Shown here: piece after piece, positions 1 through 64,000 of the stretch
Layout: every line of letters begins with the position of its first letter
Position numbering within the stretch: position 1 is the first letter of the stretch
NCBI GenBank assembly: GCA_008632985.1
Contig: QPGO01000241.1
Span: 1-64,000 of the forward strand
Length of the DNA: 64,000 nucleotides
Direction of reading: 5' to 3'
Source: Psammoneis japonica
Taxonomy: Eukaryota
Program-made: the position numbers and the translations under genes
The notes under the pieces: model-generated
The model's database searches: none
What the model was told of the DNA's origin: nothing
Seen by the model: the letters and a program-made list of their open reading frames with translations, nothing else

Positions 1-1562
1 GGCAGCCCTTAAAGCAACCGTCACTGGCCGCTTGAGTCTCGCGATGTCTTGAACCAATGTTCAACGGTGCCTGATTGGCACAACAGCCCTTAGAGGTCAG
101 AATTGTGCCCTCGCAAGATGGGTCTCCATTGATGTAGATCTTCAATTCATTTTGGCTTTTAGTCACAACAAGATGGGTCCATGTGTGGGCTGGAATCTGT
201 CTTGCGCTGTCGATGCTGAAAATGTTGTCAGACCTGCAACCACCAAAGCAGCCCCCCACCCTTGCAATGCCGGTCTCCTCTTGAATTGCCATCCAAAAAG
301 CACCTGCCTTCTGAAAGATGTGGTGTTTGCGGCATTCAGCCGTGGCATTTTTATTTGCAATGACGGGAGTGTGCCGCACCCATGCCATCATGGAGTGCTC
401 ATCCATGTTCAGATTCTTTGCTTGCTGAACAAGCATGTGGTCATCTTTGCCATCGAAATGGCCTGCAGTCTTGGAAAAGCCAACGCTGTTGGACTGTGGA
501 TCACCATGTCCTCGAGTTGTGTCCCACTCCAATTCTCCCGAGTCTGTGTGCAGCTTGCCCTCCTTGGCTAAAGCATCCTTTGTCCAAACAGCTCGTTGGC
601 ACTTTTTGTTGCAGTTTGGGTCTGTTTGGGAGCCACACCTGTGTCCTCCAACATTTTTTTCAGTGTGTGCCAACAGAGACGTTTGTTGTCAGCGGCACCG
701 TGCTTGGTGTTGCACTGATTTTTTTCCACAAAAGATCCAGCTGGAGAGAATCCCACGCTCCAGGCATTGTTGAAATGCCACTGAATGGCGCCATCCTTTG
801 TTGCATTGTTGTTGTTGTGACTGCCTGTGTCAGTGAAAGCCAAACTTGTGTTTCCAAAGCCAACAAGCATCCAAGAATCAGAGCTTGCATCAGGGCGGCA
901 ACCATGCATCACGCAGTCACCTCCACCGCAGGCAGCCACAATCTGCTCATTGACTTTGTTTGAGCCATCACTGCAAATGCCCGAGTGGCACAGAGTCCAG
1001 CCCTTGCCATCAATCTCAGACTGGCACTTCTCTTCGGCAATGCCAGGGACAAAACCATCAAAGGTGCACTCAAGAATTGGTCCATCACATGGCTTGAAAC
1101 TGGGGAGACGGAATGATTTCATGGAAAGCTTCACACGGTTCTTGCCAATAAAAATGGGGGTGTCATCGGGTGAGTTGATGGTCAAGCATGCGCCCCCTTT
1201 CTTCAAAGCAAAGTCAAAACCATCCACATCACGTTTTCCCATGGCAAGGATGAAATTTGGAGGGTTGAGTTCATCATCTTCTTTTTCAAGGAGCGGGGAT
1301 TTCTTTTTGTGCCTGACGCCACTGGCTCCATCCGCCACCAATGTGCCAGTGATTGTTGCGGCATTTCCAGCCACAACAGCGCGCAGACTCCAGTTGTCGG
1401 AAAAAAGCACTTCCTGACAAGAAAGATGCCTTTGTCCTTTCTCTTGTTCAGATTGCCAACATCACCACATTTTGGTGCTACATCAGCAGAAATGACAAAT
1501 GGGAACTTCATCCAAACCAATGAAAGGACTGTCTGTAGAATGCTGGGGCAAAGGGCTTTCAT
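1..1562 (-). pseudogene. Decayed copy of the secreted LamG-domain gene (runs off the window start)
   Basis: Colinear with 14010-15641 and 24180-25817. Tyr replaced by Cys/His (LCYSG->LCHSG, GDYVMYG->GDCVMHG, QWYF->QWHF). Frameshift near 1400 (ggaaaaaagcac vs ggaaaagcac) and a deletion/stop near 568. Confidence 0.92.
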
Positions 1563-1761
1563 CTTGACTTTCAGTTTCACAACAGAGACGACTGAGCTTT
1601 TTTGTGACAAGAAGGTTCTTTCTTCCTGACCATGCCTCTGCTCTCTAATCTGGTTTGCGGATTCCGAAACATTCATGAATGGTGCAACTTGGCATGATTC
1701 TTTTTGTTCTTTCTTCTGCAGGTTGCAGGATGCAGGGCATCGCACATTCTCCGCTTTGATG

Positions 1762-2989
1762 GGAGTTGCATGAAATGTCAAAATTTTCATTTTTCCTTGC
1801 AAAAATGCACAGAAATGTCAGAGACCTGCCTGCCTGCATGCAAGTGCCACCATCTGCATGATGCTGCAAAAGTTTGTGCACTTGCCACTGAAACACTGCT
1901 TGTGCTTTTTGCCAGGGGACACACCACAGATGCACAACATTCGAGGCACTCAGCTGCAGGACAAATCCTGTGCATTTGAGACTCTGATTTGACAAAATGT
2001 CAAAATTCCATGGAAGGTTTCTCAATTGTCTTTTTTTCCAATCGGTGCTGAGACAAAATGCCCCTGGAAATGCGGGCGTTGCACCACTCGGATTGTGGTT
2101 GTCTTCACCAGAACCCGCCGAAATTTCTCACATTGAGAAGACAACCCACTAGAGTGAGAATGTCAAAATGGTGTTGGAAACGAATGAGAACCCCACCCGA
2201 CACATGGAACCATCAATCCACCTGCGGCAACAAAAACACTGCTGTGTGGCACCAGCACGGTGGCAATCATTTTAGCATGACAACACAAAACATCAAATGC
2301 GCAACACACGACTGCATTGCTCACCATGCAACTTCACCTGCCCATGGCCACAGCAGATTGTCTTGCAAGGACAGTCATTCAGAGGCCAACAAGATTGGAA
2401 TGGATTTGGAGCCACAGGTTCGCGCCATGCTTGAGCACTTTGCAAGACATGGTGCGCGAGTTGTGGGGCCTTCTTCAAGATGAGGGCAACATTTCTCATG
2501 GGTTCCTGCCCACTCACTTGTTGTGTGCCCTTGTTTTCTGAATCTGCATTGTTCTGAAAATATTGTGCTGGGAATCTGTGGTGCAGCACACGAAGACACG
2601 ACAAGAAAATGGTTTTGTGTCGGAACAGAGTCAGCTGCAAATCTGGACTTGTTGCGCACCATCACTCCAATCTCTTTTTGAAAATCAATGTGCTGGCATT
2701 AGCTTCGCCATCATCTCATCTTAGATTGACTGGTAAAACAGGTTTATGGATGATGATGGCATGCACGGTGACGGTGGACGGAACTGATTTTCGTTTCGCA
2801 TCATCAACGAACCATCGCCGCGTTCCGCGTTCGCCGTTCGACCCCATCTGGAGTCGGTGTTCGTTCGCATGCCGGTAGCACTAAATGCAACGTTTTAGGG
2901 GATGAATAAAATGAATTCTCGTCACGAAAAATCGCGAAAAATAGGGAAAAACCAAGAAAAACGAAAATTTCGACATTTCATGCAACTCC
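1762..2989 (+). mobile_element. Internally deleted PIF/Harbinger(ISL2EU)-like DNA transposon
   Basis: ~33-bp TIRs GGAGTTGCATGAAATGTC(A/G)AAATTTTC(A/G)TTTTT starting at 1762 and ending at 2989. ATG duplicated on both sides (1759-1761, 2990-2992). The paralogous sites near 15855 and 26020 are empty. Transposase remnants HLLCAL..FLNL..E..EDTTRKWF (~2510-2615) and CTVTVDGTDF (~2762-2791) resemble DDE_Tnp_4. Confidence 0.8.
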
Positions 2990-3768
2990 ATGCCATCGGC
3001 TTGTGTCTACATTATGCTGCGTGTAGTGGTCGCGCGTCCTCGTCGTGCTCGAGTAGCATTTCGTATTTCGTACTCCTACTCTACTCTCTAGAGCTAGCTA
3101 CTCTACTCTAGAGTACCGGTGCTCTACACTCTACCTACCTCTACATATCATCGGCCCACAAGTTTTAGAAAAGGCGCAAGCAAGTAGTGTCTACTCTAGA
3201 GAGAGTAGAGTAGACTGTCTGTTGTAGATAAAGCGTATAGGTCTACGCGTCAAATACCAATTAGATTCAATGAATATTCTTACTCTCTAGCTACTGGCTA
3301 CCTAAGAGTCAAATTTATTGGTGTCGGCGTGCCACCGTCGTTGCACAGTGCAGCACGACGCGAACTCGGTGAGTCCCGAGTCGTCACAGCTATTTTCATG
3401 GAAAGCGCAAAAGAGCAGACAAAAAGTAGGCCTTCAAACTATTTGATGCATCTGACACATGTTCTTTCCCCAATAAAAGAGTGCTCCAGGATGGAACCTT
3501 CACCTCGGCTACAACAGGAACCGCAGAGATTGACACTACTTGTACAATGGTCAAACGGGATGATTCGTCCGTAAACGCTGTGACGAATCGACTTACTGTG
3601 ACAGCTTGCCACAATGATACCACTCTTGCGTTCAAATCTGAATCTTCTTCAAATCAATCAGCGAAATGAATGTAGCGCAATTGATTTGCTCTGATGCACG
3701 GAAAGTGATCGTGGGATAGGTGAGATATGGTCGTGGGAGGAGAGGTAGTTTCAATACTGCAGTAGCGG

Positions 3769-4767
3769 TTAACAGCCCTCAATGCCTCTCTCCTCAACAA
3801 TCTTATCCTTATTCTCGCCACTTTCTGTCAAGGCAGCACGTTCATTATCTGGTGTTGCAAGACATTCGTTCCAAGCGAGTGATTGTAGTGCAGCACCAAT
3901 GTTTCCCAGCACAAATAAATCCCGATCCGGTTTGTTAAATATCCCACCAGCCGGCACACTGACAAACCCAAATTTTTGATACAGTTTCACAGCGGCAACA
4001 TTGGAATGCCCACCTGCCACGTGAAGTATGGCTCGATTGTTGTTCAGAGAATAAGCTTCATAGAGCGCACACGCAAGAAGCAGTGAGCCGTATCCGTTTC
4101 CCCAAAATGGCTGCTTTACTGCCAAGAGCTCAATCTTGACCCAACAATGGACAAGACCATCAATGACATCCTGTCTATTGAGTGCATTTCCTCTTGTCAA
4201 ACTCGCAATGTTATTGCTCGCCGACGCTTGATACAACCAATGCAAGGATTCCTCTCGCACGGATACCAAAGAAGCCCTGCTGTGTCTTTTACATTTGCCA
4301 TCGTCGTTTTCATTTTCGTCACCATTGTCATTCATTACTAGACCTTTTGAGATGGACGCAGACAGAGCCTCAAAATTGATCCAACTTTTTATTTCATCAT
4401 CTGGCACCTCGCGCCAAAACACCAACCCCACAATTTCATTATTTTCCTCGTTTCGGAGCGTCAAAAGATGCAGCATACCTTCATAGTCGTCCTCCACAAA
4501 GGCTTCAAATAATGTCCTTTCCACGTCAATCGACAGTGCATTTCCTTGACAAAACGACTCTGCAGTATGAAGTATACCCGCGGCTGACGTTGGAGTCTCC
4601 GAAACGCGGGACAAGTGGCAGTGTTGAATGGCTGCTGACACCTTGGCTGGCCAATCGACGACGGTGAATGCTCTGCTGCTGCTTTGTAATACAATGCCGT
4701 CCTCTCGACCACCGGAAGACGACACAGCAGCAGCAGCAGCACTACTGTTGGTTCTGGATGGTGACAT
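3769..4767 (-). CDS. GNAT-family N-acetyltransferase (ORF extends to 4830; likely start MSPSRT at 4767)
   Basis: Intact ORF with normal Tyr content. GNAT motif A ELLAVKQPFWGNGYGSLLL and motif B NVAAVKLYQKFGF. Confidence 0.85.
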   Translation of the reverse strand: MSPSRTNSSAAAAAVSSSGGREDGIVLQSSSRAFTVVDWPAKVSAAIQHCHLSRVSETPTSAAGILHTAESFCQGNALSIDVERTLFEAFVEDDYEGMLHLLTLRNEENNEIVGLVFWREVPDDEIKSWINFEALSASISKGLVMNDNGDENENDDGKCKRHSRASLVSVREESLHWLYQASASNNIASLTRGNALNRQDVIDGLVHCWVKIELLAVKQPFWGNGYGSLLLACALYEAYSLNNNRAILHVAGGHSNVAAVKLYQKFGFVSVPAGGIFNKPDRDLFVLGNIGAALQSLAWNECLATPDNERAALTESGENKDKIVEERGIEGC

Positions 4768-7700
4768 GATTCTGCTCGTACCGTAGAAGACAATGTTTTT
4801 GTGCATTGTGCATTGTGCAATGGATGTCATGATGTGTATGCGACGTTGCGCCTGTGCTGCAACCTGAAACCGACCGTTGCGTGCTTGGCTGCCCAGTCTC
4901 TCATGTTTTCACCAGTGAAGTGGACCATGCAAATGTTGGAAACATCAACACACCAGCTCCTGTCAACAGAGCTTTGCTCAGGAGTGCAGCTTGACAACGC
5001 TGTGGTGCAACGAACACTCAAAATTGCCATCAATCCATTGACTGCTGACCCAACAATCCATGGTGCATTTCAATTGCCAGCCCCACAGAAGACTGCCAGG
5101 CACCAGGCACTGCCAGATTTGTGTGCACTTGTGCTGCCCATTGGAGGCCAGCTCTGCTCAAATGTCAACAGCGTGACTGCCAGGTTTTTTCTGATTGCTG
5201 CACCAAAAACCACAGCTGCTGGGGGACATGTTGGGCCTCCAAGCATGAGACTTTCTTGCAACAAAAAATGATGCACATGGGAATGCACTGGCAGCAGACA
5301 GGGTGCAACATGATGCCTGCCCTGCAACTGTCAGATCTGTGTGCAAGCCATGTGATGTGCATGGACCATGCTTTGGATGACAGCTTGGGTCCTCTTGTCA
5401 ATCCCTTGCACCCTCACACAACAACCACCACCCTGATCCTGCTGAACCAGCGTCAACGTGATGGCATGTGTGCAAGAGCAGCTTTGCTGCTGGCAATGCT
5501 GCATCATGTGTTGCAGCAAGAGCCAAAAAGACCATGACTTGCTGACAATTTTTGACACATCATGGCAATGTCCCAAAACAACCCAACCCCAGACTTTCAT
5601 CCATTGGCCAACACACAGTCAGCAGCTGAGAAATGGGTCTGCCCACAAAAAGTCCCCCCACCTGTTTTTTTTTGCCAAAACATCCTTTTTTTTTCTGGCA
5701 GCAAATCTGATGTTTGTGTGTGGACATTCACAAATGGAATGTTGGGCAATCAATGCCAGCACATTGTTCTTGCACAAAATTGTGATGAACAAAAATGCAA
5801 ATGCTCTGCACACTGATCAGTGTAAAATGTTGAGATCCCATGAGCAACAGCACACCTTTTCACACGAATGTTTGAAATTTCAAATTTTCCATGACTTGTC
5901 AAAATGCGACAACAGTGGCAACAGCCAATGCAATGTGCTCCATCAATGGCCACAAACTCACCACGACACTGACATGTGTCGACAGGATGCAGTTCATGTG
6001 ACATGTGTGTGCCTTGCTGTGCTTTGACATTGATTGATCACAGCAAAAACAGCTGCAATGTTCAATTTTTTGCCCATTGCTTTTCAACCGCACAAGTCAA
6101 CAATGAGCCCGTTGCACTTGCATGTGTCAATTCCACCACACATGAGTTCACAAGATGCAACACACTGTTGATTGTTGTGGCTCTTGAAGGTGATGCCGTT
6201 GAAGAAATGGCAAACGTTTCGTGGTTTCTGGCTGTGGCATTTTAATGGTGATTGCAGTGCTGAAACTGAGCTGTGCTTGTCAAGTTGGCATGGCTGCCAC
6301 TTTGCACATCATGTGCCCACCACTGCTCCCCTTGTTGTGGTGCCTTTGAGCCAATTGGACCTCCATTTCCTTGTTGCACTTTCATCAGTTTCAAAAACAG
6401 CATCCAAGATTTTTGCAGTGCAGTGCTTGTCTCACCCGACTCCAGCGCCATTGCCTCCAGAGATTTGGCCACCTTTCTTGAGTGCCTCCAATCCTTGACC
6501 TTCCAGTGGTCCACCATTCCATGACAGAAAGAGTGGGATTGTCTTCCGGATCACACGCCGGCTGAGTTGGGGTGACGACTGCTGGAGCAAGAGGGTTGCC
6601 ATCCATGTGGGGTGTGGTGGCGTTGGGAGGGGTTGGAGACAATGGGGAAGATGTTGGCATGGTGGACCAAGTGGTTTTACCTGTGGGAGGCAGTGGAGCG
6701 TGAGAAAAATGTGTGAGTTGGTGCCGTTGCATTTGTGGGCTTTTTGGCACAAGACAACAACAGCAACAACAAGGCCAGTTGCAGCAAGGGTGGGAGCAAC
6801 ACTGGCAGGCATGCCAGTTGAATGAAACGGAGAAGGTGCAATGTTTGCACCCCTGATGGTGTCTGTTGGAGGCAGTGGAGCGTGGACAAAAAAGTGTGAG
6901 TTGGCACCATTTGATTGCAGATGTCATTGGCACAAGTCAACAACAGTGTCAACAGCACCTGTTGCACTGAGGGCATGAGCAACAGCATCGGGTGTGCCAG
7001 TCGAAAGAAATGCAGGGACGGCATTGACATTCATGACAGCATCTGTGGGAGGCAGAGGAGCATGCAAACAACAGTGTCAGTTTGCAGCATCTTGTTTTGC
7101 ATGTGTCAGACCATTCAGAACAGAAGCAATGGCATCACCTGTTGCACCAGCATCATTTGCAACAGTGTCGGCAGGAGGAACAGTGTCCTGGCAAGGCGTT
7201 GGGGAAGAAATGCAAGGCATCATCGTGGTCAATCCAATGTGACGAGTGCTTTTTTTGTGGTTGCAAGATGCGAGAAAGGTCAAAAAGTGTCTTTGGCTGC
7301 AGTCAGTTCCAAGTGACTCAAGATTCAGGGGAGAACATGGTTCAGGATTTTTCCTGCTGCTGTTGGCATTTTTGCACAAATGAAAATTTAAGTGATGTGA
7401 TGACATGTAAAAAATTCATTGCATGAACATTGCATCACCATGACATCAAAACCACATTCTCCACTTGCAGAGGGGTGAAAAAAACAAGCCCTTTGGGGGG
7501 GGCACTGACCACGGCAAGACTGTGCAACATGCGGGTCGGCGGGCACGGCCGGGCATTGGGCAGGCCTTTGTGCTGTGTCACCCTGATTGCACTGCATCAT
7601 GCACCACATGCACTGTGAGCACTTTTCATGCTGGTGCTGGCAGTGCTGTGCGGCCGGCTCTGCTCTCTGCTCTGCCTGCTGTGTGCAATGTGCCGGCATC

Positions 7701-8120
7701 AGAACTTGATCAGAATGAGGTCGTGTCAACCATCAAGATGCATGCGTGCTGCTCAACTCAATGCAAAAGGGCAACAATTTGTCATGCACTGCAGACAGTC
7801 ATTTGAACAAAACATTTTTAACACGTCACAAGGGCAGCAGCTGAACTGGGTTGCAACCCCTGTGTGTCACACGGTGCACGTGTGTGGCAAAAGTTGATGC
7901 CAAAATCACCATGGATTGCACACACACAGAAACGAAGATGTGAGCATGCAGCGGTTGAGGATCACAACATGCGCTCACTCACGTGGGGCCCACGCACGAA
8001 CTCCTGTTGCAACCTGGATGCTCCATGACAAACTGTCAGCTCCTGACAACTCTCACAAAAATTGATGTAAACTCGCCATGTGTTGCGCACTTGTGAACTC
8101 CTGTTGGAACCCGGATGTTC

Positions 8121-8230
8121 CACTCACTCACTTGCTCACTCACTTGCTCACTCACTTGCTCACTCACTTGCTCACTCACTTGCTCACTTGCTCACTTGCT
8201 CACTCACTCACTCACTCACTCACTCACTCA
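8121..8230. repeat. Degenerate tetranucleotide microsatellite (CTCA/CTTG mixture)
   Basis: cactcactcacttgctcactcacttgct... with 4-bp period and two alternating variants. Confidence 0.9.
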
Positions 8231-8759
8231 CAAATGAAGCTTTGACATCACTTGCCCTGGTGGTCAGTGAAATGACTCAACAAAAAGTCTTTTGTGCAAG
8301 ACTTGCAAGGACAAGGCATGACAAACAAAGAGGTGCATTTGCAGAGAAGAAGAAAGAGCTTTTGAGAGAGTCAAATTGCCCAGAGTTGAGAAAGCGAGCT
8401 GGACACATGATTTGGCAAATGGGCACTGGCTCCATTGGATTCCATCTGAAATGCTGAAAGATGGAAACAATGGTCAGCAGGTTGCTGCTCTGCTGGGCAA
8501 CTCTTGGGCCACTGCTGGTGTGTGACCCACAGCACCCTGCCCAGAAAGATGAAAAAAGGACAAACCACTGTTGAGCCACCAAGTGAGCAACCTCCTTGTT
8601 GTGACATTGTTTGTGGTTCACATGACACCATTCTTGGCTCTGGTGGTGGTTTTGGGAAGCTTGTGACCAGCACACATGGGGTGTGAGACAGCATGCCCAC
8701 CCTGCTCCATCCTGGTGGCTGGTGTGATGGATTGGTCCTGCATCTGTCTGGCATCAGCA

Positions 8760-11700
8760 TTTGGCAGATGACGTTAGAATGGAGTCCCTTGTTGCCAATG
8801 TGTGCAGCACCAAAACAGACACAAGGAATTTGTCAACACACTTGAAGACAGCATCTGCAACTGTGGTGCTCCCTCCAAGCTCATCAGCGATCATGCCCAT
8901 GTTGAGATCAGCAATGAAGACCTTGGCATCCTCTGTGTTCTCTCAATGTCTGGTTGGCAGAGTGAGCCCCACCAACAGCATCAGAATTTTGCTGAACAAT
9001 GCCACCAAACCTTGAAGAACATGGCCAACACTGTCATGGATCAGATCGGCTCCCCGACCTGCACTTGGTTGCTTGCTTTGATGTCTGTGTGCTTTGTCCT
9101 CAGCCACATGGCATCCTCCAAGCTTTGCTGGTGCACCCCCACCAAAGTGCTGAGTGGCTCCACTCCAGACATCAGCCCCATCTTTTGATTTCAATGGTTG
9201 GAGCCTGCATGCTGCCACCTCAACGATTCTGACTGGCCACCCAAATCCCGTGAGTTGTGCGGTCATTCTGTCAGCATTGCCAAACATGCGGGCCACCAAA
9301 TGACCTTCAAGACACTTTCTGATGAAACTCAGAAGATTCTCTGTTGGTGCAACATCTGCCCTGCTGCCTGCAACCCTTTGGCTTACAATTTGCATGTTGA
9401 TCATCCTCCTGATGTGGGGAGTCTGTCACACCCATCATCAATCCCTGCCATGACTCTCCAGATTCAGAGAATGAGGAGGAGATTGGGATGCCCAAGGTGC
9501 CAGTCTTTGACCCCCCAATGATGTCACTGGACATGCCTTCCTCATGAAGCCACAAGAGGATGGACAGCACCACAGAGCCCACATTTTCAAGGCCATTGAG
9601 GACCGTGAGATTGGGAAATTGGTGGCAACCCAGAACTTGTCAAGATCATTGGCTCAGCTGACAATGATGAACGCAAAGAAGATTTGGCCCACACACTGAC
9701 GTCATCCATCACACAGAGCAAAAAGACAAGGACACCACTCTGTTGAAGTTTCATCACATCATCTCACATGAAGGGCCATTGAGACCTCACAACCCCTCTC
9801 AGAAAGGCTTCTTGAGCTGCAACATCATGCTCAAATGGGAGAGTGGAGAGATCACACCCAAATTTCTTGCCATCATTGCCAAGGATGATCCCATCACCTG
9901 TGCCATCTGTGCATGTGAGAATGGTCTCCTCAACACTGAGGGATGGATGCACTTCTGCACCATGGCACAATGCCAGAAGAAGCTGCACTGCACTGCATGG
10001 CCAACCAAGCCAAGCTGTGCTCATTTTGCACTGCACCATGCTGCAAGTGTGGGTGCAAAGTGCCCCAGGACTGCAAGCATGCGTTGGCCCTTGTTGAGCA
10101 CAACTGGCAAGTGCAATGTTTTCCATGATTGTGGACACTGCAAAAGAACTCCAATGATCCAGCAGGACACAAGAAGATCAATGTCCAACATGATGGCAGG
10201 CACAAAGTGTGACTCTTGTCAATGGACACCTCACCAACACACCTGTGGACGGCATCCACTCTTGAGTGGTGTCCCTCTGCAGCCTCTGACTGATGATCTT
10301 CCCAGCCGAACTCAGTGAGTTAGAGACATGAGCCACCAACACTGGCAATGCTTGCCTCAAAGCCATGACCAAGGAGAAACTGTGCATCATTGCAGGCCCC
10401 AAATTTGGTGGATTGGAAGGACACATCCTCATCATCCACAAGGCACTGCATGGCCTCTGCAGCTCCAGCAGCCTCAGGTGGCATGAATGCTTTCCAACAT
10501 CTGACTGTGCCAGAATGGCAATCATTGCAAATGTGCGGCAGTGCATGTGGATGACCTGTCCTCCTTTGCCATGAAAGACCCCAAAGACTTCATCTGCACC
10601 CTCACTGAGAAGCACAAGTTCAAACTCAAGGGCACAGAACCATTGGAGTTTCACCTTGGTTGCAACTTCTCCCATGATCCTGATGGCACATTGTGTCTTG
10701 CCCCCTTTGACAATGGAGACCACCCTGAGCTTGACACATTGGAGCTGCTTGGCCCAGATGGGGTCTGTCAGTTCCAGCCCTTGGTTGGATCTCTGCAATG
10801 GGCTGCATCACTTGGTTGCATTGACATCACTGCAGCTGTTGTGTCTCTCTCTGGCTTCTGCACAGCACCCCATCAAGGCCACATGGATCACACCAAGTGT
10901 GTCTGTGGATGCTTGTCCAAGATGCAACATGGTGCCCTGTGTGTGCGCACGGAGGAACCAGATCATTTGGACCTTCCCAAGCCCACGCATGATTGGGCTG
11001 CCACTTTTTGCGGCAATGTGGAGGAACTGGTTCTTCCCACAGATGCACCCGAGCCTCTTGGCAAGTTTGTCACTGCAACTCATTGCGTTGATTCAAACTT
11101 GTTCCATTTCATGCTTGCTGGACACTCCATCACAGGCACCATTCATTTCCTCAACAAGCTCCTGGCTGATTGGTTCTCCAAGGAGAAACAAGCCACAGTT
11201 GAGACTGCAACCTGCAGATCTGAGTTTGTTGCTGCCCGGATGTGCATCAAACAGATCATTGATCTGCACATTGCCTCACCTTGGCACACCAATCCATGAC
11301 AGATGTCACACAATCAAGGATGACAAGTTAGTTGCGGACAGTGCTGCCATCCCACACTCCAAGTTGTGCAAGCAACACACTGCCCTCTCATTCCATCATG
11401 TTCATGAGACAATTGCCTCTGGCTTTGTTGAGCTCCACTTCATTGAATGTTCCTGGTTCCTGCAGTCCCGCTGACATTCTCAGCAAGCACTGGGGTTGCT
11501 CACAACTTTGGAATCTTCTCTGTCCTTTCATTTTCTGGAATGCTTTGATCCCAAGGCCTTTGCAGCCAATCTGAAGTTGAGTCTGTTTCTGTGGCTCCCT
11601 CAAGCAAACTGGGGAGTGACAGGATTTGAACAGGGTTTCATTTGTTTGTTGCACACAGATGTGTGTGCTGTCAGTTCTGCACACATGGCCATGTGATGCA

Positions 11701-11840
11701 GTTTTGCTCTCAAGCCACTGAGCTCACAAGAACAACAACAGCAGCACCAATGTCATGACACACATCTTTTTGGGCTCCTGTGATGGCATCTGCACAGACA
11801 CTCATCTGCTGTTTAGACAGCAGTGAGAAGTCATTGTTTT
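8760..11840 (+). mobile_element. Decayed Ty1/copia (CoDi-like) pol with PPT and truncated 3' LTR
   Basis: Integrase (KEFVNTLED..GAPSKLISD..SEPHQQHQN), RT (HVDDL at 10544) and RNase H (KQATVETAT..SEFVAAR, PADILSKHWG) fragments. PPT AACTGGGGAG followed by TGACAGGATTTGAACAGG at 11617, the same LTR family as 51758/55391. Confidence 0.88.
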
Positions 11841-11959
11841 CACAAAGATTGACCAACACATGACAAATGCAATGCAGCTGCAGCAGCCAACAGCCAACTG
11901 GCACCAAAAAAGACAAAACCTCTGAAAGCACCTCTCCTGCTGAGCAAGGATGACAGATG

Positions 11960-13660
11960 AGTCTGATCAACCCAGCAGTGATCTCGCCAAATCACAGGCA
12001 ACCAAATCAGGGCAAAGAAGCCAACCAACTAAACTGTTGGTCAAAGCCACACAGGTGGTCAAAAATTGTTGTGCTTGCAATGCAAGAGGTTGAAGGCAAG
12101 TTGATGTGTTTGGCAGCACTCTTTCCAAAAGACTGCCAAGTGCCAGAAAAGACCAAGGCAGATGACTCCCTCCTGGCACACAAAGCACCAGCACATCCAG
12201 ACACAATGTGTGTGCATGATGCAGTGAAACAACCTGGTCAAAAGGAATTTCTGAAAGTCATGTTCAAGGGGGTGTGATGGATCAAATGAAAAATGGAAAC
12301 TTGTTTTCCATCATTCCCAGGCCAGAGAAACTGAGAATGGAGACAAGGCATTTTTGCTGGCTGTGTGGGGCAGATGAAATGCAAGAGAGACACCAAGACT
12401 GGAAAAGTCAAGAAGTGGAAGGCACATCTCAACACAGACAGATCACACGTGCAAAAAGGAGCAAACTTCCAAGAAAAATGTGTGCCGGTTGCTTCAAGGA
12501 GGAGTTTGACTCAAATGCTGCTGACACTCACTGCAGCTTTTTAACTGGGTCACATGCCAGCCATTTCACAAGCACTGGTTGAAAATGAGCTGTGCAAGGA
12601 GATGCCAGCAGGTTTTGGGCTGGGGAGAGGGGGGGAGGGGACACAAAAAAGTTTGTTCTGAAGCTCCATCAGAATGTTTCCAGACAGAAACAAGCAGGCA
12701 AAGTGCAGAGCCAGTGCTTGGCAAATGGGTTGATCAATGAGCTGGGATTCAAGCAATCAAAGATTGATGAGTGTGTCTTCTGCAAAGGAAGGACATTGTG
12801 CATGCTTTGCATGGACAACTCAATGTGTTGGCAGGACCAGACAAAAAGGAGACAAATCAAGTTGTTGAGGATTTGGAGGCTGCCAAGCTTGGCATCACAG
12901 TTGAAGGGGACATGCAAGACTCTTTTGAGGTGAACATTGATCACAAGATGGACGGCACTGCCCGTCTGACTCAACCACATCTGATTGCCACCCCAGGTCT
13001 ACCTGCAAATGGGTGTGCCAGCACTGTTCTTGCCAAGAGAATTCCAGCTGCACATTCTGTGCTCCTCTCAAGACACTGTGGCTCAGCTTTGTTTGATCCA
13101 TCTTTTAACTTTTGCTTTCTCATTAGAAAACTGAGTTGCTTGGAAAAGTGCACCCTGAGCAACATCACCCACCTGCATCACTTCTTGTCAAAGCACTCGG
13201 TTCTCAGCAGATCCCAAGGTGGGGTGCATTGGAGAGCCATTTGGTGGATGGGTTGGCATCTGCACATGACTGAGGACAAGGGAACTGCTCTCCAAGTGGG
13301 AAAAGGATGGGATCTTGAAGTGTGCAGATGCTGATTTCAGCAGCAGCTCAGATCCCAAGGAGGCAACAAGTGATCGCAACACCACTCACCCTCATCATGG
13401 TCACATCATTGCCTGCACCGGTTGCCCAACTCTTCACAAGTTGCAACTGCAAACCAAGATTCCTTGCACTGCCAAGCACTGAAAGTGAGCATGGAGGATT
13501 GTTTCAGCCCTCTTTGGGGGAGGCAACTCCTCATGCCCAACTGCTGAAGGAACTGAAGGCACAAGGGCTTCCAACTCAAACAGCAAAAGCCAAGGTTTGC
13601 TGCAAGGTGTTCAAGGACAGCAGCAGTGTGTTGGAAATGGCAAAGGTTCACAAGCATCAC
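11960..13660 (+). mobile_element. Decayed Ty1/copia RT-RNase H fragment (second family)
   Basis: AHPDTMCVHDAVKQP..EFLK, GFKQSKIDECVFCKG, LTQPHLI, ALPSTESEH, KVFKDSSSVLEMA. Many frameshifts. Confidence 0.8.
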
Positions 13661-14009
13661 CTTCCACTTCTAAAGCCGGTCACAGGATGTTCCAGCAATT
13701 CAGAATCGTCAATATGAAAATCACAGACATTGTGGAGCTCGAACACAAAAGCACCGTGATGTTGATCGGGGAAATGGACGAATTCACAGAGTTGAGAGAG
13801 CAAATCTTACATGGCTTACATTGACATTATTTGATGCAATAAGATGCCCGTTCGGCACAACTGTCGCGAATCCCACTGTTCACACAACGCGACTGGAACT
13901 CAACCACCCAGTCGAAAACCACATCTATCCATTCTCTAACTCTTTTACAAAAAATGCTTTCAACGTTGCTTCAACAAAAAATGTGCTCTGTTTCAATCCA
14001 CTTCTGAGA

Positions 14010-15641
14010 CTAGTGGTTTCGAAACATTTCCGAACGGATTTCATCTTGGCTTAGACCTCTGTCATAGACGCGGACTGAGTCTAGGTAGCCCTTAAAGTAA
14101 CCATCACTAGCCGCTCGAGTCTCGCGATATCTTGAACCAATGTTCAACGGTGCCTGATTGGCACAATAGCCCTTAGAGGTCGGAATCGTGCCCTCGCCAG
14201 ATAAGTCTCCGTTGATGTAGATCTTCAATTCATTTTGGCTTTTAGTCCCAACAAGATGGGTCCATGTATGGGCAGGAATCTGTCTGGTGCTGTTGATGCT
14301 GAAAATGTTTTCAGACCTACAACCACCGAAGTAGCCACCCGCCCTTACAGCACCGGTCTCCTCTTGAATTACCATCCAAAAAGCACCTGCCTTCTGAAAG
14401 ATGTGGTGATTGCGATATTCAGCCGTGGCATTTTTATTTGTAATAACGGGAGTGTACCGCGCCCATGCCATCATGGAGTACTCATCCATGTTCAGATTCT
14501 TCGCTTGCTGAACGAGCATGTGGTCATCTTTGCCATCGAAATGGCCTGCAGTCTTGGAAAAGCCAACGCTGATGGACTGTGGATCACCATATCCTCGAGT
14601 TGCGTCCCACTCCGATTCTCCCGAGTCTGTGTACAGGCCCATACCCTTGCCCTTGACCAAAGCATCCTTGGTCCAAACAGCTCGTTGGTAGTTGCTGCCT
14701 AGGCCTGTTTGGGAGCCACATCTATATCCTCCAACAGTATTTTTCAGTGTGTGCCAACAGAGACGTTTGTTGTCAGCTGTACGGCGGTGGGTGTCGCACT
14801 GAAATTTTTTCACAGAAGATCCAGCGGGAGAGAATCCCATGCTCCAGTCATCGTTGAAATACCATTGAATGGCGCCATCCTTTGTTACGTTGTTCCTGTT
14901 ACCCCCACCTGTGTCAGTGAAAGCCAAATTTGTGTTTCCAAAGCCAACAAGCGTCCAAGAGTCAGAGCTCGTATCAGGGCGGCAACCATACATCACGTAG
15001 TCACCTCCACCGCAGGCAGCCACAATCTGCTCATCTACTTTGTTCAAAGCATCCTTATAAGTGCCCGAGTAGCACAGAGACCAGCCCTCGCTATCAATCT
15101 CAGACTGGTGCTTGTTTTCGGCAATGCCAGAAACAAAACTATCGAACTTGTACTCAAGGATTGGTCCATCACATGGTTTAAAACTAGGGAGACGGAATGA
15201 TTTCGTGGAGAGCTTCACACGGTTCTTGCCAGCATAAATGGGGGTGTCATCGGGTGAGTTAATAGTCAAGCATGCGCCCCCTTTCTTCAAAGCAAAGTCA
15301 AAACCATCCACGTCACGTTTTCCCACGGAAAGGGTGAAATTCGGAGGATTGAGCTCGTCGTCTTCTTTTTCCAGGAGCGGGGATTTCTTCCTGTGCCTGA
15401 CGCCATTCGCTTTATCCGCCACCAATGTGCCAGTGATTGTTGCGGCGTTTCCACCCGCAACAGCACGCAGACTCCAGTTGTCGGAAAAGCACTTCCTAAC
15501 AAGAAAGATGCCATTGTCCTTTCTCTTATTCAGATTTCCAACATCACCGCATTCTGGTACTACTACATCAGTGGAAATGACAAATGGGAACTTCATCCAA
15601 ACCGATGAAAGGACTAGAATGCTGTGGTAAAGGGCTTTCAT
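14010..15641 (-). CDS. Putative secreted protein with a Cys-rich central domain and C-terminal LamG/concanavalin-A-like domain (ORF extends to 15749)
   Basis: Intact ORF. Signal-like N-terminus MKALYHSILVLSSVW. LamG_3 signature HFDGKDD...SMMAWA...WTHLVGT...LKIYING...LNIG...FKGYLDSVRVYDRGLSQDEI. Confidence 0.85.
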   Translation of the reverse strand: MKALYHSILVLSSVWMKFPFVISTDVVVPECGDVGNLNKRKDNGIFLVRKCFSDNWSLRAVAGGNAATITGTLVADKANGVRHRKKSPLLEKEDDELNPPNFTLSVGKRDVDGFDFALKKGGACLTINSPDDTPIYAGKNRVKLSTKSFRLPSFKPCDGPILEYKFDSFVSGIAENKHQSEIDSEGWSLCYSGTYKDALNKVDEQIVAACGGGDYVMYGCRPDTSSDSWTLVGFGNTNLAFTDTGGGNRNNVTKDGAIQWYFNDDWSMGFSPAGSSVKKFQCDTHRRTADNKRLCWHTLKNTVGGYRCGSQTGLGSNYQRAVWTKDALVKGKGMGLYTDSGESEWDATRGYGDPQSISVGFSKTAGHFDGKDDHMLVQQAKNLNMDEYSMMAWARYTPVITNKNATAEYRNHHIFQKAGAFWMVIQEETGAVRAGGYFGGCRSENIFSINSTRQIPAHTWTHLVGTKSQNELKIYINGDLSGEGTIPTSKGYCANQAPLNIGSRYRETRAASDGYFKGYLDSVRVYDRGLSQDEIRSEMFRNH

Positions 15642-16515
15642 CTTGACTTTCAGTTTCACAATCGAGACGATTAAGCTTTTTTGCGACAAGAAGGTTCTCT
15701 TCTTGACCATGCCTCTACTCTCTAATCTGGTTCGCGGATTCCGAAACATTTATGAATGGTGAAACTTAGCATGATTCTTTTTGTTCTTTCCTCCCACCCA
15801 AACTGCAGGTACGGTACAGTTAGTAATGCAGGGTATCGCGTTTTCTCCGCTTTTGGCCATCGGCATCTTCAATGCGAGAGGTCGCGAGTCGCGAGCAAGT
15901 GAGTCTTGGTCCGTGTCGTGCGGACTGTCTGTGGCACGTCGTAGATAAAGCGAAAATGCCAGTTAGATTCAATGAATGTTCTTGCTCTAGAGTGGCTACA
16001 GCAGCAGCTGCTCTAGCCAGTCAAATTTGTTGGCGTCTTGGTGAGTCCCGGGTCACAGCCGTTGCTTTTTTCTTGGAAAACGCAACAAAGAGGCAGACAA
16101 AAGCAGGAGGCCTTCAAACATTTGATGCATCTGACACATGTTCATTCCCCAACTGAAAGAGTGCTCCAGAATGAGACCTTTGCCTTGGCTCCAACAGGGT
16201 CAGGAACCGCGGAGATTGACGCTGTGCACTCAATCAACAAAAACAATGGGGGATTTGTCCACAAAGGTGGTGACAACTTGGCTTTCAGCAACAGGCAGCC
16301 ACAACGTTGCCACTTTTGAATTCGAGTTTGAATCCTTTTTACATCAATCAGCAAAATGAGCACAGTGCAATGGATTTGCTTTGACGTGAGAAACTGCAAT
16401 GTGGGCCCCATGTCAAAGCTGCCCAACACCAAAACTGATTGTGTGGGAGAGGCAAGATTGTGGCAGAAGGGGGGAGAGGAGAAACATTTTTTAATGCTGC
16501 AAGTGTGGCAGGCAG

Positions 16516-17350
16516 TTGACAGACCTCAGTGCCTCTCTCCTCAACAACGCCATCCTCATTCTCACCACTTTCTGTCAAAGCATCATGTTCATTGTCTGGT
16601 GTTGCAAGACATTTGTTCAAAGCAAGTGACTGCACTGCAGCATCAACATTTCCCAGCACAAACAAACCCCAATCAGGTTTGTCAAATGTCCTGCCAGCTG
16701 GCACACTGACAAACCCAAATTTTTGATGCAGTTTCACAGTGGCAACATGTGAATGCCCACCTGCCACATGAAGCATGGCTCAATTGTTGTTCAAAGAACA
16801 AGCTTCATAGAGCAAACAGGCAAGAAGCAGAGAGCCATGCCCGTTTCCCCAAAATGGCTGCTTCGCTGCCAAGAGCTCAATCTTAACCCACCAATGGACA
16901 AGACCATTGACTGCATCTTGTCTGTTGAGATCTTGCCTGTTTGGTGCTTTTCCTCTTGGCAAACTTGCGGTGTCATTGCTTGGAGATGCTTGGCACAACC
17001 AATGCAAGGGTTGCTCTTTCATGGATGCCAAATGCACACACAAAGCCTCAAAGTTGACCCAACTTTTCATTTCATCATCTGGCACCTCGCGCCAAAATGC
17101 CAACCCCACAATTTCATTGTTTTCCTGGTTTTAGAGCATCAAAAAATGCAGCATGCCTTCACAGTTGTCCTCCACAAAGGCTTCAAATGATGTCCTTTCC
17201 ACGTCAATCAACAGCGCATTTCCTTGACAAAATGACTCGGCAGCATCAAGCACATCCGCGGCTGACATTGGAGTCTCCAAAACACAGGACAAGTGGTGGC
17301 ATTGAGACACCTTGGCTGGCCAATCAATGATGACAACTGCTCTGCTGCCA
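16516..17350 (-). pseudogene. Decayed copy of the GNAT gene
   Basis: Colinear with 3769-4690. GNGYG->GNGHG and KLYQKF->KLHQKF. Stop TAA->CAA, an internal deletion and frameshifts. Confidence 0.9.
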
Positions 17351-18207
17351 TTTTGCAGTGCAGTGCTGTCCTTTCACACAACAACCATTCTCAGGAGTGC
17401 TGCACACACACATTGAGTGATGTCCATCATTGCCCCTGTCAGCCAAATGGGCTGTGTGCCTTGAGCGCCAATCATCCACTGCAGCAGGAGACTGGGCACC
17501 AGGTTTGTGCACACTTTTGCTGCTGATTGGGTGTGAACTCCACCCAAGCATCTGCAGGGTAACAACCAAGAGGGTTTTTGGACACATCATGCACCAAACC
17601 CCACCGATTGCTGCGTGCCAGCTCCTGGGACACTCTTGGACCTCCTTTGAGCATTGTTTTGCATCAATGGCATGAGCAGTGCCAAGCTCCTTTGAGCAAG
17701 CTCATCACAGAGATGAGGGTGATGACTCAGCTCTTGTGATTTTGCAAGCACATGGGATTGAGGAGCTGGCAGAGAGAGTGCAGTGTTCAGCACAATGCCT
17801 GTGCTGCAGCCATTGGCTGTGTGCAACCCATGTGATGTGTGGACAACACTTTGACAGCTTTGGTCTTGTCATCTCTTGTGCTGCCCTTGCAACAACCATC
17901 CTTGTCTCCTTGCACAAGGCACCAACCACACCATGGTTTCTGACAATGACAACTTGGGGCACAACTTGTTCTGTGCCAGTGGTGCCCAACAGCAACTTTG
18001 ATGCAAAGGTGATGCTGTGCATGTTGCAAGCTCATGTGACTGGCTGACAAATTTTGGGTGGCAGCAAGCAAGAACTCAACCCCAAGAATGACTTCTTTTG
18101 TCCACCAGCCAACACCGCTGCAAAGAGAGGTTCCACACCCAAAAGTCTTTTGTGAGACTCTCTCATGAAGATGACAACATGTGAAACTTTTGAAGAAGGA
18201 TCTTTTT

Positions 18208-18224
18208 GAGAGCCAGAGCCAGAG

Positions 18225-18269
<45 letters not shown>
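18208..18269. repeat. (GAGCCA)3 followed by a (GA)n microsatellite
   Basis: Directly visible in the sequence. Confidence 0.9.
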
Positions 18270-18271
<2 letters not shown>

Positions 18272-21059
18272 TCTCTGGAGTTGAGAAAGAGTGCTAGAAA
18301 CAAGCTTTTTGGTCAATGATGCCACCTGCTGGACTCTGCCTGAAAAGCTGCAAAGGGAAATGGTCAGGTTGTGGCAACTCAGCCAAATCCCCAAAAGCGA
18401 ACGAGGATGAGCCCCTGCGCTGAACCCCACCAAGCAACCACACCACCATGTTGATGGTGTCAACAAAGCAAACCTTGGCATGATGCCATACAACCAGCTG
18501 CTCTCGTGTGCCAGATCTGGGCTCTTGTTGTGGTTGCACCCACACTTGATTTCAGCCAAGTTTGCAGATGGCTCCTCTTCCCACCAATGCAGTTTTTGGG
18601 TGTCCCGCTCCAGTCTCTTAATTTGACACAAGGCCAGTTTTCAAAGTCATTCCTTAAACACTGCTTCTACAAACACACTGCTCGCATGTTTCAACCATTT
18701 CATTTCTTGGATCATCTCTAAAAATGGCAATTTTACTTTCCTTGAGAATGCAAGAGAGACAGTGGTGGACGATTGCTGTTTGCTTTTGATGCTGACATGA
18801 ATGCAACGGCTTCAGTTGCATGTTCAGCATTTCATCTGTCAAAGGATTTGCAAGGCCGACGCATGTGTGTCAACAACGCTGCAGCATGTGCAAACAAAAA
18901 GGACCATCATCCGGACACAAAAAGTGGCAGGAGACGTCCGTTGCAATTGTTCCTTGTGCACCGTGGGTCATCACATGTGGAATGATCGCAAGGTCATCTC
19001 TCCTTCTAATGTACAGAAGAATGTTCTGATGAACAAACTACATGCATTGAACAACAACAGTTGAGGGAAGACGCAGACGCACCCACACAGAGCAATTTCT
19101 CTCAAGCAATTGCTCTCTGACCTGCCACACATGTTCTCAACGCGACAGTGTAGCTCATCAGCCATCTTTTCACAAAATGGTAAGAAAAGCTCTGCCTCCT
19201 GTCGCTTTACGCGGACAAGCAGGAAAAGCAGAATGAAACAAATTGTCTTTCTTTCAAGCCAACGCTTCAGCTGACATCTGGATCGTCGAGTGACGACTCA
19301 CTCGTTGTTCTTGAACTTGTCACTGTCCTCATGCACTTTTCCCTTTTCTTCTTCTTTTCCCCCAGCAGTCAACTTCTTGCCCCGCTGCTTCTCACGATGC
19401 TTCTTCACTTCTCTCGTTTTGTCTTGAGTCACCTGATCCACCCTTTGCTTTGACGATTTCGAATCATCCATCTTTTGTGTTGGGCCCATCATAGAAGTGT
19501 GTTTGGCTGGGCACTGACACTTGGGGCCGCAGACAGATCGCTTCTTGTTGAGCTTGTCTTTTTCGTCGTCCCACTTGTTGCAGTTGCTGCACAAGTGGCA
19601 GCCTTGATCTCGAAACTTGACATGACGCAATTGCCCACAATCACTGCACGCAATGGGATCCTTCTTGTCCCGTCTGTGAACGGTGCGGCTTGTGACGGTT
19701 GGTTGACAAAAGCCTCGTGTCCTCACAGCACGTGGACGTTGGGGCTGAGCCTTGACTTCGGGGGGAGTGGCCATGCTGCAGAGCCGCAGGGGTGGGGGTC
19801 GCCAGTCACCATTGCCTGTTGCCTGCAGCAGCGATTTTGCAGAAAAGATGTCCCATTTTAGTCCGATTGTTCAAAGATGCGGTCAATCTGGCCGTCGGTT
19901 TCGGGTGGCGCGATCACTTTTTCCCGAACTTTTTTTAAGACGAGCTCATGCGTGCTCTCTCTGCTCTCTGCATGGCTCTAGAGAGCAGAGCTGCAATGCC
20001 GCAGCTCTAGCTTAGAGGGCCTGGCCACTTCTATGATAGAGCTCTCTACCGGCAGCTGGCAGCAGAGTTTGCTGCTGCCACATCGCGCACTCTCGTTTGC
20101 TTTGTGCTTTGTGGAGTGGTTGTCACATGTGTGTTTGGAGTTGTCAGTGCAAGTTGTCATCTCCAACAGAAGCTGCAACACATTTGATTTGATGCAGAGC
20201 CAATTTGTGTTCCACAAAAAAGCAAAAGCAACACTTGAGTGCATCACAACCCAGCATGTGTGACTGTCTTGACTTTTCACTCATTTGCACCTCGCTTTTG
20301 TTTTCATCATTGCAGGCTCTGTTTTAGAGTTTGAGTTGGAAGAAACAGTGAGTCAGTGCATGAGTGACTCACCCCATGTTCTTGCCAACACAATGTTGCT
20401 CCATTGTGCTGACACAATGGCACATGTGAGAGTGGAGCCATTGTTGCCAGCATGTGTGGCCCAGCATGCTCAAATGTGAGAAACCACCGATGCAAAGGCT
20501 GTGCTTTTTTGACACAGGAAAATGATGACATTCTGGGCCACACAGATTCAGGCTTTGACACAGACAACTCTCAACTGAAATTCTTCTCCAACTTCAATGT
20601 TGGGTGCCACACCCTTGACAATGCTCAAGCTGCCCCCACCTGCAGCACCTTGGCACCACATTTGCGTTCCTTGAACAAGCGTTGTGCAATGAGTGCTGCA
20701 GGGTGTTCATCCAAACAAGTGACATGAACCTTCTTGCCACCACCAGCGACATGATTGGCTTTTTGTTCAATGCAGTGCTCATTTGGATCCTCACAAAATC
20801 TGACAGTGCATGGCCTGTGAGATTCCCATGTCTCCAACACCCTCCAGCAGGACATGTGCAGTTCTGTCCTGATGTGTGGACTTGCTTGCTCCACTCTGCA
20901 ATGATGATCAATGGCATCACTGCTGCTGCTTCTCACACATTTTTTCACTGCCCCAGGGGTCCTTTGCCCAGCCATTCACCAAGTGGCCTGCGGCTGAGTC
21001 TCTGGCTGCATCAGAGCAAACTTGACAAACTCTGGATCTTGACTGACTGGAGTGCAGAA

Positions 21060-21947
21060 TGGCACATCAATGTTGCAAGGATTTGGAGGATGCCAAGCTC
21101 AACATTGCAGTTGAAAGGGACATGCAAAACTTTCTTTGGTGTGAACATTGATTGCTGGATGGTCCATTTGACTCAATCACCACATCTGACTGCCCAGTTT
21201 CTGAAAGACCTGCAAATGGGCATGCCAGTGCTGTTGCCAAGAAAATTGTGGCTGCATGTTCTGCACTCCTCTCAAGACACTCTGGCTCAGCTCTGCTTGA
21301 TCAGCCCTTCAACTTTCACTCTCTTTCATTGGAGAACTGAGTTGCTTGGAAAAGTGCACCCAGAGCAACATTGCCTGCATCACTTGTTGCAACCCAGGAC
21401 AAGAGAGCTGCTCTCGAAGTGGGGAAAGGAGGGGATCTTGAAGTGTGCACAGATGCCAATTTCAGCAGCAGCTGGGATCCCAAGGAGGCAACATGTGATC
21501 ATGACACTGCTCGCCCTTGTCACAGTCACATCAGCATTGCCTGTGCTGGTCACCCAACTCTGCACAAGTTGCAACTGCAAGCCAAGGTTGCTCTGTCAAT
21601 CACTGAAAGTGAGCACACAGACAGAACTGTCTCATGTCCTTTGGGAGGCAACTCCTCATGCCCGGCTGCTGAAGGAGCTGAAGGCCTGAGGGCTCCCAGT
21701 TCAAATGGCAAAACCCAGGGTTTGCCACAAGGTGTTCAAGGACAATGTCAGTGAGCTGGAAATGGCAAAGGTTCAACCACGCACCAAGAACCTCAATGCT
21801 GAGTTGCGCCACTTTCAGGATCATGTGAGTCATGGTGAGATGTTGATCCACCCCATGGACTCCAAGGGGCAATTGGCTGATTGCTTGACAAAGCCAGCAA
21901 ATGATGAGAAAACACTTGCCAGACTCAGGAATTTAGTCATGGGTTAG
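21060..21947 (+). mobile_element. Decayed copia RT-end/RNase H fragment (same family as 11960-13660)
   Basis: Aligns with 12860-13650. LEVCTDANFSSSWD, VALSITESEH, HFQDHV..GEMLIHPMDSKGQLADCLTKP. Confidence 0.82.
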
Positions 21948-23647
21948 CAAAAGGGAAGCATCAAGCTGCTTTTAATGACACATGAGACCTGTTCTCCACT
22001 GGCATTTCTGCTGAGTCCCAAATGCATTGTTTGAAAGCAAACAAATCATTTCTCACCATCAGCTGCCCACCTGCAGCCCCTGCATGTGTTTCTGCACACA
22101 ATCTCACACTGGTGTTGCCCTTTTCAGATGGTGTTTCACTGGGTCCCCCCCAACACCCTTTTGCCCCCTTCCACCATTGACACACCCTCATTTCACGGGC
22201 GCCACCATGACAATTTTCAGTCAAAAACTGCTGGCATCAATGCCTTGCAGTTGGCGTGCTTGTCATCTCATGGCTGGATCCAGTGCAAATTCTAGGTCCA
22301 TCCATGCCCGTCAGCCTTCAACAATTTCTTTTGTTCCCACTGGCTGCTCAAGTTCTTCACCTCATGTGGTGACAGCACTGTCCTTGTTGCAGCACTTGTG
22401 AGTGTTCATTGATCATTCATTCACTGTGTGGATTGGCATTTCTGTGCAAGATTTGGCATCAATTCTGTGTGAAAAAAAAATGTCTCTTTTGACGTCCTTC
22501 TCATCCTGTCACCAAGGCTCCCTGTTTCATGCCTGCAAGTCACAACATCTCCTTTTCTGCTCACTGGCCTGTCAAGATCACTGCTCTGAGCAGCGAACTG
22601 TTCACTTTTGTTCCGGCACATGCAAGTGTGAAACTCAGCCACTCTTTGTTGAAGACAAGACCCATCCTTGGAAGCAAGGTTTTTCTCCCAGAGTTTGCGC
22701 TGACTTTGAATCCTCTGCTTGGCACAATTGTCCTTTGCTGTGACAGTTTGGGTGCTTTGCATCCTCTCTGAAAGAAAGCAACATCCTTGTTCTTGTGCAA
22801 TTTCTCCTTGACCTGTTGTCTCTGGTGCACATTGCTGCAAAGTGGCACATTGACCAGCTGATTGCATGAACTTCTGCCACACCCCTGGCAGGGTGTGCTG
22901 GAAGTGTGGGTCAGCAGGCCCCGGTGTTGCTGGGCAAAGGTGTGACAACACTTAAAATCAGGTTTGAGTTTTTTAAGCAAACACATCAGCACACACTCAC
23001 ACTTGCACAGAGCTGGGATCATTTTTCAGAGGTTGCATGACAGCAATCAGACGATGTTGGAAAAGTCTGTCAATGATGATGGTTTGTTGTAAAAGATGTT
23101 GAGAGACTGGTGCTTGTGCAATGATCATTTGTTTGAAAAGAGATGACATCAGATTGATGTTGAGTCATGACAAATTGACTCATGTCATTTGACTCAGTCA
23201 TTGCCACATTGTGTTGTTGCACATGATTCCACTTGGTCCATGCCACTCACCTGCATCTTGCAATGCAGAGAGAATGATGAGAGCAACTTTGATTGGAAAA
23301 AAGTCATTGCCCAACTTTGTTCTCTTTTTGGCCATGTTCTCCACAAAACTTTGACTGGGAAAACTGTGGAAAACTGCCCATGCAAAAGATGGGTGTCCAG
23401 GTCAGTGCTAACACAAAAGCTGTTGCTGATGAGAAACCCCACCAAGTTTGGGATGACAAAGAGGAGAGAATCCCTGATGTGCCCACATCTAACCAAGCTC
23501 TGATGGGACACTCACTCCACAGTCCATCTGTCACTCAAAACATTCTTTTCTGCTTGAATGTGCGGTCAGCCACTTGCGATGGAGCTTCAATCCAAGCTTA
23601 AGAAGCTTGATTTGAATGACTCAATGTCATTGGACACATCGAAGCTT

Positions 23648-23933
23648 GGGCCTTTAGCGGCACTTCTAAAGCTGTTGCTGGTAACAGGATGTTCCAGCAA
23701 ATTAAGAATCGTCGACATGAAAATCAAGGACATTGTCGAGCTCGAACACAAGCACCTTGATTTTGATCGGGAAAAATGGACGAATTCACAGGGCCTTTAG
23801 CGGCACTTCTAAAGCTGTTGCCGGTAACAGGATGTTCCAGCAAATTAAGAATCGTCGACATGAAAATCAAGGACATTGTCGAGCTCGAACACAAGCACCT
23901 TGATTTTGATCGGGAAAAATGGACGAATTCACA
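23648..23933. repeat. 143-bp direct tandem duplication downstream of LamG copy 3
   Basis: gggcctttagcggcac...gaattcaca at 23648-23790 and 23791-23933, differing at one CG/TG site. Confidence 0.9.
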
Positions 23934-24179
23934 GAGTTGAGTGAGCAAATTTTACACGATTTACGTTGACATTATTTGATGCAACACCAAGGAAAATTAG
24001 GAATCAAGGTGCCCATTCGGCACAACTGTCACGAGCGAATCCCACTGTTCACACAACACGAATGAAACTCAACCATCCAGTCAAAAACCATGTCCATCCG
24101 TTCTCTCACTCTTTTAAATCATTCTTTCAAATTGGTTGGTTCAACAACAAATTTGCTCTGTTTCAATCCACTTCTGAGA

Positions 24180-25817
24180 CTAGCGGTTCCGAAACATTTC
24201 CGAACGGATTTCATCTTGGCTTAGACCTCTGTCATAGACGCGGACAGAGTCTAGGTAGCCATTAAAGTAACCATCACTAGCCGCTCGAGTCTCGCGATAT
24301 CTTGAACCAATGTTCAACGGTGCCTGATTGGCACAAAAGCCCTCAGAGGTCGGAATCGTGCTCTCGCCAGATAGCTCTCCATTGATGTAGATCTTCAATT
24401 CATTTCGGCTTTTAGTCACAACAAGATGGGTCCACGTATGGGCTGGAATCTGTCTCGTGCTGTCGATGCTGAAAATGTTATCAGACTTACAACCACCGAA
24501 GTAGCCCCCCGCCCTTACAATGCCGGTCTCCTCTTGAATTACCATCCAAAAAGCACCTGCCTTCTGAAAGATGTGGTGATTGCGGTATTCGGCCGTTGCA
24601 TTTTTATTTGTAATAACGGGAGTGTACCGAGCCCATGCCATCATGGAGTACTCATCCATGTTCAGATTCTTTGCTTGCTGAACGAGCATGTGGTCATCCT
24701 TGCCATCGAAATGACCTGCACTCTTGGAAAAGCCAACACTGTTGGACTGTGGATCACCATATCCTCGAGTTGCGTCCCACTCGAATTCTCCTGAGTCTGT
24801 GTACAGGCCCATACCCTTGCCCTTGACTAAAGCATCCTTGGTCCAAACAGCTCGTTGGTAGTTTTTGTTGCTATTCAGGTCTATTGTGGAGCCACATCTC
24901 CATCCACCACTGTTCCCCTTCGTGTGCCAACAGAGACGTTTATTATTTGCAACTTTGAGGTTGGTGTCGCATGACATCTTACGCACAGAAGATCCAGCGG
25001 GAGAGAATCCCATGCTCCAGGCATCGTTGAAATACCACTGAATGGCGCCATCCTTTGTTACTTTGTTATTATTACCCTTGCCGGTGTTAGTGAAAGCCAA
25101 ATTTGTGTTTCCAAATCCAACAAGCGTCCAAGAATCAGAGCTCGTTTCAGGGCGGCAACCATACATCACGTAGTCACCTCCACCGCAAGCTGCCACGATC
25201 TGATCATCAACTTCATTCAAAGCATCACTGTAAATGCCTGAGTAGCACAGAGTCCAGCCCTCACTATCAATCTCAGACTGGTACTTCTCTTCGGCAATAC
25301 CAGGGACAAAATGATCAAAGGTGTATTCAAGGATTGGTCCATCACATGGTTTGAAACTGGGGAGACGGAATGATTTCGTGGAAAGCTTCACACGGTTCTT
25401 GCCAATAAAAATGGGGGTGTCATCCGGTGAGTTAATAGACATGCATGCGCCTCCTTTCTTCAAAGCAAAGTCAAACCCATCCACGTCACGTTTTCCCACG
25501 GCAAGGGTGAAATTCGGAGGGTTGAGCTCGTCGTCTTCCTTTTCAAGGAGCGGGGATTTCTTGCTGTGTCTGACGCCATTGGCTTTATCCGCTACCAATG
25601 TGCCAGTGATTAGTGCTGTGTTTCCACCAGCAACAGCACGCAGACTCCAGTTATCGGAAAAGCACTTCCTAACAAGAAAGATGCCGTTGTCTTTCCTCTT
25701 ATTCAGATTGCCAACATCACCGCATTCTGGTACTGCATCAGTGGAAATGACAAATGGTGACTTCATCCAAACCGATGAAAGGACTACCGGTAGAATGCTG
25801 TGGTAAGTGGCTTTCAT
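24180..25817 (-). CDS. Secreted LamG-domain protein, paralog of 14010-15641
   Basis: Intact ORF with the same architecture. ATG of MKATYHSIL at 25817. Confidence 0.85.
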   Translation of the reverse strand: MKATYHSILPVVLSSVWMKSPFVISTDAVPECGDVGNLNKRKDNGIFLVRKCFSDNWSLRAVAGGNTALITGTLVADKANGVRHSKKSPLLEKEDDELNPPNFTLAVGKRDVDGFDFALKKGGACMSINSPDDTPIFIGKNRVKLSTKSFRLPSFKPCDGPILEYTFDHFVPGIAEEKYQSEIDSEGWTLCYSGIYSDALNEVDDQIVAACGGGDYVMYGCRPETSSDSWTLVGFGNTNLAFTNTGKGNNNKVTKDGAIQWYFNDAWSMGFSPAGSSVRKMSCDTNLKVANNKRLCWHTKGNSGGWRCGSTIDLNSNKNYQRAVWTKDALVKGKGMGLYTDSGEFEWDATRGYGDPQSNSVGFSKSAGHFDGKDDHMLVQQAKNLNMDEYSMMAWARYTPVITNKNATAEYRNHHIFQKAGAFWMVIQEETGIVRAGGYFGGCKSDNIFSIDSTRQIPAHTWTHLVVTKSRNELKIYINGELSGESTIPTSEGFCANQAPLNIGSRYRETRAASDGYFNGYLDSVRVYDRGLSQDEIRSEMFRNR

Positions 25818-26792
25818 CTTGACTTTCAGTTTCACAATCGAGACGATTAAGCTTTGACTGTGACAAGAAGGCTCTTTTCTCGACCAAGCCTCTATCTACT
25901 CTCTAGTCTGGTTCGAGGATTCCGAAACATTTATGAATGGTGCAACTTAGCATGATTCTTTTTGTTCTTTCCTCCCATCCAAACTGCAGGTTATGCAGGG
26001 TATCGCATTTTCTCCGCTTTTGCTGCCATCGGCATGTTGCGACCGCGTGCGCGTGCGAGTAAAAAAATCCGAGTACTGCTGTTCTACCGGCCGCCCGGTA
26101 GCAGTAGAGTGGAGTGGTCTGTGTTTGGTCAGTGTGTGGAACGTGTGGGGAGCACAGGAGGAGAAGCCTGATTGGCTTGTGCAATGTTGTCTAATCACAG
26201 GAATGACAACGTAGAAACGAGTGCATCGACAAGACAAAGTGTTGCGGCACAGGCTGTGACACTACATCAGCATTTGTTCACTTTGTCAGAGCCACGGTCT
26301 GTTGTTGAGCATCCGAGTGCAATGAAATCGTCATCACGCGGGCATGAAACAAAACGACACGCGCAGTCGTTCGTTGCTGTGCAGAACCACATGGGTGTCA
26401 GCCACAGAAACAGCACTGGGTTCTGCGTGTGCATGTCATGCAATGTCAGATTTTGTGATGAATGCAAGCCGACCATGAGAATCACCACGGCTGAAATGGC
26501 ACCACACCTGCGAATCAACAGTTTTTTGGACATGTGTGACAGGCATCAAACTGAGCAGTGTGGGGTGGCATGCACAGAGCGTGTGCTCATTCAGACAAAA
26601 TGGCATGGGGTGGCCTCTTGTTGCCAGTTGACTGCATGGACCTGTTGCCATGGCACTCGCAGAGCATTCAGTCTCCTGTTCGCACCCATTGTGGGACGAG
26701 TCTCACAGTCACTGCAACTTGAGATTGTCTTCATGACACAGGAGGCATGGCAGCAGCAGCAGCAGCTCAAGGTTTGGCAGCATGAGCCATGT

Positions 26793-27277
26793 GCACTGGC
26801 ACAAAAATCACGTAGAATTTTTGCGTAGAAAAAAATCACAAAAATCAGGGTTTGGGCCGACATTTTTCTCGTGCTTCTGCCGTGCTTCTCGGCTCCACCG
26901 ACGCCTCAAGGAATCGTTTTCCCTGAAACCATTGACACTTTGCATGATGACATTTACATGAGCAACACCATTCTGTGCATGAACACTTCAAAATTCCATT
27001 TTCAGAAATTTGATCAGCACTTCACTGTGGTCCCACCACGGCGAACATCATCCAATTGTGGAATTTTGCCGAACGGTGGACATCGTCGTGTTTGTCATCA
27101 AAAAGCAAGTGTGCAAAGTGTCAACCATTATGACTGAAATCGATTCCTTGAGGTCGTGGCCCATTTTTCGCAAAGCATGATAAAAGCACAATGAACAAGA
27201 CATTCTACGTGAATTTTCTACGTGAGTTTTGCACCAGAAATCGGCCCAAACCCTGTTTTTCGGGGCCCATGGCCCCT
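26793..27277. mobile_element. Putative MITE inside the copia 5' region
   Basis: Inverted motifs CAGGGTTTGGGCCGA (~26846) / TCGGCCCAAACCCTG (~27241) and CACGTAGAA / TTCTACGTG. Flanking inverted AGCCATGTGCA / TGCACATGGCT. Ends uncertain. Confidence 0.5.
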
Positions 27278-30200
27278 GCACATGGCTTGTTGGCACCCGC
27301 AGTGGACGTTGATGATGTTCTGCAGACATGTGGTGTTGCTGACATCAATGCAAGAGCTCACTTGGTGCATCATGGTGGATTTGCGACACTGGAGAACATT
27401 GCAGTCATGGAAGGCGATTCGGACGTGGAAGACATGGCAAACAGGGTTGGCCATCGTGCCAACCAGATGGGAGAGTGACACTTGGCACTGTCCAAATTAA
27501 GAATCTACAAGCTTTGGTCTGGTGGCTTTGTGATCATTGGAAGCATGACCTTGCATTGGATGCAGAGCACTGTTTAATCAGGCAGCACCAGTTGATGCTC
27601 GCCAGAAGAAGCGCATGGAAAAAGACATGGTTGAATCAGAAGCATCGGCCAGCTCATTGCCTGTGTTCAAGTTGGAGGATTTTGACATGATGGAGGATGC
27701 ATTTCTGAACCTCTTGTCACAGAAGGTTGGGACACTGAAAGAACCATTGCGTCATGTGGTGCCGGCCACATTTGTTGACACAGTTGAGCAGCGCATGTGT
27801 CAATTGGCTTTGAATGGGACGGGATTCAATCAGGATGATTGCACTGTGCATTGTCTGTTGAAAGCTTGCCTGGTGGACACAGAAGCAGTGACATGGATTG
27901 AGGCCTGCAATGGCACAGAGATGCTTTCTGGGCATGGGCAAACCCATTCAATGGACAGGGAGAGCTTGGCAAGTGCACCCAATTGCCATCAGCAATCACC
28001 AGGTTGTTGCACTGCAAGAACAAGCACCACTTGTTGTTTGAATGGTGCACAGCAAAACTTGCCAGTGCATTTGCATTTTTGGCAAAGGATGACCAGCACA
28101 AGACAGACAGGCAGAAAGTTGAGATTCTCCAAAGAGGGATTAAGACTGACAATTTTTGGCTGCAGGCTTGCATTCCCGTGATCAGTCAGCAGTGTCCTCG
28201 TGACTTTCCTGGCACACAAGCATTCTTTTCCACTGAAGTTTTTTGCTCACATGGCACATCTCAGTTAGAGAGGCTCAGTGTTGTTCAATGCATGAGATGC
28301 CGGAAATGTCCCGTGAGGGAGGCCCAGGTGGGGGCTTTGCTTGAGGTGGTGGTCGAGGCCCCCAAGGAGGTGGTGGTCAAGGTTGTGGGCCTGGAGGCTG
28401 TGGCAGGGGACGATTCGGTGGCAGGAGAGGTGCAAGTGCAATGATCAAGCATCTGAACCCACTTGTGCCTTTTCCCCAGATAAATGGCAGCAACCAAGGT
28501 TCAATGGTGGCCAAGCGCATGTCATGCAAGCCTGTGAGCAGATGGCCGGATGTGGTGGTGGTCCCAGACGTGGACATGGTGGCCCCGGTGGATGACAGGT
28601 GGCTGGTGCATGCCAGAGACCAGACAAATCAACACAACAACAACGGGAACAGCCACCAGCTGATGTGGCAAGTGCAGGGCGTGGACGTGGACACGAGAAT
28701 GAAAAAGGGGGCAGACATGGAGCAGGTTTCAGTCGTGGAGCCTGCACATGTACCTGACGGTGTGGGGTGACAGCCACTTCAGCTTTGCTTGCATGTCACA
28801 CAAACATGATTGCATTGTCTCTGCTGTTGTCACTCGTGCCATCTAAACCCCACCCAAACAACACCACAAAGAGCTTCCAAAGGATTGAGGTGACCTCCAA
28901 AAGATTGGTGCAATCAGTGAATGCAATGGCAACCCCAAGCGATGCGGTTCCTGGTCATGTGTCCCACAATGAATGTGACACCCATGCAGACACGTGCTGT
29001 GCAGGAGCAAACTGGAACTTGATGGAGACCACCAATGAAATGTGTGAAGCAAGTCCATTCCTTGAATTGTGTGATCCAGTTGAACATGTCCCAGTTGCGC
29101 GATGTTGCACTGTTTGGACAGATCCAGATGCGACGGACAAATGCTTGTTGGTCGGTGACCAGATGCTGTGGTTCAGACAGCAAATGGAACATTCCCTTTT
29201 CAACCCAAATCAGTTGCAAGCACACAACATGTCAGTCAATGACAACCCTTGTGATCCCCATGAAAGCTTTGGCATTTCAACGGAAGAAATCTTTGTCCCT
29301 TTTCATGCCACGGGGACGGTTGTGTCTTTTGAGTCTTGCGCACCTGCAGAATGGGAAGAACAGAATTTGCCAGCCACTCTGCTTGCAGGTGACACTTGGA
29401 ATCCATCGGAAGTTGACATGGGTTTCCTGAATGAGGCTAGAGAGCAACAGGAGATGCGGGCCATCCAATCATTGACGTCCCACTTGCAAAAGTCAGAAAT
29501 GTCAGAGCCAAGAGTGGAGCGAGACAAGTCTGCGGTGGTCCAATGGAGAGAAGTGGAGGAAGCCATGGCAAGCATTTCCCCAATTCATCACCTTCAGACA
29601 TTTTGTGACTGCATGATTGCATCTGCAAAGATCGCATGCACCTGCATGGAGGACATTGACAAGCTGGAGCAGAAAGTCTCGGAACTTCACACGAAGGATC
29701 GGCACTCAAAGATTGCGGCAGAAGAGCTGGCACAGAAATGGAATGTTGGCCAAGATGCGGCTCAGCAAGGTGTCAGGACAGCAATGCAATCATTGTCAAG
29801 ATGTGTTCAAGTGGACCATTTGGATTTACACCAGAAGAGACTGAAATGGACATGGTTTGCTGACACTCTCATTTCAAAAGTCAAGTCCATTCTCGGCAAC
29901 ACTTGTGCCAATGTTTGCACCCAGGGAAAGTTTGTGAAGGTCATCCCAATGGCAGCTTGGTCAGAAGCGGGACGATCACTGGTTGAGTTCACGGATGATG
30001 TTGGAGTGCCCAAATTCTTGTTAACGGATGGGGCAGGAGAATTTGCTGGCAAGAATGTGGACTTTGTCAAACATGCGAGGTGCATGCGTGTGCAGCTCAG
30101 GAACTCAGAACAAGGCAGGAAGAACCAAAATCACGCAGCAGAATGGGAGATGGGTTTCCCAGCTGAGCTTTGGAGGCTGCAAATGAACAAGAAGAAAGTT

Positions 30201-31925
30201 CTGAAATGATTGTGGGAATCACTGTCGAGAATGGTGCAAGGGCGCGACAGAAGGACCCAACATGAAGAAGCAACAGGGCAAACACCGGAGATCAGGGAGT
30301 GCCTAGATTTTGGATTCTGCGACCCAGTTTGGTGGTGGGATGGACCCAATTCAAAGCCAAGTGCAACTGAAGATCCTGGACAACTCAGGAGGTGGCTTGG
30401 TGTGTCACACAAGGTCAGATCGGACATGTGTCATTGGATTGTAACCAAGAGCGGCAAGTTGGTGTCCAAGACTTCAGTGGAGCACATTGTGCACGCAGAT
30501 CATGTCAAATTGGATAAAAGGAAATGGATTGATGAGTTCAGTGAGGCTTTGACGAGACGGTTGGATGATGCAAACTTTGTCCTTGAGGGCGATGAAGTGG
30601 TCCTAGCATTTTGCTTAGATGATTGCGCGATTGACAAGGACAGTGGAGTGCAGCATGAAGGATGTGCAATGCCAGATGACAAAGAACATGGTGACATGCC
30701 AATGGATGATGAGCGCCCCGATGTTGATGACAAAGAGGCCACAGACCAGTGGGTTGGCATGGAACTAATCCTTGATGTTGGAACAGAAGGAGAAAGACGT
30801 TGTGCAGTCACAAAGAGAGCGAGAGGTCACAATGGTAAACCAACAGGAAGGAGACACCAGAATCCACCATTTGGCACAAGGGAGTGCAAAATTGAGCATG
30901 CGGATGGGACCACAGACAAGCACACCACGAGTGTCACAGTGTAGAATGTGTTTCCTCAGGTTGACGACAAGGGTCATCAGTTCTCTGTTTACATGAAGTG
31001 CAAGACCACAGGATGACACGGGAAGCAATCTCAAAGGATGGTGGTGCAGTCGAGACTGCAGTGGGTCAGAGTGAGAAGAAGACAACAACAAAAGGTTGGG
31101 AGTTGCTGATGGCATGGAAAGACGGCAATTCCGACTGGGTCAAGTTAAAAGACATCAAGGATTCTGACCCCATTGAAGTGGCAGAGCATGCAGTGGCTGA
31201 TCGGATTGCTGATGAACCAGCATTTGCTTGGTGGGTGCCTCATGTGCTGAGGAAGCAGAACAGCATTGTGTCAAAGGTCAAGTCAAAGTGTTGGCAAATC
31301 ACTCACAAGCTTGGGGTCAAGTTGCCAAAGAGCATTGATGAAGCATTGCAGACAGATTGCAAAACAAGGAGATGACTGAGGCAAAGGCAGCATGGGAAAT
31401 GCAGCATGCCTCGCCACTGGACAACATGGCGAGACCGTGCATGAGCCTCTTGTGCGTGGCAACGTAGTGTTGTCAACACGCACCTGGGAAGCACGACCAC
31501 AGGAGGGCGTGGCTCCAGGTCTTGGGCAATTCCAGAAGGATGCTAAGAGAGCATCCGTGTGAAGCACACTGGCCCATCGTCTGGCCCACGATGGTGGCGT
31601 GATTCCACACGATGACATCACTCGTGCATGGCGCGTGATGGCTTGATTCGCACGATCCACAATGCGAACGCACGATCGATTTAATGCGATCCAAATGCGA
31701 ACGAATGGGGATTTGGCAAGATTCCCTGTTCGCACGATCCCATTTTCTCTACTCCAAACTAGCTCACAATTTTCACAACGACAAAGTCGTAACACATCTT
31801 CTTTTTCAGCGCCTGGCACATGCATGGGGCACAGCAACATTGCTCCCGCATGTTGTGCGAGGTAACGAAATCTACAGAAACGAAACTACGAAATGTTGGC
31901 AGGACCGACAAATCTCAAAACGACC

Positions 31926-32969
31926 ATGAAGAAGCGGACCAAGCCGCTGATTCCATTCGCACGGCCGGAGAAGAAAGAGCCACAGCAGGGCGAGTGCCAG
32001 ACGTTCAAGCTGCGCAACAACCCTGCTGATCCAGACAGTCCAACGCACGAGATGGGCATCCTGCACCTTTCTGCGGCTACATGCGAGACACTCCCAATCT
32101 TTCTGCGCAACGTGGATCGCGTGCACAAAGGACAAAACATCACGACCGGGCCAGCGAAATTTGCCCTTGTGCGTGACCTGCTACAGGGCGATGCTCTGAC
32201 ATCATTCAATGATGCCGCTGACAAGCAGGCATCCCAAACCAACGCCACGTGCACAGCATGCGTTGCGAAGCTAAAGGAAGGCATCTTCCCAAATGGGGCG
32301 GCACCATTGCAGAAGCGTCATCTGCGGCGCTTCATGTGCAAGCCCGCAGAGGTTTCCACTCGTGACTGCATTGCGAGGGCTGTTGAAATTAACGGCTGTG
32401 TCTCTCAGTTTCCACCCAGGATGGAGGATGGAGAAACACTGGCACCATCACCCAATGATGAACCACGCGACATGTTCGAGTGCGGTGTGCCGAACGCATG
32501 GCAGAAGTTCATGACGCCACAGAACTTTGACCCGTTGGCGCATGCCATCGCCGAATTTGTGCAGTTCTGTGAGCGCATCGAGCAGGTCGAGCTTGCCGAA
32601 GGTAACCAGGACCAACATGCCAAGGTTCCACGCAAGCGGGGATGTAGAATGGACAATCCTGAGTCGTTGATCACGACCCAGCGGAACACCCAGAAGTCGT
32701 GCATGCTGCACGGGACCAACTGTGGACATGATGTGGAAGATTGCCGTCAGCTCAAGCACCACGTGAAACGTGTCAAGACTGGACATTCCAATGACGGAGG
32801 CGGCAAGCCTGACACAAAACCTCGGAATGAGGAAGATGTCAATGCTCTCATCGGATCGAAGGTCGAGGAGTGCTTTGCCAACGCTCAGAAAAAGCGCAAG
32901 GCCCGCGAGGAGGAGCTCAATCACTTCCGCGACCTCAACTTAAGTGATTCCGAAGATTCGGACGCCTGA
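31926..32969 (+). pseudogene. gag: Gypsy gag (open frame but Tyr-free)
   Basis: FKLRNNPADP..., LQKRHLRRFM, zinc-knuckle-like CMLHGTNCGHDVEDC. No Tyr in ~348 aa. Confidence 0.8.
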
Positions 32970-35900
32970 GAAGGGGGCCGACACGATGCAGGTGGTTTTA
33001 ATGCATTGGACGAATGTGCAAATGAACAACTGAATTGCCATCGTACACATGTTGTGGGCCAATCCCGCAAATGAGTTAAAAAGACTCATCTCACTCCAAT
33101 CTTGTTTGCAGCTGTGAATGCCAAACATGGCAAGGGCAAGACTCAAACCATCAAGGCACTACCAGACAGTGGCGCCAGCAGCACTCTACTCGATGGTCGA
33201 CACTGTAAACGTCTGCGAAGCCATTCAACGGCTGAGACAAACTGGACTACGGTGGCAGGCTCGTTTAGTACGTCTAACGACTGTACCGTTAAATTTCGGT
33301 TACCAGAATTATCCGAAACTGCAGAACTTGAGCACACCGTCCACGTACACAACGGAAAGTTGGGCAAGTACGATATGATTATTGGACGTGACATTCTGGA
33401 GACACAAGGCATTGACATTGTCTTCTCTAAACAGATGATAGAGTGGCCATTAGTCAATGGAGAAGTGCCAATGAGGCACGTAGATGCTACGGTGGAAACC
33501 TCCTTCTATCTTCAAGATCCAGAAGCCTTATCTTCGGAAACTGACCGGATTTCGCGTATTTTAGACGCTAAGCACGCGCCGGCCTGCCTCAAGGACATAA
33601 CGCGAGAGGCAATAGGACTTTCTATGTTCAACAAAACGACCTTTTGGCACTATTGAAACGCCATGAGTCCTTATTTGATGGGACATTAGGAGAATGGAAG
33701 GGAGAACCCTACCATATCCAACTCAAGGAGGGTGTAGAACCATGCCACGCTCGTCCGTGTAAAGTACCTCGTGCGTACGAAGCTACGCTACGTAAAGAAG
33801 TAGAACGCCTGGTGCGCATCGGTGTTCTCAAACGCGTTAACAGATTCCAATGGGCAGCTCCATCATTTGTCATGCCGAAGAAAGACTTAACGGCACGCTT
33901 TGTCAATGATTTCAGAGAGCTGAATAAACGGATCAAGCGATTGCCTCATCCGATTCCTCACATCCAAGATGTGCCACTCAAGCTCGAAGGCTTCATGTGG
34001 GCTGCATCGCTGGGTCCAAACATGGGCCATTGTCATGTCCGATTGGATGCTGACAGCAAGAAGCTCTGCACGCTCATCTTCCCGTGGGGCAAGTGTGAGA
34101 TGCAGGTGTTGCCCATGGGGTTGTGCAGCTCGCCAGACATTCTCCAAGAACGCATGTCAGGCTTGTTTGAAGATCTGTCGTTCGTTCGAACGCACTTGGA
34201 TGACCTTCTCGTCGTGACGAAAGGCACCCATGAAGATCACCTCAACAAACTTGAAGAAGCTTCACTGAGGGTCCAGAAAGCATGACTAAAAGTCATGCCA
34301 CTGAGTCTCACTTCTGTCAAACCCAATTAGAGTGCTTGGGTTGTCTGGTCAACAGAGACGGAGTGTGACCAACACCTGACAAAGTCGACGCCATTGAGCG
34401 AATCGCGACCCCAACCAACAAATGCGACCCACGTTCATTTGTTGGCATGGTGAACTGCCACCGCGACACGTGGATCAGACGTTCTGAAGTCTTGGCTCTG
34501 CCAACACGACTCGCAAGCGAGACTGTCAAGTGGGAATGGACGTCCGTTGAAGACGAGGCATTCGAAACCGTCAAACGGGTGATGTCGGATGATGTTTCAT
34601 TGTCACATCCTGATTTTAACAAACCCTTTGAGATGCACACCGATGCCTCTAAATGTCAATTGGGAGCAGTTGTGTCCCAAGACAATGAACCTGTCGCCTT
34701 TCACAGCAGAAAGCTTGACAATGCGCAACTAAATTGTGCAACAACGGAGAGAGAATTGCTCGCCATTGTGGAGACGTTGAAAGAATTTCGAACGATTCTC
34801 CTTGGTCATCATGTGATCATGTGTGCTGATCATAAAAATCTGTGCACAAAGCACTCAATGCCGAGCGCGTCATGCGCTGGCGGCCAACATGCGAAGAACA
34901 CGGTCCCGAATTATGCCATGTCAAGGGCACCCATGACCCAGTCGCTGATGCTCTCAGTCGCCTTTGACCAGCCACCAGCTTGCCTTCCGAGGCCAATCCG
35001 GATGTAAAAGACACTCCATCGAGTCGTCCTTTGCATGAAGCCTTTAATGCAGATGCTCAAGATGAGCCATCTCTGCCTGTTGGCTTCAAGCGCATTCAAA
35101 AAGCACAACAAAAGGACAAGCGCCTGCTCTCACGAGCTGAGGACTCGTCCGACTGCTCCATTCGTGCGCATCGTGGGGGAGGGTCATCACGACAGTTGAT
35201 CTGTCATAAGGACAAAATTGCAGTGCCACAGTCATTGCAGGCTCCGCTAACTGAATGGTGCCACGAGACACTGTGTCATCCAGGTGAGACACGTGCGGAA
35301 ATGTCCATTGCCCAGCACTTCCATTGGCCCAGTGTGAGGTCTGCGGTGCATTCTACGTGCGTCAAGTGCGATCGATGCCAGAAGACAAAACGCCGAACGC
35401 AGCGTTGTGGGAAGCTGCCAGAAAAGGTCGCAGAGACAATTCCATGGGAGACTCCATGCATGGACATGACAGGGCCATGTAAAATTCAAAGACGCGGAAA
35501 GGACGCCTTGCAATTGTGGGCAGTCACAATGATTGACCCAGCAACCGGGTGGTTCGAGATTAAAGAAGTGTCTGCGAAACGCGCAGACGTCGCAGCAAAC
35601 GTCGTGGAACAAACGTGGCCATGCAGATGTCCGTGGCCAACCCAGGCAGTTTATGACCGTGGGACAGAATTTATGGCAGAATTCAGCCAGATGATTAAAA
35701 ATGACCATGGGATTTTGAAGAAACCCATGAGCAAACGGAATCCACAGGCAAATGCCACAGTGGAACGTGTGCACCAGACACTTGGCAACATGGTGCGTTC
35801 CTTTTCAGTGCAGGATGTGGAACTGGACGAAGATGACCCATGGAGTGGCATCCTCTCCGCAGCAGCCTTCACCATCAGAGCTGCGGCACACATGACCACG

Positions 35901-36224
35901 CGTGCAAGTCCCGTGCAATTGGTCTTCGGACGCGATGCGGTTTTGTCTGTTGCCCATCGTGCTGAGTGGAAGCACATAGAAACCAGAAAGCAGAAGCTTG
36001 TCCACTTGGACAACAAGCGTGAAAATCAGAAACGGAAGGAGCATCAATGTGCCGCAGGGCAATTGGCACTTGTCAAACAGGAACAATCCTCTAAATGCGG
36101 TTCTGACAGCCATGCAGGACCCGCCAGAGTTGTCCGTGCACATGACAACGGCGCGTTGCGCATCCAGAACGGAGCGCTGACAGACACGTGTGATCTACGG
36201 CAGATTGTACCCCATCACCAGTGA
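32970..36224 (+). pseudogene. pol: Gypsy pol (PR-RT-RNaseH-IN), frameshifted
   Basis: PR ALPDSGAS and DMIIGRD; RT RFVNDFRELN, LPMGL, RTHLDDLL; RNase H HTDASK..LGAV..TTERELLAIVE; integrase zinc finger H..H..C..C, DRGTEF, NPQANATVER. Confidence 0.92.
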
Positions 36225-39029
36225 GACATTCTGTCACTTGACGGCCCTGATCATGGGGGAATGTGCAGTGTGCCTCGCTGCTGGACAACACGGCGAGACC
36301 GTGCATGAGCCTCTTGTGCGTGGCAACGCAGTGTTGTCAACACGCACCTGGGAAGCACGACCACAGGAGGGCGTGGCTCTAGGTCTTAGGCAATTCCAGA
36401 AGGATGCTAAGAGAGCATCCGTGTGAAGCACACTAGCCCGTCGTCTGGCCCACGATGGTAGCGTGATTCCACACGATGACATCACTCGTGCATGGCGCGT
36501 GATGGCTTGATTCGCACGATCCATAATGCGAACGCACGATCGATTTAATACGATCCAAATGCGAACGAACAGGGATTTGGCAAGATTCCCCATTCGCACG
36601 ATCCCATTTTCTCCACTCTAAACTAGCTCATAATTTTCACAACGACAAAGTCGTAACACATCTTCTTTTTCAGCGCCCAGTGCATGCACAGGGCAGAAAA
36701 GCATGATGGTGAAACTCTGCAACAAGTTCATGAAGGGAAGAGTCAGAAACTGCATGGACATCAAGAGACACAGTGCCACATGGTGTTTGACATCAAGATG
36801 GACATCACCCGCAAGGCCAGGTTTGCAGCTGGAGGTCATGCTGCAAAAGCACCGGATTCAATCACGCACTCAAGCATTGTCTCGAGGGACAGCACACGAA
36901 TTGCTTTTGTGCCAGCAGCTTTAAACGACGTGGATGTCACTGTGATCCACTTGGAGAATGCTTGCTTGAATGCGCCGTGTGCAGAGCAGATATGGTTTGA
37001 AGGTGGAACTGTGTGTGGCGAGTTCAAAGGGTGCACACTGGTTGCAGTGAGATTGCTTTGTGGATTGAAAAGCACAGGGTTTTTGTGGCAATCAGCATTT
37101 TCTTCTGCTTTGCAAGACACAGGTTTCACACCAACACAAGCAGATCCCGATGTGTCTGCAAGCAGCAGTTTGCGAGGATGGGCACAAACATCATGAGATG
37201 CCATTGGTCTGTGTTGATGACGTGTTGATGACATTGCATCAAGGCAAGTCAGTTGTCAAGTCCATTGCCAAGCATTGCAAGGTCAAGCCTGGGAGTGAAG
37301 GAGAACCCAAGACTCATCTGGGAGCAATGACAGAGAAGATTCAGACACAGGACAGTCACATGATTTGGGCCAGTTCGCCTGAGGACTGCATCAAGAATGC
37401 AATTGAGACAGTTGAAAACCTGCCAAGTGAGGACGGTGATGGTGCAGTCTTGAAGAACAATGTGAAGGACCCATTCCCAGCAAAGCACAAGCCAGAGCTG
37501 GATGTGATGAACGAACCAGGTCCTGATTTGATGTCCCGGTGTTTGAAGCTCATTGGAATTGCGAGATGGGCGATTGAGTTGGGCTGCATTGACATTTTGC
37601 ATGAAGTGTCCTTGCTTTCTTAATGTCAGGTGAACCCAAGGAAGGGCCACTTGGAAGCCTTGTGTCATGCATTTGTGTGCATGAAGAAGCACCCGAGCCA
37701 AGGCAGAGTCAGATTTGATCCCAAGAGTCCCAAGATCAACGAGTTTGTGTTTTTGACAGTGTGGCAGATTGGACCAAATTTTGTGGCAACATCGAGGAGA
37801 GTTGCCACCTAAGATGCCCAAGCCACATGGAAACCTGGCAACCATGCACACTTTTGTTGATGCAAGTTATGCTGGAAACAATGTTGCACACAGGTCACAC
37901 TCCGGCATCATTGTCTTCGTCAACAATTCTCCGATCATGTGGTTCAGCAAACGGCAGAATGCGGTTGAGTTTTCTGCTTTTGGGAGTGAGTTAGTTGCGA
38001 TGCGCATTTGCAAGGATGCGCATGTTTGGAGCACTGCTCAATGGGCCGGCAAATGCATTTTGCAACAACTGTGGTGTGGTGAAGAATGTCAGCATTCCAG
38101 AATCTACATTGCACAAGAAGCACAATGCAGTCAACTGTCATGCAGTGGAGAGGCAGTTGCAGCCAGAATTGTGAGAGTTGGAAAGGAAGATGCAAAGATG
38201 AATTTGGTGGATCTGTTGATGAAGCTTGTGACAGGTGAAAAGCATTGGCAGTTGTGTTCATTCATCTTTTGGTGAAGTCCATTGCAGCCAAGGTCCAGGG
38301 CTTGTAACTCGCACTCATGCCTTGTGATCTCCCAAGCCAGACCAACTGGTGGCAAATTGGGTTTGTGTTTTGCCTCTCAGGGGGAGGATGTTTTGAGCAG
38401 ATGAACCAACACAGCCATGTCGGCTCGTGGGGACCAAGTGAATCCCAGTGGAGTGGTCTGTGTTTGGTCAGTGTGTGGAATGTGTGGGGAGCATGGGAGG
38501 AGAAGCCTGATTGGCTCCTCATGTGACATCCAATTGCACAGGAATGACAATGTAGAAATGAGTGCATCGACAAGACAAGGGCAAGAGTGTTGTGGCACAG
38601 GCCATGACACTGCATCAGCATTTGTTTGAATCTGGGGCTGGAGAGCTCTCCAGTTGCTGGATGGGCTCAACCACTCACAATCTTTGTGTGACAACATGAG
38701 TGCAGCCAACAAGATGCTTCTGGGCCTGTTGCAACTGCCAAAGTCACAACAAGTGAACATGTTTCATGGTGATGAGCTGTTTCCCTCCGACACCACGTCA
38801 CAGTTCCACCACTTCAACTTTTAGAGCACAGAACACAAATTCCTGATGCTCTGGATTTCACTCAGTCCCCTTGAAATGTTCCTGGCAGACTTGACACTTG
38901 ACAGGGACAATTCAGCCTGATGCTGACCCAGTGTCTCCTGAACAACAATCACAATCTCTGAGCATGGCCCAAACCCTCACCAGGGAAGAAAATCACCACC
39001 GCTCCGCATGTCAAGCTCAATGCATGAAT

Positions 39030-40640
39030 TTGTCTAAAAGAAAATTCTGTCCAATGGATGACACAACCTTTGTGAACAGATTGCTCAGGTTTGTCTCCGT
39101 CCCTTCCTTCATGATCCTAACTGTCCTCGCAGCAACAGCTTTGCAGTTGCGGTGACACGCAATGGAATGATGCTTCTTCTTGAGTGCAGACTCAGGAAAA
39201 CAGAGCAGTTCTTGCAGATGGCCTCATTGTCACAAAAGACATTCATTGGCCCTTTGATTGGTGCACCAAACATTCGGAGCTCATGTTGTAGACCCTCCAC
39301 AATCTCAACAGCACTCTTGAGCACAACAATCTCAGCCCCGAATGTGCCAGCCTCCACAGCATTCTGATGTTTTGAGTGCCACATGTGTCCGATTGACAAA
39401 CATCAGTGCACCTTCGTGGCTGCAATGATTGGCAACATTGCCAGCATGGTTGGCATCCACAAAACAATGCATTGATGCTGCATTGCCTTGAGCAGGCGGT
39501 GCATTGGTTGGGATGGCTTCCGTTGCATCTTGGCAGAAGTCATGCCAATCACACTTCATGAATCGTGATTCATCTGTCTTTGGATGTGCTGGGTCAAATG
39601 CAACTTGGTGCTTTGGAGCCTGTTTAAGATGCACAAAGACACGCAGCACTTGTTTTAGATTGCCAATGCAAGGCAGCACAAGGTGAGCAGACATCAATGA
39701 AACTTCCAAAGTGCACATCCACTCTGCCGAGTTCTGTGGCCCAAACTGGCACGCCAGTCAACTCTTGGTGGCAGTTCAGTCCTTCAGCATCTAACTTGCC
39801 GGTCGTGTCCAATTTGGGTTTGCACCCCCACTGCTCAGTGGGGTTGTTTCCTTGCTGGGCAAATGTTTCCCTTCCTTGCCAAGTCTGTCCTCGACATTCT
39901 GAACAGCGGCTTTGCAGTGCTTTTCTGCAGATGTTGCCCAACAGGTGGTCCCATCAGTCAGAGTCATCTTTGACAGTGAGGTGCCAAGGCAAGAATCTGG
40001 CTCAGCTACCTTGTAACCCTTGAGCTTGAACTTGGACCTGCTGATGCCATCCACTGTCTTCCTTCATGGGTTCGTGACTGATCAGTGGCACGTCATCAAC
40101 ACAAACCATGACACATTTGCAGTGCTTGAATCCATTGGGTTTTGCTGCAGGTCTCATCCATGCATCTGGACTGGCCTTGCTTGGTTTGCACCCTGGATCA
40201 CACAGTGTCTCCACTGGAAATGCTCTGAGCGCTGCTCCGGAACTCTTTCATCCGCAAAGAGCCCTGACCACAATCATGATGCAGCCTCTCCATCCTTGCC
40301 AAATTTGGAGCCTGCATGGGTCCAAACCTTCTCCCTGCAAGGGGCAACAAGGTGGGTGTTCTGGACATTGCATGCAAAAACTTGCAAGTCATTGAGTGTG
40401 GCAAGCATCAGTGCAATTCTCGCCAAATCTCGAGAGACGACTCAGAAGAGCAGGTGTGTGATGTGTGTGGGGGGTGCAGCAGTGTGGCCTCCTTCTGCCA
40501 TGCGAGCTTTACGGTGGAAGTTTTCTCCCATCTTGACATCAAAAATCACATGGCACTTCACTTCCTGGAACCCAGGTGCCATGTCATCAAGCTCCCCTCC
40601 ACACTTTTCAAAAGCAACCCATGCATTCTTCATCTCCATG
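39030..40640 (-). mobile_element. Decayed copia RT-RNase H fragment on the minus strand
   Basis: EMKNAWVAFE..CHVIFDVKMGENFHRKAR, VCVDDV, FVDANHAGN, WHSKHQNAVEAGTFGAE, VFCDNEA. Confidence 0.87.
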
Positions 40641-40818
40641 CTCCTTCTTCCTTTGAGTCGCGCGTCTGTCGCGCATCGGCATTTGACAGATGCTAACAAC
40701 ATCAACAATAGTCCCAACAATGACCCAGCACTAACTCCGCCGCTTTTTCAACCTTCTCGTTGTGTGTGTGTGTAACAACTCTCTTTCTCTCTATAACATA
40801 TACCTCCACAACACCACC

Positions 40819-42147
40819 ATGGTTCGAATCAATAATGATACAATGACTCTCCCCCGACTCCGTCATCATCGATCCAAGTTTTCGTTACCCCTCAAACTTT
40901 TGCTGTGTCTCTTGGCATTTTCCCTGCTGCTTGTCGCCTTTTCCATAAAATCGTTGCAGGCGGCGCAAGACAACATTTTACCACCGGGATTGCGACGAAT
41001 CTCGCAACAACAAATTGTGATTGGTTATGCCGTTTCCGTGACGGGTTGTGGATCAGATCCCATTACCGAGGGAGCGGCCGTGTTGAAGCATTCGATTCAT
41101 CTCGCGCATAGTCGTAGTCCTCGTCGTTATGGATATCAAATGTACGCCATTGTTCATCCCAATGCGACCTCGTGTGCGGCACCACTGGCGGATTTGGGAT
41201 ATACGCTACTGAGTCGAGAAACTCCCGTGGCACTACAAGATATTCGAGGCGACTTTTTGCGAGAAAAAATTCATACCAATGGTTGTTGTGGAGAAAAGGA
41301 GTTGATCAAATTGGAAGCCTATACACTTGTACAACACCCACTCATTGTTCATTTGGATCTCGATACATTAATTCTCAAACCACTCGATCCAATTTTTAAC
41401 GTCATGTTGATGAACAATGCCACCACGGTCCATCCAACAAGTGTCGACGCCATGTGGCCCGAAACACCACTGCCGAGTCGTATCGATGCGGTCTTTACAC
41501 GTGATTACAACATGGTGAATCCCTCAACACGATACAAACCCGTCCAAGGTGGGTTTCTCGTGCTTCGTCCATCGTGGGAGACCTATCACGAATTTGTCGA
41601 CATTGTCAAGGAGGGTGACTTTCGACAAGGCAAGGGATGGGGTGGAGAAGTTGGACCGTTTTATGGAAGCATGACGTTTCAGGGACTCATTCCATATTAT
41701 TATGACTATCTGCATCCCGGCAATACGCTGGAATTGAATCGCTGTGTGTACAATCAAATGTGCGACAATCCCCGTGACCAACGAACCGTCAATGATGTGG
41801 TGCACGGCAATTGCCGTGACGGACGCCAAGACTGTGAAGATTGTCGAAGCCGACCCGTATCGGATGTGGCCACAACGCACTTTACGCTATGCCAAAAACC
41901 GTGGGGCTGTCTACCACAAGATCAAGACATGATTCAACACCGACTGTGTCGCAAACTCCATCACGAGTGGTTTCGGATCCGATCGCAATTGGAACAGTCG
42001 TGGGGAAGGAGTGGATATGGGACGGGGAAGTTTCAGAAGGATCACTTTTATGGATACTGCACCAAGGCGGGGCAGCCGGGTTATATCCCCATTCAAGTGC
42101 CTGCTGGACTGGAAAACAATCTGCGCAAACGAGAACTTTTGCACTAG
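40819..42147 (+). CDS. Type II membrane glycosyltransferase, GT8/glycogenin-like
   Basis: N-terminal TM helix (LKLLLCLLAFSLLLVAF). ELIKLEAYTL..IVHLDLDTLILKPLD (DxD motif), QGGFLVLRPS, QGLIPYYY, HFTLCQKPW. Confidence 0.82.
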   Translation: MVRINNDTMTLPRLRHHRSKFSLPLKLLLCLLAFSLLLVAFSIKSLQAAQDNILPPGLRRISQQQIVIGYAVSVTGCGSDPITEGAAVLKHSIHLAHSRSPRRYGYQMYAIVHPNATSCAAPLADLGYTLLSRETPVALQDIRGDFLREKIHTNGCCGEKELIKLEAYTLVQHPLIVHLDLDTLILKPLDPIFNVMLMNNATTVHPTSVDAMWPETPLPSRIDAVFTRDYNMVNPSTRYKPVQGGFLVLRPSWETYHEFVDIVKEGDFRQGKGWGGEVGPFYGSMTFQGLIPYYYDYLHPGNTLELNRCVYNQMCDNPRDQRTVNDVVHGNCRDGRQDCEDCRSRPVSDVATTHFTLCQKPWGCLPQDQDMIQHRLCRKLHHEWFRIRSQLEQSWGRSGYGTGKFQKDHFYGYCTKAGQPGYIPIQVPAGLENNLRKRELLH

Positions 42148-42667
42148 TATGTTGAGGGACGGTGTCACGGGTATGGTGGAATCAGCAGGACAAAGAAAAA
42201 ATACAGTGCTCAAAAAATCGTCACTGTACAAAAGAGCCATTGAAAAAGCACAAATCAAAACTAATATATTGCAACCTGCGTTTAAATGTCAACTCACGCA
42301 GATTCAAAAGTACAAGCCACTGCCATAGGGCTCTAGCTAGCTACTCTCTAGTAGAGGGAGGGAGTATTTGTAGTGCGGTAGCCGTTTTGGTGTGGCCGCG
42401 CGGTCGATTGGCCAAACATTCACTGCAATGGGGTTGTCGGACCCACGCCACACACCCCAAGGCAAATGGATTTCCGACTTAGTCACCAAGTCTGTAAAAT
42501 CAATCTAATAACATTACACGACTCCTCCCAGCCGCTGCCTCTGAACGAAATGATCAGTCGCCTGCATGTTCAGTCTCAAGACTTTCATAACCTCATTGTG
42601 TCCTTTTTGAAGTCGCTCGGGCGTTGGAAGCGCCTGTCCCATTATGTTCTAGCGTAGAGCCATCATT

Positions 42668-43443
42668 TCAACGGTGAGTCTGAAGTACATTTAGCAAGTC
42701 AAACTCTCCACCCATGAATTTAAGCCAGTTGTGTGCAACTTCGCTATTCAATGCTGCTTCATCAAGTCCATCGGTAGCCTTGAACGGTCCAATGTCGGTA
42801 TAAACTACTTCCACATGTGTCACAGTTTGTGGCCACCACTCATCGTCCTCCTCCTCGCACTCGTCATCGTCGTCATCATTCTCCTCTTTTTTCTTTGTTT
42901 CAAGCTTCAAAGTGTAGGTTGCACGATGATGCTTGCTATCGCAACCCGACACGACTCGGATTGTGTCGCCATCAAAAAGATCAACGTGGGAACAAATGTT
43001 GTAAGGTTCCTCGTTCGAAAGTTCCTTTGCAAACTTACGAGCCTCCGTAATGGCGCGAGAACGATTGTGATGGAACAAGATCTTTCGAATCTTGGAGTCT
43101 TCCACGATGCTAAATACCTTCCATCTTGTGATGGGATCTCCACGGGCTCTTCGAGCGGATACTCGTGCGCGTCAAAGGTAAAGCCGTTTTCTTCTGTATG
43201 AATAAAGTACTTTCCGTCCTCCCGTTCTTTCGCGTTTTTAAATGGATTGGAATAGCCTCCATAATATCGGCTTGCATACGCTTGTGCCGAAACTTTGGCA
43301 AAGGCCCTTGCGTCTTCCAAGGAGCAAAAAACTCTGTTGGCATCGACCACCTCACCAGCCATGTCTCCATGACTTCCACTGTAGCGCGCCAAATATACTT
43401 TGGATACTACAGCCGTTGTATTGCCAGTGTCAGACGACGACAT
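42668..43443 (-). CDS. Hypothetical protein split by an apparent 1-bp frameshift near 43110
   Basis: Two overlapping Tyr-containing ORFs (42907-43473 and 42668-43105) join as ...DGRYLA|IVEDSK... if one base is added. No recognisable family. Confidence 0.5.
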
Positions 43444-44111
43444 GTTATTGTTGCACTGCTTGTGGCTTGACAAAAAGTCGAGCTACAAAGTGTCCAAAAA
43501 TTGCTTCAAGAAGTGAGAAGGCGCTCTTCATGGGGACACCATTTCTCAAGAAAAAACTTTATGGCTCTCGCCAAGACTTACATTTTTCGATCCCTTACAA
43601 GGTGTATAACAACACCTGACACTGCCAACCCCTCTTTCTACTTGCTGTTCATACACACCGGTACATGAGAGAAAGATCTCGATCTTTTGTCCGTCCGTCC
43701 TTACAGTACGGTAGGTACCTACCGTATCGTATCGTACTGTACCGCCTCCAGCCTTCCTGGCAACGAACAGGCCGCCACCCACCATCTTTCGCACGATTCA
43801 AAGATGGCGCCGTTTTGTCCGTCCTACTTGATCCTACGTACCTTGAGATTGACAAATTTTCCATCGATTCAAACAAAATCTCCGACCCCACGACTCAAGC
43901 CTGATCATTCATGTATATTTGTTTACTAAGATGATAATAAACATAACTGATTCTTAAACCATGTAAATGACATTCTCACGACCGCATAGTTGCGCGCCAA
44001 AATCAAGCGTAAATAAACTTCAGTTGCACCAGAGTTGCCCAGAAAATGCGTTCTTTTCGCTTTTCGCAGCTTTCATAAGAATACCGCAAAGCCAAAAAAG
44101 CAAGATCGACC

Positions 44112-46256
44112 ATGAGTTCGGATAAAACCAGCGGCGTTTCCAAGAAGCACCATACCAACGTATCGCCTTTGTCATCGGGCCATGCCACCGGTGACACTAC
44201 AGAGGAGTTGGCAGAGACGCCGTCGCCCAAGCCCGAGTGGAAGGCTGTACAGGACGACGGTACGGGTAGGCTGTACTATTTTCACCGGTTGACAAGAAAG
44301 ACTACGTGGACAAAGCCTGAACAGTTTGACGAGCAACAAGAGGCCTACAAGAGCTGGAAGAAAACGAACACCAGCGATGATCAGGACGATGATCAACATA
44401 CCGCCGCCGCCGCAACAGCCACTGCCTCTGGAGAGACTCCTGCTGCCTTTGTTGAAGCGGAGGGTCCAACGCAGGAGCCAGAAGCAGTAGATCCCGCAAT
44501 AGAGTCCGTTGCAGAGATGATGAAAGAAGAGGAAACCCCACCCGTCCCTGTAAAGTTGAATGCAGAAAATACCGACTCAAGCCATACAGGACCGACCATG
44601 AGTTCGGATACTAGCACCAACGGCGTATATAAGAAGCACCGCGGCAAGCTCCTATTGGTGTCAGGATTAGCGATTGTGTGCGTCGCGCTTGCGGTGGTGA
44701 TTCCTTTGGTGGTACTCAAAGGTGGCGGCGATGACGACAAGAAGAGCTCGTCTGCAGGCTCCTTTAACTCACAGGCTATTTCGCCAACTCCTACAACGCG
44801 ACCCACCTCTTTGCCAACGACTGCCCCTCTGGCTTTCCTTCCGCATCTCCTTCTGGCTTTCCTTCAGAGTCTCCCACATATTTTCCTACTACTCTCCCTA
44901 CTGCACTTTCAGAGTCACCGACAGGATCTCCCTCGGCATCTCCGACTGGCTTTTTTGTGGAACCCAATCCCGTCCCGGCAAATCCTCGTCGCGGTTATTT
45001 CAACTACGATATGAACGACGAAAGGTACGGACCCAATGCATGGGAGAAGGTCGACACGAGCAATCACTTTTCCATGCGCGAGTTTTCTCCCAATGGATGG
45101 GGTACTTGGAAAAACTCGTTGCAAGTCGATCCTACCAAGAATCGATGCCACGACTATAGACACTGGCGAAGCCCGAAAAACCTTGTACAGGAAGATGGTG
45201 GAGGGGGTAGAATTGATGGCATATGTGACGCTCATCACGAGATTCGAACCAAGGCAAGTACTCCTTATAAGGATTGCTTAGAACGAGTGCAGTCTATAGT
45301 TTACTGTACTGTGCGCACTTATTTTCTTACAAAAATGCAAAACTCTTTGTTTGCTCTCCCGTGTACAGTGCGGCTCTTTTTCTATTGAAAGTGACAATTA
45401 CAAAAAGTACATTTTACCCCACAAGCTGACCGTCGTTATGAACCGCCGCCAATGCCGCGATTTGTCAAGAGAAGAATGCAGAAAGGACCGCCCTCCTGTC
45501 GCCGACTATCCCAAATACAGCAGTGGTGGTGCTGGATTGTCCGACTTGATGAACTGGGATATCAAAGTTCCGGGCGAGCACAAGATTTACAACGAGACGT
45601 TCGATGCAGAGATTCAAATGATGCATGCTCACTTGGACAATGAAAAATTGAATTCACTTGGAATTCCTATTCGGGCCACGGAAGATGGTCACAATGCAGA
45701 TTTCCAACGAATTCTGGATCAGTTTCATGTTGTGTACGACCGAGACACGCAGGCATGCTTGAACCAAAATCGTAACCTTCGGCAACAAGATACATTCAAG
45801 TACTACGAGGACTTGATGGAACAAGGCAAACGCGAGGGTTGGTACAATGACCACACAGCCAGAATCATGACCGATCCGGAGTTTATGCGTCAGTTGCAAG
45901 TACCATCTGACTTTCGGTTCAATCCGTACTCGAAAAATTTCATGGTGGATATGTTCTTTTTTCGGTATCGTGGCAGCATGACGGAACCACCGTGTATGTT
46001 TCTTTCCTGGTGGGTCATGGACACACCCATGTCGATTAGTTTTGACCAATTGCGTCAAATCAAGTTTTTGCTTTTTACCCACGTAGACCCCGAGACTTGT
46101 GAGAAAACCAGCGTGCACAATGCGGACCAGAGTGTCACGCGGCCTGTCCAGCCGATTGGTGACCACGAGGAAACGGGATGGGTTCAACATTGCATTGCGG
46201 GCACCTTTGCATCCGATCTCGATCGATTTGGCGAGCCTGGGAGGAAATGCGATTGA
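44112..46256 (+). CDS. WW-domain + TM + alpha-carbonic-anhydrase-like protein, copy A (intron 45254-45368; frameshift near 44829)
   Basis: WW domain EWKAVQDDGTGRLYYFHRLTRKTTWTKP, TM helix and a P/T/S stalk. Alpha-CA motifs FNYD..YGPNAW, RSPKNL, GEH, RYRGSMTEPPC, WWVM, RPVQP. Confidence 0.8.
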
Positions 46257-48722
46257 AACGTGGCCAATATATGTGTGATTGTTCCCACCAACGTATTTGT
46301 TAAGTTGATGGGAGCTGTAGATCAAACTGATTGTCGGCTGGTGCAGCGAGCAAGAGTTAGACTGTTCCCGTGAAAGACATTAAAATGCTGTAAATTATTT
46401 AGGACCATTCAAATAACGATCATCATGCACAACATGTTTTAAAAAGTGCGACTGAGACAAGCAGAAACGTCTAGAGCTAACAGTCGCCCTCCTTCCGCTC
46501 CATCAACATTTCTTTTTCGACTGCACCGTACTACCTTCCATCAGCATTAGCACTCATGCTCATAATGACAGCTACAAGCCGTTTTTTCCTAAGGGGTGGT
46601 GCTAGAGAGAGGGTCTCTCCACTGCTCTGGCTACAAATTTTTAATGTTTGTTTTTGCATTTGTTCCACCATTGAACAAACAATAAACATCTTTTGAACAA
46701 AGAATGCATAAAAATAAACGAAGAAACGAGTGTACATAATGCATTCACGACATCTGCCACCAGTCACACTCCTGATGACGTCTGATCTGCGCCGCCACTC
46801 TTCACAGCAGCTCCTGACAAGGCTGCAAAACAAACAAACAAACAATTTTAAACACCCAGCTCGTGTGGTTCGACGAGGTGAAATGACTCCTCACTTCCAA
46901 CCACTGTGTCATTCCTCACTGGCCTCGTGCAAACCAAAGAGGGGAGATGACCCATCACTGGTTGCAGTGAATCAACTGACTTGCTCCCCCCACACTGGCT
47001 GCCATCAGTTGAATGCAATGAGCTGGTGCAAGAGTGCTGCTGCTGCCTCTCATTCTTCCCAAGAGTCCAGCAGCAAGCCAAACAGAGCTGTCGTTGTTCA
47101 ATGGAGGACACCATCTGCAACTGCTTCAGCTGTCTTGCAGGATTGTCATGGCACAACAATGTGTTGAATCAGCCAGTGGATCTTGGCACCAGAATCAAGA
47201 AGGCAGTGTGCCCACCAAGAGCAAATGTTGGAAACCAAGGCAGTGTGCCACCAAATGCTGATGTCACTGGAGCGGGTGTCTGAAATGAGGGGGTGTTTCC
47301 ATTGCAAGGAAATGCAGCAAATGCTGGTGCAGCTGGTGCATCCTGTCAATGTGGGAAATGCACCTGGTGCAAGAGCACATGCGCAGCCACCAGCACAACA
47401 GAAACAACCAGCAGTGTTGCCACCCACACAAGGGCAGCAGCTTTCTGCTGCAGAACCCAGTGCAAAAAAGCCCCAGCAGGTGTGCTCGCACTGCCACCAG
47501 CAGCTTGCAATTGCCAAGACTGTTGCGCCATTGCAGCAAAGAAACTGCATCATGGGAGCTGCACACTGGCATCATGCAAGATTTTGCCACTCCCTGCAAA
47601 GGAAGTGTTGCAGCACAACCCAGTGACATTGAGACATTGCGCAGGAGCCATGTCAAGTCAATGCCTGCCTGTGGCAATTGTGCAACACTGTTGGACCCAG
47701 AACATGCAGGATGCAGTGGTGACTCAGGTGCTGGTGCACACCAAACCAAATTCCACCCCATGACCATGGTGGGTGCAGCTCAGCTGTGGGACAACAGCGT
47801 GTGCAATGTCAGTGAAGACATCATGCCACAAGCCATGTGATGAAACACAAGTGATCTGGTGATGTCTGCCAGATTTTGTGTCTTGACACAAAGAACAAGA
47901 AGGAATCTCAACAACAAAAATGTGGGCCTGACACGCAGCTGTGCTTTGAAGCCCCTTTGTGGCAACTTTTGTTTCAACCAGCACCAATGACTGCACCACT
48001 CAGTTCAGTTGATGACCTTGATTGAATGTGATCCATGGCACAAAAGACAAAATGAATTGCAGTGGCTCATGTGCAGAGTGCGACATGTCATTTGTCATGC
48101 ATTGCAAAAAATTGTTGTGCTTCTTGTGTTGTGTTGTCACAAAAAAATGCAAGCCGCAAGACATCTGAGTGAAGGCAAGGAGTGCCATGACAGAACCATG
48201 TGAGACCAAAATTAATGTGATGGATTTAATGGCAATGTTCATGTTCCCCTTTTCCTGTGACAAGGGAGGCACCATGGCCTGCGTTTGCAAAAATCTGCTG
48301 CATGGCTTTGCTGTCAATGCGGGAGGCGCCAACAACCACAAGTGCTTCGTGATGCTGAGAGAACATCCTCATGATCACATGAGTCACCGTGTTCTACAAA
48401 GGTTTTTCATTGTCGCCACACGGTGATTGCAGTTGAGTGTCATGGTGGCATGGGATGAGAAATGCAGAATTCCATTCGCCCTTTTCAAGTTTCGAGCTCT
48501 GACAAAGATCGAGATTGTCGGCCCAGGTGGACAGCTAAAAAAATCGATGCGGGTGCGCCAACCGATCCTGCGAAACTGGCAAAACTGAAAACCCTCTCCT
48601 CTCCAAGGCTCCTCTCTCCGTAGTGCTGTACACTGTGCCGCAGAGACACCGACAACCGACACGCGATCACCATGTCTTACAGCACTGAACATCTGCGCAC
48701 ATTCGACAACTAAATCTCAACC

Positions 48723-50033
48723 ATGGAAGTGAACGGTGGTGATGATTCTAATCAGGTGAAATGTGACACGGGAGTGTTCAGTGAATTTGTTGATGCAAGC
48801 AGGCGGGAGAACAGAAAGCGCGTGAGAGAGGAGGAGACGGCAGCGGCCAGGCCTGTTGATCAGCCAATTGGCAGCAGTGACGATTTCCGTGTGACCCTTG
48901 CCCCGACTCCCGGGCAGAAGGCATTTGTTGAGGAGTGCAAGGCGCTCAAAATATCTCCACCCAGGACAGAGCATGACGATCAGATCATGGAAATGGATTT
49001 GGTTTGGGAGCGAATCGAGCGCGATGGTTTCTCTTCGGAACTCGAAAACCCAGATAAAAAGAAACTCCTCTGCTTCCTTCATGGGCGGGAACATTTTGTA
49101 CAAGACCCCAAGAGACGTGTCAAGGACATCAAACAGATTCTTGGTTCAGAAGGAGAGCCTTTCAAGCGTCTCATGAGAATTGTTGACAAAGATGGTGACA
49201 AACTGAACATCGGCAAGGACGTGGAACAGTGGGAGAACTTGGGGAAAGACTGCGGTTCGAAAAATGGAATTAATGTCTTTAAAAAGTTCAAAATCAAGCT
49301 TGCTCTTTGGATCCAGCACAGTGGCAACTGCTTCTTACATGCTCCGGCCATTGCTCAGTGCCACTTGGTGCAGATTGGTTCGAAAGGGTGGAAAGGAATG
49401 ATGAATCTCGGCAAGCACATTGGGTGCAATTTCGATTCAGAAGAGCTTTCAAAATGTCTCATCACTGACAAGGGAGGAGATTCTTTTGAGTTGCTTAAAC
49501 GAATCACCGTGTCGCCCAAACTTTCTGTTCATTCCCCAGAAGCTGTTTATGATGAATGTGTTGTGGCACCCTTTCCAAGTGAGAAGAACCTCACAAGCCT
49601 TCCTGACATTTGGTCTCTCATGGAGGAATGGGGGCCAGGTTTGGTGTCAAGGTTCAAAGTCGACAAGGCTTTCATGGATGGGGGATCTCCAGAGCAAGAA
49701 ACGGACATTCCTTTCTTCGATGGAAAAGTCAAAAACGACTCTCCGATCTCTTGCGACGTCTCTAATCGGTGCCACCATGCCATGGTTGTGGTGGGGATCC
49801 GGCATGACGGCAAAAAATGGCGATTTCTTCTCCAAAACTGGTGGAAAGTGAATCCGTTTGTGGAAGTTTCTGCTGAGCACTTGGCTGGCAGCGGAGCAGA
49901 AATCGCCTTTTGTGCTGAGTTACAGACTGAGATCCAAGAAAGTGTCCCGATTACCATGGAAAGATCTGCGGAGACTTCGATCAATGGAAATGACGTTCAC
50001 ACGGAAGTGTGCAAGAGAGACAATTGTCAATGA
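48723..50033 (+). pseudogene. Papain-like (C1-type) cysteine peptidase, open frame but TpA-eroded
   Basis: Catalytic-like WIQHSGNCFLHA, HHAMVVVG and FLLQNWW. Only one Tyr in 436 aa and CpG largely retained. May still be translated. Confidence 0.65.
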
Positions 50034-50439
50034 CAAGAGAACTGTTCTTCCTGTTTGGAGTGAAAAAGAATGCCGTTAGTCGGTGTTGCGGAGGGGTGGT
50101 CCAAGCGTAAAATATAGAGAAGTTGCGTTTGAAAGTCAGTTTGTGTAATTCTCCAAAAATGTTGCATGTTAGCCTGGGAAGATGAGACTTCAAGCCCTCT
50201 GTTCTAAGCTACATTCTCTGACCCTATCCCCAGACAACTTTTGGGTCTTTTGTGATGCCTGCCAAACATCTGTTGAGATCCACCAACTCTCTCTCTCTCT
50301 CTGAGACATGCTTTTGAAATGATGCTTTTGTCATCTGGTGTTGCCCTTTCATGTGCTGTCTCACAGTTTCATTTTTTTAGCTCACAAGTGACATCCCGGT
50401 GTGGGTGTCCCTCATCTTCATGTGAATGAAGGCTTTTGA

Positions 50440-51072
50440 AACCAGTTGGTCATCGGGCTGTGCCACTGGTGACAAAGAGGAGTTGGCACCAGCACAGAGC
50501 AGACAATGGAAGAGACATTGCCCAAGCCCAAGTGGAAGGCTGCACAAAGGCCGATGGCATGGGCAGGCTGCAATGCATTCACCGGCTGACAAAGAAGACC
50601 ACATGGACAAAACCTGAAAATTTTGATGAGCAATGAAAGGCCCACACAAGAAATGGAAGAAAACAACAAGCAATGACCAGCATGATGATCAACGCACCAC
50701 CACAACAGCCACTGCCACAGGAGAGCTCCCATTGATGAAGCAGAGGGTCCAAAGCAAGAGTCAAAAATTGCAGAGCCCACAACACAGTCTGTTTCAGAAA
50801 AGAGGAAAGAAGAAGAAACCCCAGCTGCACCAGCAAAGTTGGGTGCAAAAGTGCTGCCACAAGCCAGACAAGATTGACCAAGAGTTCCGACAGGAACACC
50901 AGTGGCACACACAAGAAACACCACAGCAAGGTCACAACAGTGCCAGGATTGATGATTGTGTGCACCACACTTGTGGTGGTGATTCCTTTGTTGGTGCTCA
51001 AAGGCAGCATTGATGAGGACAAGAAGAGCTCATCTGCAGGCTCCTTTGGCTCTGAGGCTGTTTTGCCAACTG
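50440..51072 (+). pseudogene. Decayed 5' fragment of the WW-TM-CA gene (third copy)
   Basis: Aligns with 44170-44790 and 57420-58060. GRLYYFH->GRLQCIH, then KKTTWTKPE, VVVIPLLVLKG..KKSSSAGSF. Confidence 0.88.
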
Positions 51073-51567
51073 CATCGCTGAGCTTTTCTCAGCACACAAT
51101 GGTCAATGGGCTTGTTTTTGCTCTTCTGTTGGTTGTGATTTTTCCAAATGCACTTGTTCACAAACTTGGTGGATTGACTTTTTCCCACACATGACAAGCT
51201 TTGTGCATCCCAAGATTTGCACCAGAGTCTTTGGTGATGGACCAAGAGGCACTTCATTGAGTGGAAGATTGCACCTCCAATCCTCCATGCAGCTCTTCTC
51301 AATTCCACAACTTCTCAGCACTTCTTGCACATCTTTTCTTTGCTGCCACAGCAAAGCTGAGCCCAGAAACATGCCCCACAAGATTGGGGCAACTGGCGTG
51401 CTTTCTTTGACATTGCTTTTCCATGGACAACACATTATAGATTGTGAGGCTTTTCCTTTGCATCCTTGGCTTAAGTTTTTTATCAGAGTGCTCCAATCTA
51501 GTTTGATTTTTGTGACTCCTTCTTCCCGACCAACTCATGTCTGAAAAACACCAGAGTGTGACATCAT

Positions 51568-51607
51568 CAACAACAACAACGACAACAACAACAACAACAA
51601 CAACAAC
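51568..51607. repeat. (CAA)n microsatellite
   Basis: Directly visible in the sequence. Confidence 0.9.
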
Positions 51608-51757
51608 GTCTTCTTTTCAGAAAAGAAGCATGCCTGAGCTCCACACCTTTGCTTTCAGCTCTGCTGTGCTGTTTTGTGTGGATGAGCCAAAAGGAATGAC
51701 AAGCAAAGCTGCACAGGAAAATGAAAATGACACAATTTGCTGTGCATGTGTGTCGCG

Positions 51758-54700
51758 TGACAGGATTTGAACAGGATTCAGGTGCGCGTGAAATGTCGCG
51801 CGCTGTTTAGTTTACCGCGCCACAGTTTTGTGTGCTTTGGTTCCGCGCGTTCGCACGCGATGTAGTTTGCTTTCGAGCCACAAGGCTCACAAGAACAATG
51901 ACAGTAGCCCGATCACACCGACTTGCACATCTTTCGGCTCCTGTGACGGTCTCTGAGCGGAGACTCATCTGCCATTTAGACAGCAGCAAGGAGTCATTGT
52001 TTGAATTCTTGCCATTTGCCTTCAACTTCTGTCAGATCAACAGTCTTGCTCATTGTCAACCCATTGAGCAACCGCCATCGTCGTCGTTGATTTGCCGACG
52101 ACGCCATTTCAATTCTGCGTGGATCTCCGCACACATTCTATGTACATCGGCAAGTCTGTGCGCATTCAATGCCAGGCATCGGCAGGAAGTTAACGTCACC
52201 GTCAAGTCTCCTTGCCGCTGGATTGATTGCACTGCCTTTCATTGCCGAAGACATGCATTCAACGGTCACATCCAAGTCTGTCCTTGATCCTCATCCCTTG
52301 ATGTACCCATTCAATGGTTAACGGTCAAGAACCCTGCACATTCAAGGATCTTCGTCGCTGAAGACACACATGTGCACATGTCTTCACGGCCAAGAACTTG
52401 TGCCCACTCTTTGGACTGCGGCTTTGCCACCACTCTACAAGCACACCGAGTCCATTGTACCTGATCTGCCCCGGACTGCTGGTGCCCCACAGTTCCACCA
52501 GGTCCACGAGGACGACTGTGAGAGCAAGTGGCCGTGATTGCAGCCTACGTTGGGGCGAGGGTGTTTTTTCCTGCGTTTGTTCGTTCGTCCACAGCGCCTG
52601 ATGCCTGCGTCAACTGGCCAGCCTGATCGGGAAATCCAACTGACACAAAATAAGAACAGTTCGGGGGTCTTGTCCACCTCTAGTCAGCTTGCCTGCAGGG
52701 GTTTGCAACCCGCCACTCCGCTCGCAAGCAACCCAAAGCGCCGCCAGCTGCGGGTTCGGACGTGCCGGCACAACTCTACGGACCGGATGGGAAGTTTAGC
52801 ACTTGACAACGAATGGGACAGCACAGCCCGGCAACTTCTGATTTTAAGACAGTCCAAGATTTCAAGTCAAGTCTAGCTCAAGTCAAGTCTTTTTCAAGCC
52901 AAGTTCCAAGTCAAAACTCCGAGTCAAGATCGTGCTCTAGAGACGCGTTCCAGATGCAGGTGGGAATCCGTGTGACATTGGGCCCGTAGACTTCTACGTG
53001 CGAGCTCCGTGGCAAAATTGTGCGGTGATTAAAATGTCAATGATTGCCAACAGAAAATGAGGCAATTTTGCGAACGCACAAACTCGCACATGATTGAAGC
53101 ACATCATTTTTTACTCAGCCAGTTGCATTCTTCAGACATTGAAGAATGCAACTGGTGCATCATTGTTTCCATAAATTTGTCATGTAAAATGTCTGGGGCT
53201 TCGCAAAACAGCGAGTCTGGACAATTTTTTTTAAATGTCACACGCAGAAATCTACGTGCGAAACATGCGACGGATGACAAAAATTGTTGTTGTCACACGT
53301 CAGCACTGCGAGCTCCCACCCAGGGCTGGAATGCATCTAGATTGGTTCCTGTCTTTTGTTTCCACTGCACCGTCCTCCGTCATGGTTCTCACGTGACAGC
53401 AACAAACCGAAAGCTTCAAACACATTCCAGGCACTGCACTCAATCAAGACGATGACAGCCCTCTTCGTTCTGCCCTGTCCATCAATGGGATTGAATCGTG
53501 TGAGGAATTGTTCATGTTCTTGCCCACCCAAATTGATGCCCTCACTTGCAGAGACGGCACCAATGCAGTGCCTTTGCCGCGGACCCACAGAAACCTCCTG
53601 GCAGCTTTGATCAGCTTCTACTTTGTCAAAGTTTGCAACAGTGATGATGTGACCAATGAACCCCAGTTGCTCACACCCGACGAATTTTGCAACTACCGCC
53701 TTGGTCCGGACCACTTGACCTCTCCAGCCACTGGCGCAGCACCCTCCGCACCTGTGCCGAGTCCCTTGCCATCCAAACCAGGTGAACCCAGTGCCATTTT
53801 GACACCAGCCTTGCACTGTGCCACCACTCAGGTGTCCCCCAGAAGTGGTGTCAGTCGCGCCCTTCATGTCTTGACCAACCCGCCTGCAAGCAACCTCGGC
53901 CCAGTGCAGGATTGCAGCCCTTGCACAGGCCCGCACTTCGAGACCAGTTGGGACACTCTACCCATGGCTTCCAAAGCTGCAGTCTTTGCACCCCGCAAAC
54001 CACGTGCTGCCAACCTCCACGTGTCGACCGCTGTCACCCTTCACAGTCTTCGTTTGGGAAGTGATGGAGATGACAACTTGCTTCTCGCATCTCCTGATGG
54101 GGAGCCTCCTTTTCCCATCATTGAATCTGTTCACAACAGTTCAACCGGTTCATCAGATGGGGAGTTCAGGACATCCAAACAGCTTCGTTGTCTTTGGATG
54201 CCCCAAGTGTCGTACCTCGAGACCAGGTCTCCTGGTTGGATCCCCCAAGTCTCGCACCTCGAGACTGGGCCTCCTGATTGGATGCCTCAAGTCTCGCACA
54301 TCGAGACTGGGCCTCCTGATTGGATGCCCCAAGTCTCGTGCCTTGAGACCAGGCCTCCCAACTGGACTCTCCACATCTCGTGGTTCCCGTCATTGAATCT
54401 GTTCACAACAGTTCAACCGGTTCATCAGATGGGGAGTTCAGGACATCCAAGCAGCTTCATTGTCTTTGGATGCCCCAAGTGTCGTACCTCGAGACCAGGT
54501 CTCCTGGTTGGATCCCCCAAGTCTCGTGCCTCGAGACTGGGCCTCCTGATTGGATGCCTCAAGTCTCGTACATCGAGACTGGGCCTCCTGATCGGATGCC
54601 CCAAGTCTCATGCCTTGAGACCAGGCCTCCCAACTGGAATCTCCACGTCTCGTGCCTCGAGACCGGGCCTCCCAATTGGATCCTCCACATCTCACACCTC

Positions 54701-55667
54701 AAGACTCGGCCTCCGGATTGGATCCCTCAAGTCTTGCACCACGAGACTCGGCCTCCTGATTGGATCTCCCAAGTCTCACACCTCAAGACTTGGCCTCCTG
54801 ATTGGATCCCTGAAGACTCGTGTCACAAGACTGGCAAGTCCTTTTGGATCCCAGAAGTCTTGCAGCATGGGACTGGTTGCCCCAATCAGACATCTGCAGC
54901 CTTGCACCACAAGATGTCTTGCTCCAATCCAATCCCCAAAGGCTTGCACCTTGAGACTCGTTTCTCCAATTGGATCAGTCTCTCAGGAGATGCAGCTGAG
55001 CTTGCAATCGGATTGGTGGAACACAAGACCACTGCTTGTGCCTTTGAACTCATGCTTGCTCTGTTCCCCGAGTCATGCAAACACCATGCCGCCTGCAATG
55101 TTGCCCCGCCGTTCAACATTGTCAACCAGACCAAGCTTTGCTCCTTCCATTGCAAGTGCGGATGTGGAATCCCACAAGATCCCAAGTGTGCCTTGAGCTT
55201 TGAAAAGCACAACGGCATCTGCAATTGGGGAGACGCAGCTCATCTCAAGATGACCCACTTGGAGAATGCAACGTTGCTCTTGGATCTTGATCCTTTCTTG
55301 TCTCCTCATGTTTTGGTGCTTTGACTCCAAAGTTCTTTAGTCAATCCAAAGTTGAATCTGTTTCTGTGGCTCCTCAAGCAAACTGGGGAGTGACAGGATT
55401 TGAACAGGATTTGGGTGCGCGTGAAATGTTGCGCGCTGTTTAGTTTGCCGCGCCACAGTTTTGTGTGCTTTAGCTCCACGCGTTCGCGCACGATGCAGTT
55501 TGCTTTTGAGCCACAAGGCTCACAAGAACAACAACAGCAGCCCAATTGTACTGACTTACACGTCTTTCGGCTCCTGTGACGGTCTCTGAGCGGAGACTCA
55601 TCTGCTGTTTAGACAGCAGCAAGGAGTCATTGTTTGAATTCTTGCCATTTGCCTTCAACTTCTGTCA
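51758..55667 (+). mobile_element. Internally deleted (non-autonomous) copia LTR element
   Basis: 277-bp LTRs at 51758-52034 and 55391-55667 with TGACAG...CTGTCA ends. TCGCG target-site duplication, PPT AACTGGGGAG. Gag-like remnant near 53510-53900 and pre-RT remnant IPQDPKCALSFEKHNG..WGDA near 55170. RT/RNase H absent. Confidence 0.92.
54118..54990 (+). repeat. 42-bp tandem array (PQVSYLETGPPDW[M/I]-like 14-aa units) plus a ~270-bp duplication
   Basis: ccccaagtctcgcacctcgagactgggcctcctgattggatg repeated, decaying toward the 3' end. The block at 54118-54388 is repeated from ~54389. Confidence 0.88.
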
Positions 55668-56888
55668 TCGCGCATGAAAAGGTCATGTGCAAACAAGCTG
55701 CGCTAACTGGGGCCTTGCTTGCTGTGACAACTTGCTGCTGAGTCTGTGGGCATTGGCACCAATGCCACCCAGTGTTGTTCTTTAGCAGGTGAAGAGTCTC
55801 ACAAGAGCAGTGCCAACACTGCACACAGCGCAAAACAGCGCAGAAGAAGCCTTTGCAGCACCCACACAAAAGTTCACAAAATGATGCACTCCAACCTGTG
55901 CAACATCTGTGATGCAATGTTGGCATTTGATGCTGAGGACATGAAACAAGCAGCGCCAGGTGCCCTGTGCAAAAATGTCTTGATCTTGTTCAAAAGCTGT
56001 TGGCCACACGTTTTTAAAACCATTTTCTCCCAAGCGGCAACAAATGGCAACACCTTGCATTTTATTTCAAGGCTTTGTGTGCTTAAATCATGTCACCATC
56101 AGCTAAAGCTGTGCAGCACATGTGTTGCTTTAAATTTTGATTTCTCATGGAGCTGTCCAACCAGGTGCAAAACAACCAGTGCTTGCTCGGCTTGGCTGGG
56201 ACAGCTGGCAGACACATCAGAGTGTGTGCTGGGGGGCCTTGTTGCCAGTGTGCTAGACAGCACAGTCACATCAGGATGGGACAAACCCAGCAGAACAGCA
56301 ATGGCTGTAGAGAATGCCTGCTTTGACAAAAGCAGTTGAACAGAGAGAGCTCCACATGTTTTGGTCTGCCTGCCACCAGTTCATGCAACATTTGCAGGAA
56401 TGAACAGTCAGGCCAGTGACACCAGAACCAAGCTGATCAAATGGTTGTTCTCACATGTGAGCCATGTCAGCAATTTGCTACACATGTGCACTGTTGTTAA
56501 GATGAAAAACTGACAAAAGTCCTCCCATCAGCACCTGGCAAATTTTCTTTTGTCCACCAGTTGTCTACGAAATTTTTCGGACCCACGACTAAAGCCAGAT
56601 CATTAAATTGCTACGTTGTCAAGAAGATTATAACTATCACAACGGATTCCCAGTATGACACTTTCAATAGAATGCACAACCGAAGCAAGATCATTTCAAT
56701 TTTTTAGATATAAATAGTGATTTCAGTGACAACGGATAATCAAACAGAGCATACGACAATATGAAAACCGTATAAGTATTTACGCCAAATCAAACTTTTG
56801 AAACACATCAGTCGGTTGTCGCGTCGTGCGTCGTGCTCTTTCTTTTCACCACTCTCAAACACCGCCTAGTAGCCATGCAAGATCAACC

Positions 56889-59575
56889 ATGAGTTCGGAT
56901 AGCACCAACGGCGTATATAAGAAGCACTGCGGCAACTTATCGCCATTGTCGTCGGGCTGTGTCGCCGGTGATGCAGAGGAGTTGGAGTTGGCAGAGACAA
57001 TGGAAGAGGCGCCGCCCAAGCCCGAGTGGAAGGCTGCAAAGGACGACGGCACGGGTAGGCTGTACTATTTTCACCGATTGACAAAGAAGACCACGTGGAC
57101 GAAGCCTGAAAAATTTGACAAGCAACAAAAGGCCTACAAAAGCTGGAAGAAAACGATCATCAGCGATGACATGCACGATGATCAACATACCGCCGCAGCA
57201 GCCACTGGAGAGCCGCCTGCTCCCTTTGATGAAGCGGAGGGCACAAAGCAAGAGCCCGTAATAGAGTCCGTTACAGAAACAATGAAAGAAGAGGAAGCCC
57301 CAGCCGCACCAGTGAAGTCGGATGCAAAAACTACCGCCACAAGCCACACAAGATCGACAATGAGCTCGGATGGCACCAAAGGCGTACATAAGAAGCACCG
57401 CGGCAACTTGTCGCCATTGTCATCGGGTTATACCGCCGGTGGTACAGAGGAGTTGGCGCTAGCAGAGACAGTGGAAGAGACGCCGTCTAAGCCCGAGTGG
57501 AAGGCTGTAGAGGACGATGACACGGGTAGGCTGTACTATTTTCACCGGCTGACAAAGAAGACCACGTGGACAAAACCTGAAAAGTTTGATGAGCAACAAA
57601 AAGCCTATAAAAGCTGGAAGAAAAGGGTCATCGGCGATGATCAACACACCGCCGCAGCAGCCACTGCCACTGGAGAGCCGCCTGCTCCCCTTGATGAAGC
57701 GGAGGGTCCAAAGCAAGAACCAGAGACAGTAGCGCCAGCAATAGAGTCCATTGCAGAAATGATGAAAGAAGAGGATACCCCAGCCATATCAGTAAAGTGG
57801 GATGCGAAAGATGCCGCCACAAGCCAGACAAGATCGACCGTGAGTAAGGATAGCACCAGCGGCGTATATAAGAAGCACCGCGGCAAGGTCATGTTGGCGT
57901 CAGGATTAACGATTGTGTGCGTCGCGCTTGCGGTGGCGATTCCTTTGGTGGTACTCAAAGGCGGCGGCGATTCCTTTGGTGGTACTCAAAGGCGGCGGCG
58001 ATGACGACAAGAAGAGCTCGTCTGTAGGCTCCTTTAACTCAGAAGCTATTTCGCCACCCCCTACAACGGGGCTCACCTCTGTGCCAACGACTGCCCCTTC
58101 TACATCTCCTTCTGGCTTTCCTTCTGGCTTCCCTTCGGACTTCCCTTCGGGCTTCCCTTCCGCATCTCCTTCTGGCTTTCCTTCAGAGTCTCCCACATAT
58201 TTTCCTACTGCTCTCCCCACTGCATTTTCAGAGTCACCGACGGGATCTCCCTCGGCATCCCCGACTGGCTTTTTTGTGGAACCCAATCCCGTCCCGGCAA
58301 ATCCTCGTCGCGGTTATTTCAACTACGACATGAACGACGAAAGGTACGGACCCAATGCATGGGAGAAGGTCGACACGAGCAATCACTTTTCCATGCGCGA
58401 GTTTTCTCCCAATGGATGGGGTACTTGGAAAAACTCGTTGCAAGTCGATCCTACAAAGAATCGATGCCACGACTATAGACACTGGCGAAGCCCGAAAAAC
58501 CTTGTGCAGGAAGATGGTGGAGGCGGTAGAATTGATGGTATATGTGACGCTCATCACGAGATTCGAACCAAGGCAAGTACTCCATATAAGGATTGCTTAG
58601 AACGAGTGCAGTCTATAGTTTACTGTACTGTGCGCACTTATTTTCTTACAAAAATGCAAAACTCTTTGTTTGCTCTCCCGTGTACAGTGCGGCTCTTTTT
58701 CTATTGAAAGTGACAATTACAAAAAGTACATTTTACCCCACAAGCTGACCGTCGTTATGAACCGCCGCCAATGCCGCGATTTGTCAAGAGAAGAATGCAG
58801 AAAGGACCGCCCTCCTGTAGCCGACTATCCCAAATACAGCAGTGGTGGTTCTGGATTGTCAGACTTGATGAACTGGGATATCAAAGTTCCGGGCGAGCAC
58901 AAAATTTACAACGAGACGTTCGATGCAGAGATTCAAATGATGCATGCTCACTTGGACAATCAAAAGTTGAATTCACTTGGAATTCCTATTCGGGCCACGG
59001 AAGATGGTCACAATGCAGATTTCCAACGAATTCTGGATCAGTTTCATGTTGTGTACGACCGAGACACACAGGCATGCTTGAACCAAAATCGTAACCTTCG
59101 GCAACAAGATACATTCAAGTACTACGAGGACTTGATGGAACAAGGCAAACGCGAGGGTTGGTACAATGACCACACAGCCAGAGTTATGACCGATCCGGAG
59201 TTTATGCGTCAGTTGCAAGTACCATCTGACTTTCGGTTCAATCCGTACTCGAAAAATTTCATGTTGGACATGTTCTTTTTTCGGTATCGGGGCAGCATGA
59301 CGGAACCACCGTGTATGTTTCTTTCCTGGTGGGTCATGGACACACCCATGTCGATTAGTTTTGACCAATTGCGTCAAATCAAGTTTTTGCTGTTTACCCA
59401 CGTAGACCCCGAGACTTGTGAGAAAACCAGCGTGCACAATGCGGACCAGAGTGTCACGCGGCCTGTCCAGCCGATTCGTGACCACGAGGAAACGGGATGG
59501 GTTCAACATTGCATTGCGGGCACCTTTGCATCCGATCTCGATCGATTTGGCGAGCCTGGGAGGAAATGCGACTGA
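56889..59575 (+). CDS. Double-WW + TM + alpha-CA-like protein, copy B (intron 58573-58687; 31-bp duplication frameshift near 57966)
   Basis: Two tandem WW-containing N-terminal repeats (starting 56889 and 57360). CA exon nearly identical to copy A. Confidence 0.8.
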
Positions 59576-61381
59576 AAAGTGACCAGTAGAGATGTGATTG
59601 TTCCCGCCAATGGTATTATGGTAGTGTTGTTGACGTGAGCTGTAGATCAAACTGATTGTCGGCTGGTGCCAGCGAGCAAGAGTTAGACTGTTCCCGCGAA
59701 AGATTTTGTCAATTGTAGATATTATAAAAGCTGTAAATATTTTAGGACCATTTCAAAGAAGTCGTCATCATACATGCGACTAACAAGCAGAAACAGTCTA
59801 GCTATTTCGTGACGCCGTCGGTATTTCTTTATCTGGTGTACTGTACTACCTACCATCAGTGTCATTACTCATGGTCACAATGATAGGTACGAGTAGTTCC
59901 CTAAGGGATAGTTATATAGAGAGAGGGCCCCTCCAATACTCTGGCTACCGGTGGTAGCTATGCGATGCACCATCGTGTGTCGCCAGCAATTTCGTAAGTA
60001 CATTGCACTAGTCAACACAGACACTCTTACATCGCTACTGAGAACACGCATGGCATGCACAAGTACATGTGCTAGTCTAACTCTAGAGAGATAGGATCCA
60101 AGACTGATAACTCGTATTGGATCTCATTAACGGGATCTGCTCCAAAAGTAGCAATAAGTTTGCTCAAGATAGGCCGAAACACCTACAAAGTGAGCTGTTT
60201 GCGAGCCTTCTCCAATCTTTCCCCAATCTGCAACCTATTGGCGATGGCATCATAACCACGACGGTTCAAGAAGGACTCGAGATAGTTTATATAATGCTTC
60301 AGAAAGGTAATGTCCCAGTTTTGCTTCTCCACATGACGCGCCTTGTACTAAAAAGAGAGGCTATGATAATGATGACAAGAACGAGCTCTTGCTGTTGCTT
60401 TTACATGATTGCACAATAGTCCCCATACAAGCAACTTCTTTGCATCAGCGTATCGCCACCCCATTGTCGTCACCGCAAGCCATTCTTGTTGTCGCCATTT
60501 TAAGACAGGTTCTTATTGTCCCGAACAAAGTTGCTCTGATGTTGCTCCTTTTTGAGCCGATCTTCCTCTTGTCGGGGCCGATCTTGCACTTGTCGGAGCC
60601 GCTCTAACTCTTGTCGTAAGTCTAATCTTCAATCACATGCCCAGCAGAACTGACAGTCAAATCCGACAAGTTGCCACCAAATTTTGCGTCTTTCGGTTCA
60701 CCGGCCGTGGAGATTATCCAAGTTTCTGAGGGGCTGGTCGAGCCGACGTCCTTCTCATGGCTCTCATGGGGCACCTTGCCTGTCGTGTCGGCCGACACCT
60801 TGCGATGGGCCCTAAGGGACACTAGCACTGTTGTCAATGAGCTATACACGGGCAATCACTGTCCTTACTGCTCTGAATGGCTGGCACAGGCAACTGGAAA
60901 CTGGAAAGGAAATAGTCTACTGGTGTCATACATATGTAAGAATCATCATCATCGAAGCGGGACCCAACTCGCAACCAAAAAGTAGACGAATGTTGCCTTT
61001 CAGTCGCGACCATACATCATATAATATGTATACAAACTGATATACTTTATATAAGCCCTACACAACAAGTGCCATGTGGATAGTCGAATCTATTATTTAT
61101 GGATGCATGAAAACATTAGAATAAACATGAAACTCCTCGCTCACAATTTCGCCGCGAAGGAGATCGCCAACTCCCATCGCCCATCGTCGCTTGCATGTCA
61201 GCCTTCTAGTCTACTAGCTAGAGGCCCTAAGTCGTATGTTGACCAGGCTCGTATAATACCAGGTACATTGACAGTCCTCTTACTCTACTCCTCTTACTCA
61301 CTTGACTTAGTGTTAGCCGTCAGTGCAAAAGCAACCCGTATTCGCTCGTCACTTTGTCTGCAACGCTGCCAAAACAAACCA

Positions 61382-63442
61382 ATGGTGACAGATTTCAATG
61401 AAAACGACAGTATGAGAGCGCCAATGGAGGTAACTGTGACAAAGAATGAAGATGTTCAGAAACGCCTTGACAGAATCAAAGGCCGCATTGCCTCACTGCG
61501 TCAAGAAAGGAATAACGAAGAGCTTCAGAAATGCCTTGATAGAATCAAGGGCCGTGTTGAACTACATCATGAGGAAGGGGCTGAGTGCAATGACGCATCC
61601 AATGGCAATAAAGATAAAGTAGATGGATCGCACGTTGAGTCAAGGCAAGACGAATCACCAAAGCTCACTCTCGTCAACGAGGAGGAACGCATTGCGGTGG
61701 ATGTCGCAAAGCTTAATCTAAAATCTGACGAGAAGGCATCAGGCGAGTTGGATCCCCAAGCTCCGCAGAATTGCCCTGTTTGCTCAAATTCTCTACTTCA
61801 TAACTACAATCCCAACGACGGCGAACAGAAAAAGATGAAATGTGTATGGGAGAACTCCACTTGCTCAATCACTCTGCCGCTCCAAGGTCTCTTTAACACC
61901 TGCATGCCAAGCTCATCCGAAGTAGACGGCGATGCCTATGAAGATGAGAAGCGTAGGCAGCAGCTAATCAAGAAGATGGAAAATGGGTACTGCACCAATT
62001 GCAAAGTCTACGTTGTCAGGGACGACGAACTTCTCAGCAAACGGAAAAAGCAGCTTCAAGAAGTCAAGCGAGAAATGGCGGAACTCGATGAGCAGCACAA
62101 ACTACGAATTGGTGAGTTAAAGACGTCTCACAACCAACAAGTTGTAGAGATGAAATGCGAAAAACTATATAGGGAGACAAAACACAGTCAGCAGCTGAAC
62201 GAACTGGAGAGCATCAAGAGAGAGCAGGAGAAGAAGATTGCGGCCCTCTTTGCAAAGGTGTACACGGGTGAGCAACTTCGGCGAAAGCTTCACAACCACC
62301 TACAGGATCTCCGAGGCAACATTTGTGTATTTGTTCGTACTCGACCATTCATTCCGATCGATGGCAAACAAATGGGTGAAAAATCACCTATCGTGGTTTC
62401 TCATGATCACGAGAGCCTCTCTTTCTTGGACGGCATGTCAAGGAACAAGCACGATTTCCAGTTTGATCGGGTCTTTTCGTCTTCGACAAACCAAGAAGTT
62501 GTCTTTGAAGAAGTCTCGGATTTTGTGCAGAGTGCACTTGACGGATACAACGTATGTCTTTTTGCATACGGCCAAACGGGCTCCGGCAAAACCTATACCA
62601 TGCAAGGGTCCGGTGCGGATTCTGAGAGAGGCATTATCCCTCGCGCACTGGAGGAGATTTTGTCGCAAGCCAAATCTCTTGAAAGCGACAAGTTCGAATA
62701 CAAAATGAAGGCGAGTTTCTTGGAGATCTACAACGAAAAGCTAATTGATCTTCTTGCAGCAAGGCGTGACTCTCAAGCGGAAGCAAATAAGCTCGCCATC
62801 AAACGAAGCAAGGAGGGTAGAAGCTATGTTGAGAATCTCACTCAAATTGACATTGATTCCAAAAACCCAGAAAATGGTATGCGGCGTTTTGATACCTTGA
62901 TGAGCACCGCAATGCATTCCCGGTCCGTTGCAGAGACTAATATGAGCACTCATAGCTCCCGCAGTCATGCTGTCTTCATACTTGACTTGGAAGGCATTAA
63001 CAGAGTCACAGGGGCAGTTCAAAAGGGCAGCTTGAATTTGTGCGATCTGGCCGGTAGCGAACGCGTGAAAAGAGCTGGTACAGCATCCGACAAGACTCGC
63101 CTTCGAGAAGCTCAGTCTGTCAACAAAAGTCTTTGTGCGTTAGGACAGGTCTTCAATGCTCTCGCCAACAAGGCCTCACACGTCCCATATCGAAACTCCA
63201 AGTTGACTTTTCTTCTTCAGGACTGCTTGAGCGGTGACGGAAAGGCATTAATGCTTGTGAATTTGAGCCCGACAGTGCGGAGTGGAGGGGAGAGTCTCTG
63301 CTCGCTGCGATTTGCACAGCAAGTGAAGCGAGTGTCTTTTGGAAAGTCAAGAGGAACGTTGAGTACAAAAGAAATAATTGAGACGGGGGACTCATATTTC
63401 TCATTATCGCGACATCAAGCCTTTGATAGGGGGCTAAGGTAA
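61382..63442 (+). CDS. Kinesin-14 (C-terminal motor, KIFC1/Ncd/Kar3-like); ORF extends to 61076, likely start MVTDF
   Basis: Coiled coil, neck RRKLHNHLQDLRGNICVFVRTRP, P-loop GQTGSGKT, switch I SSRSH, switch II DLAGSE, HVPYRNSKLTFLLQ. Confidence 0.93.
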   Translation: MVTDFNENDSMRAPMEVTVTKNEDVQKRLDRIKGRIASLRQERNNEELQKCLDRIKGRVELHHEEGAECNDASNGNKDKVDGSHVESRQDESPKLTLVNEEERIAVDVAKLNLKSDEKASGELDPQAPQNCPVCSNSLLHNYNPNDGEQKKMKCVWENSTCSITLPLQGLFNTCMPSSSEVDGDAYEDEKRRQQLIKKMENGYCTNCKVYVVRDDELLSKRKKQLQEVKREMAELDEQHKLRIGELKTSHNQQVVEMKCEKLYRETKHSQQLNELESIKREQEKKIAALFAKVYTGEQLRRKLHNHLQDLRGNICVFVRTRPFIPIDGKQMGEKSPIVVSHDHESLSFLDGMSRNKHDFQFDRVFSSSTNQEVVFEEVSDFVQSALDGYNVCLFAYGQTGSGKTYTMQGSGADSERGIIPRALEEILSQAKSLESDKFEYKMKASFLEIYNEKLIDLLAARRDSQAEANKLAIKRSKEGRSYVENLTQIDIDSKNPENGMRRFDTLMSTAMHSRSVAETNMSTHSSRSHAVFILDLEGINRVTGAVQKGSLNLCDLAGSERVKRAGTASDKTRLREAQSVNKSLCALGQVFNALANKASHVPYRNSKLTFLLQDCLSGDGKALMLVNLSPTVRSGGESLCSLRFAQQVKRVSFGKSRGTLSTKEIIETGDSYFSLSRHQAFDRGLR

Positions 63443-64000
63443 ACCTCGGGGTGAAGCTAGCTATTCTCTAGTCATATAATATGTTATTTTAGTGAATATG
63501 TGTACGGTACATGGCACCTAAACTAAGAAGTTCTCTCTTTCATCTATCTCAGTAGTAGAATGTCGCCTTTGTAAAGTCAACATACAGTAAAAGCAATATT
63601 ACGGCAGATGTCCCACAACAACTCTCTAGACTAGACTAGATATTCATACAAGAGCTTGTTCGTATCTTGAAACTTCAGTACCGGTACAATTACTGTAATA
63701 ACTCATTTCAAAGCGTACGTGGTAAAATGAACGCCCCACCAGACCGCCCACAAGCAACCCGGTTCCCAGTTATCGAATTATTGTTGGCCAAAGTCCTCCA
63801 TCCCTCAATGGCGAGGCTGCCGTGGACGCACCATGGCGTTTACAGTACAGCACGATATGTACATGGCACCAATGTTTCCTAAATAGAAACGTACAACACT
63901 AGAGCACAGTAGAAATATTGTAGTTACTGTAGCAATTCTTTTCTTCTCTACTTTAGATATCATACCGCACTCTGCCAAAACAGCTGTATTGCATCTTTCG

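Follow-up and report, generated by a model that had tools for sequence, protein, structure and literature searches.

Fungal RIP changes C to T or G to A, chiefly at CpA, so that new TpA sites arise. The adenosine deaminases TadA and ADAT2-3 act on tRNA at U33-A34, and ADAR prefers a 5'-U; to our knowledge, no natural chromatin-directed adenine deaminase of dsDNA has been established. RIP is described as a C->T process (PMC7296669). The closest described system is that of Mettrop et al. (bioRxiv 10.64898/2026.01.13.699255), who reported that in Bigelowiella natans the integrated DNA of NCLDVs and virophages is hypermutated at TpA alone, and who put forward an ADAT2-like enzyme only as a proposal. 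In the B. natans mutation-accumulation lines, which were sequenced by Illumina, two viral insertions carried 231 mutations, 230 of them A>G or T>C and those all at TpA, and the rate was ~6e-7 per site per generation.

An earlier note on 64 kb of algal DNA (the window, by which we mean the whole stretch analyzed) had proposed that a repeat-associated defense system, with no described counterpart, converts TpA to TpG or CpA in transposable elements and dead gene copies. Our analysis supports this interpretation in part. The signature is not unprecedented, since the 2026 preprint on B. natans, an unrelated alga, is the one earlier report of it that we know of (bioRxiv 10.64898/2026.01.13.699255); our literature search yielded no report of such hypermutation in diatoms.

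TpA-depleted domains

A two-state segmentation of the whole window placed 42.2 of the 64 kb (two thirds) in sharply bounded TpA-depleted domains. The low state comprised 7 segments (42,164 bp) with 243 TpA, an observed/expected ratio (o/e) of 0.09, CpG at 0.39 and TpG/CpA at 1.73, versus 936 TpA, o/e 0.62, CpG 0.93 and TpG/CpA 1.20 for the 7 segments (21,836 bp) of the normal state. From position 1 to 56560 we observed 829 TpA where 3681 were expected, and the longest TpA-free gap was 1609 bp. In the segment 8701-13660, base composition predicts 315 TpA, 303 CpG and 622 TpG plus CpA, and the counts were 10, 32 and 1149, respectively, while 41101-41400 held 17 TpA versus 24 expected; the hand counts of 10 and 17 in the earlier note were exact. 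These observations confirm that the TpA depletion in the window is real and very strong. CpG depletion occupied the same domains, a parallel decay that the earlier note had overlooked. Even the genes have a mild shortage of TpA (o/e 0.62).

Low TpA was restricted to transposons, repeats and dead gene copies, and adjacent genes and non-coding flanks were spared. Domain 1 (1..2699; 13 TpA, o/e 0.07, CpG 0.42, TpG/CpA 1.70) includes a dead ConA-like/Laminin_G_3 copy (1-1757), and is followed by a TpA-normal island on the minus strand (2700..4837; TpA 0.64, CpG 1.01) with an intact GNAT acetyltransferase ORF at 3769-4830 (Acetyltransf_1, E 2.4e-09). Domain 2 (4838..13807), with 19 TpA in 8970 bp (o/e 0.03, CpG 0.19, TpG/CpA 1.89), holds degraded multi-copy repeats and a weak trace of a copia-type RT (12589-12930; RVT_2, E 0.0043, not reaching the family cutoff); summed contig depth was ~2200-2400 over 9339-11339 and ~18,900 over 11340-12006, with single copy at ~60. 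Intact Laminin_G_3 paralogs B (ORF 14010-15749; E 3.4e-22) and C (ORF 24180-25835; E 3e-23) lie on the minus strand in TpA-normal islands at 13808..16014 (TpA 0.54) and 23599..26263 (TpA 0.47), on either side of domain 3 (16015..23598; TpA o/e 0.08, CpG 0.26), which includes a dead GNAT copy (16037-17375). The duplicates have decayed in complementary fashion, with dead LamG beside live GNAT and live LamG beside dead GNAT.

Further along, TpA-depleted DNA of no assignable family (26264..31399; TpA o/e ~0.03-0.19), in which an ORF at 28758-30206 had no match in Pfam or PDB, lies upstream of a hypermutated Ty3/gypsy-type LTR retrotransposon on the plus strand (31400..36695; LTRs 31400-31831 and 36264-36695), identified by domain matches. 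Its pol domains occur in shifted frames (protease 33075-33653, RT 33572-34282, RNase H 34369-35004, integrase 34968-36221). The next depleted domain (36655..40693; TpA o/e 0.07, CpG 0.30) contains another weak copia-type RT trace (36657-37193; RVT_2, E 0.0014, also short of the family cutoff). Then come a plus-strand gene island (40694..46737; TpA o/e 0.61, CpG 1.01) with a WW-domain gene (44112-45014; WW, E 3.4e-10) and an ORF without family assignment (40735-42144), and a depleted domain (46738..56478; TpA o/e 0.14, CpG 0.49) with a dead copy of the WW gene (50446-51071) and tandem arrays of 42/84/272 bp (54112-54860). The last island (56479..64000, plus strand; TpA o/e 0.68, CpG 0.91) carries WW-domain genes and a kinesin-14 (61076-63442; Kinesin, E 6.7e-99) whose 59-62% identity to diatom proteins is the single basis for placing the host. 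No deaminase or dioxygenase gene is encoded within the 64-kb window.

The depletion was not uniform. The earlier note held that every transposable element and dead copy had lost nearly all TpA; the loss is indeed confined to such DNA, at o/e 0.09, but a ~0.9-kb patch within the LTR element (32941..33925, plus strand; 47 TpA, o/e 0.71, CpG 1.00) has near-normal TpA and is an exception to the domain pattern.

Direction of the changes

The five hexamer changes that the earlier note had read as TpA>TpG or TpA>CpA are all present in the alignment of the sequence from position 1 with that from 14084 (columns 0, 11, 22, 42 and 181). We aligned the dead Laminin_G_3 copy with both intact paralogs, polarity in this triplet being assigned by parsimony with no outgroup (a search for one found no orthologs). 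The dead-copy lineage had 114 changes, comprising 28 TpA>TpG, 14 TpA>CpA, 24 CpG>TpG/CpA and others. Of 45 ancestral TpA in the dead copy, 6 were kept, 26 had become TG and 13 CA, such that all 39 changes led to TG or CA; among the other dinucleotides 22 of 52 CpG, 5 of 101 TpG and 5 of 127 CpA had changed. Changes in the dead copy were evenly spread over codon positions (28/41/36), and its gaps were frame-breaking.

The other dead copies gave similar results. Dead GNAT had TG/CA where its intact counterpart has TA at 32 sites, with the reverse at 3, and where the counterpart has CG at 38, with the reverse at 8. The dead WW copy had TG/CA opposite TA at 20 sites versus intact gene W1 and 23 versus W2 (reverse 0), and opposite CG at 33 and 32 sites (reverse 1 and 0), whereas W1 and W2 were balanced with each other for TA and TG/CA (6 versus 7).

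The two LTRs were 94% identical, and their 19 difference events consisted of 10 between TA and TG/CA, 7 TG~CA doubles and 2 between CG and TG/CA, with no others. In mutated pairs, such TG~CA doubles made up 23 of 108 and 46 of 90 events; pairs of intact genes had 4 of 196 and 3 of 226. Of the 42 TpA site-lineages in the LTR pair, at least 24 were mutated, with 0 non-YpR substitutions. Because the LTRs differ only at TA, CG, TG and CA, the process works on DNA that is already integrated, and on either strand, at no less than ~200 times background.

The coding consequences are seen when the element is compared with an HMM built from 39 pol homologs. It reads 3 Tyr, 11 Cys, 10 His and 1 Thr at 25 columns where Tyr is conserved, and it keeps conserved Arg (34/34), Trp (18/18) and Gly (32/32); across 28 Tyr columns, 120 pol homologs have 0-2 Cys or His. 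The 3 surviving Tyr codons (33369, 33710 and 33776) are all inside the TpA-normal patch. A single TpA change explains 50 of 90 changed conserved residues, while 34 fit neither TpA nor CpG changes. Coding capacity is destroyed as Tyr TAY codons become Cys or His and CTA, ATA and GTA codons are altered.

Four independent comparisons, drawn from the 3 dead gene copies, the LTR pair and the pol Tyr codons, establish that the direction is A:T>G:C at TpA, in agreement with the earlier note. That note was also correct that RIP and 5mC deamination, which are C->T changes in the opposite direction, cannot cause the loss of TpA.

Strand, rate and sequence context

Mutated sites were not coordinated by strand: runs numbered 18 versus 18.4 expected and 19 versus 17.0, and in pol, Tyr codons 3 bp apart were mutated on opposite strands. 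The small WW set (n=15) gave a hint of clustering (4 runs versus 7.6 expected, P 0.03). In the same dead copy, TpA loss was 87% versus 42% for CpG. There was a mild T-A-C preference, with changes at 37 of 48 targets with C at +1, versus 14 of 40 with A, 19 of 48 with T and 5 of 24 with G. Two estimates of flank preference agreed only partially with each other.

Discussion

We consider it highly probable (about 0.85, a figure for the phenomenon and its targeting and not for an enzyme) that these observations reflect a heritable, DNA-level hypermutation of 5'-TA-3' to TG or CA that is targeted to silent domains. The setting would be silent chromatin of a diatom-like stramenopile alga, composed of LTR retrotransposons, degraded repeats and pseudogenized gene duplicates, with active genes and non-coding flanks a few hundred bp away being spared. 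Each TpA is mutated independently, on either strand and after integration, at a rate ~4 times that of CpG>TpG/CpA decay and two orders of magnitude above other substitutions. From the pseudogene state, transposon content and CpG decay, we infer that the depleted domains are heterochromatic or methylated; the slower CpG>TpG/CpA decay in them is presumably 5mC deamination. Repetition itself does not provoke the mutation as it does in RIP: the intact paralogs at 13665-15869 and 23804-26038, 2.2 kb in length and 88% identical, are both unmutated, and TpA changes make up only 3 of 67 changes in the paralog B lineage and 2 of 90 in that of paralog C. Location in a silent domain fits better as the trigger than repetition does.

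Five other explanations were weighed. A sequencing or assembly artefact, in which base calling turns modified repeat bases into G or C while the true sequence still has TpA, is favored only by the caveat in the earlier note and by the platforms of the assembly and of public run X1 not being on record; it is largely refuted and very improbable. Contigs from run X1 at k-mer depth 54-68 reproduced depleted stretches of 0.7-2.9 kb with 0 differences (8241-9563, 11721-12397, 15763-18202 and 2960-5906), which is impossible for noisy long reads, although that run is possibly the assembly's own sample and does not represent an independent individual. If a palindrome were miscalled on both strands, many TA and CG calls should persist, and there are hardly any of either; the same sites show ordinary pseudogene decay, with indels and even spread over codon positions. 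The signature also recurs in contigs of other assemblies, at 4 of 54 related metagenome loci (TpA o/e 0.02-0.29; Tyr>Cys/His at 13 of 17 columns), which together with the exact matches at depth ~60 makes a basecalling artefact unlikely, and the mutations in B. natans had been called on Illumina data (bioRxiv 10.64898/2026.01.13.699255). RNA-level A-to-I editing of retroelement transcripts by ADAR- or ADAT-like enzymes, fixed by reverse transcription before integration, would match the U-before-A preference of RNA-editing deaminases, as the preprint discussion points out, and the clearest target is a retrotransposon. Yet LTRs of one insertion, identical when integrated, differ at 17 TpA-type events, which refutes this explanation for most of the signal; the strands are mutated equally, adjacent sites are hit on opposite strands, and segmental duplicates of cellular genes with their upstream flanks are mutated as well, such that we regard it as scarcely tenable. 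Equally little credence attaches to native composition or selection, whereby elements arrived TpA-poor or TpA was selected against (stop codons, TATA-like or nuclease sites). The genes are mildly TpA-poor too, but the polarized comparisons refute this proposal: dead host-gene copies lost TpA relative to intact paralogs, and the destruction of pol Tyr codons kept by 120 homologous proteins is degeneration, not adaptation.

The remaining two explanations concern how the changes arise. If a genome-wide TpA lesion or replication error were repaired only in open or transcribed chromatin, silent DNA would accumulate changes passively, untargeted. Sparing coincides exactly with the gene islands and their flanks, and the complementary decay of the LamG and GNAT duplicates fits silencing first and mutation after. 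We nonetheless judge passive accumulation improbable, given the extreme excess in rate (no non-YpR substitution in an LTR pair so heavily mutated at TpA) and the normal TpA of non-transcribed spacers between active genes; moreover, we know of no spontaneous lesion that yields clean TpA>TpG/CpA. In B. natans, one hypermutated virophage region was expressed like other insertions and only some lines were mutated (bioRxiv 10.64898/2026.01.13.699255). A different chemistry, with the phenomenon itself accepted, is that a symmetric, maintainable modification at the TpA palindrome marks silent chromatin (5-hydroxymethyl- or 5-formyluracil made from T by TET/JBP, or a modified A), TpA being lost through mispairing or decay as 5mC erodes CpG. 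Like CpG, TpA is a palindrome, and the two dinucleotides erode in the same domains; the site-by-site hits resemble CpG decay and not processive single-strand attack; oxidized thymine mispairs with G, and dinoflagellate 5hmU prefers TpA. Dinoflagellates, also SAR, use 5hmU made by TET/JBP, which overlaps with 5mC on repeats, to silence transposons (PMC11572971). However, the faster loss of TpA than of CpG would make such a mark very mutagenic, the modified base and a TET/JBP gene are hypothetical in this organism, and the bursts in 11 of 15 B. natans lines, which the authors read as regulated activity, are less like steady decay (bioRxiv 10.64898/2026.01.13.699255). We take base modification to be a possible but rather unlikely route. 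For the targeted hypermutation that we prefer, our tentative choice of chemical step is that adenine at 5'-TA is deaminated to hypoxanthine by an enzyme, which might be a deaminase directed to chromatin, with a U-A specificity like that of TadA/ADAT.

Comparison with known systems

TadA, ADAT2-3, ADAR and adenine base editors likewise produce A>G beside a 5' T or U, and the UACG loop recognized by bacterial TadA recalls, as a weak comparison, the mild T-A-C preference described above; unlike the agent supposed here, these are RNA enzymes or laboratory constructs. Dinoflagellate 5hmU resembles the present case as a thymine modification on repeats in a SAR lineage, with a possible T>C route, but the terms TpA and T-to-C do not occur in the accessible text of that report, and no TpA-specific mutational footprint is reported there (PMC11572971). 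Deamination of 5mC accounts for the second, slower component in the same domains, and cytosine methylation covers ~6% of the Phaeodactylum genome (PMC6604790), but it cannot remove TpA, and a young target such as the LTR element has lost TpA (o/e 0.11-0.15) with CpG near normal (0.56-1.0). Like RIP, the process described here is a transition-only, dinucleotide-context hypermutation of genomic repeats that disables transposons and gene duplicates, with a trace in base composition. In contrast to RIP, it removes TpA, leaves two similar paralogs untouched where RIP mutates both copies of a duplication, and has no strand-coordinated runs.

As described in the preprint (bioRxiv 10.64898/2026.01.13.699255), B. 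natans differs in being a rhizarian host with giant-virus insertions, in contrast to a diatom-like stramenopile with an LTR retrotransposon, old repeats and pseudogenized host gene duplicates. The depletion there is milder (NCLDV region Rho 0.45, versus near-saturation here at o/e 0.03-0.14), CpG decay is coupled to it in the same domains only here (CpG is not mentioned in the accessible preprint text), and a de novo rate was obtained from lines, whereas ours is a footprint read from sequence. The two systems are nevertheless alike in that changes are exclusively TpA>TpG and TpA>CpA, regional, and orders of magnitude over background; reverse transcriptase and DDE domains are over-represented among the TpA-poor coding sequences of B. 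natans, and its long-term footprint is, as here, clustered TpA depletion with a gain of CpA and TpG.

Distribution of TpA and CpG

Over the window as a whole, observed/expected ratios were 0.28 for TpA, 0.57 for CpG, 1.56 for TpG and 1.53 for CpA. Two-state segmentation on TpA positions divided the sequence into seven low segments, totalling 42,164 bp with 243 TpA (observed/expected 0.09; CpG 0.39; TpG/CpA 1.73; GC 0.496), and seven normal segments, totalling 21,836 bp with 936 TpA (observed/expected 0.62; CpG 0.93; TpG/CpA 1.20; GC 0.472). Domain edges were sharp, as at 4837/4838, which is ten bases from the start codon of an acetyltransferase (GNAT) gene, 16014/16015 and 40693/40694, and the longest TpA-free gap was 1609 bp. 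The normal segments are made up of the intact genes plus the non-coding DNA that flanks or separates them, and since TpA is normal in these flanks and spacers also, the contrast is not one between coding and non-coding DNA. No domain-scale skew of TG versus CA between strands was seen along the window.

An earlier note, made from the sequence alone, had drawn attention to the loss of TpA, and its counts of 10 TpA in 8701-13660 (315 expected) and 17 in 41101-41400 (24 expected) proved exact; the five hexamer changes that it cited were likewise all found in the paralog alignment. The signature it described holds for TpA, but the note overlooked an accompanying fall in CpG, which is lowered in the same domains. 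TpA drops before CpG: several 1-kb bins had TpA ratios of 0.12-0.30 with CpG at 0.7-0.9, and none of the 1-kb bins in the window had lowered CpG with TpA near normal.

Genes, repeats and false reading frames

The genes of the window are eukaryotic, with long uninterrupted ORFs, and encode a kinesin-14 (Kinesin, E 6.7e-99), WW-domain proteins, the GNAT acetyltransferase and ConA-like/Laminin_G_3 proteins. The best named relatives of the kinesin motor are from raphid pennate diatoms, namely Nitzschia inconspicua (62% identity), with Bacillariaceae sp. (61%), Seminavis robusta (60%) and Cylindrotheca fusiformis (59%) following; no near-identical protein was among the matches listed. Judged from these relatives, the host appears to be a diatom-like stramenopile alga, distinct from the chlorarachniophyte Bigelowiella natans. 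Targets of hypermutation in the window were a gypsy-type LTR element, copia-like remnants, unclassified repeats and three dead copies of host genes. We recognised no giant-virus genes in the window, and a tRNA scan of it found none.

As TAA and TAG are lost along with TpA, long false ORFs arise in dead DNA. These two triplets occurred at 1.9 and 1.4 per kb in low DNA and at 7.8 and 7.9 per kb in normal DNA. Examples of such frames, of 350-600 codons and with no Pfam match, lie at 53397-55193, 28758-30206, 48714-50030 and 20619-21686, and a Pfam search with 113 pieces of ORFs from depleted DNA returned no family for nearly all of them. ORF length alone is therefore no ground for annotating genes in low-TpA domains, where TpA loss also pushes transposon proteins past recognition by Pfam. 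A PDB sequence search with 28758-30206, 48714-50030 and 40735-42144 gave no matches. The last of these, which the earlier note took for an intact glycosyltransferase, does sit inside a TpA-normal island, yet the label finds no support from either a Pfam family or a PDB sequence match. Tandem arrays were noted at 54112-54860 (units of 42/84/272 bp, inside the false ORF 53397-55193), at 23648-23934 (a 143-bp unit in two copies that are 99% identical, lying at an edge of the island with the intact Laminin_G_3 paralog C) and at 8121-8231 (a (CACT)n-like tract).

Direction of change in dead gene copies

The window holds three Laminin_G_3 paralogs: copy A (1-1757), which lies in a low domain, and the intact copies B (ORF 14010-15749) and C (ORF 24180-25835). 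Among 114 changes private to the lineage of copy A, 28 were TpA>TpG, 14 were TpA>CpA and 24 were CpG>TpG/CpA, as against 1 TpA>TpG and 2 TpA>CpA among 67 private changes for B, and 1 of each among 90 for C. We took as ancestral for copy A the dinucleotides at sites where B and C agree. By this measure copy A had 45 ancestral TpA, of which 6 were kept, 26 had become TG and 13 CA, so that all 39 altered sites (87%) now read TG or CA. Ancestral CpG was changed at 22/52 sites (20/52 to TG or CA), and TpG and CpA at only 5/101 and 5/127 (4-5%). The polarised spectrum in dead DNA thus carries the TpA-specific excess that the proposal of the earlier note implied; from the changed fractions in copy A, TpA loss was about 3.7 times CpG decay and about 45 times the turnover of TpG/CpA dinucleotides.

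Changes in copy A were spread evenly over codon positions (28/41/36), whereas those in copy C were concentrated at the third (19/19/52); because of this even spread, and of frame-breaking gaps, copy A is a pseudogene. A search for outgroups to the Laminin_G_3 paralogs yielded no orthologs, only 7 distant matches with 24-44% coverage, and the polarity of the triplet accordingly comes from parsimony, ORF integrity and codon-position spread.

Similar asymmetries were observed in other pairs. Between the intact GNAT gene (3365-4706) and its dead counterpart (16037-17375), TA was matched by TG/CA at 32 sites with 3 in reverse, and CG by TG/CA at 38 with 8 in reverse. A dead WW-domain copy (50446-51071) gave 20 and 0 for TA and 33 and 1 for CG when compared with the intact WW gene W1, and 23 and 0 for TA and 32 and 0 for CG with the intact gene W2. 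The two intact genes compared with each other gave 6 and 7 for TA, and 5 and 8 for CG.

Laminin_G_3 and GNAT form a tandem unit that is duplicated (1-1757 with 3365-4706, and 14084-15869 with 16037-17375). Laminin_G_3 is dead and GNAT intact in the first unit, Laminin_G_3 is intact and GNAT dead in the second, and in both the boundary of hypermutation separates the two genes. This complementary decay suggests that a redundant gene copy was silenced first and hypermutated later.

The gypsy-type retrotransposon

A Ty3/gypsy-type LTR element at 31400-36695 encodes protease, RT, RNase H and integrase in shifted frames. An HMM built from 39 full-length homologs, with 472 columns conserved in at least 80% of them, served as the reference for aligning the pol pieces of the element, in which 382 of these residues are kept. 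Retention was complete for Arg (34/34), Trp (18/18), Gly (32/32), His (10/10) and Cys (7/7), whereas conserved Tyr was kept at 3/25 columns and otherwise replaced by Cys (TGY, 11), His (CAY, 10) or Thr (1). The control, 120 homologous proteins, had 0-2 Cys/His at 28 Tyr columns. Loss of TpA inside codons or across their borders would be expected to yield the other frequent changes, namely Leu>Pro as CCA (7), Ile>Val with a T before it (7), Thr>Ala with a T before it in most cases (7), Val>Ala, and Ile to Met or Thr. One TpA>TpG/CpA step suffices to explain 50 of the 90 changed residues; a CpG step, and no TpA step, explains 6 more, and 34 have neither explanation.

The two LTRs of one insertion are identical at the time of insertion. 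Those of this element differ at 26 bases, which make up 19 events: 10 of TA vs TG/CA, 7 of TG vs CA and 2 of CG vs TG/CA, with nothing elsewhere, so that 17/19 events are of TpA type and none falls outside YpR dinucleotides. Each TG vs CA double is one ancestral dinucleotide struck independently with either outcome. With singles counted once and doubles twice, the tally comes to at least 24 hits, spread over 21 or more TpA sites in the two lineages (24/42, 57%), and none on about 800 other site-lineages; by our own arithmetic, TpA was struck at a rate at least about 200 times that of the rest. Near-normal TpA was kept in a 0.9-kb patch of the element at 32941-33925 (observed/expected 0.71) and in part of the 3' LTR at 36380-36654 (0.61); surviving TpA number 6 in the 5' LTR and 12 in the 3' LTR. 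Gene conversion, local protection or assembly mosaicism are possible sources of these segments.

Strands and flanking bases

TG vs CA doubles are the hallmark of copies that were mutated independently. They made up 23 of 108 events in the repeat pair 12853 / 21063 and 46 of 90 between two metagenome loci, L036 and L050, as compared with 4 of 196 for the intact Laminin_G_3 pair B / C and 3 of 226 for W1 / W2. Along dead copies the order of TG and CA outcomes was random (18 runs vs 18.4 expected, and 19 vs 17.0), and only the WW set, of 15 events, deviated (4 runs vs 7.6 expected, P 0.03). In the gypsy-type element, Tyr codons 3 bp apart were struck on opposite strands at 34028/34031 and again at 34456/34459. 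The process thus acts on integrated DNA, site by site and on either strand, and the uncoordinated strand pattern argues against processive attack on a single strand.

A preference for flanking bases can be described tentatively from 80 polarised sites, read on the strand of the adenine, where the targets struck were TAC 37/48, TAT 19/48, TAA 14/40 and TAG 5/24. In the set of 161 TpA left in low bins, TTAA was over-represented 4.2-fold and CTAA/TTAG 2.8-fold, ATAT was absent (0, vs 6.6% of normal-domain TpA) and ATAC/GTAT stood at 0.05 times. The common denominator appears to be a preference for 5'-TAY (= RTA-3'), on which the two flank estimates agree only partly.

Authenticity of the bases and environmental copies

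Public read run X1 contained a fraction of 0.88 of the sampled words of 8001-18000, and contigs derived from its reads had k-mer depths of 54-68; runs X2 and X3 contained next to nothing of this stretch. The X1 contigs agreed with the window without a single difference or gap in low domains at 8241-9563 and 11721-12397, over 15763-18202, which spans the dead GNAT copy, and over 2960-5906, which spans a domain edge. This identity covers stretches of 677-2947 bases, in a run whose platform is not on record and which may be from the assembly's own sample. Among the X1-versus-window differences listed (40 of 287 rows), 12 lay in low domains and none of these involved TpA. Six of the 12 set CG against TG/CA, at 756, 7546, 12668, 13023, 19416 and 19894, and may represent allelic CpG decay that is still segregating. 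Single-copy sequence has a depth of about 60 in X1, and the summed contig depth reached about 2200-2400 in 9339-11339 and about 18,900 in 11340-12006; the fully TpA-erased stretches of 9339-12006 are members of families whose copies, at 90% identity or above, number in the tens to hundreds.

Relatives of the pol gene were found at 54 metagenome loci, of which four (L036, L050, L044 and L045) are TpA-erased, with TpA ratios of 0.02-0.29, TpG/CpA of 1.49-2.16 and GC of 0.49-0.52, and with Cys or His at 13/17 conserved Tyr columns. In the remaining 50 loci TpA ratios were 0.57-1.10 and Tyr was retained. The four erased loci show 68-86% nucleotide identity to the window, in short patches only, and L036 and L050, which are separate records with about 80% identity to each other, have their 46 doubles within 680 bp. 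Such erased environmental contigs indicate that the process occurs in wild material.

Possible mechanisms

In the aggregate, our observations describe a TpA-restricted A:T>G:C process on chromosomal DNA, independent between sites and strands, and confined to domains that also lose CpG, genes and their flanks being spared. The low domains would correspond to silent, methylated chromatin. Position in a silent domain, rather than repetition, would be the trigger, since paralogs B and C are 88% identical and yet untouched; a redundant copy would be silenced, and its TpA then erased. The chemical step may be adenine deamination at 5'-TA, the reading that we favour with a probability of roughly 0.4. 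A T before the A matches the U33-A34 recognition by tRNA adenosine deaminases (bioRxiv 10.64898/2026.01.13.699255). If a natural DNA adenine deaminase were guided by chromatin in this way, it would be a natural counterpart, in genome defence, of laboratory adenine base editors. The UACG of TadA offers a further, weak parallel for deamination at 5'-TA.

The main competitor of deamination is a modified base, symmetric at TpA, that would mispair to give T>C or A>G; a pattern that is uncoordinated and resembles the one at CpG suits it well, and we hold it the less probable of the two. A lesion formed genome-wide and repaired in open chromatin only seems improbable. Very little weight can be given to an artefact of basecalling or assembly, given that X1 contigs are identical to the window over four depleted or mixed stretches; noisy long reads could not have yielded such exact contigs, and a palindromic miscall would also leave many TA and CG calls, both of which are absent. 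Editing of transcripts before retrotransposition is excluded by the LTR-LTR differences and by the striking of both strands and of segmental gene duplicates, and it is as hard to credit as the idea that the low domains simply have this composition natively. Biased T:G repair of the VSP type would need a TpG/CpG context and a high supply of mismatches, and was dropped on reasoning alone.

A broader and rather doubtful idea is that in SAR-group protists TpA, which like CpG is a self-complementary pyrimidine-purine step, bears another heritable mark of chromatin. This would be a modification of T or A, kept up symmetrically in heterochromatin beside CpG methylation, with hypermutation as its mutational shadow; this alga, Bigelowiella and dinoflagellate 5hmU would then reflect one ancient silencing pathway. 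The 5hmU produced by a dinoflagellate TET/JBP enzyme silences transposons and, on repeats, overlaps 5mC (PMC11572971).

Comparison with known systems

A:T>G:C hypermutation at a single dinucleotide runs contrary to the usual GC>AT mutation bias, and the earlier note knew of no described system with this signature. A precedent exists, however, in the rhizarian alga Bigelowiella natans, a chlorarachniophyte, for which a 2026 preprint by Mettrop et al. describes TpA hypermutation in 15 Illumina-sequenced mutation-accumulation lines, 11/15 being affected (bioRxiv 10.64898/2026.01.13.699255). There, 231/302 nuclear mutations fell inside an integrated giant-virus region and a virophage region; 230/231 were A>G or T>C, all of these on TpA, at about 6e-7 per site per generation vs 3.5e-10 elsewhere. 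TpA-poor, CpA+TpG-rich windows were clustered, and reverse transcriptase and DDE domains were over-represented in TpA-poor coding sequences. Its authors propose an ADAT2-like adenine deaminase as a candidate enzyme, and the preprint makes no mention of diatoms, stramenopiles or CpG (bioRxiv 10.64898/2026.01.13.699255). The full-text literature searched contained no report of TpA-specific hypermutation in diatoms and no description of the signature besides this preprint; the available part of a Phaeodactylum mutation-accumulation study names the mutagenic contexts CG/CC/TG and is silent about TpA (PMC6604790).

Fungal RIP differs from the process seen here in several respects. It makes C>T/G>A changes and raises TpA, whereas A>G and T>C changes remove TpA in the window; it is triggered by duplication and mutates both copies, whereas paralogs B and C (87.9% identical over 2263 bp) are spared; and it leaves strand-coordinated runs, which are lacking here except in the 15-event WW set (P 0.03). 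The central inference of the earlier note holds; its term 'reverse RIP' does not, insofar as it implies a trigger by repeats. Decay of CpG through deamination of 5mC, for which low DNA has the CpG>TpG/CpA excess, would cover the CpG component only.

With B. natans the window shares changes at TpA only to TG or CA, as seen in copy A and the LTR pair, a sharply regional occurrence far above background (here, that within the same copy or LTR pair), and regions low in TpA and high in TpG/CpA. Targets differ, being giant-virus and virophage insertions there and retrotransposons, old repeats and pseudogenes here; in the window, TpA depletion is near saturation and CpG decays alongside. The process is thus not peculiar to one species or to giant-virus insertions, and is now tied to domains with CpG decay. 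A second lineage with the footprint allows phylogenetic profiling of deaminase-fold and TET/JBP genes between species that have the footprint and species that lack it, and so brings a search for the enzyme or modification within practical reach. To the B. natans case the window adds another, from a separate lineage, of a kind of TpA hypermutation that is known but barely explored.

Follow-up and report, generated by a model that had tools for sequence, protein, structure and literature searches.

Probable TpA-specific A:T to G:C mutation of silent non-genic DNA in a diatom-like nucleus

Introduction

The two LTRs of a Ty3/gypsy retrotransposon, located in a 64,000-nucleotide stretch of DNA (the whole of which is referred to here as the window), differ from each other by transitions at YpR steps alone, raising the questions of which dinucleotide was ancestral, whether the changes arose in place, and what kind of process could have made them. 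A TpA signature of this type has been reported once before, in Bigelowiella natans; the present case comes from a diatom-like stramenopile. In mutation-accumulation lines of this unrelated chlorarachniophyte (Rhizaria), an NCLDV insert and a virophage insert together carried 231 mutations, of which 230 were A>G or T>C, all of these in TpA, at about 1000 times the base rate and in a genome with an overall TpA frequency of 6% (Mettrop et al., bioRxiv 10.64898/2026.01.13.699255). Adenine deamination is those authors' hypothesis for the signature, with ADAT2 as a candidate enzyme, and a term search of the preprint returned no mention of LTR, retrotransposon or diatom (10.64898/2026.01.13.699255).

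Results

A single gypsy insertion within an older copia-like element

Profile matches gave the Ty3/gypsy domain order PR-RT-RNaseH-IN (E-values of 6.4e-07 for RVT_1, 1.7e-29 for RT_RNaseH_2, 9.2e-11 for Integrase_H2C2 and 1.7e-05 for rve, with a weak protease match). Both flanks of the element belong to an older copia-like pol, and this continuity, together with a GAAA target-site duplication, indicates that the carrier is a single LTR retrotransposon insertion.

31396..31399, + strand, target-site duplication GAAA, left copy
31400..31831, + strand, 5' LTR (TG...CA), 6 TpA remaining, 30 CpG
31832..36263, + strand, internal region with gag-PR-RT-RNaseH-IN split over five broken frames, TA obs/exp 0.31
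33160..33930, + strand, low-conversion patch of about 770 bp within the element, 5-9 TpA per 100 bp versus 0-2 elsewhere
36264..36695, + strand, 3' LTR (TG...CA), 12 TpA remaining, 32 CpG
36696..36699, + strand, target-site duplication GAAA, right copy
36657..37196, + strand, RVT_2 fragment (copia-type RT) from the older host element

The LTRs differ at YpR steps only

A MAFFT alignment of the two LTRs comprised 432 columns without gaps, 406 of them identical. The 26 unlike columns resolved into 19 sites, each a YpR step and all transitions, spread across the full LTR (columns 6 to 427) without forming a tract: TA faced CA at six sites and TG at four, CA faced TG in adjacent columns at seven, and CG faced TG at one and CA at one. 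This exactly recovers the count in a preliminary description of the locus (19 differing sites and no indels, ten of TA versus CA/TG, seven of CA versus TG and two involving CG), and the three reciprocal examples quoted there were found at columns 6-7, 16-17 and 328-329, the remaining reciprocal sites being at columns 307-308, 415-416, 418-419 and 426-427. TA-type sites (TA versus CA/TG plus CA versus TG) thus represent 17/19 and CG-type sites 2/19, while neither transversions nor transitions outside YpR were found in this alignment. Most CGs had also been described as intact in both LTRs, and 30 CG/CG sites against 2 unlike sites (of 32) bear this out. The YpR-only spectrum is not due to chance. 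YpR steps cover only 56% of LTR columns, and when 28 pairs of terminal repeats were taken from related elements on metagenome contigs, TA-type sites made up just 65 of 448 differences (62 of TA versus CA/TG and 3 of CA versus TG; Fisher P = 4e-12 against the 17/19 here), although these control pairs could be products of assembly instead of genuine LTR pairs.

Support for TpA as the ancestral state

We modelled each ancestral TA as lost independently in each LTR and fitted the model to the observed classes of 4 TA/TA, 10 single and 7 reciprocal sites. A loss of p = 0.67 per LTR fitted these counts (chi2 0.83, P = 0.67), whereas an equivalent model in which the reciprocal sites descend from CG (counts of 30, 2 and 7) was rejected (chi2 47, P about 1e-5). 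With CG facing TG or CA at only 2/19 sites and the CG-ancestor model rejected, CpG methylation decay was discarded as the cause of the LTR differences.

Relatives of the element supplied the direction of change. Compared with 120 homologous proteins, none of 20 conserved Tyr residues was kept (9 had become Cys and 9 His), while other conserved residues were largely kept (His 9/9, Trp 13/13, Arg 26/28). When 79 related loci served as the reference, Tyr was retained in 2 of 28 columns and had changed to His in 10, to Cys in 11 and to other residues in 5; the Tyr of the RT YXDD motif, present in 64/64 relatives, is His in the present copy (34193-34195). The 99 replaced conserved columns comprised 20 of A>G in TA, 20 of T>C in TA, 2 ambiguous cases, 5 of CpG decay, 9 other transitions, 17 transversions and 26 that need at least two changes. 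A>G or T>C inside TpA therefore explains 40 to 42 of the 73 outgroup-polarised single-base replacements in conserved columns, and 40 to 42 of the 51 A:T>G:C replacements lie within TpA, with complete strand symmetry (20 versus 20); C>T at CpA was found in none of the 73. In 11 other repeat pairs, CA/TG doubles numbered 47 versus 2 for CG/TA doubles, and the exit from TA is a single step that leaves CA or TG, with CG almost never the outcome. The earlier proposal that TpA was ancestral is thus supported by the fit of the TA model, by rejection of the CG model and by outgroups, 21/28 Tyr codons now reading His or Cys. It had also been proposed that the rate lay far above background, in agreement with a loss of about 67% of TpA per LTR versus 2/32 CpG sites unlike and no differences at other bases.

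Loss was uneven along the element: 67% in the LTRs, about 90% across most of the interior, and much less in 33160-33930. Conserved Tyr residues were kept at 2/4 positions within this patch versus 0/24 outside it; the patch largely escaped TpA conversion, and one single rate fails to describe TpA loss across the element. TA obs/exp had a median of 0.81 (range 0.56-1.06) in 79 related elements versus 0.32 here, and related elements elsewhere showed ordinary substitution spectra. DNA around the RVT_2 fragment is more depleted (0.08-0.17) than the nested gypsy element, and values for the host copia element are 0.06-0.17.

Dead gene copies show the same loss

Two dead copies of host genes in the window are segmental duplicates that never passed through RNA.

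1..1757, - strand, dead, hypermutated Laminin_G_3 gene copy (copy A; intact copies at 14010-15749 and 24180-25895)
16512..17348, - strand, hypermutated dead copy of a GNAT gene (intact copy at 3769-4908)

The Laminin_G_3 copy reads CA or TG at 37 sites where both intact copies read TA, with no case of the reverse and 5 shared TAs, so that 37/42 TpA and 20/50 CpG were lost. The GNAT copy has CA or TG at 24 TAs of its intact counterpart, with 1 reverse case and 1 shared TA (24/25 TpA and 28/34 CpG lost). In both sets the dead copy alone is altered, although selection on the live copy could mask hits on both. Like loss in these never-retrotransposed copies, combined with the equality of A>G and T>C, upholds the earlier view that the changes were made in situ and on either strand. 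The companion claim that neither RNA editing nor reverse-transcriptase error is responsible also stands, because the LTRs are unlike at 17 TA-type sites, the strands are equal, and copies without an RNA stage are altered too. Two intact carbonic-anhydrase gene duplicates showed an ordinary spectrum, with transversions at 22/47 differences.

Conversion is organised in domains

In a 500-bp map of the window, genes carry 10-45 TA and non-genic DNA 0-3 TA, the latter level covering about 60% of the window. Gene islands are TA-normal with edges sharp at 500-bp resolution, and synonymous-phase TA has not been stripped from a kinesin gene.

5001..13500, no strand assigned, fully converted non-genic domain (example), 0-2 TpA and 109-133 CA+TG per 500 bp
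16001-23500, 26001-31400, 36700-40500 and 47001-48000, similar converted domains

TA obs/exp is 0.02-0.3 in converted DNA, and TpA frequency over the entire window is 1.8%. The targets are LTR elements, dead host-gene copies and unannotatable DNA; single-copy intergenic DNA also seems to be converted, and no viral insert was seen in the window. TA and CG depletion correlate over 1-kb windows (r = 0.80), indicating that part of the CA/TG excess in old DNA stems from CpG decay. At informative sites the converted A was followed by C in 29 cases versus 6 in which only the unconverted A was (P = 1e-4), and conversion prefers TAC, or equivalently GTA for the T.

The preliminary description had treated ordinary spectra in other LTR pairs as evidence against its reading, and this check favoured that reading: the sole other LTR-like pair in the window is YpR-only bar one transition.

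51757..52034, + strand, left repeat of the second LTR-like pair (TG...CA)
55390..55667, + strand, right repeat of the second LTR-like pair

Its 23 unlike columns comprised CA versus TG (4), TA versus CA/TG (6), CG versus TG/CA (8), 1 other transition and no transversions.

Family copies in public runs

The gypsy family is large, with 5783 contigs aligned to the element, 1194 of them at least 99% like the present copy. Transitions made up 367 of the 377 variable places in run X1. Among the 40 of 383 variable places listed, contigs from the same sample hold both TA and CA/TG at 15 (TA share 1-66%), the family has CG versus TG/CA in the present copy at 11, and the present copy's letter is absent from all contigs at 25. 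At gag codon 290 the TA state is the minority (24% of family depth), and since 39/50 relatives have Thr there, this minority state is ancestral. Conversely, at 31683 both LTRs read TA versus TG in 95% of family depth, so that not every TA/CA/TG difference in the family need run from TA. Within 31597-31713, run X2's dominant short contig agrees with the 5' LTR, and not with the 3' LTR, at columns 261, 287 and 307-308, and some LTR-LTR differences could, via ectopic conversion, be inherited family variants rather than in-place changes. Of the 31-mers sampled from the element, the best public run contains only 48%; such gaps are to be expected, since contigs lose the less common variants when a family numbers thousands of copies.

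Discussion

The results show the polarity of the change, its TpA specificity, its strand symmetry, its action in situ and its locality, as well as the rate order, with TpA well above CpG and CpG well above the rest. Several other explanations can be set against these results. That cytosine deamination ran the other way, with 5-methylcytosine decay at CpG or RIP-like C>T at CpA/CpG making TA and the reciprocal sites descending from CpG, would suit the CpG richness of both LTRs (30 and 32), the 11 listed places of real CpG decay, the correlated TA and CG depletion and the family TG at 31683. Such a polarity is nevertheless highly improbable: the CG-ancestor model fails, C>T at CpA accounts for 0/73 polarised replacements versus 40 TA losses, the dead gene copies lost 37 and 24 TA against gains of 0 and 1, CG/TA doubles are rare beside CA/TG doubles (2 versus 47), and converted DNA is TA-poor, the reverse of RIP. 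Even less credible is an origin before integration, by ADAR-like A-to-I editing of RNA or by errors of reverse transcriptase. Transcription and copying through RNA are inherent to the family, and the preprint notes that ADAR favours a U immediately 5' of the edited A (10.64898/2026.01.13.699255), yet one template serves both LTRs, so that a pre-integration change cannot yield 17 unlike sites; sense-strand A>G equals T>C, and segmental-duplicate pseudogenes share the changes. We therefore rejected pre-integration editing by ADAR or APOBEC, given the lack of strand bias and the 19 unlike LTR sites. A modified base at silent TpA that a long-read base-caller misreads as G or C, leaving the true DNA as TA, would account for the 48% 31-mer recovery and the 25 listed places at which contigs lack the present letter. 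This artefact is very improbable in view of the same-sample contigs, which show both states and of which 1194 closely match the present copy, the grading of depletion with age from nested gypsy (0.32) to host copia (0.06-0.17), the accompanying ordinary CpG decay, and the Illumina-sequenced B. natans lines, in which the same changes are real mutations.

Two further alternatives leave the hypermutation itself intact. Overwriting of one LTR by ectopic gene conversion, which would make the 19 differences largely family polymorphism, draws on the huge family, the resemblance of the dominant X2 contig to the 5' LTR and the retention of twice as many TAs in the 3' LTR (12 versus 6). Against it, the target-site duplication and continuous copia flanks mark one insertion, the differences form no tract, the counts agree with two copies losing TA independently, the LTR-implied loss (67%) is of the same order as interior Tyr-codon loss, and a majority family state can be derived, as at gag codon 290; we regard this as improbable. 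Harder to set aside, though still unlikely, is the same phenomenon centred on thymine, in which the T of TpA would be oxidised or otherwise modified (5hmU or 5fU, TET/JBP-type) to mark silent chromatin, and would mispair with G to yield T>C. T>C equals A>G on the other strand and is indistinguishable by sequence alone, the TAC preference is a GTA preference for T, and TpA is palindromic, as CpG is for 5-methylcytosine, and co-localises with CpG decay. Thymine hydroxylation may favour TpA in dinoflagellates; a literature search found no supporting paper. On the other side, there is no sign of such a base or enzyme in the host organism, and the preprint's authors prefer deamination of adenine, with ADAT2 as the candidate that they found (10.64898/2026.01.13.699255).

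We thus consider it likely that silent non-genic DNA in this diatom-like nucleus undergoes DNA-level, TpA-specific A:T>G:C mutation. Such a process would turn 5'-TA-3' into TG or CA through an A:T to G:C transition affecting one or other of the two base pairs, in place and on either strand, over kilobase tracts of retrotransposons, dead gene duplicates and intergenic DNA while sparing transcription units. The gypsy element would have inserted with normal TpA content and a working pol, and would then have lost about two thirds of the TpAs from either LTR and about nine tenths of those across most of its internal part, its CpGs meanwhile being altered by only a few percent and almost nothing else changing. 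As CA or TG would no longer be a target, almost no CG end state would be expected. The chemistry that we tentatively favour would have an ADAT/TadA-like or other deaminase, directed to silent chromatin, convert adenine to hypoxanthine where A follows T, with T-A-C preferred; its role may be defence, or it may be a by-product of a chromatin mark. Somewhat more speculatively, dedicated chromatin-aimed editing, by adenine deamination or thymine modification at TpA in all silent DNA, might form a mirror of fungal RIP. It would erase Tyr codons and TAA/TAG stops and reshape most of the non-genic genome.

RIP in ascomycete fungi is a C:G>T:A change, mainly CpA>TpA, that enriches TpA and creates stop codons. 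The present process resembles it in being transition-only, dinucleotide-specific, in place and on both strands, and in ruining transposons and duplicated genes while leaving a dinucleotide footprint. It differs in that TpA is erased, TAA/TAG stops vanish and long false reading frames arise. A dependence on repeats is not evident here, as single-copy intergenic DNA seems to be converted too. Fungal RIP itself was rejected on the absence of C>T at CpA and the TA obs/exp of 0.02-0.3. Decay of 5-methylcytosine at CpG likewise affects a palindromic YpR step of silenced DNA by transition to CA/TG on either strand, and in the same domains here, but it touches 2/19 LTR sites and is far slower than TpA loss (2/32 CpG unlike versus about 67% TpA lost). 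APOBEC (C>U on cDNA) and ADAR (A>I on RNA) also leave deaminase-type transition clusters in retroelements; they act before integration and on one strand, whereas here the LTRs are unlike, the strands equal and never-retrotransposed DNA altered.

The closest likeness is to B. natans: changes are near-exclusively A>G/T>C, in TpA only, on either strand and limited to regions whose rates exceed those elsewhere in the genome by orders of magnitude, and the tracts are TpA-poor, CpA+TpG-rich and rich in unannotatable reading frames. Given that a chlorarachniophyte bears the signature too, the system may have an early origin and a wide distribution among SAR eukaryotes, and if so a comparison of the two genomes could name the enzyme, possibly a natural dsDNA adenine deaminase. 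The two cases differ in that new mutations were measured in B. natans, while those of the diatom-like stramenopile are deduced from sequence, and in that two viral inserts are affected there, as opposed to LTR retrotransposons, dead gene duplicates and almost all intergenic sequence here. The present case is further distinguished by the converted share of the window (about 60%), the TpA frequency of 1.8%, CpG decay alongside, and the preference for TAC.

Differences between the two LTRs

The 432-bp repeats at 31400-31831 (5') and 36264-36695 (3') are true LTRs of a single Ty3/gypsy insertion: they end in TG...CA, a GAAA borders the element at 31396-31399 and again at 36696-36699, and the internal region codes for domains in the order protease (weak), RVT_1, RNase H, integrase, with an older copia-type pol (RVT_2) on either side. 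Alignment of the two LTRs yielded 432 columns without gaps, of which 406 were identical, and the 26 differing columns resolved into the same 19 sites and classes that had been counted in the preliminary description. TA is opposed to CA at six sites and to TG at four, seven sites are reciprocal with CA opposed to TG over adjacent columns, and the CpG-type differences are one CG opposed to TG and one CG opposed to CA. Transversions between the two LTRs are absent, as are transitions outside pyrimidine-purine (YpR) steps, and such steps cover only 56% of the 432 columns. As a control, 28 terminal-repeat pairs from 79 related elements in metagenome contigs contained 448 differences, comprising 188 transversions, 121 non-YpR transitions, 62 TA against CA/TG, 55 CG against TG/CA, 3 CA against TG, 1 CG against TA and 18 other transitions. 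TA-type differences thus account for 17 of 19 sites in the gypsy LTRs versus 65 of 448 in these controls, which may be joins made in assembly and not genuine LTR pairs (Fisher P = 4e-12). The pattern of LTR differences is not due to chance.

Direction of change

Four lines of evidence on direction agree, namely the LTR counts, protein outgroups, base context and DNA that did not pass through RNA, and they support the earlier proposal of an ancestral TpA. The TA-type sites of the LTR pair (4 with TA in both LTRs, 10 with TA in one and 7 reciprocal) fit independent loss of TA per LTR, to CA or TG, with p = 0.67, for which 3, 12 and 6 sites are expected (chi2 0.83; P = 0.67). A CpG ancestor for the reciprocal sites was rejected, because 30 CG/CG, 2 single and 7 reciprocal sites would have to be matched to an expected 24, 14 and 1 (chi2 47; P ~1e-5).

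The protein outgroups were used at two scales. Comparison of the RNase H-integrase region with 120 homologues (365 columns conserved in at least 60%) showed that none of 20 conserved Tyr residues was kept, these being now 9 Cys, 9 His, 1 Thr and 1 Phe, with retention of His at 9/9, Cys at 7/8, Trp at 13/13 and Arg at 26/28. Over the whole gag-pol, compared with 79 related loci, 10 of 28 conserved Tyr columns are now His, 11 are Cys and 5 have another residue, which leaves 2 intact, versus retention of His in 15 of 16 columns and of Cys in 11 of 12. In the reverse transcriptase YXDD motif, the gypsy copy has His in place of the Tyr found in 64/64 relatives. Only two single steps lead out of TpA at Tyr codons, TAY>CAY and TAY>TGY. 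Replacements occur in 99 conserved columns, of which the few at 36261-36270 fall beyond the frame end and are doubtful. A one-base change suffices for 73 of the 99, and at least two changes are required in 26. The 73 include 20 A>G in TA and 20 T>C in TA, equal on the two strands, 2 that can be read as A>G in TA or as a transversion, 5 cases of CpG decay, 9 other transitions and 17 transversions.

Segmental duplicates of host genes in the window provide DNA that never passed through RNA:

1-1757, minus strand, broken Laminin_G_3 copy
14010-15749, intact Laminin_G_3 copy
24180-25895, intact Laminin_G_3 copy
16512-17348, minus strand, broken GNAT copy
3769-4908, intact GNAT gene

The broken Laminin_G_3 copy has CA or TG at 37 positions that read TA in both intact copies; there is no case of the reverse, and 5 TA are in common. 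Similarly, the broken GNAT copy has CA or TG at 24 of the intact gene's TA, with 1 reverse case and 1 in common. Three-copy parsimony by itself left a root on the branch of the broken Laminin_G_3 copy possible, and the contrast of live and dead genes settled the rooting. Given the four lines of evidence, including the same loss in gene copies that were never RNA, RNA editing and reverse-transcriptase error are excluded, as the preliminary description had argued from the LTRs. RIP is a functional analogue of opposite chemistry, and its defining features (C>T at CpA and TpA enrichment) were tested in the window and not found. A RIP-like C>T process is excluded, since no C>T at CpA occurs among the 73 single-base replacements and the dead copies lose TA rather than gain it.

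Genes are spared

A TA map of the window in 500-bp steps showed 10-45 TA per 500 bp in transcription units and 0-3 in almost all other DNA, with whole-window observed/expected ratios of 0.28 for TA, 0.57 for CG, 1.53 for CA and 1.56 for TG. The TA-normal features are as follows:

2501-5000, transcription unit (500-bp TA map)
13501-16000, transcription unit (500-bp TA map)
23501-26000, transcription unit (500-bp TA map)
40501-47000, transcription unit (500-bp TA map)
56501-64000, transcription unit (500-bp TA map)
44079-46377, WW-domain and eukaryotic-type carbonic-anhydrase gene pair
56802-59703, second copy of this gene pair, ~97% identical

A kinesin-14 gene of 795 uninterrupted codons has its nearest named matches in Seminavis, Nitzschia, Thalassiosira, Skeletonema and Cylindrotheca and then in the bolidophyte Triparma, and the top unnamed matches to its motor domain reach 63% identity. 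A dinoflagellate origin was rejected on these diatom matches, and Bigelowiella is absent among the 120 matches listed; the source is diatom-like and has no close sequenced relative in the libraries searched. TA is not stripped from the synonymous phases of the kinesin gene (observed/expected 32/50 and 34/59), and the intact carbonic-anhydrase duplicates differ by an ordinary spectrum with 22 transversions among 47 differences, indicating that genes are spared by the process itself and not merely via selection.

Segments 1-4908 and 14084-17348 (and 24254-26020) are segmental duplicates with reciprocal gene death: Laminin_G_3 is dead and hypermutated and GNAT intact in the first, with the opposite arrangement in the second. 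Hypermutated domains track dead genes rather than duplication units. A 144-bp tandem duplication (23648-23934, 99.3% identical) borders a TA-normal gene island. Inside the gypsy element, a patch of ~770 bp (33160-33930) has a normal TpA density of 5-9 TA per 100 bp with edges sharp to ~100 bp and keeps 2 of 4 conserved Tyr; outside it the density is 0-2 TA per 100 bp, and none of the 24 conserved Tyr survives. The patch could be a boundary of a process tract, a protected stretch or a repair from an unmutated copy.

Sequence context and order of loss

In 11 other repeat pairs of the window, doubles of CA against TG number 47 versus 2 doubles of CG against TA. A TA that has turned into CA or TG is no longer a target, and the exit is a single step. 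Neither dead gene copy showed same-strand clustering in a runs test (P = 0.78 and 0.51), which gives no indication of processive bursts on one strand. There is a mild neighbour preference for TAC (GTA as seen from T), with C following only the converted A at 29 sites versus only the unconverted A at 6 (P = 1e-4). The gene copies show this preference strongly (22 vs 2), the protein-inferred set weakly (7 vs 4). TACG is the TadA loop motif, and no enrichment of G at +2 was found around converted sites. The TpA surviving in 1-1757, 16512-17348 and both LTRs (n = 10) are mostly Y-TA-R, with T/C before and A/G after, which fits slower conversion where C follows neither A.

TpA is lost first, CpG next and then the rest, as the following comparison illustrates.

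Loss of TpA and CpG in sequences of the window
Gypsy LTRs: TpA loss ~67% per LTR; CpG, 2/32 sites differ
Laminin_G dead copy: TpA loss 88%; CpG loss 40% (20/50)
GNAT dead copy: TpA loss 96% (24/25); CpG loss 82% (28/34)
Oldest domains, observed/expected: TA 0.02; CG 0.11

TA and CG observed/expected ratios correlate across 1-kb windows (r = 0.80), and the copia host is more depleted of TA (0.06-0.17) than the gypsy element nested in it (0.32).

The gypsy family and alternative explanations

Contigs of three public sequencing runs (X1-X3) were aligned to the element. Run X1 contains 48% of the element's sampled words and contributes 5783 matching contigs, and the gypsy family is therefore very abundant; identity to gypsy relatives is at most 60%. 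Transitions make up 367 of 377 variable places in X1. Of 383 variable places, 40 are listed, two of them within the LTRs. Among those listed, the places at which no contig has the letter of the window copy comprise 11 with CG in the family and TG/CA here, 3 with TA in the family and TG/CA here, 1 with CA in the family and CG here, 5 other transitions and 2 transversions; at 15 further listed places, where the window copy has CA/TG, the family varies and TA makes up 1-66% of depth. At gag codon 290, Thr in 39 of 50 relatives indicates that the TA state (24% of family depth) is ancestral and the majority TG derived, so that the family majority is no guide to ancestry here. No stops occur among 17 gag-frame TA variants of the family, yet too few are expected for this to count, and a degenerate LTR pattern found no match in the metagenome contigs. 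At 31683 (LTR column 284; 36547 in the 3' LTR) both LTRs have TA, where TG occupies 95% of X1 family depth; the copy may descend from an older family sub-lineage, or the site may have run from TG to TA. Together with a dominant short X2 contig that sides with the 5' LTR against the 3' LTR at three sites, this state keeps ectopic conversion among family copies as a quite improbable contributor to the LTR differences.

As to chemistry, TadA/ADAT enzymes target an A preceded by U, and we tentatively suggest that adenine may be deaminated at T-A(-C) on DNA in silent chromatin, though we hold this with somewhat less than even confidence. Thymine hydroxylation in dinoflagellates prefers TpA, and a thymine modification mispairing with G is an unlikely but appreciable alternative; what probability remains goes to some other cause or a base-calling artefact.

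Relation to known systems and consequences

Known transition hypermutation of silent DNA proceeds by cytosine chemistry (RIP, 5mC decay and APOBEC). The process in the window is real and has been described once before; it appears here in a new lineage and at much larger scale. According to a preprint on Bigelowiella natans (bioRxiv 10.64898/2026.01.13.699255), 231 of 302 new nuclear substitutions in mutation-accumulation lines fell in two integrated viral regions, and 230 of these were A>G or T>C, all on TpA, at ~6e-7 per site per generation versus 3.5e-10 elsewhere and in only some lines. Its authors propose an ADAT2-type adenine deaminase and state a U preference for ADAR; a term search of that text found no mention of LTRs, retrotransposons or diatoms (10.64898/2026.01.13.699255). 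Direction, dinucleotide, strand symmetry and locality match, which argues that the process in the window is of the same kind. By contrast, the lineage here is diatom-like, the targets are LTR elements, dead host genes and intergenic DNA, the extent is ~60% of the window, CpG decays alongside, and a TAC preference and tract structure are present. The literature searched holds that single prior report of a TpA-limited A:T>G:C process (2026, one alga) and none of the signature in diatoms or stramenopiles.

Its recurrence in a distant lineage, in far stronger form, means that the process is no quirk of two viral inserts and is able to dominate the composition of a genome. Comparison between the two lineages also offers a path to the enzyme, with the TAC preference as a criterion for testing candidates, and internal clocks are available in the LTR pairs and in the pairs of live and dead genes. 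In such genomes raw divergence would give badly wrong LTR dates, and homology searches fail on TA-stripped DNA. Because such DNA lacks TAA and TAG stops, long false reading frames arise, the longest of the following being 483 codons:

28758-30206, plus strand, open frame of 483 codons
48714-50030, plus strand, open frame of 439 codons
10505-11471, plus strand, open frame of ~299 codons

These three (TA observed/expected 0.04-0.14; no Pfam match) are most likely either false, through TAA/TAG loss, or unrecognisable remains of transposon genes. Pfam searches of 27 long frames from TA-poor DNA gave no match for 26 and two sub-threshold DUF matches for one. Finally, a 599-codon open frame without Pfam match, inside a second LTR-like element (51757-55667), contains an array of 42-bp tandem repeats at 54112-54890, with at least 11 copies that are 69-97% alike.

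Follow-up and report, generated by a model that had tools for sequence, protein, structure and literature searches.

A long-terminal-repeat (LTR) retrotransposon of the Ty3/gypsy type that has kept its CpG dinucleotides while losing most of its TpA, lying inside a host element depleted of both, raises the question of whether the two losses are one process or two. We addressed it in a single 64-kb stretch of ochrophyte DNA (the window), from which all counts come and which supplies small samples: two clean LTR pairs, one set of three aligned paralogues and 95 polarised sites. Its assignment to the ochrophytes is based mainly on a single kinesin; of at least 120 matches to it, the 13 that carry names include diatoms and Triparma, with 48–58% identity. 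The initial annotation had proposed two clocks, with a fast loss of TpA preceding a slow decay of CpG. We consider it likely that transposon DNA, together with some adjoining duplicated DNA, has undergone a post-integration A:T to G:C hypermutation confined to 5'-TpA-3'.

Tracts depleted of TpA and CpG

The TpA depletion of the transposon tracts is confirmed. By TpA o/e, 55 of the 128 500-bp segments of the window are heavily depleted (o/e <0.12), a further 33 are intermediate and the remaining 40 are normal; the edges of the tracts are sharp. TpA and CpG depletion occupy the same tracts and are rank-correlated across the segments (Spearman 0.83), and low TpA with high CpG occurs in 19 of the 128, as against none with high TpA and low CpG. 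Gene tracts at 40501–46500 and 56501–64000 have TpA o/e of 0.59 and 0.68 and CpG o/e of 1.01 and 0.92. The tract from 5 to 13 kb has lost both dinucleotides, as first described, retaining 17 TA in 8.5 kb; a Pfam search with its ORFs returned no match. The LTR-b-like copy that it holds (~11561–11860) keeps CG at 0/16 and TA at 1/8 of the sites defined by the young LTR-b pair, and in old tracts at least 95% of TpAs are lost.

The gypsy internal region is indeed CpG-rich and TpA-poor, with CpG o/e 0.88 (262 CG), TpA o/e 0.31 (78 TA), TG o/e 1.55 and CA o/e 1.35. Its TpA loss is patchy, however: the element as a whole was described as having largely lost TpA, which holds (o/e 0.17) for the sequence outside a 767-bp island and fails within the island. 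The island has 44 TA to 101 TG+CA and the rest of the element 52 to 853 (Fisher p = 5e-16), and independent per-site hits do not account for it. The 5' LTR ends in TG...CA, and a 4-bp GAAA lies on both outer flanks. The gag ORF, thought to lack Tyr altogether, has one among 367 residues. At columns where Tyr is conserved in 40 relatives, the integrase reads 8 Cys, 3 His and 1 Ala (12 columns) and the RNase H 4 Cys, 2 His, 1 Thr and 1 Ser (8 columns). The internal coding region is broken across several frames; with pol so split and 11 of the 12 integrase Tyr columns reading Cys or His, the copy is dead. Its family is highly repeated, with a summed depth of 10,000–32,000 versus 70–570 in the flanks.

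Both halves of the older host element around it have lost TpA and CpG, as proposed. Its naming as Ty1/copia is probable, from weak matches: RVT_2 at 36657–37193 (E = 0.0014, 18.7 bits, under the Pfam cut-off), and an Atlas lead, to be taken only as such, from ORF 28758–30206 to gag_pre-integrs/rve clusters (score 0.88). The candidate host LTRs are 84% identical and differ by 4 CG-type changes, 3 doubles, 2 TA-type changes and 7 others in one 10-bp stretch.

Table 1 Features of the 64-kb window
Feature	Position	Strand	Basis and properties
Paralogue c1 of Laminin_G_3 gene	1..1760	-	Hypermutated; unmutated copies 14084–15840 and 24254–26025
Old hypermutated tract	5001..13500	.	TpA o/e 0.03, CpG o/e 0.17; holds old LTR-b-like copy
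Hypermutated homologue	16037..17375	.	Unmutated counterpart 3365–4706 (GNAT acetyltransferase gene region)
Host element 5' part, probable Ty1/copia	26108..31399	+	TpA o/e 0.09, CpG o/e 0.42; candidate LTR 26108–26278
Ty3/gypsy 5' LTR	31400..31831	+	Self-BLAST 432-bp pair, 94% identity; TpA o/e 0.26, CpG o/e 0.96
Gypsy internal region	31832..36263	+	Pfam: Asp_protease_2, RVT_1, RT_RNaseH_2, Integrase_H2C2, rve
Gypsy parts			gag ORF 31866–32966; PR 33075–33653; RT 33572–34282; RNase H 34369–35004; integrase 34968–36221
Unmutated island in gypsy	33160..33926	.	767 bp, TpA o/e 0.85, sharp edges
Gypsy 3' LTR	36264..36695	+	Self-BLAST pair with 5' LTR
Host element 3' part	36696..38626	+	TpA o/e 0.07, CpG o/e 0.32; candidate LTR 38447–38626
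LTR-b element	51757..55667	+	278-bp LTRs 51757–52034 and 55390–55667; CpG decay intermediate

Direction and timing of the changes

Three tests (the triplicated paralogues, other family copies in a sequencing run, and Tyr read as Cys or His) agree in pointing from TA to TG/CA. In a three-way alignment of c1 with its two unmutated copies (the family of the intact copies was assigned by Pfam match), 6 of 46 ancestral TA are kept, 26 have become TG and 14 CA, while of 53 ancestral CG 31 are kept, 11 read CA and 9 TG. Other dinucleotides are 90–96% kept, with the exception of AC/GT (0.73–0.76), which overlap TAC/GTA, and AT (0.86), which overlaps TpA. Pairwise alignment of the homologue at 16037–17375 with its counterpart keeps no TA in either of two segments (0/31 in p1, 0/10 in p2) and CG at 3/36 and 5/19, respectively. 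These alignments bear out the claim that both losses end in TG/CA, and they show homologous copies hypermutated at one place in the window and spared at another. Among gypsy family copies in contigs of run X1/X2, at 40 listed variant places out of 195, the window has TG/CA against TA in the others at 22 and against CG at 10; the reverse holds at 3, and 5 are of other kinds. The sample behind the assembly may also have yielded run X1, which would then not be independent.

Between the gypsy LTRs there are 26 differing positions, representing 19 events: 10 TA↔TG/CA, 7 TG↔CA doubles, 2 CG↔TG/CA and none of any other kind. When 26 random substitutions (80% transitions) were placed on this LTR in 20,000 simulated runs, a mean of 14.7, and never fewer than 5, fell outside the TA and CG classes. 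Since all observed differences are of these classes, TpA was lost after integration and at the DNA level.

TpA loss is ahead of CpG loss in every comparison, as the retention of TA and CG makes clear: 0.32 and 0.97 in the gypsy LTRs, ~0.33 and 0.81 in those of LTR-b, 0.13 and 0.58 in c1, 0 and 0.26 in p2, and 0 and 0.08 in p1.

Sequence context and alternative readings

At sites that read TAC on one strand only, the TAC strand is the changed one in 36 of 44 (p = 3e-5). Among the TpAs that survive in heavy tracts, TTAA is over-represented 5.2-fold and CTAA 4.1-fold, and ATAT, ATAC and ATAG are nearly absent. Outcomes are balanced between strands (TG 3041, CA 3171; dispersion chi2/df 1.08), and a runs test found no strand-coordinated runs of TG or CA outcomes (19 versus 19.2 expected). 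In the mechanism that we propose, each TpA would be altered on one strand only, giving TpG or CpA, and the change would be final because the site is no longer TpA. The strand reading TAC is usually the one changed, TTAA and CTAA/TTAG sites resist, and both strands are hit equally, site by site, without coordinated runs. The natural target of the tRNA adenosine deaminases TadA and ADAT2–ADAT3, A34, follows U33 and so presents the same 5'-UA-3' context; the substrate of TadA itself is UAC, matching the TAC preference, and evolved TadA in laboratory DNA adenine base editors deaminates adenine in DNA. We know of no natural DNA-directed activity of the TadA/ADAT type shown in algae, and no +2 G preference is seen here. 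The chemistry may be the one put forward for Bigelowiella natans (Mettrop et al., bioRxiv 10.64898/2026.01.13.699255), an enzymatic deamination of adenine in DNA, the resulting hypoxanthine pairing with C.

Because TpA reads the same on both strands, A to G on one is indistinguishable from T to C on the other, and adenine deamination is not separable from a route through thymine. The changed base would then be the thymine of TpA, enzymatically oxidised to a 5-hydroxymethyl- or formyl-uracil type that mispairs with G, with T to C at 5'-GTA-3'. Every count fits this equally well, and the window sequence holds nothing against it. In dinoflagellate DNA hydroxymethyluracil occurs preferentially at TpA and TpC, and 5-formyluracil causes T to C changes. 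We nevertheless regard the thymine route as unlikely: to our knowledge A34 of tRNA always follows U33, which gives the adenosine deaminases a ready-made 5'-UA-3' specificity. Additionally, the proposal published for the same signature, in the preprint by Mettrop et al., favours an ADAT2-like adenine deaminase.

A somewhat less probable reading has one dual-specificity deaminase or repair pathway attack TpA quickly and CpG slowly, as one clock with two rates. The shared tracts and rank correlation fit it, and CpG loss is also context-dependent (by base 5' of C, T 0.27 > A 0.18 > C and G, 0.09 each). The plateau could be mimicked if some TpA sites are refractory, and the same preprint cites ADAT2 editing of both A and C in DNA. 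Against it stand the two LTR pairs. The LTR-b element (TpA o/e 0.18, CpG o/e 0.66 overall) was rightly described as intermediate, its LTRs differing by 8 CG↔TG/CA, 6 TA-type, 4 TG↔CA doubles and 1 other change. Visible TpA conversion is the same in the gypsy and LTR-b pairs (24/42 and 14/24 LTR-sites, p = 1.0), whereas CpG conversion is about 6-fold apart (2/64 versus 8/42, p = 0.013). Furthermore, many of 54 environmental (metagenome) relatives have lost CpG at normal TpA (for instance TpA/CpG of 0.82/0.08 in L009 and 0.76/0.00 in L028), and TpA loss is found in 4; in one of the relatives, L036, TpA is down to 0.02 and the Tyr columns give 6 Cys, 2 His, 1 Phe and no Tyr. In the B. natans data as available, 230 of 231 hypermutations lie at TpA, and none is reported at CpG.

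These results support a TpA process that is fast, separate from CpG decay and convergent with it on TG/CA, as had been claimed; the decoupling of the two losses is partial. Its speed is evident from the LTRs, where about two-thirds of ancestral TpAs are already converted per copy in both pairs while ordinary differences number 0/432 positions (gypsy) and 1/278 (LTR-b). CpG decay to TpG or CpA is a separate and slower process that affects these tracts as well, probably deamination of 5-methylcytosine. Of the two clocks, the order survives, but a clock describes TpA poorly: equal TpA loss at unequal CpG age, together with the untouched gypsy island, argues against a steady rate and for loss in bursts or patches, and the TpA process may act in bursts.

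It is very unlikely that the depletion was inherited or selected, that is, that the gypsy lineage was TpA-poor before insertion through RNA or cDNA editing or through escape from a TpA-directed defence. In this highly repeated family, most other copies carry TG/CA like the window copy at many gag sites, with TA-bearing variants making up 1–56% of contig depth at the at least 17 sites listed, so some internal TpA loss may be progenitor-inherited or due to recurrent hits. However, the LTRs, identical at integration, now differ by 17 TA-type events. Counting hidden same-outcome sites, each LTR held ~28 (gypsy) or ~16 (LTR-b) TpAs at insertion, near the 23 and 16.5 predicted from composition, which indicates source copies that had not been mutated. 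The same changes are present in a gene copy that is no transposon and in other duplicated DNA, the gypsy copy is dead, and balanced, unclustered TG/CA outcomes are unlike strand-specific editing.

An artefact of sequencing, assembly or polishing, by modified-base miscalls or a repeat-copy mosaic, is hardly credible: the island, in a very high-copy element, could be such a mosaic and the sole run containing the stretch may be the one from which the assembly was built, but at least seven unitigs (386–763 bp, single-copy depth 58–77) match TpA-free flanks with 0–2 differences, the changes are codon-meaningful (Tyr to Cys/His), unrelated metagenome contigs carry the same signature, and in another alga it was seen de novo in Illumina-sequenced lines (10.64898/2026.01.13.699255).

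Relation to known systems and consequences

The closest precedent comes from B. natans, whose integrated giant-virus and virophage DNA is hypermutated specifically at TpA: of 231 mutations that arose de novo in two viral inserts, 230 were A to G or T to C, all of these on TpA (Mettrop et al.). In that preprint, as here, the changes are exclusively A:T to G:C at TpA, giving TpG or CpA, and only regions of foreign derivation carry them; they accrue at a rate orders of magnitude over background and in the long term leave TpA low and TpG+CpA high. A further likeness is that reverse-transcriptase and DDE domains are over-represented in the low-TpA coding set of B. natans. The differences are that the host there is a rhizarian with single-copy viral inserts, as against LTR retrotransposons and duplicated gene copies in an ochrophyte; that TpA o/e is 0.45 in its NCLDV region and 0.03 here; and that its changes were seen de novo, while ours are read from traces, none having been observed arising. 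The preprint's main text does not contain the words 'CpG', 'flanking', 'trinucleotide' or 'diatom'; what the window adds is the TpA/CpG order, the preference for TAC, the resistance of TTAA and the evidence from LTR pairs.

Repeat-induced point mutation (RIP), known from Neurospora and other fungi, likewise acts at the level of DNA, as a transition hypermutation specific to a dinucleotide; it inactivates transposons and can extend to neighbouring or duplicated genes. Its direction is opposite, from CpA/TpG to TpA, lowering GC and creating stop codons, whereas here TpA is destroyed, GC raised and TAA/TAG removed. RIP also strikes all copies of a duplication, unlike the pattern here; what marks the targets may be silent or foreign chromatin, not homology. 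Decay of CpG in methylated transposons resembles the slower component, in which methylation would be presumed; it leaves TpA alone and occurs by itself in many environmental relatives. ADAR hyperediting of RNA and APOBEC editing of cDNA also leave clusters of deaminase-type transitions in retroelements, and ADAR favours a 5' U. They act before integration, strand-specifically, are fixed by retrotransposition and leave the same changes in both LTRs; here the LTRs differ, DNA other than retroelements is changed too, and the strands are equal without runs.

For the elements themselves, the process rewrites Tyr, Ile (ATA), Val (GTA) and Leu (TTA) codons and makes TAA and TAG stops vanish, so that they are disabled by missense and left with long stop-free ORFs on both strands. 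This TpA-erasing signature is defence-like. It has been reported once before, in an unrelated alga, and is found here near saturation in LTR retrotransposons of a diatom-like ochrophyte, with a preference for the strand reading TAC, the resistance of TTAA and CTAA and an absence of strand clustering as new details.

Composition of the window and its transposons

The window has a G+C content of 49%, and two kinds of sequence alternate along it. In tracts between the gene tracts, the observed/expected (o/e) ratio of TpA falls to 0.02–0.1 and that of TG/CA reaches 1.7–2.1; transposon tracts have a TpA o/e of 0.03–0.09, as against 0.59–0.68 in the gene tracts. TpA o/e is below 0.12 in 55 of the 128 500-bp windows, intermediate in 33 and normal in 40, and in this profile the edges of the hypermutated tracts are sharp, with neighbouring genes of normal composition. 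The genes are long open reading frames (ORFs) without interruption. For the kinesin, the 13 named matches among the 120 listed include diatoms (Seminavis, Nitzschia, Thalassiosira, Skeletonema, Cylindrotheca, Aulacoseira and Attheya) and Triparma at 48–58% identity; for several of the named matches the organism cannot be read. From these matches and an Atlas taxon note, the lineage of the window is that of an ochrophyte, most likely a diatom.

Features of the window and related environmental loci, with TpA and CpG o/e ratios and the retention of TA and CG
Feature	Coordinates	Description	TpA	CpG	TA retention	CG retention
Gypsy LTRs	31400-31831, 36264-36695	432 bp, 94% identical, TG..CA ends, 4-bp GAAA on both flanks			0.32	0.97
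Gypsy internal region	31832-36263	Domain order PR-RT-RNase H-INT	0.31	0.88		
Island in gypsy	33160-33926	767 bp, PR to start of RT	0.85			
Host element, two halves		Around gypsy	0.09, 0.07	0.42, 0.32		
Candidate host LTRs	26108-26278, 38447-38626	84% identical				
LTR-b (second LTR element)	51757-55667	LTRs of 278 bp	0.18	0.66	~0.33	0.81
Tandem array in LTR-b	54112-54890	42-bp repeat, higher-order unit 272 bp				
Old LTR-b-like copy	~11561-11860	At 11.6 kb			1/8	0/16
Heavy tract	5001-13500		0.03	0.17		
Gene tracts	e.g. 40501-46500, 56501-64000	Kinesin-14; two WW + alpha-carbonic-anhydrase genes; Laminin_G_3 genes	0.59-0.68	0.92-1.01		
WW-domain/alpha-carbonic-anhydrase gene pair	44079-46253, 56802-59572	Two copies, 86% identical, both of normal composition				
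Third WW/alpha-carbonic-anhydrase copy	50446-51071	Hypermutated fragment				
Triplication, full spans	1-4706, 12853-17375, 21063-26038	Different parts hypermutated in different copies				
Triplicated segment	1-1760, 14084-15840, 24254-26025	One copy hypermutated, two clean				
c1, mutated Laminin_G_3 paralogue	1-1760				0.13	0.58
p2, segment of mutated 16037-17375					0	0.26
p1, segment of mutated 16037-17375					0	0.08
L036		Environmental locus	0.02	0.24		
L050		Environmental locus	0.04	0.20		
L045		Environmental locus	0.27	0.75		
L044		Environmental locus	0.29	0.63		

The element at 31400–36695 has the TG..CA LTR ends, target-site duplication and domain order of a Ty3/gypsy element (gypsy hereafter). 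As the initial annotation had proposed, gypsy is poor in TpA with its CpG kept, and is nested in an older, heavily decayed element that, like the tract 5001–13500, is poor in both dinucleotides. Two details of that reading need correction: the gypsy gag, described as free of tyrosine, has one Tyr in its 367-residue ORF, and TpA loss is not uniform over the element. Outside a single island the internal region has a TpA o/e of 0.17, and within the island TG/CA counts are normal, with 44 TA and 101 TG+CA compared with 52 TA and 853 TG+CA in the rest of the whole element including its LTRs (p = 5e-16). The island edges are sharp (<100 bp), and the flanks have lost ~85% of their TpA; the island may owe its state to protection, to gene conversion by a clean copy at a later time, or to mosaic assembly of a high-copy family.

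The host is a candidate Ty1/copia element. A weak copia-type reverse transcriptase match, below the cut-off (RVT_2, E = 0.0014), lies just 3′ of gypsy, and the upstream part gave an Atlas lead, and a lead only, to gag_pre-integrs/rve clusters (score 0.88); the pieces stand in copia-like order and strand, with every single match weak. No recognisable pol was found in LTR-b, whose tandem array falls in a 599-aa ORF without Pfam match, and this element may be non-autonomous.

In heavy tracts such as 5001–13500 and 26500–31400, TAA and TAG have been erased and TGA is the only stop left, so that long overlapping ORFs appear on both strands. Stop-to-stop ORFs of at least 150 aa number 83 in the 64 kb, counting both strands and overlaps, and many have no Pfam match; the long stop-free ORFs of the heavy tracts are likely to be called as genes. 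A Pfam search with ORFs of the old tracts and the host element returned no match at E ≤ 0.001 and one weak RVT_2 match at E ≤ 1.

Polarity and timing of the TpA change

The direction of change can be read from three kinds of comparison. The first uses paralogues. At the 46 sites where both clean copies of the triplicated segment have TA, c1 keeps TA at 6 and has TG at 26 and CA at 14, so all 40 changed sites became TG or CA (13% retention); where both have CG (53 sites), c1 keeps 31, with 11 CA and 9 TG. Other dinucleotides in c1 are 90–96% kept, with the exceptions of AC/GT (0.73–0.76) and AT (0.86), which overlap TpA sites. In a second pair, clean 3365–4706 versus mutated 16037–17375, 0 of 41 TA and 8 of 55 CG are kept. 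No TA→CG double conversion occurs among the polarised sites of c1, p1 and p2; a site is no longer attacked once one of its strands has changed, in line with a strict requirement for a 5′ T. Within the triplication, copy 1 carries a dead Laminin_G_3 gene and copies 2 and 3 an intact one, and hypermutation has struck the GNAT acetyltransferase region of copy 2 but not that of copy 1. An intact copy of each gene is preserved.

The second comparison uses gypsy-family copies in sequencing-run contigs, where 40 of 195 variant places were examined for polarity. The window has TG/CA against TA in other copies at 22 of these 40 and TG/CA against CG at 10; the opposite is seen at 3, and 5 are of other kinds. 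The third uses proteins, with tyrosine columns defined as those where 60% or more of 40 related pol proteins have Tyr. The 12 such columns of the gypsy integrase hold Cys 8 times, His 3 times and Ala once, and the 8 of its RNase H hold Cys 4 times, His twice and Thr and Ser once each, while Phe, Trp, His and Gly columns of gypsy pol are kept. Paralogues, family copies and protein outgroups are independent routes, and their agreement indicates that the change is from TA to TG/CA.

Systematic long-read miscalls could in principle produce TpA-free sequence. The TpA-free flanks are, however, matched with 0–2 differences by unitigs of 386–763 bp at depth 58–77 (seven among those listed), which is not expected of such miscalls; the sequencing run is possibly the source of the assembly itself and so may lack independence. 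Summed word depth over gypsy in one contig set of the run is 10,000–32,000 compared with ~70–570 in the flanks, about two orders of magnitude, and 5574 contigs of that set are related to gypsy at ≥90% likeness. With 168 of 189 variant places being transitions, this depth shows that the family is highly repeated and that transitions account for most differences between its copies. In gag, the majority of depth carries the TG/CA of the window at many sites, as would be expected either of repeated hits across many copies or of inheritance in part. One variant in the run lacks 708 bp of gag (31888–32597) and keeps many TpAs.

An element integrates with two identical LTRs. The gypsy pair differs at 26 positions, with 10 TA↔TG/CA differences, 7 TG-versus-CA doubles, 2 CG↔TG/CA differences and none of any other kind; in 20,000 trials placing 26 random substitutions (80% transitions) on the gypsy LTR, substitutions outside the TA and CG classes averaged 14.7 and were never fewer than 5. 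Between the LTRs of LTR-b there are 6 TA-type differences and 4 doubles as well as 8 CG-type differences and a single other one, bearing out the suggestion that this element is intermediate. Pooled, the pairs give 16 single TA-type events, 11 TG↔CA doubles and 1 non-class difference. Independent conversion of one ancestral TA on opposite strands in the two LTRs would give the doubles, and since the gypsy LTR CpGs are near-intact (30 shared, 2 changed) the doubles do not derive from CG. When the hidden class of identical outcomes is counted in, TpA at insertion comes to ~28 for the gypsy LTR and ~16 for the LTR-b LTR, close to the 23 and 16.5 expected from composition, so the source copies were not depleted. 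Around 0.68 of TpA has been converted per LTR copy, with ordinary differences at 0/432 and 1/278 positions. The process is thus fast, as had been proposed, and we estimate, indirectly, by comparison and not per generation, that its rate exceeds background by two orders of magnitude or more. These comparisons indicate that TpA loss is mutational, occurs after integration and acts on DNA.

Outcomes are balanced between strands (TG 54 versus CA 41 in the polarised set; TG 3041 versus CA 3171 in heavy windows). Tracts made by APOBEC, ADAR or RIP are strand-coordinated, whereas the TG/CA outcomes of the window show no strand-coordinated clusters of APOBEC or RIP type (19 runs versus 19.2 expected; dispersion χ2/df 1.08), an absence that argues against a transcription-strand effect. 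Editing of RNA or cDNA by ADAR or APOBEC before integration was rejected on this same lack of strand specificity and because the two LTRs of an element do not share their edits, with 17 TA-type events separating the gypsy LTRs and 10 those of LTR-b. Three other sources, namely UV photoproducts, polymerase-eta WA errors and GC-biased gene conversion, were rejected by reasoning, since none is strictly confined to TpA or to transitions; the LTR differences show no excess of C→T at dipyrimidines.

TpA loss and CpG decay

Ordered by CG retention, the mutated copies run from the gypsy LTRs to p1 and the old LTR-b-like copy, with TA retention already down to about a third in the two young LTR pairs. 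Visible TpA conversion is equal in these pairs (24/42 in the gypsy LTRs, 14/24 in LTR-b, p = 1.0) and CpG conversion is not (2/64 versus 8/42, p = 0.013), which supports the proposal that TpA loss is a process separate from CpG decay. Nineteen 500-bp windows combine TpA below 0.3 with CpG of at least 0.6, and none shows the reverse. TpA and CpG depletion do scale together in rank over windows (correlation 0.83), but not in proportion, as the lead of TpA is not constant; one process that leaves part of the TpA refractory is an unlikely reading. This inconstant lead and the untouched island point to a TpA process that acts early and in bursts or patches, with CpG decaying steadily afterwards. 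Of the two clocks that the initial annotation envisaged, then, the order stands, with TpA ahead of CpG, and a steady TpA clock fits poorly; our data support its interpretation, with a TpA process that behaves more like bursts.

The two losses converge on TG/CA, as had also been suggested, with ancestral TA and CG both giving TG/CA in c1, p1 and p2 (for CG, 20/53 in c1 and 25/36 in p1). In sequence terms, the CG→TG/CA transitions of the mutated tracts appear to be those of 5mC-type CpG decay. CpG conversion by the base before C is 0.27 for T, 0.18 for A, 0.09 for C and 0.09 for G per available strand context, rough figures in that the pooled sets (1–1760, 16037–17375 and both LTR pairs) differ in saturation. 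This WCG bias is reminiscent of TCG-type hypermutation in some basidiomycetes.

Metagenome contigs scanned with a pol alignment yielded 54 loci related to gypsy, and the signature is present in four, all of 49–52% G+C and with 44–48% protein identity to the integrase of the window. These four have no DNA match to the window, whose own sequence is absent among the metagenome loci (best DNA identity 76% over 88 bp). In L036 the conserved tyrosine columns hold Cys 6 times, His twice, Phe once and Tyr never, and five control loci retain Tyr; single-frame reading is broken by 19 stops in L050 and 7 in L045, making their tyrosine columns uninformative. Many loci (e.g. L009, L028, L020 and L023) show strong CpG loss at normal TpA. 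Across organisms, then, one decay can occur apart from the other, and TpA erasure is the rarer trait.

Flanking bases, targeting and a proposed mechanism

Where TAC is present on one strand only, the TAC strand was changed at 36 of 44 sites (p = 3e-5), a preference seen in 5 of 6 data subsets. Each event thus involves a single base on a single strand with an asymmetric flank, TAC→TGC or equivalently GTA→GCA. No preference for TACG, which would mimic the tRNA-Arg anticodon loop, was found in the base after TAC (A 13, T 10, C 9, G 7). TpA survivors in heavy tracts are enriched in TTAA (5.2-fold) and CTAA/TTAG (4.1-fold), and ATAT, ATAC and ATAG are almost absent. The +1-base ranking T>C>G>A obtained from survivors does not predict strand choice (32 versus 25), so survival and strand choice follow different rules.

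Fungal RIP runs in the opposite direction (C→T at CpA, which raises TpA and lowers CpA/TpG), as opposed to a TpA o/e of 0.03–0.09 and a TG/CA o/e of 1.7–2.0 here, and mutates all copies, whereas c1 is mutated and its two homologues are not, and 16037–17375 is mutated and 3365–4706 is not. In both defining features the process departs from RIP, whose mirror image it is, and homologues mutated at one location and spared at another argue for targeting by location or domain, where RIP goes by homology. The stretches that escaped are those with intact ORFs. We infer targeting by silent chromatin from edges that resemble domain boundaries, from CpG decay in the same tracts and from the escape of intact genes.

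The closest known system is that of Bigelowiella natans. In mutation-accumulation lines of this alga, an integrated giant virus and a virophage gathered 231 mutations, of which 230 were A→G or T→C and every one of these 230 fell on TpA; the rate was ~6e-7 per site per generation, and only some lines were affected. Coding sequences low in TpA showed an enrichment of RT and DDE domains, and the authors put forward an adenine deaminase of ADAT2 type as the enzyme (10.64898/2026.01.13.699255). The window shares with B. natans changes that are almost only A:T→G:C transitions, at TpA only and with TpG/CpA as outcome, confinement to foreign or transposon-derived DNA and a rate orders of magnitude above background (for the window, by indirect estimate). 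The B. natans changes are de novo and episodic in cultured lines, whereas those of the window come from sequence comparison, and the window differs in representing a second, distant lineage, in its retrotransposon targets and in being near saturation. The terms 'diatom', 'stramenopile', 'CpG', 'flanking' and 'trinucleotide' are absent from the preprint's main text; the timing of TpA loss relative to CpG decay, and the rules on flanking bases, would be new additions from the window. Full-text searches of the openly available literature found no other report of TpA hypermutation, and a term look-up in two diatom transposon papers (PMC2806351, 10.1101/2025.10.24.684338) found no mention of hypermutation, dinucleotides or deamination.

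Following the preprint, the most likely agent would be a targeted deaminase that turns the adenine of 5′-TA-3′ in duplex DNA into hypoxanthine, after which replication would fix A→G. The adenosine deaminases of tRNA act on A34, always after U33, and the substrate of bacterial TadA reads UAC; descent from a tRNA deaminase would account for the TpA rule as well as for the TAC preference. A thymine-oxidation route, with T→C at GTA, would fit the sequence equally well, because TpA is its own reverse complement. Building on adenine deamination, a tentative and rather unlikely extension is that a chromatin-directed defence of this kind ('reverse RIP') is an old trait common to SAR algae (ochrophytes and chlorarachniophytes), acting in bursts soon after transposon or virus integration and recognising its sites as tRNA adenosine deaminases recognise U33-A34(-C35), hence a natural sequence-specific DNA adenine editor. 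If true, such recognition would explain both the TpA rule and the TAC preference, and a natural editor with a defined motif would be at hand.

For the reading of such genomes the consequences are practical. Dating by LTR identity is badly inflated, as the 94%-identical gypsy pair has no ordinary substitutions; transposon annotation fails where Pfam matches vanish in old tracts; and the loss of TAA and TAG leaves long false ORFs on both strands that gene finders may call as genes. The order of TpA first and CpG later provides two partly independent age marks per insertion. A TpA-directed A:T→G:C genome defence has so far been described in one 2026 preprint and one species, and saturation on retrotransposons in a second, distant lineage suggests that it is widespread among marine algae, which would make the phenomenon general and the enzyme findable by comparative genomics.
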